From Rhina ancylostomus (Eukaryota): a stretch of DNA of 64,000 nt. The notes beneath the pieces are model-generated. The model saw only the letters and a program-made list of their open reading frames with translations, searched no databases and was not told the origin of the DNA. The stretch covers positions 11,497,270 to 11,561,269 of the forward strand of contig JARFYF010000036.1 in NCBI GenBank assembly GCA_030265395.1, read 5' to 3'. Shown here piece by piece: positions 1 to 64,000 of the stretch; position 1 is the first letter of the stretch, and every line of letters begins with the position of its first letter. A program made the position numbers and the translations under genes.

Positions 1-330
1 TATCTCCCCATTTTCTTTCTCTTTCCTTATCTGTCTCTACCTATCACCCAGAAACCTCTGTCTCTAGCTTCCATCCCTCTCCATTCCCCACCATGCTCCA
101 TCTGCCCATCATCTCCCTCCTTGCATGATTCTACTTGCCTGTCCCTGCCTCACCCCTCCCTCTCTCCTCTTTATACTCCCATCCAACTCTCAGTCCTGAT
201 ACAGGGTCTCGACCAAAAACATCAGCTATCCCTTTGCCTCCACAGATGCTGGTCGACCCGCTGTATTCCTCCACTGGTTTGTTCTTTGCCTCCAGATTCC
301 AGCATCTGTATGTAGTCCCTTGTATCTCCA
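1..330 (+). mobile_element. Penelope-like element terminal fragment
   Basis: A pyrimidine-rich tract followed by cagtcctgatacagggtctcgaccaaaaac...cacagatgctg...tccagattccagcatctg. The same terminal motif flanks the Penelope RT at ~34093-34196 (in reverse). Confidence 0.6.
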
Positions 331-1431
331 GAGGTCCAAGTATGTATTCTGTTTCATCCTGGAGAGAAAAAGGATGGAAGGATGAAGTAAGAAGGCAACA
401 TACTAAAAGCAATAAGTTTGCTTTTTCTGACATGTGGCTTGTCAATCAGTTTAAGAAAGAGGAAAGACCCAAATTTATATAGTGTCTTTCACATCCTTTC
501 CAGCATAGAATGAAGAGCCATAAAGCCAATGAAGCAGTTTTACATTAAGTAGGAAAGTAGTTGAGTTTAATACCCATATTAACAATGACTATTAATGAAG
601 ATTGATTATTTTTATTAGTTATCGAAAGTCATTTACAATGCAAACAAAGAATATTTGTATCATTTACAAAGAAAGAAACAGGAATAGGTCATTTCTCCTT
701 GGAGACGGTGTTGCCTTTCAATGAAATCACAGCTGATTCATGATTCAACTCCAGTTACTTGCCCTTTCCCATATCCCTTTGTTATGAAAAACCCACCAAT
801 CTCAGATTTCAAATAAATAATTGGTCTAAAACCAAGGCTATTTGGAGAGGATAAATTTGCCAGGCTTCGCATGTAGAAGGGTGTTAATAACTTGATTTTT
901 AAAAAAGTTTCTATGAAATGTTAGCTATATTCCCTGGTGCAAGATTCCCCAAACAGAGGAAATGGTTTATTTCTGTAGACTCTGTTAGTTTCCCTTAATG
1001 CCTTCGAAATTTAGATCAAGTTTCCCTGAACATCCTGTCCAGTACGGCTTTAGGTAACTGCTTGCAATTTAACTTTTAGGGTGCCAGTCATGTAAATTCA
1101 TACTGTAGTCCCTCCAAGACCAAAACTTTTTTAATGTTTGATACCCAGAATTGGAGTCTGAACTCTAGGTGTTAGTTAAGTGGGAATTTGCATGTAATTT
1201 CTATCCCTTAGTGCTCAAGCCCATTAAGCCGAATGGCATATTGGTTGGACGTGCCTTTCTTTCAAGAAATATTTGCTGTACTCTTACCAGTGCTAGGACT
1301 TTCCCATTTTTGAAACAATTTCTGCAAAATGTGAAGCTTNNNNNNNNNNNNNTTTCAATAAAGGATAGAGAGACTTATTATGGTTAATTTTTGATTCACT
1401 TAAAAATTCAGTAGCACTGTTTTAATCTTAG

Positions 1432-1927
1432 ACTTCGAATACCGGTTACTGAGCAGTTCAAAAGCGCAGAAGATTTAAGAAGGTGCCGGGATGAATGGAT
1501 TGATGCCATTGATAAGTGCTGTTTGCATTGGAAGAGATTATCTCAGTCACAGTTTTTTGCTGAGGATCCCTTGTATGAGGTTATTCCAGTTACACCATCC
1601 AGAAAGGAGTGTGCTGCACAACACGTATTAAAACAACAAGACTCATTTGAAAACCAAATCTTGGAGAAGGAAGAAGAGGAGAAAGAACAAAAACTGGTTG
1701 GAAAAAAAGGGGGGAGAGAAGGATTTGAACCTGCATCACCTATGAAATCCCCTTTGCAAACATTAGCTATTTCTCCTCTACCTCAGCATGTCCAAGCTGC
1801 ACCATTATCTCCTGTTCCACACCAGAGACCAATCATCCCTACACCACCTCCACTCCTGGCTAAGAAATCAAGTGATGTGGTGAGGAAGACAAAACCATTT
1901 CATTGGGAAAAAGTTGCCTCAGAAAGG
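1432..1927 (+). CDS. Formin (PHCF-like) coding exon A: end of PH-like domain, linker, weak FH1, start of FH2 lasso
   Basis: Acceptor ttttaatcttag|A at 1431/1432 and donor AGG|gtaggt at 1927/1928. Open frame LRIPVTEQFKSAEDLRRCRDEWIDAIDKCC (PH C-terminal helix pattern) ...EDPLYEVIP...PLSPVPHQRPIIPTPPPLLAKK...KTKPFHWEKVASER (FH2 lasso KPxHW). Starts in phase 2, so upstream exons lie outside the window. Confidence 0.9.
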
Positions 1928-2706
1928 GTAGGTACTTTTGGCAAGCTGTGTTACCTTTTATTCCATTACTGTTGCTTATACCACCAAGCAATAGCTCTGG
2001 CTACGGCTTGGAGGATTTTTTTTCCTAGTTTTACTCTCTGTAAAATCAAACCATGAAGAGATGATATCCAGGAATCACAGCTTTGAGTCTTAATCATTGT
2101 AATCAGGGTGTGAGTGAAGCTTCACTCACTTCTGCATTTATCATAGTCAAGCCAGTCAAACCTACCAGTGGCCCATCACACTAAATTTGCTACTCTTTCC
2201 TCCAATTTGGCTTATCGTATAATTACACAGGACGAGGCCATTTGGCCTATCAGTTCTGCGCCAGTGAGAAATCTCATCAGTCCTATTTCTCTTCCTCCCC
2301 CCCCCCCCATTTCCCAGATAGCTGATGTACATATGAAGATGGAATATGATATAGGAGGCTGTTTGNNNNNNNNNNNNNNNNNNNNNNNNNNNNNNNNNNN
2401 TTTTCTCCCACTTGTTTCCCTACCACCCTCATACCTACAAGTTCAGAAGATAGTGGCATAATTCTGGCTGTGAAACTCACAAATTTAAGGTAATGCTAAA
2501 AGATATGTGTCTGCACTTTTTGAAGGTTCAAAATACTGTGATAAGTACCAAGAGATTGCTAATGTGAGGAGTTTTTCTAGTTATAAAGACACTTTCATCA
2601 CAGCATTTTAGAATTCTGTTTCTATGCAGGGTATACTCTGAATTGTGAATACTCCCTGTGAACAAAAGACTGCAGCTTTGATTGTTGCAAATGCATTGAT
2701 ATGTAC

Positions 2707-2710
<4 letters not shown>

Positions 2711-2736
<26 letters not shown>
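2711..2736. repeat. (CA)n microsatellite
   Basis: 13 perfect CA units. Confidence 0.95.
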
Positions 2737-2737
<1 letters not shown>

Positions 2738-2966
2738 CACCTTCTTTAAAAAATGTGCTTTGATTTGATAGCAGAAAGTGAGCAGAAGTAATGGGAAAGC
2801 AAAGACTGCAGATATTGGAAAGGAAAATAAATAAAAATAGTGAAGGCTGGAGATGCTCAGCAGGTTGGGCAGCATCTGTGCAGAGAAATGGTGTTATCCT
2901 TTCAAGTGGACCAAATTTCAATTGGTTATTGTCCTTATTGAGAAAAGTGGTTTTCCTTTATTTCAG

Positions 2967-3129
2967 ATACCAAGATCTATTTGGGAACAGAGCCGTGCAG
3001 CTGAAATACAGTTACACTATCCAAGTCTCTTTGATCAGTTCTCTGCTCAAGAAATGGTGATACAGTCGGTCAATGAATTTTCCAGCAATCAGGTTATTCT
3101 TCTGAATCAAAAAGTCGCTCACAATTTCA
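2967..3129 (+). CDS. Formin FH2 exon B
   Basis: tttcctttatttcag|ATA...TTCA|gtaagt. Translates IPRSIWEQSRAAEIQLHYPSLFDQFSAQEMVIQSVNEFSSNQVILLNQKVAHNF, containing the lasso SIW and an LLDxKRxQN-like motif. Phase 0 to phase 1. Confidence 0.93.
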
Positions 3130-3477
3130 GTAAGTTTAGTGGTGCATCATTTACTAAACAATTCCTATATTTGTGATTTTATTTTTTGCATGATGAATCA
3201 AACAACTCCTCGGTGTATTTATTGCCGTGATGAAGTGCTGTTCGAACTATCATTTTCCTAAGCTGGATGGTGAAATTGGTCCATGTCAGTATCCTGAAAT
3301 ATGCTCAGTTATTGACTGCCTGTTTTATATTATGCCCAGTGAAACCTCTGAACCACCAGACTGCTGATTCATTAGGATCTTATTTCATGTTACTGATGTC
3401 TTTACCAAGTAACTTACCTTGGTAAATTGGTAATAGCACCTTTATGGTACAAAATGACCGTGTGATTAGGAATAGAA

Positions 3478-3985
3478 TGAGTGTGGCTGAGGCATTGGAG
3501 TGAGGGGCAGGGATTCAGATTTCTGGATCACTGGGGCCTCTTTTGGGGCAGGTACGACCTGTACAAAGAGGACGGGTTGCACTTGNNNNNNNNNNNNNNN
3601 NNNNNNNNNNNNNNNNNNNNNNNNNNNNNNNNNNNNNNNNNNNNNNNNNNNNNNNNNNNNNNNNNNNNNNNNNNNNNNNNNNNNNCCAGGGCTGAAATGG
3701 TGGCCACAAGAGGACATAGGTTTAAGGTGCTGGGGAGTAGATATAGAGGAGATGTCAGGGGTTAACTTTTTTTACTCAGAGTGGTGAGTGCGTGGAATGG
3801 GCTACCGGCATCGGTGGTGGAAGCGGATACAATAGGGTCTTTTAACAGAATTTTGGATAGATACACTGAGCTGAGAAAAATAGAGGGCTATGGGTAAACC
3901 TAGTAATTTCTAAGGTGGGGACATGTTCAGCACAGCTTTGTGGGCCGAAGGGCCTGAATTGTGCTGTAGGTTTTCTTTGTGTCTA
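3478..3985 (+). mobile_element. CR1 LINE, ORF1 fragment and 3' end joined across a gap
   Basis: WLRHWSEGQGFRFLDHWGLFWGRYDLYKEDGLHL (CR1 ORF1 esterase C-terminus), then 100 N, then TRGHRFKV...RGDVRG (ORF2 end) and the gggccgaagggcctg tail. Confidence 0.85.
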
Positions 3986-4029
3986 TGTCATTTTGAAGAG
4001 GGGCTGGGTTAGTGGGTGAAGCTTTCCAG

Positions 4030-4330
4030 CCGGCAGTGGGGTAATTGGAGGAGGGATGTATTGAACGCCTGGGCAGTGGATGTAAAAGTAGAGGAGATTG
4101 TTAGAGTTGAGAATGTGTAAGTATTTGAAGATGGGGATGAGGATTTTACAAGTAATGAGCCAGGAAACAAGGTTGCCATTGTAGGCAATAAATAATATCT
4201 CATTGTTACTACTCATGCTGTAATAAAGGCTTCTGGACTTACTAACTTTCCAAAATTTGAGGAGAAACAGGAAGGTTAATTTGTTGAAGATGGGATGCAG
4301 TGGGTGTTGAAGTTGTTGCCAGACGACAAG
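4030..4330 (-). mobile_element. Old L2-like LINE 3' fragment
   Basis: Minus-strand translation ...ITCKILIPIFKYLHIL...NLL resembles the C-terminal RIxFKILxLxFKxLH motif of L2 ORF2. Confidence 0.45.
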
Positions 4331-4994
4331 CAAGAAATGATAAGCTTTTCTTTATTGACTATTTCTTTCTCCTGTCTAATCCACTCTCACCTCTTCAGTG
4401 GGCAATTCACAAGTAATGTTATGGTCTACCTGGCTCCTAACAGCAATGAGCAACCACCAGTCTTTATTGTACAGTCAAGTTTGAAAAACTACACACACTA
4501 TGCGCTGGTCTAATTTATGAATAAGAAAATTAATTCGCATAAACGTGGAGGAGTTGGCCGGTGGAGAGCATATGTGCATGGGAGAAACTTATTTTTCAAT
4601 GGCCAACCAATACACCAAGACTAATATATGAAAGCATCAGAGATGATGTAGCTGCTGGAGTGAACACTGTGTGGTAAAGGACAAAAATAACAATTGCACT
4701 ATCAGAATTTAACATGTGGAGGTCGTATTTATCTATCAGGACTTTTCAAATCAATAAGTAAGAAGGCCATTAAAAGAAAAACACTTGTTTAAAATTTGTA
4801 ATGTGTGATATATTTTCTGTTCAGAAGATTGTATTAAACATTCATTAACTTTGTTTTATTCATGAAAAATACTAAATAAATCGGAGTCAATTTTTATGTT
4901 GGATATTTATAATTCCTGTAATTTCACACTATGTAAGTGTAGTAAACCAACTTGGGATGTCTTTCTGATTCCAGCAGGAGTGAACAGCAGTTGT

Positions 4995-5340
4995 ACAGAG
5001 GTATACAAAATATTAAGAGGAATAGATAGAGTGGACAGCCAGCGCCTCTTTCCCAGGGCGCCAATGCTGAATACAAGAGGGCATGGCTTTAATGTAATGG
5101 GTGGGAAGTTCAAGGGAGATGTCAGAGGGAGGTTTTTCACCCAGAGAGTGGTTGGTGCATGGAGTGCACTGCCTGGGGTAGTGGTAGAGTATGTTGGTCA
5201 AGTTCAAGAGATTGTTAGATAAGCATATGGAGGAATTTAAGATGGAGGGATATATGGGAGGAAGGGGTTAGATAGTCTTAGGTTTGGTTTGAAGGTCGGC
5301 ACAACATGGTGGGCCGAAGGGCCTGTATTGTTCTATGGAA
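4995..5340 (+). mobile_element. CR1 LINE 3' end
   Basis: EVYKILRGIDRVDSQRLFPR...TRGHGF...FKGDVRGRFFTQRVVGAWSALP, followed by the gggccgaagggcctg tail. Confidence 0.9.
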
Positions 5341-5655
5341 CTCCAAGAAGAGCAATATCAGCATATATTATCAAATCCAGAAGTAGATGAGAGAGTGGGG
5401 TGGGACAGATTAAGAATTGAGAAATTGCTTTGGCAATAGTGAACAATTGCAGAATTTAGCAGCTTTGACAATTAATACCAGAATTTTATTAGGTGATACA
5501 TTGAGTGGATGATGTAAGCCTTTGTCTAATAACAATCTAACATTTGTTGTCCATTTTTACATGTCACAGATCTTTGACTCATTCGGAGATCTGACTGAGC
5601 AGTGGGTGCACGACTTTGGGTGTACAAGCGAGTCATTGGGCATCTGCAAGCCAGA

Positions 5656-6030
5656 GCATAGAACATAGAACATAGAACACTACCTTCCCTTTGGCCCACG
5701 ATGTTGTGTCAACCTATATAAACCTACTCCACGATCAATCGAACCACTCCCTCCTACACAGCCCATAACCCTCCATTTTTCTTACATCCATGTGTCTATC
5801 TAAGAGTTTTTAAAAATGTTCTTGTTGTATTAGCCTCTACCATTATCCCCGTCAGTGCATTCTAGACACGCACCACTCTGTGTAGTTTTTTAAAAAAAAC
5901 TACCTCTGACATCTCTCCTGACCTTACCTCCACTTATTTTAAACAGATGTTCTCTGGTATTGGCCGTTGCGACCCTGGGATAAAGGTGCTGGCTGCCCAC
6001 TCTATCTATGCCAAGTGCTGGCTGTCCACG
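5656..6030 (-). mobile_element. CR1 LINE 3' end (reverse)
   Basis: (catagaa)n tail repeats, then the reverse complement of the CR1 3' region seen at 4995-5340. Confidence 0.8.
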
Positions 6031-6439
6031 CTATTTCAACATTATAAACAATGAAACCTGGCACATAACTAGCTGGCTTCTGCAATCTAAGCAAAGTGGT
6101 TGGCCTTGTTTATGTTGGTATCCAAGTGATTGAATTGATGTGATTCACAAAAATGGGATTGAGAAGCATTGTGAGTGGTAGGGAGCTGAAAAACAGGCAG
6201 CATGTATAGAGGCTGTATGGGTTTTAAAAACTGAAGGGGTGTCAAAAATTACTGTTTTGGTCGAACAAATCAAAATACATTAATGGATTCCATATGCTTG
6301 TCACTTTTGCCATATTTAACATCCATAAGTGAGACTTGAACCATGTTTAAGATGGAGAAGCTGGATATTTGCATATTTTTATGCTTATTCCACTTATGCA
6401 CTGGGCCACCCCAACATATTTTACTGGATGAGCAATCCA

Positions 6440-6635
6440 AAGGCAAAATACTGCAGATATGAGAAATCTGAAATTAAAAAAAACGGAAAATGTAGGGAAT
6501 ACTCCATGGTCAGACAGCATCAGTACAGATAGGAACAGTTAACATTTCAGGTCAATGACCTTTCAATAGAAAATTTAAGACATTTTTTTCTCCACAGATG
6601 CTGCCTGACCTGCTGAATATTTCTGTTTTTATTTT
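6440..6635. mobile_element. Short inverted-repeat element derived from Penelope termini
   Basis: Left arm ctgcagat...ggtcagacagcatc faces right arm gatgctgcctgacctgctga, with a decayed hammerhead-like core on the minus strand (ctattgaaaggtcattgacctgaaat). Confidence 0.55.
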
Positions 6636-8589
6636 AATAACCCAAAGAAATCTGGAAAAGTGAATTCAAATCCATCATGGAAGCTGGAAAATTTAAATTT
6701 GGCTAATTAAATAGACCTAGTTTACAATGCCAGTATCAGTAATATTGACTAGGAAGCTTCAAAGTTTTTACAACCTTATCACTACTTCCTTTTACAGAAG
6801 GAACACTGTTCTCGTTATAGTCTTGTAAGGTAATTTTCCCTTAGCTGCCCTTATGTGGCCAGAGTTGAGTCAATGGCATTCAAACAAGAGTACTATCAAG
6901 GAGACTGAAGAGAATTGAAATCATTACCAATTGTTTGAAAGACTCTGCACTCTCCAAAGTTAGCTATAGTGCAAAAGGAGGTGCTTATGGTGGTTGGAAA
7001 ATTGATCTCAGAATGTAGCTGCTGGCGCACTTACATTTGAACGTAACAACATATCATAAGAAGTAGAATCAGGAGTGGGTCCCTTGTGCCTGCTCTACCA
7101 TTCAATGAGATCATTGTGGATCATTTACTGCACAATCCCCATATTGCTCAATTCCTTTAATATACATAAAAAAATCAACCTGTTTCCTGAACTCATTGAC
7201 TGGGCCTCCACAGCCCTCTATGATGAAGAAATTTCTTCCTACCTTTGTCTTGAATGGCTCCTTATTCTAACACTGTATGACTCCAGCCTTGGGAGACATC
7301 ATATCTGTATTTATCCTACCAAGCCCCATAAGAATTTTATGTTTCATCATTTATTCTTTCCTCAATAAAGGCAGGCAGGTAGATTTTTGTTAATGACCAC
7401 ACAACATTCAGTTCCAAGTGAAGTTCCTGGAACAATGCATCAATCCCTGCCTACACATAACAAAACTCATTACATATAGGGTTAGGCTGATAGATGATAA
7501 ATAGCAGTTGTATAACACAATAGCCATCTTCAACACCAGGAAGCCTATCTTTCCTATGTTTTCTTGTTCTTCTCTTGTCATTCAATGGCATTAACATCAT
7601 CAAATATGCCACAATCACCATCCTAAGAGCCATCACTGACAACTGAACTTTAGCTTTTAGGCAGTTCAAGAGATGGGACATTCTGAGGAGAGGTAATTCA
7701 TTTTCTGACTTCTTAAAGTCATTCTCAAGAATCAAGGAATCCTTTTCACCTGTTTGAACAAGTACAACTCCAGTAAAATTGAAATGGCTCAATGCCATCC
7801 AGAACAAAGCAGGCTACTTAATTAACACCCCATCAACATTTACTTCCTTCTTCAATAATGTACCATGGCTGGTCATCTCTCCTTGGCCTTTTCATTTGTA
7901 CCTTCCAAAAACTGCAGTTTGTACTACTATTGAGCACCAAGGCAACAGATGCACAGGAACATTCGTGACTGGTAATTTGTCCTCCAGCTCACTGTCCTTT
8001 GGAAAGATATTGCCATTCCTACACTGTCACTGGGCTAAAATCCTGGAACTCTTTACTTATTGCGCTGCAGCAGGACCAATATTACAAGTACTTAAGTGGT
8101 TCAAGAAGGGTTCTCACACCATCCTTCAAGGGCAATTGGCAATGCACAATAAAAGCTGACCTCATCAGGGATGCCCGTAGCCTGTCAAAAATAAAAATCA
8201 TGTTAGATCACCTCATTGATTACATTGTGATTACATTTTAAAGTAATTTCACACATTAAATATGAAGCTGGCTCACAAGAGGAAATTCCACACCGAGATT
8301 TACTAAATATTAATGACTGTTCTTTGCTCATTTTTTTTAATACAAAGTATGAAACATTTCAACTTTTTCTGTATTTTTCCACCTTTGTTTTGAGTTTAGC
8401 ATAAATTAGGAAGGTTATTCCCATACCTTTGCTGATTCTGCTCTAACTCCTTAGTTATGGGACAGTAGCAATGGAACAAGATACCTATCTGATTGTCCCC
8501 CTTTGAGTGTTGAGAACTATTGTCCTAGTTCAGTGCCTTGGCCCAGCAATATGGATGATGGTGGTGGATGGGAACACTCCATCATCCCC

Positions 8590-8850
8590 ATTATCTTGTG
8601 CTTCAATTTGACAGTAAAAGGAGGGGTGTTCTCCATGTGTCCTGGTCAACATTCATCCCTCAGCCCCTGTATCATTGAACAGATTACCTGGTCACTATCA
8701 ATTTGCTTTCTATGGTACTTTGCTGGGTGGCAAAGGGCTGCCATATTTTCTATTTTACAATAATGATTGTACTTCAAAGTACTTAAATGGCTGTAAAGCT
8801 CCTTGAGTCCTCATGCTTGTGATGTATTAGTGCAAGTCTTTTCTCTTTAT
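8590..8850 (+). mobile_element. Deu-domain-type SINE 3' half (second copy at ~58560-58800)
   Basis: gtcctggtcaacattcatccctc...acagattacctggtcact...cttcaaagtacttaaatggctgtaaagc...tgcaagtctttt is shared with 58560-58800. It resembles the 3' structure of the SacSINE1/AmnSINE1 group as I recall it. Confidence 0.55.
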
Positions 8851-9799
8851 TTAAACCAGAACTCTAATATCTTGGTATCTGCTGCCTTTCATTTCTCCCT
8901 TGATTCTTCTTCAAGTTGTGATCACAAAATAGGTTTTAAAGATGAAAACAGTGGATCTAAAACTTGAGCAACAGGAGGATGAGAAGTTTAGGACATTGGG
9001 ACATACAATTAAAAAAAAGATTGTTTCTAATTATTGCTTTATGTTTTGGGTATGGATACTTTTTGTATCAAATGAATGATTTAATTCACTACGGTGGAAG
9101 AATAATAAATCTTGGCATCATCATTGATTTGTATCATGGCCATAGCACAGAAACAGGCCATTTAGCTCTATGCAAAATTCACTTGTGATTTGTGGTTTAG
9201 CTAATTGCTCTATTGCTCAGTTCAAGNNNNNNNNNNNNNNNNNNNNNNNNNNNNNNNNNNNNNNNNNNNNTGAATTACAAACTATAAAATGAGAAATCAT
9301 TGAAATTGAAAATAATGGTATGCTGAGGTTAAAATTAAAATCTAACCTAGACCATAATCAATATAAACCTGACCAGAGCCAAGGGACCTTTAATTTTGTT
9401 CAAACTTGACCATCACCGTTAGTACAATAATCTCAAATGTGCCATTGAAATATAGATTGCATGTTTCTGATTTCCAGTTAAAATGCACATTTAAACAAAA
9501 ATTGTATTTGCAATGAAGCTTTCTTGGAAGTTAGGTGAACATTTGACTCGGTTTCTACAGCAGTCCTTTACAGATATGTTGGGGTATCCCTCCTGAAGCA
9601 GCAAAGCAGCTCAACATCAAATATCACGCATTTTTAAATATTGTAAATCCTTTAGCCTCACTCAAAAACCTGGCAGTCACGTAGTCTCTTCTTGAGGTGT
9701 TCTAGGATATCATTGGGTATTTTTTAAAAGTCACTGGGGGGAAAAAAAAATAAAATAGAAAAGTTTTAAGTTATCCTATTTTGTGTGTATATAATAAAA

Positions 9800-11723
9800 G
9801 GAAGAGTTAATGGTGGAAGGCTTAAAGGTAGTGCCATGGAAGTCAATCATCATTCCAGCCATGCTGAAGTCCCTCTCATTGCTGCTGCTGTTGGCCAGAA
9901 TGCACATGCATCAAGCTGTGACACTTTGGGGTCTACAATTCAATGTTTCTTCCAGTAGTTTGAGAGGTCCTGTCCATCTTCCATTGCGATCTTAGGCTTC
10001 TGCATTGTTTATTGCTGCATGTCATCTTTGTCCTGCTCTTTGCGTTCATTTATCCAGTTCAGCAATGTCACTTAGTGCCTTCTTGGGGGCTGTTGGTACA
10101 TCACAGCCATGGTTGCTTGCTTTGAAAAGTCTGCTCCTTCAAGGTTGTTGATAAATCTGCTGCTTCAGAGTAGACATTTTCCCTGTCTTGGCTGGACAAC
10201 ATACAGAGCTGAGAAACATTGGTATCTTGCTCTTGGCATTTTCTTCGCAAGCCAGTCATTGTTTCTCAGCCTGATAACTGCTTATGTTGATGAATTAAAA
10301 GAAATTAGTCTACAGTGTTGTTGAAGTTTCTCAGCCATGGAATTACCGTCTTCCGTGTGGGATACTGGCCGCCATTGAATTCTCTCTGAGATTCATTCAA
10401 TGTTATAGGAAATATACCAAAAATAGCAGCATGGGGTCATGTTTTCCAGTCTTTTGCTTCTTTCAGTGTTTCTGTTCTTGTGCTGCTCATGATAAATCTC
10501 CTGAATTGAATTCAGTATCAGGTGCGCACTGCTGTATCTTATTTCTTGTATCTGAATTGCAGTTCTTGTCAGCTGTGCTGCAAGACTGGACTGTTTCATG
10601 GACTGGACCAAGGATTTTGCATCTTTTGTAGCATCCATAATATTTGGGGCTTCGGAATGTAATTCTGGTAGATAAAGCGCTAATCAAAGGATGGTATTAT
10701 GTATTCATTCTTGATGTTTCAGATATAAATATAGTCTAAGATCTAAGTTATCTATTAAACAGATTAATTTGTTTAAACTAATTGGATTAAATCCAAAAAT
10801 ATTTATAGGCAACTTTAAAATCTCACACCTGATGTTTTCTCCATTGTCTGCCTCTGCAGTTGCTGTTGTTAAAACTCTGCCCTTGAATTTATAGTCTGGC
10901 ATGATGGAGTGGCAAGTCATTGTCAAATAATGGATTTTTTTGTAGTCGTCCATCCAAATGTCAGTTGTCGTTTTCCCACTTACATCCATCAGTAATTCAT
11001 TAAACTGAGTAATCACCTTTTTCTCTTTGGCTGCACCAGGACTCTATCTTGATATTGTATTTGGTAAACGTGTTGCTTGCTGATGCTCACCATTAGCAAC
11101 CAGTTTAGTAAGCTCTTGTGCTAGCTCAAAAAGCCTTTCTCCAGAAACTGTTTGGAAGAGACAAAGATATAAACACCTTCTGATATTTCTATCTTCCTGT
11201 GAGTGTCATGGTTCTGAGTTCTGGTCCTCAATTTGGCTCCATTAATGCCTTGTTGTCCAGCACATGGATTCCATGNNNNNNNNNNNNNNNNNNNNNNNNN
11301 NNNNNNNNNNNNNNNNNNNNNNNNNNNNNNNNNNNNNNNNNNNNNNNNNNNNNNNNNNNNNNNNNNNNNNNNNNNATCCTGACTCCAGTCTTGTATCAGT
11401 GTGCCGCATTTGGGTTCTCTGTGAGTTTGCTCAGATCAACATTGTGACAGTGAGTGGCTGTGTTTTGCTTCGGTCTGTACAAGTGATGTCATGTACAACT
11501 GACTTGGCTGTACTGTAAGGTGAGTACATCTTCAATATGCCACTGCAAAGATGAATTACTTGTCTTTTTTGCTGTTGTGTTCCAGTTGAAGTTAATGAGA
11601 CTTAAATTGAACAAATTCACCTGAACTTTTACTATTGTAGAGAAAAGTACTGTTGAAATGTTTCCAAACAGCAGATTTATTGATTCCTGTTAATCTTTTC
11701 CCCACAGTTTTCTTGCTCTCCAT
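9800..11723 (-). mobile_element. Decayed hAT DNA transposon (Hermes/hobo-like transposase relic)
   Basis: Collinear minus-strand motifs: KSAVWKHFN (BED-finger start, ~11670), FQTVSGERLFELAQEL...LPNTISR*SPGAAKEKKVI, TTDIWMDDYKKIHYLTMTCH...NGENIR (first catalytic Asp), IRYSSAHLILNSI (RWNS-like) and CILANSSSNERDFSMAG (dimerization/catalytic Glu motif, ~9860-9905). Contains stops and frameshifts. Confidence 0.85.
11204..11449. mobile_element. Solo LTR, copy 1, inserted in the hAT relic
   Basis: TGTCA...TGACA termini and a 5-bp TSD GTGAG (11199-11203 and 11450-11454). Homologous to 59209-59510. Has an internal 100-N gap. Confidence 0.85.
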
Positions 11724-12349
11724 CTATGTCACATAATTCAGTATCCCAGTTTTGACTCTATTTTGCAAAGTAAACTGATGTGAACTCGGAGGCATCACTG
11801 CAAACTCCACACTTTGCTTATTTTACTTGGGATAATTCGAACTGCGCTATTCTACCATTTTGCACTCCTCATTGTATTTATTGGTAGTATTTATAATTAT
11901 CATGGATACTTTTTACTCTGTGAGCTTCATGCATACAAGGGATTTCATTGCACCCCGGTGTATATAACAATAAACTTATCTAATCTAACAAAACCAGAGA
12001 TAATTTTGGGAGGCATTTGCACACAGAAAGGTAGTAAAAAAGACTTGATAAACTTGTGCTGATGGTGTATTTATTTTTAAAGTACTGAACAGACTTGATC
12101 CAACCCAACCCAAATCTGAATGTATAATACCTAATTTACATCCAATCAGACCTGCATATAATATTATCTCTAGTCTTGTTGAGCTCAAATCAGGTAGCCA
12201 ATATTGCACAACAAAGATCAGAGCTAATCTTATCCGTTGGATGTTGAAAACTTTAGAAGCAGTTGATTAGGTTGCAAAATCATCACAGAAGGGAGAAAGT
12301 TGTAAGCTATTAGACTGAAAAAACAAAAGGAAAGCAAGATTTGTCAATT

Positions 12350-12665
12350 TAGTGGTGAGTGTGTGGAATGTGCTGCCGGAAATGGTGGTGGAGGTGGATA
12401 CGATAGGGTCTTTCAAGAGACTGTTAGATAGGTACATGGAACTAAGTAAAATAGAGGGCTATGGGTAAGCATAGTAATTTCTAGGGTANNNNNNNNNNNN
12501 NNNNNNNNNNNNNNNNNNNNNNNNNNNNNNNNNNNNNNNNNNNNNNNNNNNNNNNNNNNNNNNNNNNNNNNNNNNNNNNNNNNNNNNNTCTAGGGTAGGG
12601 ATATGTTCGGCACAGCTTTGTGGGCTGAAGGGCCTGAATTGTGCTGTAGTTTTTCTATGTTTCTA
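12350..12665 (+). mobile_element. CR1 LINE 3' end
   Basis: Near-identical to 3780-3985 (agtggtgagtgtgtggaat...cacagctttgtgggctgaagggcctgaattgtgctgtag). Confidence 0.85.
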
Positions 12666-12719
12666 AAATCATAAATTTTTGTTAGCGATTGATTTTAAAT
12701 ATTTTTCTTTTCCTTAAAG

Positions 12720-12831
12720 ACATTTTTCTGAAAAGTTTTCCAGTCAAAGTGACCCAACTAAAAATGAAACTGCTCATAATTCAAGAAGAAAATGGTGGAC
12801 TAACAAATGAACAGATCACTTCCTTACGGAG
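12720..12831 (+). CDS. Formin FH2 exon C
   Basis: tttttcttttccttaaag|AC...CGGAG|gtaagc. Translates (N)IFLKSFPVKVTQLKMKLLIIQEENGGLTNEQITSLR and carries the conserved actin-binding Ile (NxxIFL). Phase 1 to phase 2. Confidence 0.93.
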
Positions 12832-13714
12832 GTAAGCTTTCAAACAAGGGGGCTGTTAATGATTAGGTCCATTCAGGAATGATGCAAGAGAAGGAGAACT
12901 GTGAAAAGTGAATCAGCCACATACAGGTTTGAAGATGAGACTAATTGCTTTAATTACCAGACTGCAAACCATTGTGGCTGCCTTTCCCAATCAATGTTCC
13001 TTCAATATTTTAACAGCATTTTAATACCAATGCTCGGTGTTACCAAATGGTTCTTCTAATTTATTTGTCATATAGCCATCCTGCCCTCAGTGGATCCATT
13101 TTTAATTTGAAATATGACCAAACACTGGAAAATGCAGTATGTATTGCCCATCCCACGAGATCAGAAGCAGTGAAGGCTGAATTTGACAGCCCATTAAAAC
13201 TGGCACAAGGAATGCCATGCACAATTAATTGATCCTCATGCAATGCAGGCAGCACTTTAACTGTGTATTAACTTTGCTGGACTGGCTGGACTTGGAAAAA
13301 TGGGTGGGGATGGATTGGGAAGATGGTTACCATGAGATGAATAGTTCCAATTAAAACTGGCCCATGCTGCTGAGGAATAACTTGTGTCACTCAAGGGGAG
13401 CTGTATTGCCGAATGAACAGAGGATGTGAGATGTTGTAGAGGTGAACTTGTTCTGGGAAGTGATGCAGAATGGCACAGTACAGAGTAGACTCCAAAGTAA
13501 AATAACTCTGTACTGTGGGCCTGTTTGATGAGGTGGAAGGTGACAAGAGATGAACAACATGTACAGATAGCCTGGAACCACTTGAACATATTTGGATAGC
13601 AGGGAGAATTGATAGCCATAGAGGTCAATGACCTGCAGACCTGGACACAGTGCCACATGAAGGTCTTGGGGAAGTAGGAGGCACGAGGCATAAGATGGAA
13701 CATTCTCTGCTGAA

Positions 13715-14060
13715 CTAAATGAGTGCAGCGCCAACAACTATTAGGAAATTCAATACAGACCAGGACAAAGCAATACATTTGATTGCCACCCATTTTAATA
13801 CCCTATACGTTCATTCCCTCCACCATTGGCACATTGTGGCTGCAGTGTGGGCCTTCTATAAAAGGCATGGCAGTTGCTTGCCCATGCTACTTCAACAGCA
13901 GCTCCCAAACCTGTGACTGCTGCTACCAAGGACAAGGAGAATAGGTGCATGGGATCACCACCACCTGCAGATGCACTTCCAAGTTGCACACCATCCTGAC
14001 TTGGAAATGTATTGCCATTCCTTCAACATTGCTGCATCAAAATCCAGATCTGCCCACCCA
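13715..14060 (+). mobile_element. LINE 3' fragment, second family (related copies at ~7570-8190 and ~41700-41870)
   Basis: Shared motif ccaggacaaagca...attgccacccc...caccaccacctgcag...gcacaccatcctgacttggaaa..tattgccattccttc. Confidence 0.55.
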
Positions 14061-14084
14061 ACAACATCAGCTTCACCAGGAAAA

Positions 14085-14727
14085 CTGCTGGCTACGTAAG
14101 TGGATAAGGTGGTAAAGAAGGCGTATGGAATGGTTGCCTTCATTGGTCGGGGTGTTGAGAACAGGGTAAGGAAGTTATGCTGCAGCTAAATAAAACTTCA
14201 GTCAGACCGCACTTGGAATATTGTGTGCAGTTCTGGTGACCCCATTATAGGAAGGATGTGGAGAGGGTACAGAAGAGGTTTAGCAGAATGCTGCCTGGAT
14301 TTGTGGGTATGAGCTATAAGGAAAGGTTGGACAAACTTGGGTTGAGCATCAAAGACTGAGAGGGACCCTTTAAAATTATGAGAGGCAAAGATCAGGTAGA
14401 CAGTCAGAATCTGTTCCCCAAGGTAGAGATGTCAAACACCAGAGGACATGCTTTAAGGTTGGGGGTGGGGGGAAGTTTACAGGTGACATGAGGGGCAAGT
14501 TTTTAATGCAGGAATTGGTAGGTGCCTGGAATGGGTTACCAGGGTAGTAGTGGAAGCAGGCAGTTTGGTGGAGTTTAAGGGGCTTTTAGATAGACACATG
14601 AATATGAAAGGAATAGAGGGATATGGATGATTCACAGGAGGAAGACATTTAGTATAAATTGGCATCAAGATTGGCCCAACGTCATGGGCTGAATGGCCTG
14701 TCTTGTGCTGTACTGTTCTATATTCTA
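14085..14727 (+). mobile_element. CR1 LINE 3' portion
   Basis: Encodes RPHLEYCVQFW.PHYRKDV...QKRF.RMLPG and ends in the gggctgaatggcctg...ctgttcta tail. Confidence 0.9.
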
Positions 14728-16371
14728 AAATGCCTTGTCCTACAAATTGCTTGTTAAGCCTCAAGTGCTGCCCAATCTACTATAATCCTATTATTCTTCT
14801 GCTAATTTTTCTCTCTCAGTAAAAGAAATGTATGATCCTTATTTGCTATTTTGCATCCTCAAATGTAGCACTGCTACTAACTGCACGCACATCTTGTACC
14901 TTGCACACATTGCCAGCCATTCAACCACAGTAGCCATTATCACACAGCAGAAGAGGGCAGCAACAGAGATGCATGAGGCCATTTTATGTTGGGGCTACTG
15001 AAAACCTTCTATGAAAGTCTAAAACAGCAATTGATCCATATTTGTGGGTGGTATAACACTTGCTAAACTCCTTCCTCCTGTCCCTTTGAGCAGCAGGAGC
15101 AAGGCCAGCAGAGCTTGCTTTGCTGCCCATCTTGGCCTCCATGGAGGAGGCATGTTGACCATTATTGAAATGGCGATTGTTGGGATTATGGCAGTGATAG
15201 GGCTGAAGCCATCAAGTGTGAATGTTTTCTCCTCCCTAATCTTTCTTGTTATATCCTGTGCACCCTCTCAACCCACAGTACAAAATGTAGCTGAAACCTT
15301 GTTCTTGGGGCTATTTTCATATACGATAGACCGAGAGTTGCACCTTAGCCTGGCAGTAAAGGAAAGCGATAATGTAGAAGATTGTTTCTGTGAAATCAAA
15401 TCACAGTTACTATTCCCAGACCAGATTCTGTCCATGTGTGTAATTGAGAGAATAATTTAGAGCTGGGACACGAAACGCAAGGGGTCTGTAACTAGTGTCA
15501 GCTTTAATAATGGTAACCACAAAGCTGTCAGATCCATTGGTGAAGCTCATCTGCTTCAGGGAAGGAGATCTGGTGTTCTTCTTTGATCTGGCCTGGAAGA
15601 ACAGCAGCTTTCATATACAACATCTGTGGAACATTATCAGACAACATCTATGGAAAAAGAAACCATATTCTGCCTTCTGCACTGTTATGAGGCCCCTCAC
15701 AAACTTGAGGAACAAGTGTCTGGTCACATTGCAGCCTTTCAGACTTGGTATCATATTCTCCTAATTCTGAGAACTTGTTTTCTCTATCGATAATCTGAAC
15801 TGGCCATGTTTGCTGCAAGCCACCCATCTGTAGTACTGTTTTGATTTCTTTATTCCTCTCTCCACACTGGAGTACATCATACTTCTTTGTCACCCTTTAA
15901 CCTGCCCTGTTAACAACACATCTCCAAACAACCCTGGCCTCAAACTATCACAATCCCCATTGCCTAATTACTTCCTCCACCTTCCCTGCAACCTAAAACT
16001 AATTTTTCTCTCAGTCTTCCACACCACAGGAACAGCTTCTTCCCCTCTGCCATCAGAATGGTCCATGAACTCTACCTTCTTATTCCCTTGCACTATTTTA
16101 TTTATTTATTATTTGGTAACTTTTCGTAATCTTCATGTCTTGCATTGTACTGCTGCCACAAAACAACAAATTTCACGACATATGTCAGTGATAATAAACC
16201 TGATTCTGAATCTGATTCTGATGAAGGGTCCTGGAGCTGAAACCTTCACTGTTTATCTTGTCTCAGATGTTGCCTGTCCTGCTGAGTGTTTCCAATATTT
16301 CCTTTTTTATATTTCAGATTTCTTCAGCTTTATTGATTTTCAGTAATGTGGTTGATCATTAGTTGCCATCG

Positions 16372-16720
16372 GGGTGGCAGAGTGGTGTAACTAGAAGAGC
16401 TGTTGCCTCCAAGGACCAAGGACCTGAGTTCACTCCTGACATTGGGTTTTGTCTGCATGCATAATCTCGCTGTGACTGTGGGTTTTCCCTGGGAGCTCTG
16501 GTTCCCTCCCACATTCTAAATATGTGCTGGTTGGTAGGTTAATTGGCCACCGTAAATTGCCCCTAGTGTGTAGGTGAGTGTAGAGTCTGGGGAATTTGAT
16601 GAGATTGTAGGGGGAATAAAACAAAAAATTAATGTAGGACAGGTGTAAATGGGTGGTTTGATGGTCAGTCTGGACTTGGTGGGCTGAAAGATCCTTACTG
16701 TATCTTTCTATGACTCTATG
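16372..16720 (+). mobile_element. V-domain tRNA-derived SINE (HE1-like)
   Basis: A-box-like ggtggcagagtgg, B-box-like gagttcactcc, V core gtgggttttccctgggagctctggttccctcccacattc and a CR1-derived tail ending tctatgactctatga. Confidence 0.85.
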
Positions 16721-18559
16721 AAGTAACCAAATGAGAGGCTTGGTTCAAGGGGAAATGGGGATTGGGCTCTTAATGCTGGTCTAGATGATGAAAATCACGT
16801 TCTGTGAATGAATATTTATTCATAATCTGACTTTATTTCATTGGGGTAGGCTGAGATGTAGCATAAGTGTCAGCTCACCAGAGGCAAGGGCATGACATGG
16901 ATTCCTCTGCAGTGGAGTTGATGGTGCAGCTTACAGAAGGTCACTGTGAAGGCACAACGAAATGCTCGGAGNNNNNNNNNNNNNNNNNNNNNNNNNNNNN
17001 NNNNNNNNNNNNNNNNNNNNNNNNNNNNNNNNNNNNNNNNNNNNNNNNNNNNNNNNNNNNNNNNNNNNNNNCGAAATGCTCGGAGCATTGGGAAGCCTGA
17101 AAGGAAGCCATGCTTATTGCCAAGAAGTACGAAGAGTCCAGTGTCAACTTGGCACTGGGCTTTGTGCAGCATGCAGGGCTCATCATGGAAGTGATAGCCA
17201 ATTCTAGTCACACATGCATGACTGAAACACATTGCTGAATCTATGGCTGATGATGGAGTTCCTTTTAGAAGCAACAGCCATCTAGCACCCAAGCTACCTA
17301 ACAAGCTTAGAGCATTACCACCATGGCTGACAACTGCAGGCTGACACTGTGGTCCACTAAGCTGACCTCCAACAGATACTAGGAGTGCTGCAGGACTTTT
17401 CCAGGAGAGAGGCAGTGGCTGTATGCAGCACAAAAAGAGTTTTCATTTTTCATTTCCATGTCTCATTTCTCTTCAATTCTATTCAATTCAACAACAAAGT
17501 ATCACTGCTGCTACCTGTCAGCCAATCCAGTCCATGATGAGGAGGTTCAGTAAGGTTCTTTTCTGTTCATTCACGTGATGTGGATGTGACTAGCAAGGAC
17601 AGCGCTTATCATTACTTTCTAAATGTTTCATGAACTGAATAGCTTTTTAGGTCATTTCAGAGAGCACTTAAGTCAACAACATTAGTGGGTCCAAAGTCAC
17701 ATAAAGGCGAGACAGGCAGATTCTGAAGGATATTTGTGAAGGGCAAATTGATACCAGTAACCCAGCAGCTTCATGGCCACTATAACTTTACAGTCCCTCT
17801 TGAATGATGGAGCCAAAGCCTTTAGTGAGCTTGAGAAAGGCCATATTTAGTTGCTGGTGCTGCTCCTTGCATTTTTTTATTGAAATTGTTTTCTTTTGGT
17901 GAAGGTCATGTGCTCAGGATATACAAAATTCACCCTTCAATTCAGGACACAATTCTTTGGCCATTGAGAGGAGGTGGTTGAAGAAACAGTAATGGAGTAT
18001 TTGGTAGCATAATGAAGACTCCCTGTTTCGTGGACAGCAGGGAGACCCCTTTGTTTTACCACAGTTGTTCTCTCCTTTCTTGACTATGGTCACAATTATG
18101 ACATCTGAGGTCCCCTAGTATATCTTCCTTTCCCCAGGTGTGCAGAAGTGGTGGATTCCTTGAAGAAACGCAGTGCTCCACTGATTGAGGATCTCTGGCT
18201 CATGACTGCTCATGGAGAAGAAGTAAGATTCAGGATTTAGAAACTTGATTCCATGCATCAGATGTAAACAGAATCCCTGCATAAGCAACAGAGGTAGTGG
18301 ACTACTTTATAAACAAGCCAACCACCAGACACTCCTTACTGCTTCTGATGAAGAATCTACAATTCCTACTTTGGCCTCATCAGTCACCCATGTGGAAGCA
18401 AATCATCCTTAATCCCAAGGGATAGTCTAAGAAGATAATGAATACTAGTTATCCATCCCAAATTCTCTTGAATATTAAATTCCTTGGCTACAGTGGTGGG
18501 ATTTGTTCCCTTTTTCCAGATCGTGGATCAAGTCCCATTATCTGGCCACTATGCTACCA

Positions 18560-19250
18560 TATACTCCTGCATCTGTGGAAACAAATGATTAATCTTTAAA
18601 GCACACCCAGCGTTATATGCTTTTTGATCTCCAGGATCCTGTTTTGGAGGGAATAGGATCATTTACTGTTTGACATAGGCTGATATAATGCCTGCATCTG
18701 CTGATCTGCTTGTGGTGTATTGGCAGGGTTCAGTCCTGTGGGGAAATCTGTGATTCCAGTCAAACCACACTTTCTCTCTGCCTGTGGGTCTATGCTGAGG
18801 GAAAATGAAATATTGCTAGTTCTCACTGAGTGAGAGCTACAGTGCAGTGGATGACCTGCTGTATCATGTTCCAAATATCTCCAGAGCCAGCCTGGAAGGA
18901 GCTGGGTGCATAACAATTCATTGTTATGGTCACCATTGTAGCCACTGACAAAGCAACCCATACCCTGTTCTGAAATTCCAGTTGTGGTTTTTGAAGGCAG
19001 TAAATTTCCTGTTGCAGCATCGACTCCTCTCAAATTTTCCTCGCCAAGATTCAGGTGGAAGCATGCTCCCTAAGCAGCCATGATGGACTCGTCTCTTGCA
19101 GATGACCCTTCTACATTCTATTTTATATTCTCCTCCTTTTTCCAGTAATTTGCCTGCTCGGCATGTTCTCCCAGTCCTCCCATGTTGTAATTAAGGGAAG
19201 CCTTCAGGTTAGCAAAAAGTCCTTCAGCGTTTTCCTGTGCCACTGTCCAT
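18560..19250 (-). mobile_element. Highly decayed non-LTR RT fragment (RTE-like)
   Basis: Minus-strand remnants NISFSLSI...RKCGL...IKKAYN loosely match RT motifs (ISLLS, QCGF, DLxKAYD). Confidence 0.35.
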
Positions 19251-22200
19251 TGATTTTGGTATCTTAAAACAACCAAAGAAGCACTAAATACTTATGACAT
19301 TGGTGAGGTTTGACCCACATCCATCATGATTCATGAGCATTGCTCCAGAGTTCCAATGGGACTTGTAACAATTATGACACTGATGTTAATGATCCTAATT
19401 TATTGCTGAACAACATCATAATGGACTGAAGCCAAATTGTGGGTAAACTGGGTGGGAATGCTATCTTTATTTGATTTGAAGAGCATTCATTAACCATTTG
19501 GAACATCTGGAAGTGTTGGTTTTATTTCTGCTTCAAGTAGAATAATGACCAATGCATTGTGAATTCTGAATTAATTACAATTCATTCATTGGCAAACTTT
19601 AAGTCCTGAGTTACGAACCCAGAAGCGCAGCTATAGATCATCATACTCATATCATCATAGAACAAAGTGTGCTCTTCACCAAATATATTTAAATTGATAG
19701 AGTATTAAATGTAATTAATGATACAATTAGGACAAACAAAAACCCCTTTTCTAGGTGATTTCTTTACTTATTTAAAGTGAGTTGTAATGAAAATCAGAAT
19801 GCTTAAGAACTATTGTAGCACATTGGAAAAGAATGTTTATTCTCTGCCTGATCTTTCATCCATAATACCTTAAACAAATGCAAGGAAATCTATTCAAGGA
19901 ATACAACTAATTAGGAGATAAATGACACTTCAAAGAAATAGCCTGACAGAACTTCAATGAGGATTTCACAAGATGACCAAAGTATGTGGGTCAATTCCAA
20001 AGACATCAATGCATTCATAATATCCAATGAAGGCTCTAAAATTGAGGGAAAGTGAAATGTAATGCAGAGATTTTTTAGCACTTGGAAAATTCAAGTTTTG
20101 CTCAATGATCCTAAATCTATGATAACCCTTCCAAACAGAGCATGGAATACCAAGTGAAGGAATTATGTCATCTTTACCCTGTAGAGCTATTGAACTGATG
20201 GTTGAGGGCAAGTATTCAATGGAACTCCAGTGTACACTGTGTTGTGCAGTTCTTCAAGAAAAAAAATGCTTCATGTGTTACCTTCCAAATTTTAACAGTT
20301 CTGCTAATGAAATAGCTGCAGAATTCATGTATTGCAGCATGTAAAATGTAATTGCTGCTCATAAATTAACAAGCAATGAAATAGAAATGCTGTAATAATC
20401 TTCCAAAGCTGTGCACAGGCCATTTGGTCTCAATGAATTTTGATCTTTCTCTCCAGCAATGGGATGCAAAATAATAGCAGGGCATTGTTTAATATCAGCA
20501 ATACAAAGTGAGTTTGGATGATTATGGAGAGAAAAAGGACATCGTAGGTGAAGAACAGTTCTCAGATGAGTAGAAGCGATCAAGTTTAGCAGATGCCACT
20601 TTGGAGTGTAAATTCCATGTGCTCCATTCAACAGACCAGGCATGGACATTAAAAGATGGGCTCCAATTTAAAGAAAAACACAAAAGTAAGTTATGTGTTT
20701 CAAAGAGAAATTCAGGGCATTTAAACATATAGCAAAATTATGGTTCTCCAAATGTATGCAATGGGTATAATCTTCATAAGAACATAAGTATTAGTCAAAT
20801 AGAACAGTTACAATCTGCAAATTGCATAAAACAATGATTGCAGAGAAAATATCAATGTGTCTCTGATTAATGTTTTGTACAGGTCCTCCAGACATGTAGA
20901 TATTTGAGTGCACAAGGAAACGTTATTAGATTTACTGAGTACGTATAAAATGGCAACGATTAATTCAGTAGTGCTTAGCATATCATAAATGTTCCATGCT
21001 ACATGAATTAGTTTCTCTGGAATTTTCCTAAAATATCACCATGTCTCATTACATTCTTATGACAAAATCTTAATAGTGCATGTAAGGACATTATTAGTGC
21101 TAATATGGTAGATGTTTAATAAACTCACAAGCATGATCATAGATTTAGCACTGGAAGATACTGGTTCTGATGAGTGAGAGGAAGCACAAGGTGAACCATT
21201 AACTTCCAGTGAGGAAAGGATAGTATTTAGTAATGTCTAATCTGGGGCCATCTGGTGAATGACAACCTAGGCATAATACCTGGGGTCACCAAATTAAATA
21301 GGAATGCAGCCTTTACTGGGACATTGTTTAGACACAGGTTGTTAAGCCAGGAAGAGTGTGCTGAGGATTTGCTTGTTGCATTTGGCATGTGAAGGAGGTC
21401 TGCATTATTTGGAAGACACAACCATTCAATTACATCTGCCACATGAGCACAAAGCACCACCACCAGTACAACTGCAGGGGAGTTCCCAGTAATATGCATA
21501 CATATTGAGGGGAGGAGAAACCTTTTCTCATTTTGCCACTAATGTTATTCTCATAGTGTTGAAAAGATGCAGGTAATTTTCCAGAGGTCTAACAAGGTAT
21601 GCAGAACAGAACAAAATGAGTGACTAGTCTGTGATTACCAGTGTGTCCAAATGAAAACAATTGGGCAGGGGCCAACACTTGCTGGTAGAAATGGGCATTT
21701 GTTCATGTTCTGAATTGCAGAGACCAATCAGCTTCTGGTCCTTGTATGTCAGTGAAAATATGGTAAAGTGTTTGATGGAGAGCTGGAATGTTCATGTACC
21801 ATAAAAGTTGATGCCTGTGGTGGTCTTCATCTCCACAGGTAATGCAGTTAGTTATATTCCTGACCCTGAAGATCTTTCTTCATAAGCTTACTGGTGAGCT
21901 TTTGCCTTTTCAATGGTGGGTTTTACACAGGTACCATGTTTGTTATGTTACTGGACTAGTAATCCAGAGCTGAATGACTGGAGACATGAATTTGCATTAC
22001 AACTTCGCTGATGGGAGAGTTAAATTCAGTTATTGAAACACATCAGGAATTTAAGAAAAGTAGCATCAGTTATAGCTCAAAGCTAATGAATTGTTATGAT
22101 ATCTGTTTCACTTGTTCACTTGAATTGGAAAATCTGCTGCTCTTGCCCATTCTGCCATGTGTGATTCGGTGGAGCCAAAGACATATGGTTGACTCTTAAC

Positions 22201-22742
22201 TACTCCAGTGTAGATGTAGAATTGGACAGTGCAGGCCTGACCAGTAAATACCTACATCCTCAGAATAAATGCATTAAAGCCTACTACAGGGGGCCTACTG
22301 TGTGGAGTGATGCCAGTTGCGAGCCATGTGCTTTTGTGCCCTTGGACAGACCTCTCCTCATGTAAAGGTCCAGAACGACTTCTACACCCGTGCACCTGTT
22401 CAGAAATGTTAAGCTTTAAAAAGACTGACCTTATCATTCGTCATAAGTACTTTTTATTTGTAATTCTTCCTCATGCCAAGACTGATCTTACATGAAATAT
22501 TTAATGTTCAACCTGGCTTTGTAGCTGTGGAACTATATATGGAATCTCATTATTTGCTAAGGTGTTAAAGTGAGCCAGTATATACAGTATTTTAGAATTA
22601 CTTTTAACTATATTTTTTGAGATGAGGGTGATGGAAATTGACCTGTGTTCACTATGGGTACTCCAATCAGCTGGTTCAGGCCTGATCAGTACCTGCAATG
22701 GGAGACCAACTAAGAATACCATATGCAATAAACTTGAGAAAA

Positions 22743-24540
22743 CAGATTACCCCTTTTCAGGCTTTTTCGAGGTACTAGACAGGGCTGCCCTTTAAGTCCT
22801 TTACTAATTGATATTGCCTTGGAACCCTTGGCAATTGCTCTTCGTGACTCTTCTAACATATCTGGCATTATCCCTGGAGATGGGATGTATAAGATATCAT
22901 GTTAATGACCTGTTACATTATATCTCTAATCCTGAGAAATCCATCCCTGCAGTACTCTCACTGCTTGCTCTGTTTAGTGTTTTTTCTGGCTATAAATTAA
23001 ATCTTAATAAGAATGCACTTTTTCCATTAAATATGCAAGTTCCAATCTATAGGAGATCACCATTCAGATTAGTGACTGATTATTTTACTTATTTAGGTGT
23101 TAAAATTACCAAAAAGTATAAGGACTTATTTAAAGTTAACTTTTTACCCTTAATTGATCATGTTAAACAATTGCATACTAAATGGTCCCACTGATTGGTT
23201 GAATCAATGCTGTTAAGATGACTATTTTACCTAAATTTCTGTATCTATTTCAGGCAGTTCCAACCTTTATCTCTTTTGATATTATTGATTCTAAAATTCT
23301 TTCATATATATGGCAGAATAAAAACCCAAAGTTAAGTAAGAAATATTTACAGAAATTAAAGAAGGATGGCAGTATGGCTTTGCCTAACTTTAGATTTTAC
23401 TATTGAGCAATTAATATTTGATATTTAATTTTTTGGACACAAGATTTAAATGTAATTCAGTGTCCATAACAGGTGAATATTGAGCGTGAATCAGTGCATG
23501 GTTTTCATTTGCTTCTATTTTCGGAGCCTCGCTCCCCTTTGCACATACTAAATTGAATAAACAAACGATTAATCCAATAACCAAACACACAATACGAATA
23601 TGGTTTCACTTCCATAAGTTTTTTAGATTGAATACATTTATCAAGTTCTATTCTATCCAATTTTTTTCTTTCAACCATCTAGAATTGACCTAGCTTTTAT
23701 TTTATGGAAAATGTAGGGAATAGCATGTGTTTGTGATCTATTCAATGATAACTGTTTCAGTTGAATAGTTGTTTAATAAANNNNNNNNNNNNNNNNNNNN
23801 NNNNNNNNNNNNNNNNNNNNNNNNNNNNNNNNNNNNNNNNNNNNNNNNNNNNNNNNNNNNNNNNNNNNNNNNNNNNNNNNGTATTGAATATTGATTTACA
23901 ACCTCATCCTATTACTGCAATTTTTGGGTTACCAATGATGGATTCTGGCCATTTATCTGCCTCAGCTTGTCATATGATTGCAATTGTTAAATTAATAGCC
24001 AGGAGATCCATTCTATTTAAATGGAACGATCCTAAACCTCCTACTACATTCCAGTGGTTTACCCAAACTATAACATGTTTAAACTTAGAAAAAAATAGGA
24101 GTGATCCTGTTTTATTGATATTGATCCTTCAGTTAAATTTGAAGAAACTTGGAGCCCATTTATCCAGCATTTTCATATGATGTAAGGTGACCTTCTCCAA
24201 ATCCTTTTCAATAACTTTCTATTTAAATATATAGGAGTGGAGTTAATGACATAATGATGCTTTTAACTGATGAAAAATGACAGACCAGCTTTTGTTTAGT
24301 TTTTGGTTAATTTTTGTTTTTTTTGTTTATTATTCTTCTTTTAGTTTGTTCTTTTTCATATAATTAGATTTCTTTTAAAATCTTTTTCATGTTCAATTGT
24401 CAAGAGATTAGGAGGTTCAGATTACATATTTTACTCTTTGTCTGCATACATTAACTGTTATTATTGTAATCCCGATCTCTTTGTAACATATGTATAATTA
24501 CTATTGTTTATTAATTTGAAATTAATAAAAAGATTGATTC
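22743..24540 (+). mobile_element. L1 LINE, 5'-truncated ORF2 plus 3' UTR
   Basis: RGTRQGCPLSPLL, ALEPLAIALR, VNDLLHYISNP (YADD region), SGYKLNLNK, FTYLGVKIT, MTILPKFLYLFQAVP, GSMALPNFRFYY. T-rich UTR ending attaataaaaagatt. Confidence 0.9.
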
Positions 24541-27175
24541 CGTCTGCTAGTTGGATAATCTGTTTTCTCTTTCGTTTTCAATGTCTGAACAAGAATTTCA
24601 ATCACATTGCTCACGCTAAAAGAATGTGTAACGGTAGTTAGCTTTACAACCTTCTCTTCCACTGAAGTATCCCCTTTTCATTAAACCCTAAAATGAAGGA
24701 ATGTCTAATCATTTTGCTTTTGTAAAGAAATCCTTTTAATATATTTTCCTACTTATGTAATTCACAACAAAAACATCACATTCTAATTCTTGCTGCTTTT
24801 CCTTTTCCTGAGACCTGAGGAGAATGATCGAAGCATAATGATTGTGAACTTGCATCACACAATGAAAGATTAATTAGTACTCTCACTACTTTCAACTGCT
24901 TGGCACCAGCCCACAAAGGAATATAGTGTACCATTAAACCTATCTTTTTCAGCACTTTACCTAATTAATTTTTAATGTATGATGTAAACTGAATACATTG
25001 AAAGCCCACGAGATGAAGTAACATATAATTCACTTGTGACTTTGCTTATGAGTATTCAGATCAACCATGTTATCAGATATAAATCATATCCCACAGGTCT
25101 ATCTAATGCTTTCATTATACATATTAAGGCAACTGCATTTGAAAGTAAACTGTTGAAGTGAAAATAAGCTTTCGATGACTTCATGTTCAATGCAAGTGCA
25201 TGAAGCTCCTCCCAATGGCTGCTCGTTGGTTTCATAAATAACCAAGTACGCTTGAAACCAGCCTTTCTCCAAAAGGCAACAGTCTTGTACAGCTGAGGAC
25301 CTTGAAGCTGTAGGAAATATGAGCAACCTGGTCAGAATCAGCTTCCACGCCTGCTCCAAATCCACCAACTCCAGAATGCAAAACTTATTCCAGACCAAGA
25401 GATGCACATTTTACCTTGTCTCCATCAGCCTCCTCAAAAGAAGTGAGAATCACTCAGCATTAGCCCTGAGTACCAGAGCTGATAGTACAGATAGCTCCAC
25501 CCACCACCTTATTTTCCAAAGTGAGACCATTCACCCTCAAACTTCTTCCTCAACAGATATATGCCCTCAGTGGAATTGGCAGTGAGGGTACAGCACCAGA
25601 TTGTTCAGGGAATACCCAGTAATTATACATATAACCACTGGCATTTTCTTCTATTAAGTGGCATTTTCATATGTGTTGGGACTGGAGAGAGATGTGGCAC
25701 TTATGCCGAGGAATTTGCTCAAACAACTGTACCAATGAAGGAGTGTGGCTCTGGGAACTATGCTGTTCATATTTTAATGGTTTGGGTTTACTTAATAGAT
25801 TTTTCAAAATGTTTTTAAGCAGTGCTACATGTTTAAACCAGTTTATAAAAAAATATAGTTTGAATATTTTTAGTAGCAAATTACACTTGCTGGTATTGGG
25901 ATGTTTCAGAACTTTTTGAAAATAGTGATTGTGTGTTGACAGCCATGACTGCTGGATAAAGTGGGTGTATGGCTTAGTCAGCTGTTTTGTGGGTGGGATT
26001 TGGGATTTACTTACCCACCATGTTCTGTGTCCAGCCCCCAAACTCAACTCCCCCCTACCCCCACCACCTCCCAGGTACAAAACTTTACCATTAGGGATGG
26101 GATAGCCATGGAAGTGGAAGTTGATATCACTCAACCTAGATTAAAATAGGCCAAGGCATTCACTCTAAGTCAGAGGGAAAATTTAGCTCACACTGACAGC
26201 AAAGTTTAGCTTACAGATTCACAGGATGTTTTAACGGATATTTCCAGATAAAGGCATTGGTTGCTACTAGAACAAGAATCAATTTTACCAACTGGTACCA
26301 TGGAGTACAAAGCCCTGTAACAACATACAAAGTAAAAGTTTGGGTTTCCTTGCAGACAATGCAGGATAATATAAACTGCTACTGTCGATTGAGAGTAGAT
26401 TTTCTAAAACCTATTTTTCACAGCAGCAAATTGGTCCTAGCCAAGGTGTTGGACAGCAGATTGTGTGCCTGAAATTTTNNNNNNNNNNNNNNNNNNNNNN
26501 NNNNNNNNNNNNNNNNNNNNNNNNNNNNNNNNNNNNNNNNNNNNNNNNNNNNNNNNNNNNNNNNNNNNNNNNNNNNNNTTTATTGTTGTTTCTTGCCTGT
26601 TTCACCAACATCATTGAGGAAGATCCATTCTTCTTATCAATCTGTCCCTTAATCATTTCCTGGATGGAGACAATGCAAGTCCTAGTCTTAGCACATGTAA
26701 AAAAAATAATAAAACACCTGTTGGTAATTCATTATGTGGATTGTTAGTGATTGTTGCACACTGGCCAACCAGATTAGATGGAGCAACACTGAATGATTTA
26801 CAATGACTACATTTCATTTCTAGCAATTAAATGGTTTTCTTATTTTTAGACATATTCCATGACAGGTTCATATACAATACCAATGTTCCATTAGCGCAAA
26901 GCTAATATTCCTTCTGCTTTTATATCATAGGTAATAGCTTCATGGCAACTAAAATGATCTACTCAAAATTCTTTGGTTGGGTTACAGCCTTTCAATGTAT
27001 TTAATCTCTCTTGTAAGATCGTAAGAAATGGAAATTAATGGGCAGTTTGGAAATTTATTCCAATGTACTTTAAATCTTTTTTTGTATGACTTGTAAGTTT
27101 AACCATGTTTATTATGTGTAGGTTGATTAATTGCATTTCAGAACTATAATATATGCTTCTCTAATAAATTGTCAG

Positions 27176-27266
27176 GTATGTCCCCACACCAGGTGATATT
27201 GAAAAGTACAAAGCATACAAGGGCTCTCAATCTGATCTCCATATTGTTGACCAATATATGATGGAG
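27176..27266 (+). CDS. Formin FH2 exon D
   Basis: ttgtcag|G...GAG|gtaagt. Translates (R)YVPTPGDIEKYKAYKGSQSDLHIVDQYMME, matching the FH2 pattern PTxEE...L...DQF. Phase 2 to phase 0. Confidence 0.93.
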
Positions 27267-29914
27267 GTAAGTAATCTTATCTAACCCTGTGATGTCTCAC
27301 ACAACTCAAGTTTCTGAACAAATATTTAATTACAAAACTGATTGTAGATTATAAGAGGAATCAGAATATTGTTTGTATCATTGGGATTCTTATTGTTGTG
27401 TACAATAGGAATTTTATCTGTGTATTCCTCGTCTTATTGGAATAGTGTTGAATGAATAATGTGTGCCTGTTAGTGGATTCCTTGAGTTGTTATTTCTCTC
27501 TTGATAATTGAGAAGAGTGGGATAAAAGTTTCAAAGGGTTCCTTTGAGTTATTTCTAGGGTGTAGAAGCAGGTTTTATGTTACCTCTCCAACATGCTGAA
27601 ATACTTACCATAGGTTATTTTAGGTTTATCGTAATGAAACTTGGACACATGCTAAATTCCAGGGTGAGAGTGGTAAAACTGGCATGCATTCTCTGGAATG
27701 TTTCCATGCAGTATTGATTTTTGAACATCATGCTCATGAAAATCAGTTATATCCCAAGTGGATCACAGTTGTGTTATTTGTGGATTGAATCATGCTGTTC
27801 TGAAAATTCATTCAGCCAATTTCAGTCACAAACTATCTTTCAGGAATGATGTAATTTCTGCTTCAGAACTATATGGAATGATGCATGCCTCATGGAATGG
27901 TCCTTTGGAATACTGGCTAAGAAATTTTGGTGCATTGTCCTAAGGTGCATTTGTTGTTGGGTCTCCTCAGAAGAGACACGTTTGAATAGAACCACTCTCC
28001 ATGCAGGGCCTAGTCTGTGCTTGGAGCTCTATTCAGATAGATTCCCTTATTTCCCTCTTGTGTTCCTAATCCATGGTACAAACTGTAACACCTCTCCACA
28101 ATCCTCTGATCACACCCAACTCCCACACTCGCTTGATCACCTACTCCCCAGGTCTTGAATTGCCCCTCAATTCTGTTCCATTTGAGGACCCAATACTCTA
28201 ATCTAGGCAGACTGATTCTCTAGTCAAATCCCTAACTAAGGACTGAGCCTCAACTCCCGACTTATGTCCATGGCTGTCTTCCCTAACAACCCCTGGACAT
28301 ATCACAATCTCACACTAACATGAGATTTTCTTCTGCATATTCTGCAGTGTTAATTGGTAAGTGGTTTATTATTGTCACATGTACTGAGGTACAGTTAAAA
28401 AACTTTGTTTTGCATGCCATCCATACAGATCATTTCACAGCATCAGTGCATCGAGGTAGAAAAGCAATAACAATATGCAGTATATGGTGTCATAGTTACA
28501 GAGAAAGTGCAGTGCCGACAGACAAAAAGGTGCAGGGCCATGACATAAGGAGTTCAAGACCTGTCTGTCATTCTTGAAGGCCGGAATCAAGACACTGCTA
28601 AATCAAGCTGCATTTTGCTCACAATCGAATGGTTATTGACATGCCATGCACCAACTATTTAATGCTCCTCCCTCAGCATTGGTGAATTCTTTGGCCACTC
28701 TTTCTGCTGGTTGTGAATCCAGAGCAAGGGGTTATTCTATGAAAAGCAGAACCATGTTTTCTGAAAGAGGAAATTAGAAACATTTCTACATGCAGATGGC
28801 AGTAGAAGATTGGAATTTTCTTGCATCAGCTGCAGTTGATGCCAGAACACTTGTTAACCTGAAATTAATAAATTTAATTAATTGAAGATATAAAAGGATT
28901 TAGGGAAAAGGTAGGTCTGAAAGCTGAGAAACATTAATCATGCAGGTTATCAGGGGCTCTCTAATTGAGAGAACTTCCATGAGGATCTTGCAAAATAAAT
29001 TCCCCAATGCAAATCATCCTCTCTTTGCAATTACTAACAACAGCAATAGTACACTTATAATCATGTTGTCCAATTGATAGATTTCTTTTGTGGTGGACCT
29101 GATTGGACATTATTAACGCAAAGCAATTCCATGGTTTAATGCACCAAATATATAAATGCCATTCAAATTCTGGGCAACTGTGTTCAAATATCAGCCAGCC
29201 ATGATTTAATTGAATGACAGAGTGAGCTTGAACGGTTAAACGGACCTCTCCCCATTCCTGGGTAGTAGGGGATGAGGCTCCTTAAAGCATAAATACCAGT
29301 ATTTGGACTTGTGTTCATGTTGTCTTCTGAGCTATAGATCTTATGCAATTGTATGATTTCCCTTTCAGCATTAGAGCAACTTGTGATCAAGAACGAGACT
29401 GATTGTAAATTCATTTGAAGTAATGGAAGTGCCTTATATTAGAATGAAATTAATCTCAATAGGTTTCACCATTTAAACCAAGTGAGAGAGCTTTATTCAA
29501 TGTGAGTGAGATTGACTGAGTCTGCTGGCTCCCAAGCCTCACTGTATACATCCTTTACAGAATAGTACAAAATAACACTATGGCACATTTTTTCCCCTTA
29601 GCTTTCTCCTGGTGACACTAACTCATGTTGGAGTACAGTTTTAGTTCTGTCAGCTATTGGCTCCTCAGCAAAGTACCAGTCCTAGTGCATAAGACCAGAC
29701 AAAAACTTATTTGAAGAACATTACCAGGCCCATTTTCTTTGCTAATTTCCACACTTGCATCTCTTCTAAACTTCAATTACCTTGCACAATCATCTCGTTT
29801 GTCATATGATCTCAACTATCCTATCACAGACTTTATGTTCTCCCTCTCCACTTGTGCTGCATCATAAAACCTATTGTTTCTCCCATTATTGCCAGTTGTC
29901 TTGAAAGTTCACTG

Positions 29915-30262
29915 TGGGGTGGCACAGTGGTGCACCCAGCAGAGCCACTGCCTCACTGCTCCAGCAACCTGGGTTCAATCCCGACCTTCGGCGCTGTCTG
30001 TGTGGAATTTGCATGTTCTCCCTGTGACCATGTGGGCTTCCCCCAGGTGCTCTGGTTTTCTCCCACATTCCAAAGATGTGTGGGTTGGTAGGTTAATTGG
30101 CTGTTGTAAATTGCTCCAGCTGTCTAGGTGAGTGGTAGAATCTTGCAGGAGTTGATGAGAATGTGGGGGAGATAAAATGGAATGAGTTTATGTGGATGTT
30201 TGATGGTCAGTGCAGACTAGGTAGGCTGGAGGACTTTTTTCCATAATGTATGATTCTATGAT
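29915..30262 (+). mobile_element. V-domain tRNA-SINE
   Basis: ggtggcacagtgg...gggttcaatccc...ttgcatgttctccctgtgacc...tcccacattccaaagatgtg. Further copies at ~30415-30700, 31955-32250, 41880-42240, 48050-48445(-), 48590-48825(-), 52290-52420, 56385-56665 and 60790-61110. Confidence 0.9.
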
Positions 30263-30965
30263 ATGAGCTCTGACTCCTTTGGGCTAATCTTGTCTGGTCC
30301 TATTTCCATGTACAGAGGTCATTGGATAGGCATCCAGAGTGGAAAAGTTGATTGACCTTGTGCTAGTGATGTAAACACCAGTTGTAGTGGCCATTTGGGA
30401 TATTGTGAAGCAAAGTGGTGCCACGTAGCTCCAGTGACCTGGGTTCAATTCTGACCTTGGCCACTGTTTGTGTGGAATTTGCACCTTCCATGACCATGTG
30501 GGTTTCCCCTGGGTGTTCCGGTGTCCTCCCACATCCAGAGCTGAGTGGGTAGGTTAATGATCCTCAGTGTAGGTGGAGGGCAGGAGAACAGGCATGTGAG
30601 AAAGAATAGGTTACAGGGAAATAAATGTGGAACAGGACTCCTGGGATTGATCTGTGAGCCAAGATGGACTTGATGGGCTAAATGGTCTACTGCATAGTTC
30701 TAAGAAAGTATAATAAAAAGCATCAGCTGTCATTACCACTGTTCAGAGGGGGGCTGATAACTTTATGCTGGTGGGTGGATATCACAAGGTAATGCCTGAT
30801 GACTTGAATGAATTGTAACTCTATCAGAATATACAGACTGGGTTTAATAAAAATACTACCAGTGATGCTGAAGTTTCAATGATATTTGCATTAAAGAATT
30901 AGATGATAAACTCTTACATTAAGTGCTTCATCAGCCACATTATAAACATTATACTTCCTCTACAG

Positions 30966-31052
30966 ATGTGCAACATTCCTTATCTGAGCCAGAGACTGGA
31001 TGTTATCCTTGCCATACGAGAATTTCCAGAAGCTATTGAGGACCTTCAGCCA
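30966..31052 (+). CDS. Formin FH2 exon E
   Basis: cttcctctacag|ATG...CCA|gtaagt. Translates MCNIPYLSQRLDVILAIREFPEAIEDLQP (IPxxxxRL motif). 87 bp, phase 0 to phase 0. Confidence 0.93.
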
Positions 31053-32324
31053 GTAAGTACAGATGTGCAATGATAATGACAATGCTCATGAAATAACAGA
31101 CTGGTGATCTCTACTAACTAGTATTGTTTTTAAAAAAGACTCATATGCATCAAACTTGAAGACAGGAACTGAGATGGGACACAAGTTAGGTGATCCAGAA
31201 ACACAGGACTGGAAATTGAAAATGTCTCTACTGGATACTGCAACCTGCTGTTCAACTTAACCCCTTGATGGTGGAGTGTTCTACAGATCCCATCAGACAC
31301 CTGTCCATTATATCCTGCGTGTTTACCTGTATGAAGCAGGCTTCCTTGCTGCACAGAGGCCAATATGATTCAAGTGGCAAAATGAGCAATTGTTATTTGA
31401 ATTAGGACCCCACAATGCAGGGATAGAAACCCTTTCAAAGCCGGGTATCTCCATTCAGAACAGCCTGTACCCCACCTACATAGAACATGGATTAGCAAGC
31501 CACCAATTATTTTTGGTGGGAACTGCCTTTCATTACACAGCGGGAACTTGCACCCATCTCAAATATGCCAGACATAGATGACACTGGTTGGTGTATAATA
31601 GAAACACTGTGCTGTAGGCAAATGTCACTGGACTTCCAGTGGTGCAAGAATCTCCTCAGAATTTCTCATTATGTCAAGATCCAGATGGGAACAGGAAACT
31701 AACAGGGAGGATTTTACATTCAGTGCTTAATGAATGTCATTAAACTGGTACTTGTACGTGGACTCTTGGACCTTTACATTACAGTGTGCAAAAGTTAGAG
31801 AATCAAGTCGACATGGTGTCTTCTATCGTGGAGTGTGGAGTCATATGCTAAGGGCATATGGTAGAGTATCTCCAAAACTAATCAGACTGAAGAATCTTTA
31901 CTGACAAAAGCAGAATCAACACAAGAATGAGTTAGAACATTTAGATGCATGTGAAGCACAGTGGTACCCGGATTTGATCCTGACCTTTGGTGCAGTCTTT
32001 GTGGAATTAGTACATGCTCCTCGGCACTGTGTGAGGTTCTGCTGGGCTCATTGGTTACTTCTCACGTCCCATAGATGTGCAAGTAGGTAAATTGTCTACA
32101 GTATGTAAGTAGCTAAATAATCAATGGGAGTTGATGGGTATGCGTGAGAGAATAAATTGCTGGGCCTCAGGGAAAATAAGGCGTGGGATTGTTCTTTTGG
32201 GAGCTGGCATGGGCCCAATGGGTGGAATGACCTCCTCTGTCATAAGTTGAACGACTTCTGGAGAGTGATAAAAAGCAATGGCTAAGAACAATGGGATTAA
32301 ATGAAGGACAGTAAAGAGTAAAAG

Positions 32325-34092
32325 ACAGAACATAGACCATTGAATAATACTGCACTGGACAGGCCTTTCAACCCACCATGCTATGCCAATCTTGATGCCA
32401 ATTTATGCTAAATATCCTCCTGTGTACCATCCATATCCCTCCACTCCCTTCATATTCATGTGTCTATCTAAAAGCCTCCTTAACTCCACCAAACTGCTTG
32501 CTTCCACTACTGCCCCAGTAACCCATTTCAGGCACCTACCACTCACTGCATTTTAAAAAAAACTTGCCCCTCACTTTGCCTTTAAACTTCCCCCCCTAAC
32601 CTNNNNNNNNNNNNNNNNNNNNNNNNNNNNNNNNNNNNNNNNNNNNNNNNNNNNNNNNNNNNNNNNNNNNNNNNNNNNNNNNNNNNNNGCACTAGGGAGA
32701 ACAACCTGAGTTTGTCCAACCTCTCCTTATAGCTCATATCCTCTAATCCAGGCAGCATCCTGGTAAACCTCTTCTGCACCCTCGCCACAATCTCCACATC
32801 CTTTGTATATTGGGGCGACCAGAACTGCACACAATACACCAATTGCGGTCTGACTAAAGTTTTATATAGCTACAGCATGACTTCCTTACTCTTATACTCA
32901 ACAACCCTAGTACTGAAGGCAAGCATGCCATATGCCTTCTTTACTACTTTATCCACTTGTGTAGCCACTTGCAGTGAACTATGGACCTGGGCCCCAAGAT
33001 CCCTCTAATTTAATGCTATTAACCAGCCTCCATTCCCTGTATACTTTCTCCTTGCATTTGATCTACCACAGTGCAAAAGCTCACATTTGCCTGGATTAAA
33101 CTCCATTCTGCTACTTCTCTGCTGATATCTGTAACTGAGCTTATATCCCACTGTATTCTTTGATGTTCTTAACACTGTCCACAACTCCACCATCTTGGTG
33201 TCATCTGCAAATTTGCTAATGCACCCATCTACATTTACATCCAAATCATTGATATATATCACAGATAAGGGGTCCCAGCACTGATCCTTACGGAATACCA
33301 TGGGTCACAGACCTCCAGCCAGAATAACAGCCTTCTACCTCTACTCTGTCTTCTATGGGCAAGCCAGTTCCGAATCCAAACTTGCAATTCACCCTGGATC
33401 CCAGTAATCTTTATCTTCTGAATCAACCTACCATGAGGGACCTTGTCAAATGCCTTACTAAAGTCCATGTAGATAATGTCCACTGCCTTAGCCTCATCAA
33501 GCACCTTTGTCACCTCCTCAAAACTTGATCAAGTTTGTAAGGCGTAACATGACTTAACCTGCCCAAAGCCACGCGGGCTGTCCTTAAGCAGGCCATGCCT
33601 TTCCAAATGAACATAAATTCTCTCAGTATCCTCTCCAATGGCTTCCCTGCCACTGACAGAAGGCTCACTGGCCTTTAATTATCTGGATTATCCCTATTTC
33701 CCTTCTTGAACAAAGCAACAACATTTGGTGCTCTCCAGCCCTCCAGAACCTTGCCTGTTGATGTGAGGACACAAAGATCCTTGTCAAAACCCCAGGAATC
33801 TACTCACTTGCTTCTTTCAATATTCTGGGATATATGCCATCAGGCCCTGGGGACTTATCCACCTTATTGCTTTTCAGAAGGCCCAGCACTACCTCCTCCT
33901 TTAATCTCAGAATGTCCCAGCACATTAGCATGCCCCACTCTGTTTTCAATATTCTCCAATTCCTCCTTCTTGGTAAGTACTGACACAAAGTACTCATTTA
34001 GCACCTCAGCCAAGCACAAATCCCTCCTTTATCCTTGAGTGGACCTACCCTCTTCTTAGTTATCCTCTTTTTCTTAACATAAGTATAAAATG
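32325..34092 (-). mobile_element. CR1 LINE ORF2 RT and 3' end (segment 1 of a long interrupted copy)
   Basis: KSPGPDGIYPRILKE, VDIIYMDFSKAFDKVPHGRLIQK, IYINDLDV...ISKFADDTK and YCVQFWSP...QKRFTRMLPGLE. Frameshifted. Confidence 0.95.
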
Positions 34093-36376
34093 GAGACAAA
34101 AAAATTCTGCAGATGCTGGAATCTGGGGTAATACCCAGAGAATACTGGAGGAACTCAGTAGGTCAGGCTGCATCACTGAAGGGAAATAAACAGCTGNNNN
34201 NNNNNNNNNNNNNNNNNNNNNNNNNNNNNNNNNNNNNNNNNNNNNNNNNNNNNNNNNNNNNNNNNNNNNNNNNNNNNNNNNNNNNNNNNNNNNNNNNNNN
34301 NNNNNNNNNNNNNNNNNNNNNNNNNNNNNNNNNNNNNNNNNNNNNNNNNNNNNNNNNNNNNNNNNNNNNNNNNNNNNNNNNNNNNNNNNNNNNNNNNNNN
34401 NNNNNNNNNNNNNNNNNNNNNNNNNNNNNNNNNNNNNNNNNNNNNNNNNNNNNNNNNNNNNNNNNNNNNNNNNNNNNNNNNNNNNNNNNNNNNNNNNNNN
34501 NNNNNNNNNNNNNNNNNNNNNNNNNNNNNNNNNNNNNNNNNNNNNNNNNNNNNNNNNNNNNNNNNNNNNNNNNNNNNNNNNNNNNNNNNNNNNNNNNNNN
34601 NNNNNNNNNNNNNNNNNNNNNNNNNNNNNNNNNNNNNNNNNNNNNNNNNNNNNNNNNNNNNNNNNNNNNNNNNNNNNNNNNNNNNNNNNNNNNNNNNNNN
34701 NNNNNNNNNNNNNNNNNNNNNNNNNNNNNNNNNNNNNNNNNNNNNNNNNNNNNNNNNNNNNNNNNNNNNNNNNNNNNNNNNNNNNNNNNNNNNNNNNNNN
34801 NNNNNNNNNNNNNNNNNNNNNNNNNNNNNNNNNNNNNNNNNNNNNNNNNNNNNNNNNNNNNNNNNNNNNNNNNNNNNNNNNNNNNNNNNNNNNNNNNNNN
34901 NNNNNNNNNNNNNNNNNNNNNNNNNNNNNNNNNNNNNNNNNNNNNNNNNNNNNNNNNNNNNNNNNNNNNNNNNNNNNNNCAGAAAACGGAGTCATGGATC
35001 TCTGCAGTAAGCGGAGAGGGGAGGGGAGGGGAGGGGAGGGGAAGACATGCCTGGTGGTGGAATCCCATTGGAGATGGTGGAAGTTGTGAAGGATGTTGTG
35101 CTGGGTGTGGAGGCTCGTGGGATGGTAGGTGAGGACAAGGGGAACCCTTATCTCTGTTATGTCAGGAGGTGGATGGGATGAGGCAGACATGCAGGAAATA
35201 GAAACAAAGAAAAACTACGGCACAATTCAGGCTGTTCGGCCCACAAAGCTGTGCCGAAGAGAGGAGATGCAGGCGAGGGCTGTGTTGATAACACTGGGGG
35301 AGAAACTCAGTTTGCTGAAAAAGGAAGAGCTCATCACCAGAACAGATGCAGCAGAGACGGAGGAACTGAGGAAAAGGAATGGCATCCTCACAGGTGACAG
35401 GTTGGGAAGAGGTGCAGTTGAGGTAGCTGTGGGAGTCAGTGGGTTTGTAGTAGAGGTTGGTGGAATATCTGTCCCCTAAGATGGAAACAGAGAGATCCAG
35501 AAAGGGGAGAGAGGTGTCAGAGACGGACCAAGCGAATCTGAAGGCAGGGTGGAAGGGGTGGTGAAGTTGAACAAGTTGACGAGCTCAGTACGGGTGCAGG
35601 AAGCAGCCCCAGTGCAGTCATTGGTGTAACAGAGAAAGAGTTGGGGAGCGTTACCGGTGTAGGCCTGGAACTTGGACTGTTCCACATAGCCGACGAAAAG
35701 GCCGACATAGCTGGGTCCTGTGCAAGTGCCCATGGCTGCACCTTCAGTCTGGAGAAAGTGGGAGGAGCTGAAAGAGAAGTTGTTGAGGGTGAGAACCAGT
35801 TCTGCCAGACGGAGGAGGGTGGAGGGGAACTGGTTGGGTCTGTATTGAGAAAAAAACGGAGAGCCTTAAGGCCCTCTTGATGGGGGATGGAAGACGTCCA
35901 TAGTGAAAATGAGCTGGTCAGGGCCGGGGACCTGGAACTTGTTAAAGTGACAGAGAGTATGTAAAGTGTCACAGGGACAGGTAAGAAGGTAACCAAGGGG
36001 GACAAAATGGAGTCAAGATATGAGTACACGAGTTCAGTGGGGCAGGAGCAGGCAGAAACAATGGGTCTACCAGGGCAGTTGGGTTNNNNNNNNNNTGGAG
36101 GCTGTAGAGGGGAGGTCTCTGGAGGCGATGAGTTCAGTGATAGTGCAGGAGACAATGGCCTGATGCTGCTTGGTGGGGTCCAGGTTGAGGGATAAGTAAG
36201 AGTTGAGAGTTGATGTCTGACCTCAGCAGTGTAAAGGTCAGTCTGCCAGACTACAATAGCACCACACTTGTCTGCAGTTTTGATAGTGAGATTAGGATTA
36301 GTGGGGCAGAAGTGGAGGGCAGTGTGTTCAGAGGGGGTGAGGCTGGAATAGGTGAGAGGAGTGGTAAAGTTGAGAT
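34093..36376 (-). mobile_element. Penelope-like retroelement inserted in CR1
   Basis: PGRPIVSACSCPTELV.SYLDSILSPLV, SIPHQEGLKALRFFL, MGTCTGPSYVGLFVGYVEQS and RVPLVLTYHP are PLE RT motifs. The PLE terminal motif lies at 34093-34196, and an N gap at 34197-34979 hides the expected GIY-YIG region. Confidence 0.9.
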
Positions 36377-38156
36377 GTATGAAATGCTTTGGAATTATCC
36401 TTGACCCTGCTCACCAAGGACTTTCATGGCCCATATGGCCTTCCTAATCGCCTGCTTGAGCACTTTCCTGCTTTGTTTATCTTCCACAATGGCCCAGTCT
36501 GATCTTTGCTTCCTAAACCTTGCGTATGCTTCCTTTTTCTTCCTGACTAAATCTAGGACCTCCCAGGTCGTCCAAGATTACCTTACCCTACCATTCTCAT
36601 CCCTTCTTACTGGAACATGCTGCTTCTGAACTCTGCTCAGCTGGTCTCGAAACAGCTTCCACATATCAGGTGCTGACATCCTTGACAGCAGCTACTCCCA
36701 ATCAACCTCCCTTAGTTCCTGTCTTATCCTATCATAATTTGCCCTTCCCCAATTTAGTACTTTCCTGCAAGATCGAATTTATCCTTACTCATAAGTATCT
36801 TAAAATATAATGAGTTGTGGTCTCTTTTCCCAAAATATTTACCCCCATCAGGTCTGTCACCTGGCCTGGCTCATTTCTCAAAACAAGGTCCAGTATGTTC
36901 TCTCCTCAAGTTGGACTCTCCACAGACTGTTTCAAGAACCCCTCTTGGACGCACTGGAGAAATCCCGCCCCATCTAAGCCTCTTGTATTAAGGAAGTTCC
37001 AATCAATACTGGGGAAGTCCCTGACTATGACAACCCGGTTGTTTCTGTACCATTCCATTACCTGTCTACATATCTGTTCCTCCACCTCTCGGTGGCTTAT
37101 TGGGAGACCTACAGTATCATCCCATCGGCATAATGGCACCTCTCCTATTTCTGAGCTCCACCCAAATTAGTTCTGTGGATGAACCCTGCAGTATGTCCTC
37201 TCGAGTTACTGCTGTGACATTCTCCCTTATCAGTAGTGCAACCCCTCTGCCTCCTTTATCCTCTATCACCTCTAAAACCACAAAACCCAGGAATGTTGGA
37301 ATTGGTTTATTATTGTCACTTGTACCAAGGAACAGCGATAAACTTGTCTTGTACACCGTTCGCACAGATCAATCCATTATACAGTGCATTGAGGTAGTAC
37401 AGGGTTGACGTAGAATTTTAATATATAAAGTGAAGAACGATTGCAGTAGAAGTAATGAGTAGATCTGCGGAGAGCAGCTTGCGACAAGTCGCCACACTCC
37501 AGCGCCGTCTTGTAGTCCTCACCCATCCAGGTCTCTGCAATGGCAACATTTCAGCCCATCAGTCCCACCATGTTGGTTAGCCTGTCACTTACAGTCCTCC
37601 CTTAGTCTTACTGCTCATACCATCTTCCTTAACCCTACCACCTGCTGCCCTGCTGCTGTGGTTCCCATCCCCCACCCCTCAAGTTTAAACCCTCCCGAGC
37701 AGCACCAGCAAACCTCCTGGCAAGGATATTGGTTCCCCTCCAGTTCAGATACAAACTGTCTTGATTGCCCTGGAAAAGAGCCCAATGATTCATAAATCTG
37801 AAGCCTCCCTCCTGCACCAGCTCCTTGGCCACATATTGAACTGCACCATGTATCTATTTCTCACCTCACCGGCACGTGGCACGGGCAGTAATCCTGAGAT
37901 TACAATGCTGAGGGTCCTGTTTGATAAACTTTCTGCCTCACTCCCTAAAACCACTCTGCAGGACCTCATCCCTACTCCTCCTATGTCATTGGCACCAACA
38001 TGGACCACAACCTCTGGCTGCTCACCCTCCTCAGAAGGTCCTGTTCCCACTGTGAGATACCCTTGACCCTGGCACCAGGGAGACAACACACCATCCTGGA
38101 GTCTCAATTGTGGCCACAGAACCGCCTGTCTACCCACTGACTATCGAGTTCCCTAT
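36377..38156 (-). mobile_element. CR1 LINE segment 2: ORF1 esterase and ORF2 endonuclease
   Basis: QPEVVVHVGANDIG...IVISGLLPVPRA (ORF1), KGGRGVALLIRENVTAV...ELIWVELRN and NRVVIVRDF.SIDW...FLQCVQEGFLKQ.VESPT (APE endonuclease). Interrupted by a different repeat at ~37295-37515. Confidence 0.92.
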
Positions 38157-38256
38157 NNNNNNNNNNNNNNNNNNNNNNNNNNNNNNNNNNNNNNNNNNNN
38201 NNNNNNNNNNNNNNNNNNNNNNNNNNNNNNNNNNNNNNNNNNNNNNNNNNNNNNNN

Positions 38257-40456
38257 TCTTCACACCAAACTCACATTTCTCCTTATTTAATTTCAAATTG
38301 ACATTCCTTGTCACGTCAAGCACTTGTCTCAGTTGAGTATCATGTTCCTCCTTGGTGGACCCCCAGACGACGATGTCATCCATCATGGTCTCGACACCAG
38401 GTATGCCCTCAAAAATCATGTGGATGGTTTTATGGTAGACTTCTGGTCTGGACAGGATCCCGTATGTCAGCCGAAGATAGCGATATCTTCCTTGTAGTGT
38501 GTTAAAAGTACGCAGCCTAGTCAAGCTTCATCTGCCAAAATCCAGACTATGCATCGAGCTTGCTGAACCATTTGGCACCTGAAAACAGGGACATTATCTC
38601 CTCCCATGTTGGCAATTTAAAATGCTCTCTCTTAATGGCTTTATTGAGACCTCTTGAGTCTAGATATATCCACAATGCTCCATTTTTCTTTTGCACAATG
38701 ATCAGTGAAACCAATCACCCAATCTGTTGGTTCTTCAAATTTTCTTTATGACATTCATCCATTCCATGCATGCTAGTTCTTGTTTAAGTTTATCTCCAAG
38801 TTGAAACAGAACTTTCCTGCAGGCATGGACAACAGGAGCCACTATCTCATCTATGCAAATTGTGTACACCACGTATGCATCCAAGACCCTCAAAGACATC
38901 TGCATACTCTTCCAGGAGTGTTGTGTGGTCATCTTTGGTATGTGAGCTACAATGGAAACTCTTTTCACTGGGCTGAGCTTTTCACATGCACTCAGACCTA
39001 ATATTGGCTGTACTCTTTTTTCCACAATCAGCAGCTGTGATTTTAAGTGTTGACCCTTGTGCTTAAAGATCACCATACAGCCTACCTTTACTGGAACTTT
39101 CTCTCCAGTGTAGCCTGTCACTTTTAACTTCACAGTGTAAATCTTACTCTTTACTGTGAGAGTCTTATAATCATCTATGGATAACAGATTCATCTGAGCT
39201 CCGGTGTCAAGCTTGAATGGAATTACTCTCTCATGTACAGTTACTGGAATAACCCATTCTGTTTTACCAGCAGCCATAGTCTGTACAGAATCCACGAAGA
39301 ATTCCTTCATTTTCTCATCAACTGTGTGCACCTTTCTCATGTTAGCTCCAGCTTTGCAGCACCTTGCAAAGTGATTCTTCTTCCCACAGGTATTGCAGGA
39401 CTTCCAATAAGCAGGGCACAGCTTTGGATTGTGTTTACCTCCACATCTGCTGCATTCTCTGTCTGAGCTTTCCTCTTTGCTTTGATGCACTTTTGGAAAT
39501 GCCTTGTGTGCTGCTTCTCTGCTTTCACAGCATGCACTGTTGTGTCTGCCCTGCACAACTCCTTAGCTTGTGCTCGTGTAGTTTCTGCTGACCTACACAT
39601 ATTTGCCACCTTTTCTAGGGTCAAATCTTTTTCAGGCAACAGTTTTTCTGTGAGTCCATTATCTGGAATACCACAAACTATTCTGTCTTTAACTAGTGAG
39701 TTTCTCAAATCTCCAAATTCACAAGACTTACTCAATGTGTGAAGCTCAGCTAAGTATTGGTCAAAGTTAGCACCTTGTTACAGGAAAAACATTTATCTCT
39801 CTCAAATGTGATGTTTTTTACTTGGGATAAAATACTCCTCAAATTTTTTCAAAGTGCCCAACTCAAAAGCTGTCTCATCAATTTGAAAGCAGTTATAGAT
39901 GTCCAGAGCATCTTTGCCAATCACGAGCAGAAAAATAGACGCTTTCAATTTTTCATCATTCATCACTCCACTAGCATCTAAATATATGTTGAATCGCTGT
40001 TTGAAGCATTTCCAATTATTGGTTAGATTGCCAGTAAGCTGCATAGGCGTGGGAGGACGTAGCTTATCTGTAACGGGAACTCTCAGCCTCGCACCTGAAT
40101 CACTCTTGGCAAATCCAGTGACAGCTGAACTTCAGGAACAATGTGCTCCCTCGCCATGCTGGCCAGCTCTTTCTCCGTCTTATTACAGCTTTTCTTTTGT
40201 ACTGGCTGAGTCTCTTTCTCAATTGCCCACATATTCATCTACTCTGTCTGTTCAGACCTCTCTCCAACTTCTGACACCATGTTATGTGTGTTCTTCATCA
40301 AGAGACAAACTTCGTGTGGGTTTAACATCAGAACATTTTTATTAACCAACAACAGACTGGCTTGCTTTCCCTCTCTTTTTATAGCCACTTACCCCTTGCA
40401 TTACCCACTGGGAACTGTAGTTCTTTTATATAACTGCATAATAACTCATAATAACA
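38257..40456 (-). mobile_element. Gypsy/Ty3 LTR retrotransposon 5' half (LTR, PBS, gag, protease, RT)
   Basis: 177-bp LTR at 40280-40456 (TGTTAT...ATAACA) and PBS TGGTGTCAGAAGT at 40267-40279. gag NWKCFKQRFNIYL...DRIVCGI with two zinc knuckles (CSRCGGKH...C, CNTCGKKNHFARCC), protease KLDTGAQ, RT TFNT..GRY.YLRL.YGI and MMDDIVVWG. The 3' half is lost in the gap at 38157-38256. Confidence 0.95.
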
Positions 40457-40690
40457 CACTCCCAAGATCACTTTACAGGACCCCATCCTGCCTGTGTCAT
40501 TGGTACCTATATGGGCCATGACCTCCGGCTGCTCACGCTTCCCCCTCAGAATGTCCTGTATCTGCTGCGAGACGTCCTTGACCCTGGCACCAGGGAGGCA
40601 ACGCATCATCCTGGAGTCTTGATTGCGGCTACAGAAATACCTGTCTGCACCCCTGACTATCGAATCCCCTATCACTATTATTATCACTTA
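40457..40690 (-). mobile_element. CR1 ORF1 (GDSL esterase-like) fragment
   Basis: IVIGDSIVRGADRYFC...CLPGARVKDVS...QPEVMAHIGTND. Confidence 0.88.
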
Positions 40691-42664
40691 TTTTATTAAA
40701 ATAAAACCATTTTTATTTTAACTTTTAACTTTTTGTAAAGTCTGCAGTAATAATTAAAATCCAAGGAAATAAGGCTTCACATTTGCAAAAAGTATATTCT
40801 ATGCCCAAGGGTTTGAATTAGGAACACTTGCCATATCTTTAAAAGTTCACTTCACATTTGAATGGACAAAGTCTAACTTTTCTGCTGTGTTTATTAGGTG
40901 TGTCCTGGTTAAAAATCACAGCTTCACACCACAGTATGATTTTTAATCCTAAATTTCTCAGCAAAGTACTTGTGCATCGAGGCTTGTGGGGAAACAGAAA
41001 TTGGACCATAGCTTTTCATTTCAATATTTAACTGCACGTGCTGGTGCCAGAAATTGCTGTCCAATTTGCTTTTTTAATAATGGTCAGCTACTCCATTATT
41101 ATGCACAATCCAGGGCAGTGTAGACACCATTTAACTATGAAACCATACAAGTTTAAAGCATTTAGTATGGACTTCAAAAGAATCTGTACAGAATTGCATG
41201 AAATCACTTATAAATCAAATCAAATAAAAATAGATTGCTTCATTTAAAAGCATGTTCAGTTTACCAAGAAGGGAAAAAATACTCATATAAATCATTTAAA
41301 ATTAGGTCACTGTTTCCATCACAGCTGACTGATCCCATCGCCTGAAATGATATATTGGCAAAAACTTCTGATCTACAATATGACCTAGATTTCCCATTGT
41401 GGTTTTGTGTGCTTGACTTGTATATTTGCCTGAATNNNNNNNNNNNNNNNNNNNNNNNNNNNNNNNNNNNNNNNNNNNNNNNNNNNNNNNNNNNNNNNNN
41501 NNNNNNNNNNNNNNNNNNNNNNNNNNNNNNNNNNNGGATATTTGCCTGAATTTAGGGAACCTCTCTCAGGCATTCCACCTGCACTAATAGGTGGGGTCAA
41601 TGCAGTTTAAAGGGGTAGATGCACCCTTCAGAAAATATGTCCTGGTTACAAGGAATTGCCAGTGTTGTTCACCTCTTCATTGGTCTGGCTCATTGGCAGG
41701 CATATAGTAGAAGGGATTGCAGATGATAACTGGAGGTAGTGCACTGCAAGTAATCCATCAGCCTAGTTTTACACATTTTCGGTACAGGTGTACTGTGGCA
41801 GCACTGTGCATTATCTATGCTGTAGATTGTATAGGATGTGCTGCAGCAATTCACCACAGCTTTGTCAGCATCATTGATTGGGTGGCAGAGTGCAGCAACT
41901 CGCAGAACTGCTTCCTCACAGCTCCAGCAACCTGGCTTCAATCCTGACCTCTGGTGCTGTTTGTGTGGAGTTTAGATGAGTTCTCTGTGACCCTATAGGT
42001 TTCTTCCAGGTTCCTGCCACATTTCAAAGGTGTGTTGGGGGGTAGGGAGAAACAGTGCATTTGGTGAGTTAATTGGCATTGATAAATTACCCCTGGTGTG
42101 TATGTGAATGGTAGAATCTAAGAGGTGTCGATGGAAAAGTGGGAAGAATAAAAAGTGGGTCAAGTGCAAATGGTGCTTGATGGTTGGCACAGACTTGGTA
42201 GGCCAAGGCGCCTCTTTGTGTGTGTGTGTCTATAACTCTATCTTCCAAACTCACAACATTTACCTTCTGAAATATCAAAGAAATTATCTTACAAGTATAC
42301 CACCACTGGTTAAAATTCATCTCCAAATCATCCTGAATCAAACATTCATCATGGGTTCTCCTGTTTCCATACTGGCATGATGTAGGTGCATGAGAATGGT
42401 CTTCCTGGTCACAACCGCATCCCATTCCTGGAGTCATGTACCAATCGCAGTGAGAAAACAGTTGCCGTGTTGCTGAACCTCTTCTCTCCAAAATGTCCTG
42501 GTAACCCTTAAGAAGACACAAGGCTGGGATTGCCTGCTTCAAAAAGATATCAAAGCTTTTATTTGCCTCTGATACCCAGAGATATTTGAAAACATTCTTC
42601 TGAATAATAAAAATATAAAAAAATCTAACTGCAAGATAACACTTATTTGTTAGTTTTCATAATC

Positions 42665-42980
42665 TTATTCCCAGGGTAGGAGAGTCTATAAACTGGAGCG
42701 TTTAGCTTTACAGTGAGGGGAAAGATTTAAAAGGGATCTGAGGGCCAACTTTTTCACACAGAGGGAGGTGGGTATATGGAACGAGCTGGCAGGGGAAACT
42801 ACAGAGACTGGTGTAAGTGCAACATTTAAAAGCCATTTACACAGGTACATAGATAGGAGCAGTTCAGAGGGATATGGGCCAAATGCAGGGAAATGGGACG
42901 AGCTCAAGGAGACAACCTGGTCGGCATGGATGAGTTGGGCTGAAGGGCTTGTTTCCGTGCTGTATGACTCTATAACTCAT
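42665..42980 (+). mobile_element. CR1 LINE 3' end
   Basis: FKRDLRANFFTQREVGIWNELAG...FKSHLHRYIDR, followed by the tail gggctgaagggcttgtttccgtgctgtatgactcta. Confidence 0.88.
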
Positions 42981-44439
42981 TGTAAAATGAATAAGCAATT
43001 AAGAAAGTTAAAATATAGTTAAATAAAATATAAACAACTGAACTGGTATTTTCTATGCTGGTAGCTCACTCAAATGCTGGGGATCCCAATCCTACAGGAT
43101 CCTGGCAGAGGTGAACTCCCTCAGGTAATGCTGGATAATCCCTGTATGATTGGGCTGGACTCCATATGATGTCCAGTGAGAGAGTGGGTTATCAACGTAC
43201 TATCACTCAGCTCACCCTACATTTATGACAGGGTCATACTTACTGGGAACAGTTCAGTTTGGCTCAATATTCCTTCATTACTGTTGAATCAAAATTCTGG
43301 TGCTCCCTACCTCAAAATGTTGGAAGCATCTTCACCAAATACAATATCATGATTATACCTTTGCCGGCCTAATTTTCTGTGAATTGTAATGTTTTAGCAT
43401 AATCAAGGCATAGGTAAATGCAAGTAGTCATTGTTCAAGATGCTGGCCCACCACTGGCTTATCAAGGTAAGCTAGGGCAGACACTAATGTCGGCTGTGTC
43501 AGTGACATCCATATCTCAAGATTCAGATGGACATAGATTAATTTAGCCTCCCATTCTTTGGTGGAATAATTGAGTTTCTGGCAATCCTGGAAAATTTATG
43601 AAACTCTTTTGCAGGCCTGTGACATGAAAAATGTATTCCTAAATTCTATTCTATCAAATATCAAACCACTTGACGTCAAACAAGCCGTTTAGTCACATTG
43701 GGCAAATTGTCTGCCTGAAATCAGCAGGAAACATTTGTATTACTAACTGAAGTTGTCTGTAATTGAAAGACTTTCCCAAATTTTTCACCCCTGGAGTTTC
43801 CCTTGTGTCTAGCCTTTTATCTCTCAATAGTGTTCAATTGTTTAAAATCCAACTACAGTGATCAAGAAACTTTGTGAATAAATAAATAGATTATACGTCA
43901 CATTTACAAACAATGTTTAGTAATCCAGCAGTGGTTTTTCATAAACCTTTGTGCTGGAGGATGTGTGGTGACAGAGTTATGTGATGTCTTTCATCCTGAT
44001 GACATTAAGCAACAGCCTGTGGTAGTTAGATGAACAGTGCATTGTCTCTTTGCTTTAGATCTTAGTCTCCTGTTAGGATACTATTCAATCAGACAGTGGA
44101 AAGTTCAAAGTTCAGTCTGCAGAAGAACCATTTATTCTCCATTTTGGAGACCTCAAAAGATCCAAAGCTAAACCAGTTCTCTTTCCTCCTTTGTGTATTT
44201 AATGTATTCTTCAGAACTGACTAAATCAAGAATAAGTTACTAATCTTAGCTTGCTGATCTATTTATTTTTAATGATCGTGACAACTTAATACAAGTTTTG
44301 TGGGCATTAAGAATGTGAAGAGCAGATTAGAGAATATGTTTTATTTACGCAGTTCAAATTTAACTTCTCCCCAGTCTAATACACTGGTGGCTGGAGGATG
44401 CAGTTCATGCAAGTTAACTCCAAGTACTGTCACTCAGTG

Positions 44440-44940
44440 GCTTTGCTGGCTGTTTTCAACCTGCTTTGGGAAAAAAAGAGGCAGAATACAGCTATGGTGC
44501 TATAGAAAGAGGAATTTAAAATACCTATAACCATATTGCATCAGTGTTTTCAAGATTTAAATGGCTAATGGACTAAAGCTTTTGTCAGCAAGTGCATATT
44601 AGCATTATTTGGCAATAGAGTGACCTTTATTCTATATTTTTCATATACTTTTTAGGGTTGATTTTCTTAGGATAAGTCCCAATAGCATCTGCATTAATAT
44701 TAACACTTGTCCTTTTGTTCTTGTTTTGTATAATGTAATGGAGTGTACCTTTGCATAAGTTCATTTCTCCCAAGAACTCAGCATAGAGTCTTAGTGCTAT
44801 TCTCTACTTAAATTCTTTGATAGATAGACAGTGTAGCTTTTACCCTTGGGCAGATCATTGAGTTTCTGATAAAATTCTGCTTTGCTGGCCGTTTTCAACC
44901 TGATTTGGGAAAAAAAGAGGCAGAATACAGCTCTGGTGCT
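44440..44940 (+). repeat. 62-bp direct duplication, copies 439 bp apart
   Basis: gctttgctggc[t/c]gttttcaacctg[c/a]tttgggaaaaaaagaggcagaatacagct[a/c]tggtgct at 44440-44501 and 44879-44940, 3 mismatches. Confidence 0.92.
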
Positions 44941-46900
44941 CTGCAAGTGTGACATGGTGGGATAAAATCAAGATAATATTAAAGTTACTGAAAGCAGTGA
45001 GTGTTTCTGAGAAAGAACTGTAAGCTTCAAACATCAAGAAAATGGGTTGCTTTAGGTTGTGTTAAAACTCCAATCTTCCCACTTCTAGGTTCAGTGGAGG
45101 TGAAGCATGAAGAAGGCAGCCATCCTGCTCCCAGGAGGCAGTTTATCCATTAAAAACATTTAATGAGACTGTCAGTCTGATTCCTCCTGATTTGCGGGTT
45201 TGACAGTGACTGGCTGGGTCACCCAGACACCAAGAAGCCTGGCAGCTGAAGGATAGTTTCAGGGAAAAAATAAGCACCTTTACAGCATTGCTTCCACTTG
45301 ATCCCTCAGGGTCACACTCTTGAGTTGTAGCAAGTCCCTGCACCCCATACAACAAGTGCCCTGTGGTTGGGGTCTCGTTGTATGGAGAGGAGGGACTTGA
45401 TACAGTGCTGCACGCCCTCCAAACCAGGCCTGCAATCTGCTGTGGAATCTTCCTGGCTTGACAGAAGACACGACAACACCTGGTTGACCATCATTGTTCA
45501 GAAAAATATTGGTCTTGTTGCAAAATCAAAATCTTTACAGCACAAATCCAGAGAAATCTGGACTTCCAACTTTTCTGGCTAAAACTCCTTCACAAACGAC
45601 TGCTGCCAAAGTCAGGCCCTTCATTTTTCATCACCAAAGAGCACCATCAGTGCCTCATTAGTGCTAATAATAAGTCAGCATCCAGCAGTTTCATAGTGGA
45701 TGATAAAACTTGGGAGCACTATATGTTCTGTTCATTCATTCCCACTGAATTGATCTTTGTACCACTTGGTACACAACGGTGCACAATTTTCTACTTAATT
45801 TTGTGTCTTCCACTCTATATGCCTCCATCTGAATCATTTATAAATAAACTGAAAAGCTAAGCCTCCAGTGCAGACCTCTGAGGAACACTACAAGGTCATA
45901 TTCTGCCAATTTGAGCACGTACCCATTATCCCTTCTCTCTTGCCTACCACCCAACCAATTTGCTACCCATGCCTAGGGGTCAGCTTCAGATCCATGTATT
46001 CTCATAGAATATCTATCTTGGTAGGACTTCTTTGTTCTTCAAAAGGAAAACATTCTGCACACATTAAAATCCCATCTAGCCAGCTTCACAGAATCCTTTC
46101 TGTCTTAGGATCGTCTCAGGTCAGCTTGCTGCAGGTCAACTACTTTTGGACAAAATATCTGTTGTCTTACATGCATCAAGCCTGCCTTTCAAAAGGAGCA
46201 GATCACATGTTGGGGCCAGTGTAGATAATATTGTGACATTTATGTATTCTGAGCATATGTTCCCATAGGAAGCAATTAGCAAAAGACCATACTTCTACAG
46301 TACATGGAGAATGTTTATATTTGATGTATAAAGACCAATGTATATAACCTGTCTGATTAATCAATTGATACTGGGTATCAATAATTTAATTCTGAGTAAA
46401 TATTTAGGAAGTTACTCTTGTTCATTTTTTGTGGGGGAAAGAAAAACATTTTGATAGTGAAATTGGAGTTAAACTTTTGAGGTTTAATGGAAGATTTTGT
46501 GATTGGAAGTATGATTGACAGAGTCTTATCCAGAGAAACTGTTCAGTGCTGCAAAGGGGTCAAGTACCAGGGGACATGGAAAAGAAGAGCAAGTTAGAAG
46601 CAAGGAAGGAGAACAAGAATACACAGGAGATAAGAGACATTTGGAATACTTTGCCAGAGAACTCTGAACAGTATTTCTCATATCAAGTGGATTTAGACAT
46701 TTATTAATAAATCACGGATTATCTATCAGCTAGATGTGGTGATCTGGTTTATTACTGAGTGGTGACAGGCATATGGGGGCAGATTTTGCTAGGGTGAGAG
46801 AAGTCAAGACTAAAATTGATTGGTTTTGTGGTGTGTGTGTTTTCTGGGTATTCTTGACATTCAACCAAATTCATCTGTCACATGCGAACAAATATACTTG

Positions 46901-47524
46901 TGTAGTGGCTAGCTACACTGAATAAAGACACGAGACACTTCTTTGAAGTCCAAGAGTCGAATGCACGACTAGGGTGCGCTGCCCCTTTAATAATCACAGT
47001 TCCCGTGCTGATGTCACGCGCTGGTCACATGACCTTCCCCCCGCGCGGGCTCCCCAGCCCAACGAAGAAGGAGTGACCCACACCATTTTGTATCGGGGCC
47101 TCCGATGACGCTCGCGATCGTGGGAGCCGGTTCGTGAAAGGTAAGTCGCCACATAACCACCCCGCCAACAGAACTGGCGATACTGTCGCAAAAGCCAGGA
47201 TTCAATAAACTATGACTTGGACGGCCTGCCCCTGCGTCGTGNNNNNNNNNNNNNNNNNNNNNNNNNNNNNNNNNNNNNNNNNNNNNNNNNNNNNNNNNNN
47301 NNNNNNNNNNNNNNNNNNNNNNNNNNNNNNNNNNNNNNNNNTGGGGTGCGCTACCCCTTTAATAAACACCGTTCCCATGCTGACATCACACGCGGGTCAC
47401 GTGACCTTGCCGCACATGGGCTCCCCAGCCCAACGAAGAAGGAGTGCCCCGCGCCATCTTGTATCAGGGCCTCCAACGATGCTCGTGATCGTGGGGGCCG
47501 GTTCATGAACGGTAAGTCGCCACA
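46901..47524 (-). mobile_element. LTR retrotransposon with two LTRs, interior collapsed in a gap
   Basis: 3' LTR at 46901-47153 (TGTAGTGG...CGCCACA on +), adjacent PPT-like G-rich tract on the minus strand, an ORF end RRRGRPSKS*, 100 N, then a partial second LTR at 47342-47524. 4-bp TSD CTTG at 46897-46900 and 47525-47528. Confidence 0.88.
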
Positions 47525-47830
47525 CTTGGAAACCTAAGCTCAAAGTGAGGTTGTTTCTCTTTATTCAAGGGATTCCCACAGACTACCTCTCTGGAACTTT
47601 CTGTAAACACTGTTGCAGCCTGGAGAATGGTTAGTCACATGGTACATTTCTAAAGGAAGTAACAATTATTGTTCATAACCAATATTATATTACAAGGGAA
47701 TGTAGAGCTAAGGTGAAAAATAAATTAAAAGTGCAGATCAGCTCTGATTTATTGAATGTACTAGATGATTGAACGGCCTAAACCTGTTTGCTGCAGAGAA
47801 TATTATTTTGATTCTTCAATCTGATTCTGA

Positions 47831-48193
47831 ATAAAAGCCCCAGAGAAAGAGGTTTCCCATTCTTATCAACTTAGAAAGGCCTTTGAATCTTTCTCTGAGG
47901 TTATTCTCTTGATCAGTGTACCAGAGAAGCTTCACAGAGTCATACAAAAAATTAGGATAACTACTAAGTTTTCCAGTATCCAAATCTCCATCATAATACA
48001 GTGTGGTAATTCGCAGGGAGAAAAGATATTTAAGTTCTGCAGATCTATAAAAACATAGAACCACTAAGTAGAAATGAATTAATAATTTCTTATAGCACAG
48101 CCCATTCGGTCCATTGCGAATAAACTCAGAGAAAGATTCAAAGGCCTTTCTAAGTTGATAAGAATGGGAAACCTCTTTCTCTGGGGCTTTTAT
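47831..48193. repeat. 76-bp inverted repeat with a 211-bp spacer
   Basis: 47831-47906 is the reverse complement of 48118-48193 at 75 of 76 positions. Confidence 0.97.
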
Positions 48194-50999
48194 GCCAAAG
48201 ATCAAGCATTCACCTACACTCATTCTCAAACTTCCATCATGTCCCTCCAATTCTACCACTCGTGGGCTAGGTACAATATACATTGGCCAATTAAGCCACT
48301 AATTTGCACACCTCTGACATGTGTGAAGGAACCAGAGTACCAGGAGGAAACCCACACAGTCACAGAGAGAACATGAAAATTCCACACAGACAGCTCCAAA
48401 GGTCAGGGTTAAACCCAGGTTACTGGAGCTGCAGCTTCACCACTGTATAATACCTTATTAGCATAACGGAGTTGTATAATTTAAAAAGATGAAGGGCTCT
48501 GGGGAAAGAACTTAAGATTCTGATAGTACATTTAAAGCATCTGCATATGTACCACTAGATAAACAGCTTCCTCTTAATTTTTCAAACATTATTTATACAG
48601 CACAGTTATAGGTCCTTCTGGCCCAACAGGTCCGTGCTGCCCATTTAAACCCATGTTAACCTACCCTAATGTCTTTGGAATGTGGGAGGAAACCAGAGTG
48701 CCCGGAGGAAACCCACACAGATGCGGGGAGAAGGTACAATCTCCTTACAGACAGCGGCAGGAATTGAACCTCGATTGCTGGAACTGTAATAGCATCATGC
48801 TAACCGCTATGCTACCGTGTTGCCCCCTGTGCTTTAAAGAATTCATGTGCTTCAGTGAAACATGGTGATTCTACATCTCGTATTTTTTAAGACTGAACTC
48901 AGAGCAAGATGCTTGTTTGTGCTAATATGGCGAGCAAGAACTTTGTTGAGTTTGAAATGTTGTTACCCTGAAATAATTTTGAATTAGTTTGCATACCCAC
49001 CATGGTCCACCAGGAGTTTGCAGTAAGCAAGAGAGAGGCAAGAGAGGTCTGATTGTCTTGGGTCTGTTCCAAATTGATTATTCAGTTCTTATAGTCAAAG
49101 GCAGCATTATTATGACTAGGAAGAAATGTTTTGGTTACTTCTTTGATAAACCCCTTGAAATTGCAACATGAAATAGTCCATGCTCAAAACCCTTTATAAC
49201 AAATCTGTGTGTGGTGTGATATTAAACTTTAAAATCCAGCAGCTGTAACTAAAGATATCTAAATGAAGAAATCACATGCACAGTGTTTTCTTATTACTTC
49301 TTCTTTTGGAACCAGCCTTCTGCATTATACTGTTTTAAGGAAGGTATGTGAAGAAGTTACAATATATTCATCCTATTATGATGCTCTTCTGGCAGCTTTT
49401 CACTGAATTTCCATGAGCTATAATTTGCATGAGAATGTAAAGCATAATCACTCTCTGCATAGGCAGAAAAGAGTTGGTCTTGTAAAAGTATATCACATCA
49501 TATCTATTGATTCCTATTGGTGAGTTTAGGAATGAGAGCAAAATATTAATAGCTCTACATGCCATTGTTCATACATCAGATAAACTGGGATCCTATTAGG
49601 GTCATAAACAACATATTGCTGAAATGCACTGGTATGTGGGCTTCATATATGTCCCATTGAAATCACAAAAAAGATTTGCATGTATGTAGTGCATCATATT
49701 ACCTCAAAATATCCTCAATTATTCTACAGTGCAATATGGCATTCCTGCAGTGCCACACTGAAATGCCAGCAGGGATTTCATTACGTTTTTGCACAGAGGC
49801 AAAGATGTGACCACTGAGTCACATCTAACGCAGGGTCTAATTGGTATGTTCTCCTAAGGTTAATGTGAATCTGATTGCCCTCATGCAGGTTTGGAGGTCC
49901 ATTAGAAGGAAATCGGAAAATGACAAGTGTGTGTTGAGTGTAGTATGGAAACTTGCATACAAGGCACTTCAAGTTGATGATACAAAACAATCAAATATAC
50001 AGATAAATGCTATGCCAATGATTACTGTCCTTGGAGAGCTGAGCAATTTACATTCAAGTATTAGAGTGACTTGCATAGAAGTTTATTTTGATAGACTGGA
50101 TAGCCAGTGAGTTAATGTGCTTCACCTCTGAGACTGGATTTCAAATCTCTGCCTACTCATTATAAGAACTCTGAATGAAATAGTTTGGATAATCCCAGCT
50201 GAGTTTCATGAGGTCTTGGCGGTATAGGGCTCTCATAATTATATGCTGATTTGAAATGCATTGACAGTCTTGCTCGTGGAGTATTTCATGTGAGGAAGGG
50301 AAAACATTGCCTTGTTATACAGAGCTCACTATTCTGAAATCAGGAATGAAAGCATATTGAGCAGAAGTGAAAGCTAACACGACGACTACCATTTGGTAGC
50401 CAAAATTAAAAGTTAATAATCACCTAATACTGCTAACAAACAAGTGATAGAAAGACATATTTATAGAGCATCTTTCAGAATCTCAGGGCATTCTGAAATA
50501 TAGTCACTGTTATAGTATGATTTCCAAAGTGCCCACAACTTTAAAAACAAACTGCATATTGCCAAACAGTAACAAATTTATAGTGATTTTAATTCTGATT
50601 AACTGATTTTCTTTTCATTATTGTTAACTTATGAGATGTTTACATTAACTTATATTATTGTTAATTTATACCTCAGATAGCATTTATTGTCCATCTGTAG
50701 TTTCCTCTGAATTGAAGAGATTGTTAAGAATCACCCATGTTAGTGAGTCTAGAGTTGCATAGAAAACAGACGGGCAAGAATGGCATTTATATCATTAGGG
50801 GGGCTTTTATGGAAATCCAGCAGTTTCAAGGTTACCACAAGCTCTTTAATTCCAGATTCATTTAATCACGTGGTGAGATTCAAGATCTTTGGATGCCACT
50901 TAACCACTGGGCTCCAGTCTCCACGTGAAGAAAATGATCAATTCAAACCATTCAAGTTATGATGCAACTTAGGTTGCAATCAGCAGTTAATTGGAAACC

Positions 51000-52200
51000 A
51001 TTGTCAGAGACAAAATATTCCTTTGGGAATATTCATTAAGGTTAATCAAGGAAAGCCAACACAAATTTGCTGGCAGTAAATCATGTCTGACTGACTCTAG
51101 GGAAGTAAAAAGATAATTCAAAAGGTTCAGTAAATGATGTATACATGGACTTTCAGAAGGCACTTGACAAAGTGCTGCTAAAGAGACTTGTTAAGATAAT
51201 GGAAGCCCTTGGAATGAAGGAGAAATTAGTGGTATAAATAAGAAATTGACTCTGACAACAAACAGGTAATACTGGGAGATGAAAGTTTTTTTCCTTCATG
51301 GAGATGGTTTGGCAGGGAAGAATCCATTCCTCTTTTCATTTTTTTATAAGCTATCTAAGCAAGTGTAGGGAGCAGCATCATAATGTTGCAGAAACAAAAC
51401 ATGAGTAATGTAATTGATAATGATGAGGATAGTTGCAGACTTTGGAATTGTCACTGGATCACAGAATGGTTATGGCATGGAAAGAATCCATGCCAGCTGA
51501 ATGCAAGTGAAATCCAGCTAATCCCTCCTCCATCACTTCTTCTTTAACCTTGCAAATTACTTCCTTTCAGATACTAAAATGGTACATTTGAATCTTCCCC
51601 CTACAACAATGTATTCCAGCAGTGTTTTCCAGACCCTAACTACTGGCTTTGTAAAATATATTCAACAAGGCACTTATGTTCTTTTCCCAATCACCTTCAT
51701 TCTGTGTGCCCTTATTCTTTACCCTTCTGTCAATCGGCACAGTTTCTTGCTATCTATTTTGTCTGTACCCTTCATGATTTTAAATGCTTCTTTCGGACCC
51801 CCTTGCAATCATCTCTGTTCAGAGAAGAATGACCACAGCTTCTCCAGTCCATCCACATGAATAAATACCCTCATTCCAGCAATAAATTTGGTAAATCTCT
51901 TCACTGTCTTTACACCTTTCCAAAAGTGTGCCACCTGGATTTGGACACAATATTTCAAGTGTGCTCAAAATAGTGTTTTTGGACAATAATCAATCCTAAG
52001 GAGTCTCCACTGTACACTTCCTTCCAGTTAAAAAAAACAACCATTTGTTACTATTCTTGATCCTGTTACTTTGCCAATTTTTTAACCGTACTGCTACATT
52101 TATTCCATGGCCTTCAATCCTGATAACAAGTCTATTATGTGACATCCTATCAAAGACTTTTTGGAAGTCCAAATCGATCTGATCAAATCATATTACTGAT
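51000..52200. mobile_element. Old CR1 fragments (+ then -)
   Basis: VYMDFQKALDKV...RLVK on the + strand at ~51135-51200, and a reversed CR1 3' region at ~51450-52170. Confidence 0.65.
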
Positions 52201-53165
52201 CAAATCATTGGATTGACTGCACCCGGATTCTTATATATAATTCTTGGTACTGCATTTCAGCAAGGTCACATGGGCCTTAGAAAGCAAAGAACAGTGGTTA
52301 GTGCTTCCAGCTCACAGCCCCCAGGACGTGGGTCAGACCCCGACCTCTGATGCTGCTTCTGTGGAATTTGCATGTTCTCCCTGTGACTGGGTTTCCTCCC
52401 AAATCCTAAAGGTATACTGGGACGAGAAATGGCTACAGAAAATTAGTAGTCTTATCATCAGGGTCTTGACCCGAAATGTCGACTTTTAATTTCCCTCCAT
52501 AGATGCTGCCTGACCTGTTCTTCCAGCATTTTGTGTGTGTTGCTCCAGATTTCAGCATCAGCAGAATCTCTTGTGTCTCCCTTTTGTGGACCCAGCTCTG
52601 AATGACCTGTTCCTGGTTTAGTATGTGACTCATTGATTCCACTAAAATGATGCAGCAATCTGATTCCATCTGTGGGTTGTATGTAATGCTATTTTCTGTT
52701 GTAGTTAAGATTAAGAATTTTTGCAAAGCTACATGTCTATTATTCATTGGATCACTAATGCTCCTTGAACTTAAAACAGAACATAGAACTGAAGAATTAG
52801 ATTTTATTTTCCTCCATTTGCTTGACGTTTGTAACACCATTTTTGCTTCCTATTCTTGAGTTTCCTGGAAGTACAGTAATGTATTTCCTTGTGAGCTGGA
52901 ATGTTCTCACTTTCCAAAGCCATAAAAATGACCAAACCTATCATTTGACAAGAGTGTAATGGAATGATTTTAATCTGTCTTGTGCAGCAATTGGCTTATT
53001 GTACATTTTATGTTTCAATTAATTTTTTTTCTCGCAGTACTGGACAGCATATTTAAGTTTGATCAGGTGAAACATTGATAATGAACACTAGTTTGTCAAA
53101 CTGTGGATTTGAACCTTGAATAGCATGAAACCACAATTAACCTTTTCATTTTGCTTTTGTTTCAG

Positions 53166-53318
53166 CTGATAAGGCAGAAAATCAAGGCTTGTTTGCAGCT
53201 GCAGAACAGCAAGCTGTTTGTTTCTGTACTCGATTATCTCCTGGCAATTGGCAATTTCTTAAACAAGAATGCCGGCAAAGAAATGGCAAAAGGATTTTCT
53301 CTGTCATCTCTGCCGAAA
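53166..53318 (+). CDS. Formin FH2 exon F (post, GNxxN motif)
   Basis: ttttgcttttgtttcag|CTG...AAA|gtaagc. Translates LIRQKIKACLQLQNSKLFVSVLDYLLAIGNFLNKNAGKEMAKGFSLSSLPK, with the hallmark FH2 motifs LAxGNFLN and AxGFxLSSLxK. 153 bp, phase 0 to phase 0. Confidence 0.97.
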
Positions 53319-54993
53319 GTAAGCTGAGAGCTGATCCTACATAAGCTAAATGATACAGGATCCAGGACTTTCCTGTCACAAATGGAGGCACCCAGAAATT
53401 GCACTTCATATCCAAAGAAAGTCTGAGAAGTATTTGGAATTAGGTCTAATTCACCCTGTCTCTTACTCCATGTTAATTCTGATGGCAACTAAGTTCTCTT
53501 TGATTTTATTCAGACATCATATGAATTTTAAAATTGTAATCTTTAGGTTAAGGACTGTGAATTGTAGGATCTGTGCTGGGATATTTTAGTGCAAAATATC
53601 ACTAGCCTAACTTGGGAGTGAACCCAGTCTCATGTAAAATTGAATTTTGAGAAATGGTATGTGATGCACTAATATTGCTCGAGTTTCACACTGGGCAGAG
53701 AATTGCTATAGCTTTAAAATTATCACATAATTCACTTTAATTTTGGCAAAAAAAGAACAATTATACCATCAACTCTCTGCATCATCCAGGTGTGTGACTC
53801 AGAGCTGTGTGGAGTCAATTGGGTACCAGTTTCAAACTATTTTTCTCAATTTAACACCACCCCACCATTAATGATTTTTTCTTGAACTGCTTTGGATAAG
53901 GATTTTTCTAGACAATTAAATATCTGATGTTGTTACATTTACAGTTGTTTTTTGGAAAACAGCTAGTTAATATAAAATATAGTGAATGTTTACTGTACAT
54001 CCCAATTCATCTGTAAGGGCACTTAGCTCACTCTCATCACAAGGTTTTGGCTGGCCTCCATTGTCCTATCACTGCTTGATGACTAGAAAGTCAGCTTTTT
54101 GAAGTTCAAAATCATTGCATTCTCATGGACAGTTTCAGTCCTTTAAGAGCTGCTGGCTCTGGTTTATCTATTCACCCTGTTCCCATTATTCCACTGTCAT
54201 CTTATAAGAGGTATCCTATTTACTCACTGAATAGGAGACCCGCCTTTTAGAACAAAGTAAGAATGATTGAAGATGAGAGCACTGATCTTTTTGAGTGCAC
54301 ATCATTCTGCAAGCAGGTTGAAATATGGGTTTCACAGGAACACTTAAGACTTTAATGTCCCATAAACAGCATGCAGGAAGAGGCTGATAAATGTCATAGC
54401 TTGTAAAGTAATGTATTAGTTGGGCATGATTACAAACATTCAAGTATTTAAATCCATTTAAGGCACTTATTGCAGGTAGTCAGCCAAACAGTTTCAATTA
54501 TGAATGCAATTTAAAATGTCACAATTTCTTATTTATGAGTACTTTGTGACTTTAGTCAACTGTCACTGTCCATAAGTAGGAATTATTTTACTGGAGTGTG
54601 CAACAAATTAATGTGTTTATAATAACATCCATGGTCAGTATTTCTTATAAAATCATGAATGTCTTGAAAAGGGTTGATTTATAACTTTGCTGGAAACTTG
54701 GCAAAGGAAATGTCTATGAATATTTTTATGATGTCAACTGTACACTGCAAAGAGAACAACCATTTCCTTATGTAATGCAAATGGGAAGCATTTTGTGACT
54801 CTTGCTGAGCATTTATTGCAGATTTTGAATAATTTGGATAATAACCCACTCTTTTCTAAAGAGCTGTATATTGAAGTTCAAACATTAGTTCAGTATGTAA
54901 TTAAGGTAAATTCCAATATTTTACAGATTAAAATTATCTAAAGGCATTCAGCAATCCTCTAATTTTGTCAGTCTTGTTACCCGTTATTTATAG

Positions 54994-55123
54994 GTAGCCC
55001 ACTTGCGAGGAAAGGACAGGACATTCACCTTACTTCATGCTCTTGTGGACCAGATAATGTCACGAGAGCCCAGCTTGATAAACTTTCCCCAAGAGCTCAC
55101 AGAATTTGAAGAGATTCCTGGAG
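54994..55123 (+). CDS. Formin FH2 exon G
   Basis: ttatttatag|GTA...GGAG|gtaagt. Translates VAHLRGKDRTFTLLHALVDQIMSREPSLINFPQELTEFEEIPG (TLLH motif). Phase 0 to phase 1. Confidence 0.95.
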
Positions 55124-55212
55124 GTAAGTGGAAAATCCAAAACAAACAGCGCTATTTGAAAATGTCACAATAGCTATATTTCTGATACTGATCTGTTTCT
55201 CTTCCTTCCTAG

Positions 55213-55245
55213 ATTCCATTAAGGGTTTGATTGCAGAGGTGGATG
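55213..55245 (+). CDS. Formin FH2 exon H (33-bp mini-exon)
   Basis: cttccttcctag|AT...GATG|gtatgt after an 89-bp intron. Translates (D)SIKGLIAEVD. Phase 1 to phase 1. Confidence 0.85.
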
Positions 55246-58148
55246 GTATGTCAAGGCTTCATTTTAATATTTGAAGAGATTTTGTGGTACTGACATGGTT
55301 GATCTTCTGAATATTATAAGAAGGATTAATGTGCATTAATCCTATGAAAATGAAAAACTTTGCTGAATTATTGCTTGGAGTTTCCGTTTTGTTGTATTGG
55401 ATTAATGAGCATAGTTCAAGTGATCATAGAATTTTTATTGTTATTGCATTTGCTGCAACTGGAGTCTCTGGAATTTTTCCTTTTTGCCCTAGTTTTGAGA
55501 ATACCATACTATAAGCCTGTCCTGACCACAAAATGGGCCACGATAGCAGGATGTATTAGTCACCACTGAGAGTATCATGTTACTGGAGTCAATTGCAGAC
55601 CTACAAGGACACTCCAATGTTTAAGCTAGGTGCAGGAATAAGAGTAGACATATCTTAGACAGCTTTGAATGTAATATACTAAAGATCTAAATCAGCTTAT
55701 CTCACAAAACTAGCCAATAATAGTGAACATTACTAAAAGTTTGTTTTCAGTGCAATAGAATCAGATACTTGGAGGATTTGTATTGTGATTATTTTTATTT
55801 ATTGTTACATACATTGTCTAGCTGCCTTAATCAATTTTTCCAAGTTATCATTTCTAAATGTATTCAAATAAGTTAAAAACTACTTTTTTGCCTCCAAAAT
55901 TGAATTTTAGAGATAGAGTTTAATGTCACATACAACATCTTCAACATTAACAGCTAGGAATCCAGGCAATTTTTTTTTACCACACTGCCTGATTGTGCTG
56001 GATAATGGTAGATTCTGCACTCAGTGGTATACATTTGCGTTTTAAAGGAAACACCTTCCAAAAATTTTGCTTGAATTATTGTTTGCACCCAAACTGGAAA
56101 CTCTATGGAAATCCAAAATGAAGAATGCTTACCTCTTGGAGGTTCTATTCCTACTGCTATAATATTTCAAATTAATTTCTAAGGTCAACCAAGGAGTGTG
56201 CCTGGTATTCCTTTCTGGGTTGTCTGCATGAGAGCAGGAATTCCATGAATAGGACCTCTTCCTGCATTGGATAAATACTTAACCATTTGGCTGGTGTTTT
56301 GAAGACATTGGTGCTTGTTAATATCAACATTTCTAATTAAAAAGGATGACATATGAAAGGAAATGGATTCAAATCACTGGATGCACAGATGCTGTTCAGG
56401 TCCAGCAACCTGGGTTTAACCTTGGTTTCTGGTGCTGTCTCTGTGGAGTTTGGGCATTTCCTGCAGGTACTCCAGTTTCCTCCCATATCCCAAAGATGTG
56501 TGGGTCAGTAGGTGAATGGACCACTGCAAATTGCCTCCAGTGTATAGGTAAATCTGGGGAAAGTTGATGGGAATGTAGAGAAAAATATTCAAGGAATCGG
56601 ATTGCCCTGTGTGTCACCATAGGCTCAATGGCTGAAATGGCTCCTCCTTTGTCATAAGGAAATATGGAAAGAAGGGAGAAAAATAAGAACATCAGCTCAA
56701 ATGCAGGAAACAATGCACACTGGTAAAAGCAGACTCTGGACTAAACATCCCACTGAGATATTTTTAATTAACTTGTTCTTCCACAGTTTTATCATAAATC
56801 TTGCAGAGATATGAGCCAATGTACTTATCTAGATCTACGCTTCTCCTCAAAACTATTTATTCCTGCTTAGCAAATTTCAGTTCTGTCCAGGTATTGAAGT
56901 ATTAAAACATTTCGTCAACTGACATATTCTTCTTTTATATCATACATGAGCCTATCAACCAATGATATCTCACATAAGAATCTCAAATGAAATGGTGTTT
57001 CAGTAGGGCAAAGACACTAGTTAAGGGCAATGAAAACAAATTACAATGGAGCACAGCAATTACCTTTCACAATAATCCCTGGTTGACTCAAACAGCTTCA
57101 GATTTGCTAAGTGCCTTCATAATGGAAATCAGAACATATAATAGGAGTTACTGCTCTCTGGTGTAACGCCAGAAATGCTGCAAACTATCTGCATGTATTC
57201 TGAGGAAATTCTGGCCACACAAAGTACACGGGCCAGATATCCTATCCTGTGAACCACATAATGGAATTTTATTCTGAAGCTGATCATGTGATTCTTATTA
57301 TATGGTTTCTTTTATCTTTGATTTTGCTTGTGTACCTTCCGTGCAAATGATGTACAAAGTGCACTGACATGCTTCGNNNNNNNNNNNNNNNNNNNNNNNN
57401 NNNNNNNNNNNNNNNNNNNNNNNNNNNNNNNNNNNNNNNNNNNNNNNNNNNNNNNNNNNNNNNNNNNNNNNNNNNNAAGTGCACTGACATGCTTCGATAT
57501 GCATAAAGGCATCCATGGGCATATCACAGCGGTCTGTACAGCACCTCCACAAATTCATCTGCCCCCATGCAGACAGCATAGGCCATATGTGCATAACAAA
57601 TACAGGGCATGCTTCAGTGAGACTTCAAGGAAACCTACCTAATGACAGGACCCAACTTATGCTGTCAGCATTGGGAACACATTGCAAGAGGGTACTTCGT
57701 TGCAAAAACACTGTGACTCTTCCTCAAGGCTCCCAATGGCTGAGCAAGGGGAGGGAAGAATTAATCTGAAGTAGTATATGAACAGTTCTCACTGCACTTG
57801 TTGGTGTTTGATTTTGGTTGCATAGACTGATTTATATTTCATTACTATTCCATGAGGTGCAGTAATGTATGCTTCACTGTTCCTTTATTTGCTTTATCTG
57901 GATGCCTTACTGGGGTCTAAGAAAGACAGAGCTAGGTGCCTTGTTGCTCATGAGTGAGCTGCAACACCTCATTTGGTGCACTACAGCTGAGAATGGGATC
58001 GCAACACCAACACTCATGTGAATCAGATTAAGTAAATTTCCCATGGTAAAGCTGCATTATATCCACTGTTTTGGTGATTTTATTTTAACTCTTTTGTTAT
58101 TGATCCTCAAATAAGAATAATTGAGATCATGTATTTATCCCACAACAG

Positions 58149-58246
58149 TTTTAAAGAATGAGATGGCAAAGATCAATCTGCACAAAAAGACATTCAAGTC
58201 AAAAAACAAGAACAGCTCAGATGGGCAGTTTTACAAAGAATTGAAG
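58149..58246 (+). CDS. Formin FH2 exon I
   Basis: cccacaacag|TT...AAG|gtaatt. Translates (V)LKNEMAKINLHKKTFKSKNKNSSDGQFYKELK (D..F motif). Phase 1 to phase 0. Confidence 0.9.
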
Positions 58247-59208
58247 GTAATTCCAGGAGAAAAGTTAACTAAAAAAGCAATGATTTAAAACGTCTGCATT
58301 GCAACATTAGGGCAGACATTGAATTTAGGAGCTCTGTCAAACTCATACTATAAATAAGAAGAATTATGTACTTAAAAGGGAATTTTTAATGATTTCCCCA
58401 TTAATGTGGAATCGTAAACAATGTTATGGTTGATGTCACAAATGATCTTATTATGCCACATTAAAGGACAGGCTTCAGTGAACATGGTTTTTATGTGGTT
58501 TTCCTATTAATGAATAGGCTATGAATGTTCAATGTTCATATCAAGATGAAATGTAATATTAATGTCAGGGGTGTCCTTTCCTGCAATCTATCTAATATTT
58601 ATCACTCAACTAACATCACTAAAGCAGATTACCTGGTGATTATCATGTTGTTGTTCATGACAGCCTGCTGTAAGCAATTTGGTTCTGTACTTCCTATTTT
58701 TCAACTGTGGCCACACTTCAAAAAGTATTTCATTGTTTGTGAAGTGCTTTGGGATATCCTGAGGTCATGAATGGTTTTATAGAATTGCAAATTTTTTCTT
58801 CATTAAGACTCTGTTAGCTTAGAGTATGATACAGAGCAAACTGTGTTTTGTATCTCAAACCTTCAAAAGACGGTTACTCTTATATTAATTTTTTCAGGTT
58901 CATCTTTGTAATATTGAGACATTGATAAATGTCAGTAATTCAGCTGCTGAAACTGCCTTCAGGTCTCTCTGAAGTCCTCAGTGATAATCCTCAATATCCT
59001 TTATATATTTAGTCATCTCTGAAGCGTCACCTGGGTCTTTGACACAGAGCTCAGTCAAGGAGACTATTGTACCAGAGTCTTTCCTCATTGTGTACCCCTG
59101 GATGTAGCACCACAGAGAGTGTTCCCTTCGCCAAGCTCTTTATTGTAATGGCATACCACAGTTTATAGCAATATAGGGGAATTTGATGGTGGGCCTGAAA
59201 CAGGCTTC

Positions 59209-59510
59209 TGTCATGGTTCTGAGTTGTGGCCGTCATTTGGCTCCATTAATGCCTTGTTGTCCAGCACATGGATTCCATGCTGGACTGATTGCATAACAAT
59301 ACANNNNNNNNNNNNNNNNNNNNNNNNNNNNNNNNNNNNNNNNNNNNNNNNNNNNNNNNNNNNNNNNNNNNNNNNNNNNNNNNNNNNNNNNNNNNNNNNN
59401 NNNTTCCAGTTACTGCCTGTGTTTGTCCTGAGGAAGTATCCTGACTCCAGTGTTGTATCGGTGTGCTGCATTTGGGTTCTCTGAGTTTGCTCTCGATCAA
59501 CATTGTGACA
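59209..59510. mobile_element. Solo LTR, copy 2
   Basis: TGTCA...TGACA termini and a 5-bp TSD GCTTC (59204-59208 and 59511-59515). Homologous to 11204-11449. Has an internal 80-N gap. Confidence 0.88.
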
Positions 59511-60054
59511 GCTTCTTGCACCGGTGTGTAGTGTTAGCAACTATCATATGTGTTTTGTTTTATAATCACTTACCTCTTAAATCATTAAGGAAGCTTTCAT
59601 TTTAGTTTGAGGAATGCAAGAAATTATACATCATGCATGAGTCCAATGTCTTGGGGTATGATATTTATTCAAATATTGCTATCCTGCTGATCAGCAGAGG
59701 CAACATCAGCTTTGTCTAATTTTTATATCAAGGATTTGCCCGAGTCCCAGAGGACAAGCTTGTGGCACTACGAGAAGGAGAGAATTTGGGATGTGCACGT
59801 TCATAATGAGTTGAGGGTGGGTGTTGTATAGGATTTGAGGTTTTGGCAAAATGTTAGCTGAATGAACACGCCTCAGACTAGATTAATCTGAGAAAGTGAA
59901 GAATGTTTTGATTTGTAAGACAATTAAAACAACAAAGAAATGCAAGCAAAAATGAATATGGTTACATGAAGTAGCCTTTCCATCTAGTTTTCTGAAAACT
60001 TGTCAGTAAAATGCTTTAAGATTAAAAATAACTTCTTACTTATTTTGTTTCTAG

Positions 60055-60138
60055 TCTGTAATTCAAAAATATGAAGAAGAATTGGCTCACTTGAATAAAC
60101 GATGTGATGAAATGAAGAAACTCTACAATGATATCTTG
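60055..60138 (+). CDS. Formin FH2 exon J
   Basis: ttattttgtttctag|TCT...TTG|gtaata. Translates SVIQKYEEELAHLNKRCDEMKKLYNDIL (helical). 84 bp, phase 0 to phase 0. Confidence 0.9.
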
Positions 60139-60238
60139 GTAATATTACTAGTGACATTTTTGATTCATCTCTAGATTGTGTGAGCTACCTCTTTTTTGAC
60201 ATTAAGCTTAAATCTGCTTCTGTTGCTGTTTTTGATAG

Positions 60239-60346
60239 GTCAGATTTGGAGAACCACAAGATCGAGACTCTGAAGTTATGTTCGGATGGATCTCCTCCTT
60301 CATTAAAGATTTTAGGAAAGCTGTCACAGAACAAAACAAGTGTTGA
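60239..60346 (+). CDS. Formin terminal coding exon K (end of FH2, stop)
   Basis: gctgtttttgatag|GTC after a 100-bp intron. Translates VRFGEPQDRDSEVMFGWISSFIKDFRKAVTEQNKC*, matching the FH2 C-terminal pattern FGE...F...F...F.KA..E. TGA at 60344-60346. Confidence 0.92.
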   Translation, partial: VRFGEPQDRDSEVMFGWISSFIKDFRKAVTEQNKC

Positions 60347-63300
60347 TCAGAAACAGCTCAGAAATAATACAAACTTCTGTTGTAAGATGCTTTTTTTCTG
60401 GTGGCTTGTTCAAGTTTTTCAGAGCAGTACTAAAATTAGTCAAATTAGTAATGGTATTCCAAAATTCAATGTCCTGAAAGGTGAAATTGAAACACCAATT
60501 TGTTCATCATACTTGAAGGTCTTTATCACCACATTAATTTACATTCTTCTGTGCCACACATTATCTTAGAGAACAAATGGGTGAAATATTGTCAAGCCTC
60601 CCATCAGTGTTATTCACATGAGCTCTCTGAGGGGTGCAGTACTGGATGACTCACTGGCCTATTAATTGGATGGGAATCAATTTTGTAATGGATTATAAAG
60701 TTCATTATGAAAAGATTCAGGTGTATGGTCCAATATTCTATTACTGTCTGGCACAGATTATGTGCACACCATAAAGAGAACTCACTGTAGGCACAGTGGC
60801 ACAACTAGTAGAATTGTTGCCTCACAGCTGCAGTGGCCTAGGTTCAGTCCTGATGTCCTGTCTGTGTGGTGTTTGCATTTTCTCCCTGTCATTTTGTGGG
60901 TTTTCTCTGGTACTGTAGTTTCCTCCTACATTCCTAAAACAGGCAGGTTGGTAGGTTAATTAGCCACTGTAAGTTGCTCCTAGTGTGTAGGTAGGTGGTA
61001 GAACCTGTGGAGAGATTGTGGGGAGAATAAAAGGGTTAATGTAGGATTAGTGTTAATGGCTGCTTGTGGTCAGTGTAGACTCATTGGGCTGAAGGCCTGT
61101 TTCTGTGCTNNNNNNNNNNNNNNNNNNNNNNNNNNNNNNNNNNNNNNNNNNNNNNNNNNNNNNNNNNNTGACTGTTTGTAAAAGTGTTTTTTGTGTCTGA
61201 AAGCCTTGTCACACACACCAGGCACTATTGCTTGCAAGCCAATATACAGCCCTTCAGCTGATATGCAGAATACCTGAGTGCACTAAGATGGTGTGCTGGT
61301 TGTATTTGCGATACGGACAAGAAGTGTCAGTTTTTGGGAAAATAATGTGAAGTTATGTTTTCAAATAAAGTTGTAGGGCTTCTGTGATAAAATCATAATG
61401 TCTACCTTGAGTTTAAACTTTTGTATTGGTGGGATGAAAATATGCTTGATCTCTTGAACTGCTTAACATGCTGAATTTAAGTTTAGATAATCATGAAACT
61501 GCACAAACCTAGCTAGTACACAACCAGTGATTGCTACTAATTAACCCATTATAGTCAGCAGGATGGTTCATATTGGAAATATAAATATTATCTTGTTGTG
61601 GGGATGGTGATCTTGATGGAGGTGGGATGGAGAAAGATGCTAATTAATGCTTGACTATTCCAGCCACCTGCATTAAATCATCCTTGTTGTGATATTGTTC
61701 AAAGAATTAGGGTTAAAATATTGAAAATTATCATTTAAAACACACTGAAATATTCAATAATTGATAGACCATAAAATAAAAAGCAAAATAGTGCAAAAAA
61801 TCTTCATGTTTTGAGGTTTTATATTCATTTCTCCTGCCTTGGGATTCAGGCACTTGTCTTTGTTCAAGAGTTTGAGTGATTTTGTTCCAGACAAAAGAAA
61901 TATAGCTCCAAAGGATTGATTTTTAGAATTATTGAAGGTGCCGCTGAGCAACTATGAATACTTTGATTCCCCAAGTCTATATGATATCCACCCTCATCTC
62001 TTAACTTAATATGATTTATTGTCATTTGTAGTTGTAAAAAGCTCCTTTCTCTAGTCAGGCTCATAACTGGCCAGGGTTTCTGTTTTGATCTCACACTGTT
62101 ATCATATAAGTTTTATTGCTTTGTATTTGATTGGTCTTTTGGAATTGAATGTGTCCTTTATGTGACTGTCATCTTACCTGCACCTAACATCTTATCTGAG
62201 TCCCAAATCCCTTGTCATTCTATGCCTGTGCATGCATCTATTTACTTGTCTGCCCTTTGATAATACCTTTGAGTACTGCCCACTGTAACCCATCTACTGA
62301 AACTTTTATATTTTACCTGCTAAGTGCACTTAAACTTTTATTCAAGGGCTTGTCTAAATAGTCTGTTGGTTCCAGATAATGCAGATAGTTAGGCTCTGCT
62401 ATCTCAGTAATGGAACAGTTATTAAGCGAGCACAGCCCACAATTCAGCTATTTGATGAGACAAGGAGAGATTTACTGTGAGGTGGAGTGGAAGATAGAAA
62501 AGGAATGCTTCCTGCATTGTGATAGGAAGGTCCTGAATACTGAGGGAAAACTGAAATCCTGCTGCGCGGTGATTTGGGAGGTAGGGCTGAAAGACAGAAG
62601 GTGACAAGGTAATGTACATATGGACATTAAAAAAAAATCAGCTTCAAATGTAATTGATATTACCTGTTTCTTTTATCACAACATTGAGGTTCTATGCCTC
62701 CAGTAGCTTATTTCAGAGTCCATTACAAGGTTGGGACTGAATCTGACTGGATCTGCCTGGCCCCCCACAGCCTGCTAGATGCAAAGGGCTGAATGAGCTG
62801 AGTCCCTGCATCTGGGCAATGAGTGGTGAATCATAGCAAGGCCTTGGTAACAAGTAGGCCCCGCGGGTCTACCTGACAGCTCAAAAGTTGAAACTAACAA
62901 CTGAAAAAATTCTGAAGCAATATCTGTTTTTTTAAATTTGAAACATGTTAAAACAAAAAAACATTAAAATAAGAGGTAAAAAATAAATCTTACATTTTTG
63001 CTCCTAATTTCCAGGTGCATTTAAATAAATAAAGGTGTCAGCTGGCATAAGTTGAGATGGTAGATTTTGTAAAGTGATCCAAGCACAGTTAGACTCCTTT
63101 TAGATTCTTCATGAAGTCCATTAATGGAATGAACTCCATATGTCCCAGACTTAAAGGATCTAGGTATGTCCTAGACTTCTCTGGGATTGGTTGAGTGCTG
63201 ACAGTTCCCTTCAGAACAACCGATTGCAGCCAACCTGTTCTGACCTATGGAGTTCATAGTCCTTATCCTTACATTATCTGTGCTCCATTAACCTACTGAT

Positions 63301-63467
63301 ATAGATTTTGTAGCTATTTTCCACATTTACATCTTTAACTGGGTGAATTATTTGACATCTGACACTGGCATTCAAAAGATGGGAGAGATGTGGTCATCAG
63401 TTGTATTCACTATTTTTCCATTGAAGTCGAGAGAACACGTGTGGCTGTGAATGCAATAGATATGGTG

Positions 63468-63830
63468 ATGGTGCAGTGGTTAGATTACTTGTAACCCAGA
63501 GGCCTGACCTAAAATTAGAGATCTGAGTTCAAATCCCATGGGGGTGGCTGCTGTGATAGTTATGGAATTTCTATTGTTAATAATCTGGAATTTAAAACTA
63601 GCCAATAGTCAAGATTACTACAAACATACCTGATAGTTTTAAAAATCTATCTAGTTCATAAATGGAGGAAATCTAACTTCCTTACTAGGTCTGGTCTGTA
63701 TGTGACTCCTGACCCACTGATGTGGTTCACTCTTTAATAGTAAAGCCAAGCTCTCAGTTCAATGGGAATTTAGGGATGGGTAGTAAATGCTGTCTTTGCC
63801 AGGGACATCTGGATATCAAAAACATGTGGC
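63468..63830 (+). mobile_element. tRNA-derived SINE, second family (related copies at ~6640-6860, 21945-22270, 17570-17790(-), 50680-50920(-))
   Basis: ggtgcagtggtta...aacccagaggcct...gagttcaaatcccat...ggaattt...ggtctggtctgtatgtgactcc...gtggttcactctt recurs across the window. Confidence 0.6.
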
Positions 63831-64000
63831 TAATAGTTTCACATGTGTTTAACCTGAGTGACCACAAGAGAAGTCTCTCCTCCTGTATCCCTCTCATAAT
63901 TAATATTTTTCAATATTGGCCATAAAATATCTCACTATCTGCTCCAAGAACAATGGGATCAGCACTCCAGCTCTTTGGGTCAGCCATATAGAGTGATCAT

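What the first reader, a model, noticed from the sequence alone, without database searches (positions are those of the whole stretch)
1432..60346. Intact PH-FH1-FH2 formin of the PHCF type, spread over 59 kb and nearly invisible in the ORF track
Seen: 11 GT-AG exons splice in perfect phase (1555 coding nt, no internal stop) into a complete FH2 domain, preceded by a segment resembling the C-terminal helix of a PH domain (LR...AEDLRRCRDEWIDAIDK). Known: the seven classical animal formin subtypes (DIAPH, DAAM, FMNL, FHOD, INF, FMN, GRID2IP) do not carry a PH domain, whereas a PH-containing subtype (PHCF) has been described by phylogeny, is absent from human, and has little functional characterisation that I know of. 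Inference: this is a cartilaginous-fish PHCF gene, a candidate membrane/lipid-targeted actin nucleator.
Basis: partly seen in the sequence, partly recalled or inferred. Interest (0 to 1): 0.8.

Follow-up and report, generated by a model that had tools for sequence, protein, structure and literature searches.

The report
Ray gene for PH-domain formin (PHCF)
This is the back two-thirds of an intact ray gene for an already described but never functionally studied actin-filament regulator that placental mammals have lost; its sequence suggests it holds filament ends at membranes rather than rapidly lengthening them.

Summary
Eleven exons (1432-60346, + strand, all AG/GT) give 1555 nt and 517 codons plus a stop. 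The product aligns without gaps, 478 of 517 residues identical, to a sawfish (Pristis pectinata) protein from its residue 293. The protein is a PHCF formin. It is about twice as identical to the published opossum PHCF as to opossum formins of the other subtypes (hand counts), and orthologue models show two PH-type folds (Z 13-14). The window holds only the last strand and helix of PH2; about 292 N-terminal residues lie upstream. Three qualifications. The 'FH1' is vestigial (one PPP run). The conserved FH2 lysine (mDia1 K994 column) is Arg. The stop comes 7 codons earlier than in Pristis, which is probably harmless. Orthologue PH1 carries a conserved KXnQXR phosphoinositide-type motif. Inferred mechanism, not shown: a membrane-recruited, tail-less, Delphilin-like nucleator or barbed-end capper with weak profilin-driven elongation. 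The subtype is known (Pruyne 2016) and orthologues are already in NCBI for many sharks and rays. Verdict: new member of a known kind; modest interest.

The parts
1432..1927 (+). First exon in the window (aa 1-165): end of PH2, acidic/disordered linker, vestigial FH1, start of the FH2 lasso. An internal exon; upstream exons lie before position 1.
   Evidence: AG at 1430-1431, GT at 1928; tblastn E 2e-91
1432..1561 (+). Last beta-strand and C-terminal helix of the second PH-type domain (aa 1-43; P0002 293-335)
   Evidence: Model of P0002: strand 290-294, helix 304-335; PH2 profile positions 86-123, 43.8 bits; fold match of the orthologue domain to SKIP and SKAP55 PH, Z 13.0
1775..1852 (+). Vestigial FH1-like proline-rich stretch; only PPP run at 1844-1852, 11 residues before FH2
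   Evidence: Longest proline run 3, at most 5 Pro in 8 residues
1886..60316 (+). FH2 domain (aa 152-508), spread over exons 1-11
   Evidence: Own profile 615.6 bits, full length; orthologue P0002 Pfam FH2 223 bits against cut-off 34.8; Foldseek to DAAM1 and mDia1 FH2, E about 1e-13
2967..3129 (+). Exon 2 (aa 166-220), second lasso Trp and linker
12720..12831 (+). Exon 3 (aa 220-257); holds the invariant actin-binding Ile (aa 221, codon 12722-12724; mDia1 I845 column)
   Evidence: Ile in 98 of 98 orthologues
27176..27266 (+). Exon 4 (aa 257-287)
30966..31052 (+). Exon 5 (aa 288-316)
53166..53318 (+). Exon 6 (aa 317-367); post motif GNFLN at 53250-53264
54994..55123 (+). Exon 7 (aa 368-411); Arg372 (55006-55008) sits in the mDia1 K994 column
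55213..55245 (+). Exon 8, 33 nt (aa 411-422), after an 89-nt intron
   Evidence: 11 of 11 residues identical to P0002
58149..58246 (+). Exon 9 (aa 422-454)
60055..60138 (+). Exon 10 (aa 455-482)
60239..60346 (+). Last coding exon (aa 483-517) ending in TGA at 60344-60346; no C-terminal tail, DAD or WH2 after the last FH2 helix
60347..60367 (+). Six codons still matching the Pristis C-terminus, then TAA at 60365-60367: the older reading frame behind a lineage-specific (or error-derived) earlier stop
   Evidence: tblastn reads through it, 6 of 6 residues identical to P0002

Best explanation
Identity (shown, about 0.97): the 3' two-thirds of the functional PHCF formin gene of a batoid close to sawfishes. 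By orthology the full protein is about 810 aa: two short helical hairpins, PH1, PH2, disordered linker, vestigial FH1, FH2, no tail. Mechanism (inferred, about 0.5): PH1 binds acidic phosphoinositides through a KXnQXR pocket and brings the protein to a membrane. The FH2 dimer, with lasso tryptophans, post motif and actin-binding Ile intact, then nucleates a filament or grips an existing barbed end there. With no good profilin track and no tail it does little to speed elongation. It therefore works like Delphilin: a membrane-anchored nucleator, leaky capper or barbed-end tether, controlled by localisation rather than by Rho/DID-DAD autoinhibition.
For: Intact splicing and 92.5% identity to Pristis. 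FH2 core conserved in the 98 aligned orthologues: Ile 98 of 98, lasso Trp 97 of 97 and 98 of 98, post Gly 94 of 94 with letters. Two 7-strand + helix domains in both models, matching PH domains at Z 13-14, rmsd about 2 A, and tandem-PH ADAP1 at E 1e-8. PH1 has Lys110 and Arg119 in 94 of 96 orthologues with letters, and Gln117 in 84 of 98. That is the KXnQXR variant shown to bind PI(3,4,5)P3 in ARAP3-PH1 (PMC9865853, passages), which is also the top, though tied, fold hit. PH1 is as conserved as FH2 between ray and ray-finned fish (58.5% against 57.4%). FH1: longest proline run 3 here and 2-3 in 5 of 5 batoids; tail 10 residues here and 8 in 64 of 78 ray-finned fish. Delphilin, tail-less with a poor FH1, nucleates and caps but does not speed elongation, tolerates loss of the conserved Lys, and was already likened to PHCF (PMC6004577). 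The chicken orthologue appears in intestine and muscle RNA-seq tables.
Against: No biochemical or cell data were found for any PHCF. The KXn(K/R)XR motif did not separate lipid binders from non-binders among 67 human PH domains (PMC8282632). The fold hits tie PH with FERM-F3 and PTB domains within 1 Z, so a protein-binding role is not excluded. PH2 has Tyr or Phe at the key Arg position (97 of 98). PH1 is not in this window. Other PHCFs keep runs of 5 or more prolines (5 of 15 chondrichthyans, 34 of 78 ray-finned fish, 2 of 4 lobe-finned rows), so weak elongation may be lineage-specific. No RNA evidence for these junctions.
Confidence: 0.6

Rival explanations
1. A conventional processive elongator: scattered prolines and the PPP near FH2 suffice to deliver profilin-actin, and PH1-PH2 simply replaces the Rho-binding module for targeting.
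For: A Pro-Pro-Pro-Leu-type motif just before FH2 is conserved (P428/P431/P432 nearly invariant). Many PHCFs have runs of 5-6 prolines. FH1 motifs in active formins range from 1 to 13 consecutive prolines (bioRxiv 10.1101/263566, passage).
Against: Batoid runs are 2-3 long, and only 11 residues separate PPP from FH2. Short linkers and few tracks go with no acceleration in Delphilin and dDAAM.
Confidence: 0.2
2. The PH-like pair is a protein-interaction module (small GTPase, receptor tail or FH2 autoinhibition), not a lipid sensor; recruitment is by a partner protein.
For: FERM-F3, PTB and SIN1-PH rows tie with lipid-binding PH domains. The motif is a poor predictor of lipid binding. PH2 lacks the canonical Arg. 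Mollusc-like PHCFs show an altered PH1 loop.
Against: The basic beta1-beta2 loop of PH1 is nearly invariant in vertebrates (K110, R113, R115, K118, R119) and K..QRR persists in the sea-urchin-matching row.
Confidence: 0.2
3. A decaying gene (early pseudogenisation, as happened in placental mammals), given the premature stop, the Lys-to-Arg change and the eroded FH1.
For: TGA 7 codons before the Pristis stop. The subtype was lost in placentals (PMC5047451).
Against: The remaining tail (10) is longer than in most bony fish (8). Arg is the family norm (92 of 96). All splice sites and frames are intact; FH2 is 94% identical to Pristis and the terminal branch is short (0.026 against 0.032).
Confidence: 0.03
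4. A divergent member of a classical subtype (DIAPH3, DAAM2 and similar), as the NCBI names of its orthologues suggest.
For: NCBI names such as 'protein diaphanous homolog 3' and 'disheveled-associated activator of morphogenesis 2'. mDia1 is the best PDB sequence hit (98 bits).
Against: The names disagree among clear orthologues. P0002 scores 252 bits on the FH2 region of the sea-urchin PHCF-matching protein against 98/80/66/64 for mDia1/DAAM1/INF2/FMNL3. Hand counts against opossum rows: PHCF 35 of 58 against FMN2 18, INF2 16, FHDC1 13; PHCF 33 of 53 against DAAM1 19, DIAPH1 18, FMNL2 14, FHOD1 13, GRID2IP 12. No DID, GBD or PDZ Pfam match in 14 proteins.
Confidence: 0.01

Closest known systems
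PHCF formins (Pruyne 2016, PMC5047451): opossum LOC103097295, chicken LOC419333, zebrafish LOC101883438, sea urchin LOC100890634
   Same: FH2 sequence (68 of 111 identical to the opossum row over two gapless blocks, hand count), tandem N-terminal PH domains in orthologues, no C-terminal PH (the chordate pattern), no DID/DAD/WH2, variable and weak FH1, Arg in the conserved-Lys column (opossum, chicken, zebrafish, urchin, oyster rows).
   Different: That paper's main text has no hit for 'shark' or 'cartilaginous' and its PHCF list has no chondrichthyan. This copy ends 7 residues earlier than Pristis and has one of the weakest FH1s. The N-terminal helical-hairpin motif and the Lys-to-Arg column did not appear in the passages read.
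Pristis pectinata NCBI protein named 'protein diaphanous homolog 3' (P0002)
   Same: Orthologue: 478 of 517 identical, gapless, sister taxon in the tree.
   Different: 39 substitutions, 17 of them in the first exon; earlier stop; the NCBI name is a misnomer.
Delphilin / GRID2IP (works-like comparison, PMC6004577)
   Same: Membrane-targeting N-terminal module, no DID/DAD, no tail, short FH1-FH2 linker, few polyproline tracks.
   Different: PDZ instead of PH; FH2 not closely related (12 of 53 identical in the block counted); keeps Lys; activity measured, whereas PHCF activity is not.
ARAP3 PH1 (PDB 7YIS; PMC9865853)
   Same: PH fold (Z 14.1, rmsd 2.1 A, 92 aligned) and the KXnQXR motif in orthologue PH1.
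   Different: 15% identity; tied with many PH, FERM-F3 and PTB rows; other pocket residues not compared; no binding data for PHCF.

Membership tests
Formin (FH2 superfamily) | Complete FH2 domain with lasso Trp residues and GN(Y/F)(M/L)N post motif | tested here: met
   aa 152-508, 616 bits on own profile; orthologue Pfam FH2 223 bits; Foldseek E about 1e-13 to DAAM1 and mDia1
Formin (FH2 superfamily) | Conserved actin-binding Ile (mDia1 I845 / Bni1 I1431 column) | tested here: met
   Ile221; aligned to mDia1; 98 of 98 and 55 of 56 deeper hits. The number I845 is recalled; its spacing to K994 (149) agrees with the PDB chain
Formin (FH2 superfamily) | Conserved Lys (mDia1 K994 / Bni1 K1601 column) | tested here: not met
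   Arg372 here; R in 92 of 96 orthologues, K in 0; deeper PHCF-like hits R 31, K 14, other 8 of 53; K in 57 of 63 non-PHCF rows seen. Not required for activity in INF2 or Delphilin, so not disqualifying
Formin (FH2 superfamily) | FH1 with polyproline profilin tracks | tested here: inconclusive
   Meets Pruyne's loose definition (two or more adjacent prolines) with one PPP; no run of 4 or more; profilin binding untested
PHCF subtype | FH2 groups with known PHCFs rather than with the other eight subtypes | tested here: met
   By pairwise comparison, not by a nine-subtype tree: hand counts against opossum rows of seven other subtypes (MWHF, absent from chordates, not counted), phmmer 252 against at most 98 bits. 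The tree holds PHCF-like rows only
PHCF subtype | Pair of N-terminal PH domains (chordate pattern) | tested here: met
   Shown on orthologues P0002 and P0015; in the window itself only the end of PH2 is present. Pfam cut-offs not reached in 14 of 14
PHCF subtype | No G/DID/DD, DAD or WH2; no C-terminal PH in chordates | tested here: met
   Protein ends 10 residues after the last conserved FH2 Phe; no such Pfam match in orthologues
PHCF subtype | Vertebrate synteny between MC3R and CBLN4 | not testable with these tools
   The gene fills the window; no neighbouring host gene was seen among the open frames viewed or the 25 scanned
Diaphanous-related formins (DIAPH, DAAM, FMNL, INF) | N-terminal DID/DD and C-terminal DAD | tested here: not met
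   N-terminus of orthologues folds as two PH-type domains; no tail
GRID2IP / Delphilin | N-terminal PDZ/HN domains and Delphilin-type FH2 | tested here: not met
   No PDZ match; 12 of 53 identity against 33 of 53 for PHCF
Canonical phosphoinositide-binding PH domain | KXn(K/R/Q)XR motif in beta1-beta2 | tested here: met
   Orthologue PH1 only: K110 and R119 in 94 of 96; PH2 lacks it; the motif is weakly predictive
Canonical phosphoinositide-binding PH domain | Measured lipid binding | not testable with these tools
   Needs liposome or SPR assays

The most novel reading that the evidence does not exclude
Vertebrate PHCFs are PI3K-switched barbed-end cappers or anchors: an ARAP3-like PIP3-reading PH1, a so far unnamed N-terminal helical-hairpin repeat (found in 27 of 67 deep homologues, twice in 5) that may oligomerise, and a tail-less FH2 with a relaxed lysine contact. 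That would be a lipid-gated rather than Rho-gated formin, kept from sea urchins to marsupials and lost in placentals, with batoids showing the extreme of FH1 loss.
Probability: 0.25. Interest if true: 0.65.

Novelty: new member of a known kind. Interest (0 to 1): 0.3.

Why it matters
PHCF is an animal formin subtype for which the four literature searches here found no functional study, and databases hide it under wrong names (DIAPH3, DAAM2, formin-F/H, formin-like 13). Correct labelling helps. The sequence yields three cheap, testable predictions: PIP3-type binding by PH1, weak profilin-driven elongation, and tolerance of Arg at the conserved lysine. If true, it would be a formin regulated directly by lipid signalling, and a natural case for asking what placental mammals lost. 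This particular ray locus adds little beyond the zebrafish or chicken genes, which are better suited to experiments.

Tried and rejected
Pfam on exon 1 alone: 0 families; PH-clan matches in 7 of 14 proteins, all under cut-off. Search for upstream exons inside the window: none (best E 3.1). ESM Atlas: P0002 95-335 gave PH-family clusters at 0.82-0.85, below the tool's 0.9 mark, so a lead only; P0002 10-90 (hairpin repeat) gave no usable hit. A PDB profile search to E 10 gave no match to the hairpin region and only a weak DOK2-PH hit, E 0.01. Homodimer prediction for the hairpin (P0002 50-92, two copies): no verdict, score 0.02, alignment not used; it is no evidence either way. My first idea that Lys-to-Arg is fixed in all bilaterian PHCFs was rejected: 14 of 53 deeper hits keep Lys and 8 have other residues, and sponge and ctenophore rows keep Lys. 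Pseudogene reading rejected. Rfam at gathering scores: 0 hits. A nine-subtype tree was not built because no named non-PHCF sequences were held; the 77 unnamed hits under 200 bits were left out. Accession names of the unnamed representatives remain unchecked. A search for structural papers on the lysine contact returned 0. Bacterial, viral and metagenome collections were not searched.
Full report
Observation. The 165-residue first exon retrieved 14 relatives among 871 candidates: 13 named cartilaginous-fish proteins and one unnamed; 13 of 14 carry a precomputed FH2 domain. The best is Pristis pectinata P0002 (816 aa, 90%). tblastn of P0002 against the window gives 11 collinear blocks. With splice sites chosen from the local AG/GT candidates, the exons total 1555 nt, 11 of 11 acceptors are AG, 10 of 10 donors are GT, and the 517-residue product aligns without a gap to P0002 293-809 with 478 identities. 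Introns run from 89 to 22,113 nt, and the 18 N-gaps all fall outside exons.

What lies outside the window. P0002 has 292 further residues with no match here (best E 3.1), so the start codon, the hairpins, PH1 and most of PH2 are upstream of position 1. All statements about them rest on orthologues. AlphaFold models of P0002 (98-row alignment, mean pLDDT 74, pTM 0.47) and of the FH2-less Mustelus fragment P0015 (74 rows) each show two helical hairpins and two domains of seven strands plus a C-terminal helix. Against 48,161 PDB representatives the first domain matches ARAP3-PH1 best (Z 14.1, rmsd 2.1, 92 aligned) and the second matches the SKIP and SKAP55 PH domains (Z 13.0, rmsd 2.0-2.4, 97-98 aligned); FERM-F3 and PTB rows tie within about 1 Z. 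Foldseek's top hit is tandem-PH ADAP1 (E 1.4e-8). Pfam does not call these PH domains: 0 of 14 proteins reach a cut-off.

Subtype. Pruyne 2016 (PMC5047451; seen: abstract, outline, passages, the ten PHCF rows of S1 Table, S1 Text rows around two identifiers, and part 6 of 46) defines PHCF by FH2 clustering and PH domains, with chordate members having two N-terminal PH domains and variable FH1s. By hand count against the opossum rows, the window matches PHCF at 35 of 58 columns against FMN2 18, INF2 16 and FHDC1 13, and in the next block at 33 of 53 against DAAM1 19, DIAPH1 18, FMNL2 14, FHOD1 13 (52 columns) and GRID2IP 12. A profile search of 1.84 billion representatives (150 listed, 67 new hits of 200 bits or more analysed, 77 lower ones left out) recovered P0136, whose FH2 agrees by eye with the sea-urchin PHCF row in the segments seen, and P0126, close to but not identical with the opossum row. 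P0002 scores 252 bits on the P0136 FH2 region against 98, 80, 66 and 64 for mDia1, DAAM1, INF2 and FMNL3. An IQ-TREE tree of 39 chosen PHCF-like FH2 rows puts the window sister to Pristis (98/91) within batoids (100/100) and Chondrichthyes (100/99). That tree holds no other subtype, so it shows orthology and taxon, not subtype. Synteny could not be tested.

Anatomy of the active part. Of 117 homologues from three searches, 98 were aligned; 9 unnamed, 7 partial and 3 redundant ones were left out. The actin-binding Ile is invariant (98 of 98), and the lasso Trp residues and post motif are kept. The mDia1 K994 column holds Arg in the window and in 92 of 96 orthologues, never Lys. Among deeper hits it is R 31, K 14, other 8 of 53, whereas 57 of 63 non-PHCF rows seen in the supplement have Lys. 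The K989 column stays Lys (92 of 94). Loss of this lysine does not abolish activity in INF2 (PMC5839776, passages) or Delphilin (PMC6004577, passages and one section), so Arg does not imply a dead FH2. The FH1 is one PPP, 11 residues before FH2; runs of 5 or more prolines occur in 0 of 5 batoids, 5 of 15 chondrichthyans, 2 of 4 lobe-finned rows and 34 of 78 scored ray-finned fish. There is no tail. The stop at 60344 precedes six codons still identical to Pristis and a TAA at 60365. It leaves 10 residues after the last conserved Phe, against 17 in 10 of 15 chondrichthyans and 8 in 64 of 78 ray-finned fish, so it is probably neutral.

Targeting. Orthologue PH1 is as conserved as FH2 (58.5% against 57.4%, ray against ray-finned fish; PH2 39.1%; linker 17.2%) and has Lys110 and Arg119 in 94 of 96 rows, with Gln117 in 84 of 98. 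ARAP3-PH1 uses the same KXnQXR variant to bind PI(3,4,5)P3 (PMC9865853, passages). Against this, the motif failed to separate binders from non-binders among 67 human PH domains (PMC8282632, passage), and PH2 lacks the Arg. A roughly 30-residue helical hairpin precedes PH1. It occurs twice in P0002 and was found in 27 of 67 deeper hits, twice in 5; no family was found for it.

Mechanism. Shown: an intact PHCF reading frame, a conserved FH2 core, and PH-type folds in orthologues. From established formin biology: FH2 domains dimerise through lasso and post and encircle barbed ends (recalled). Inferred: membrane recruitment by PH1; nucleation or capping with little profilin-driven acceleration, by analogy with Delphilin, whose authors already suggested a parallel with PHCF; regulation by localisation, since DID/DAD are absent. 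Rivals are a conventional elongator (0.2), protein-mediated targeting (0.2), pseudogene (0.03) and a misassigned classical subtype (0.01).

Novelty. The subtype is published (also PMC5628938, passages) and orthologues are annotated across sharks, rays, chimaera, bony fish, a frog and a turtle. Four searches (30 of 641, 30 of 492, 4 of 4 and 25 of 868 listings seen) showed no functional study of a PHCF, only chicken LOC419333 in two RNA-seq tables (PMC7458390 and PMC10258505, one passage each). The library lacks most subscription journals, and most of the alignment supplement (45 of 46 parts) was not read in full. Verdict: real, correctly interpreted, a new member of a known but neglected kind. 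Interest 0.3; 0.65 if the lipid-gated capper reading (probability 0.25) proves true.

Noticed in passing
window 38257-40131 (- strand), intron 5: Broken LTR-retrotransposon remnant with gag-like frames, a retropepsin-type aspartyl protease (38738-39562, PF13650, 26.3 bits) and a reverse-transcriptase fragment (38257-38527, RVT_1, 37.7 bits); the Ty3/Gypsy label is my recall.
   Followed up: partly
window 32585-33528 (-), 35165-36410 (-), 22808-24177 (+), 36909-38140 (-), 4866-5219 (+), 42717-43019 (+): Fragmented LINE/Penelope-like open frames in introns (RVT_1 23.8 bits, under cut-off, at 33262-33528; the others scanned had no Pfam hit); several SINE-like repeat families. Element classes are recalled, not tested.
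   Followed up: partly
window 46972-47524 and 47831-48193: Near-duplicate blocks flanking a 100-N gap (85-89% identity), and a 76-nt 99% inverted pair 211 nt apart; possibly assembly artefacts. The window has 18 N-gaps, 11 of exactly 100 nt.
   Followed up: no
window 60344-60367: Stop 7 codons earlier than in Pristis with the old C-terminus still readable behind it; may be a recent substitution, an allele or a base error.
   Followed up: partly
P0136 (sea-urchin-PHCF-matching protein), residues 149-367: It carries N-terminal PH1 (90.7 bits) and PH2 (40.3 bits) matches, whereas Pruyne 2016 reported only a C-terminal PH for the echinoderm protein; the older gene model may have been incomplete.
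   Followed up: partly
P0117 (Pelodiscus sinensis XP_025043699.1): A turtle PHCF protein exists, although the 2016 synteny figure legend lists the gene only for coelacanth, birds and marsupials.
   Followed up: no
P0002 residues 16-42 and 58-84 (upstream of the window): Unnamed duplicated helical-hairpin motif, conserved from invertebrate-like to vertebrate PHCFs. From memory it resembles a C-terminal motif of BCAP/BANK1 adaptors; untested.
   Followed up: partly
P0112, P0120, P0121, P0122, P0019: The frog, three unnamed tetrapod-like and the coelacanth PHCFs have non-basic residues (V, T, W, A, C) at the FH2 lysine column, suggesting that contact is dispensable in the subtype.
   Followed up: partly
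window 61026-63024: Eight AATAAA/ATTAAA hexamers downstream of the stop, the first at 61026; candidate poly(A) signals, no chance control run.
   Followed up: no
NCBI names: Clear orthologues are named DIAPH1/2/3, DAAM2, formin-E/F/H/I and formin-like 3/6/12/13/17: systematic mis-annotation of the subtype.
   Followed up: yes
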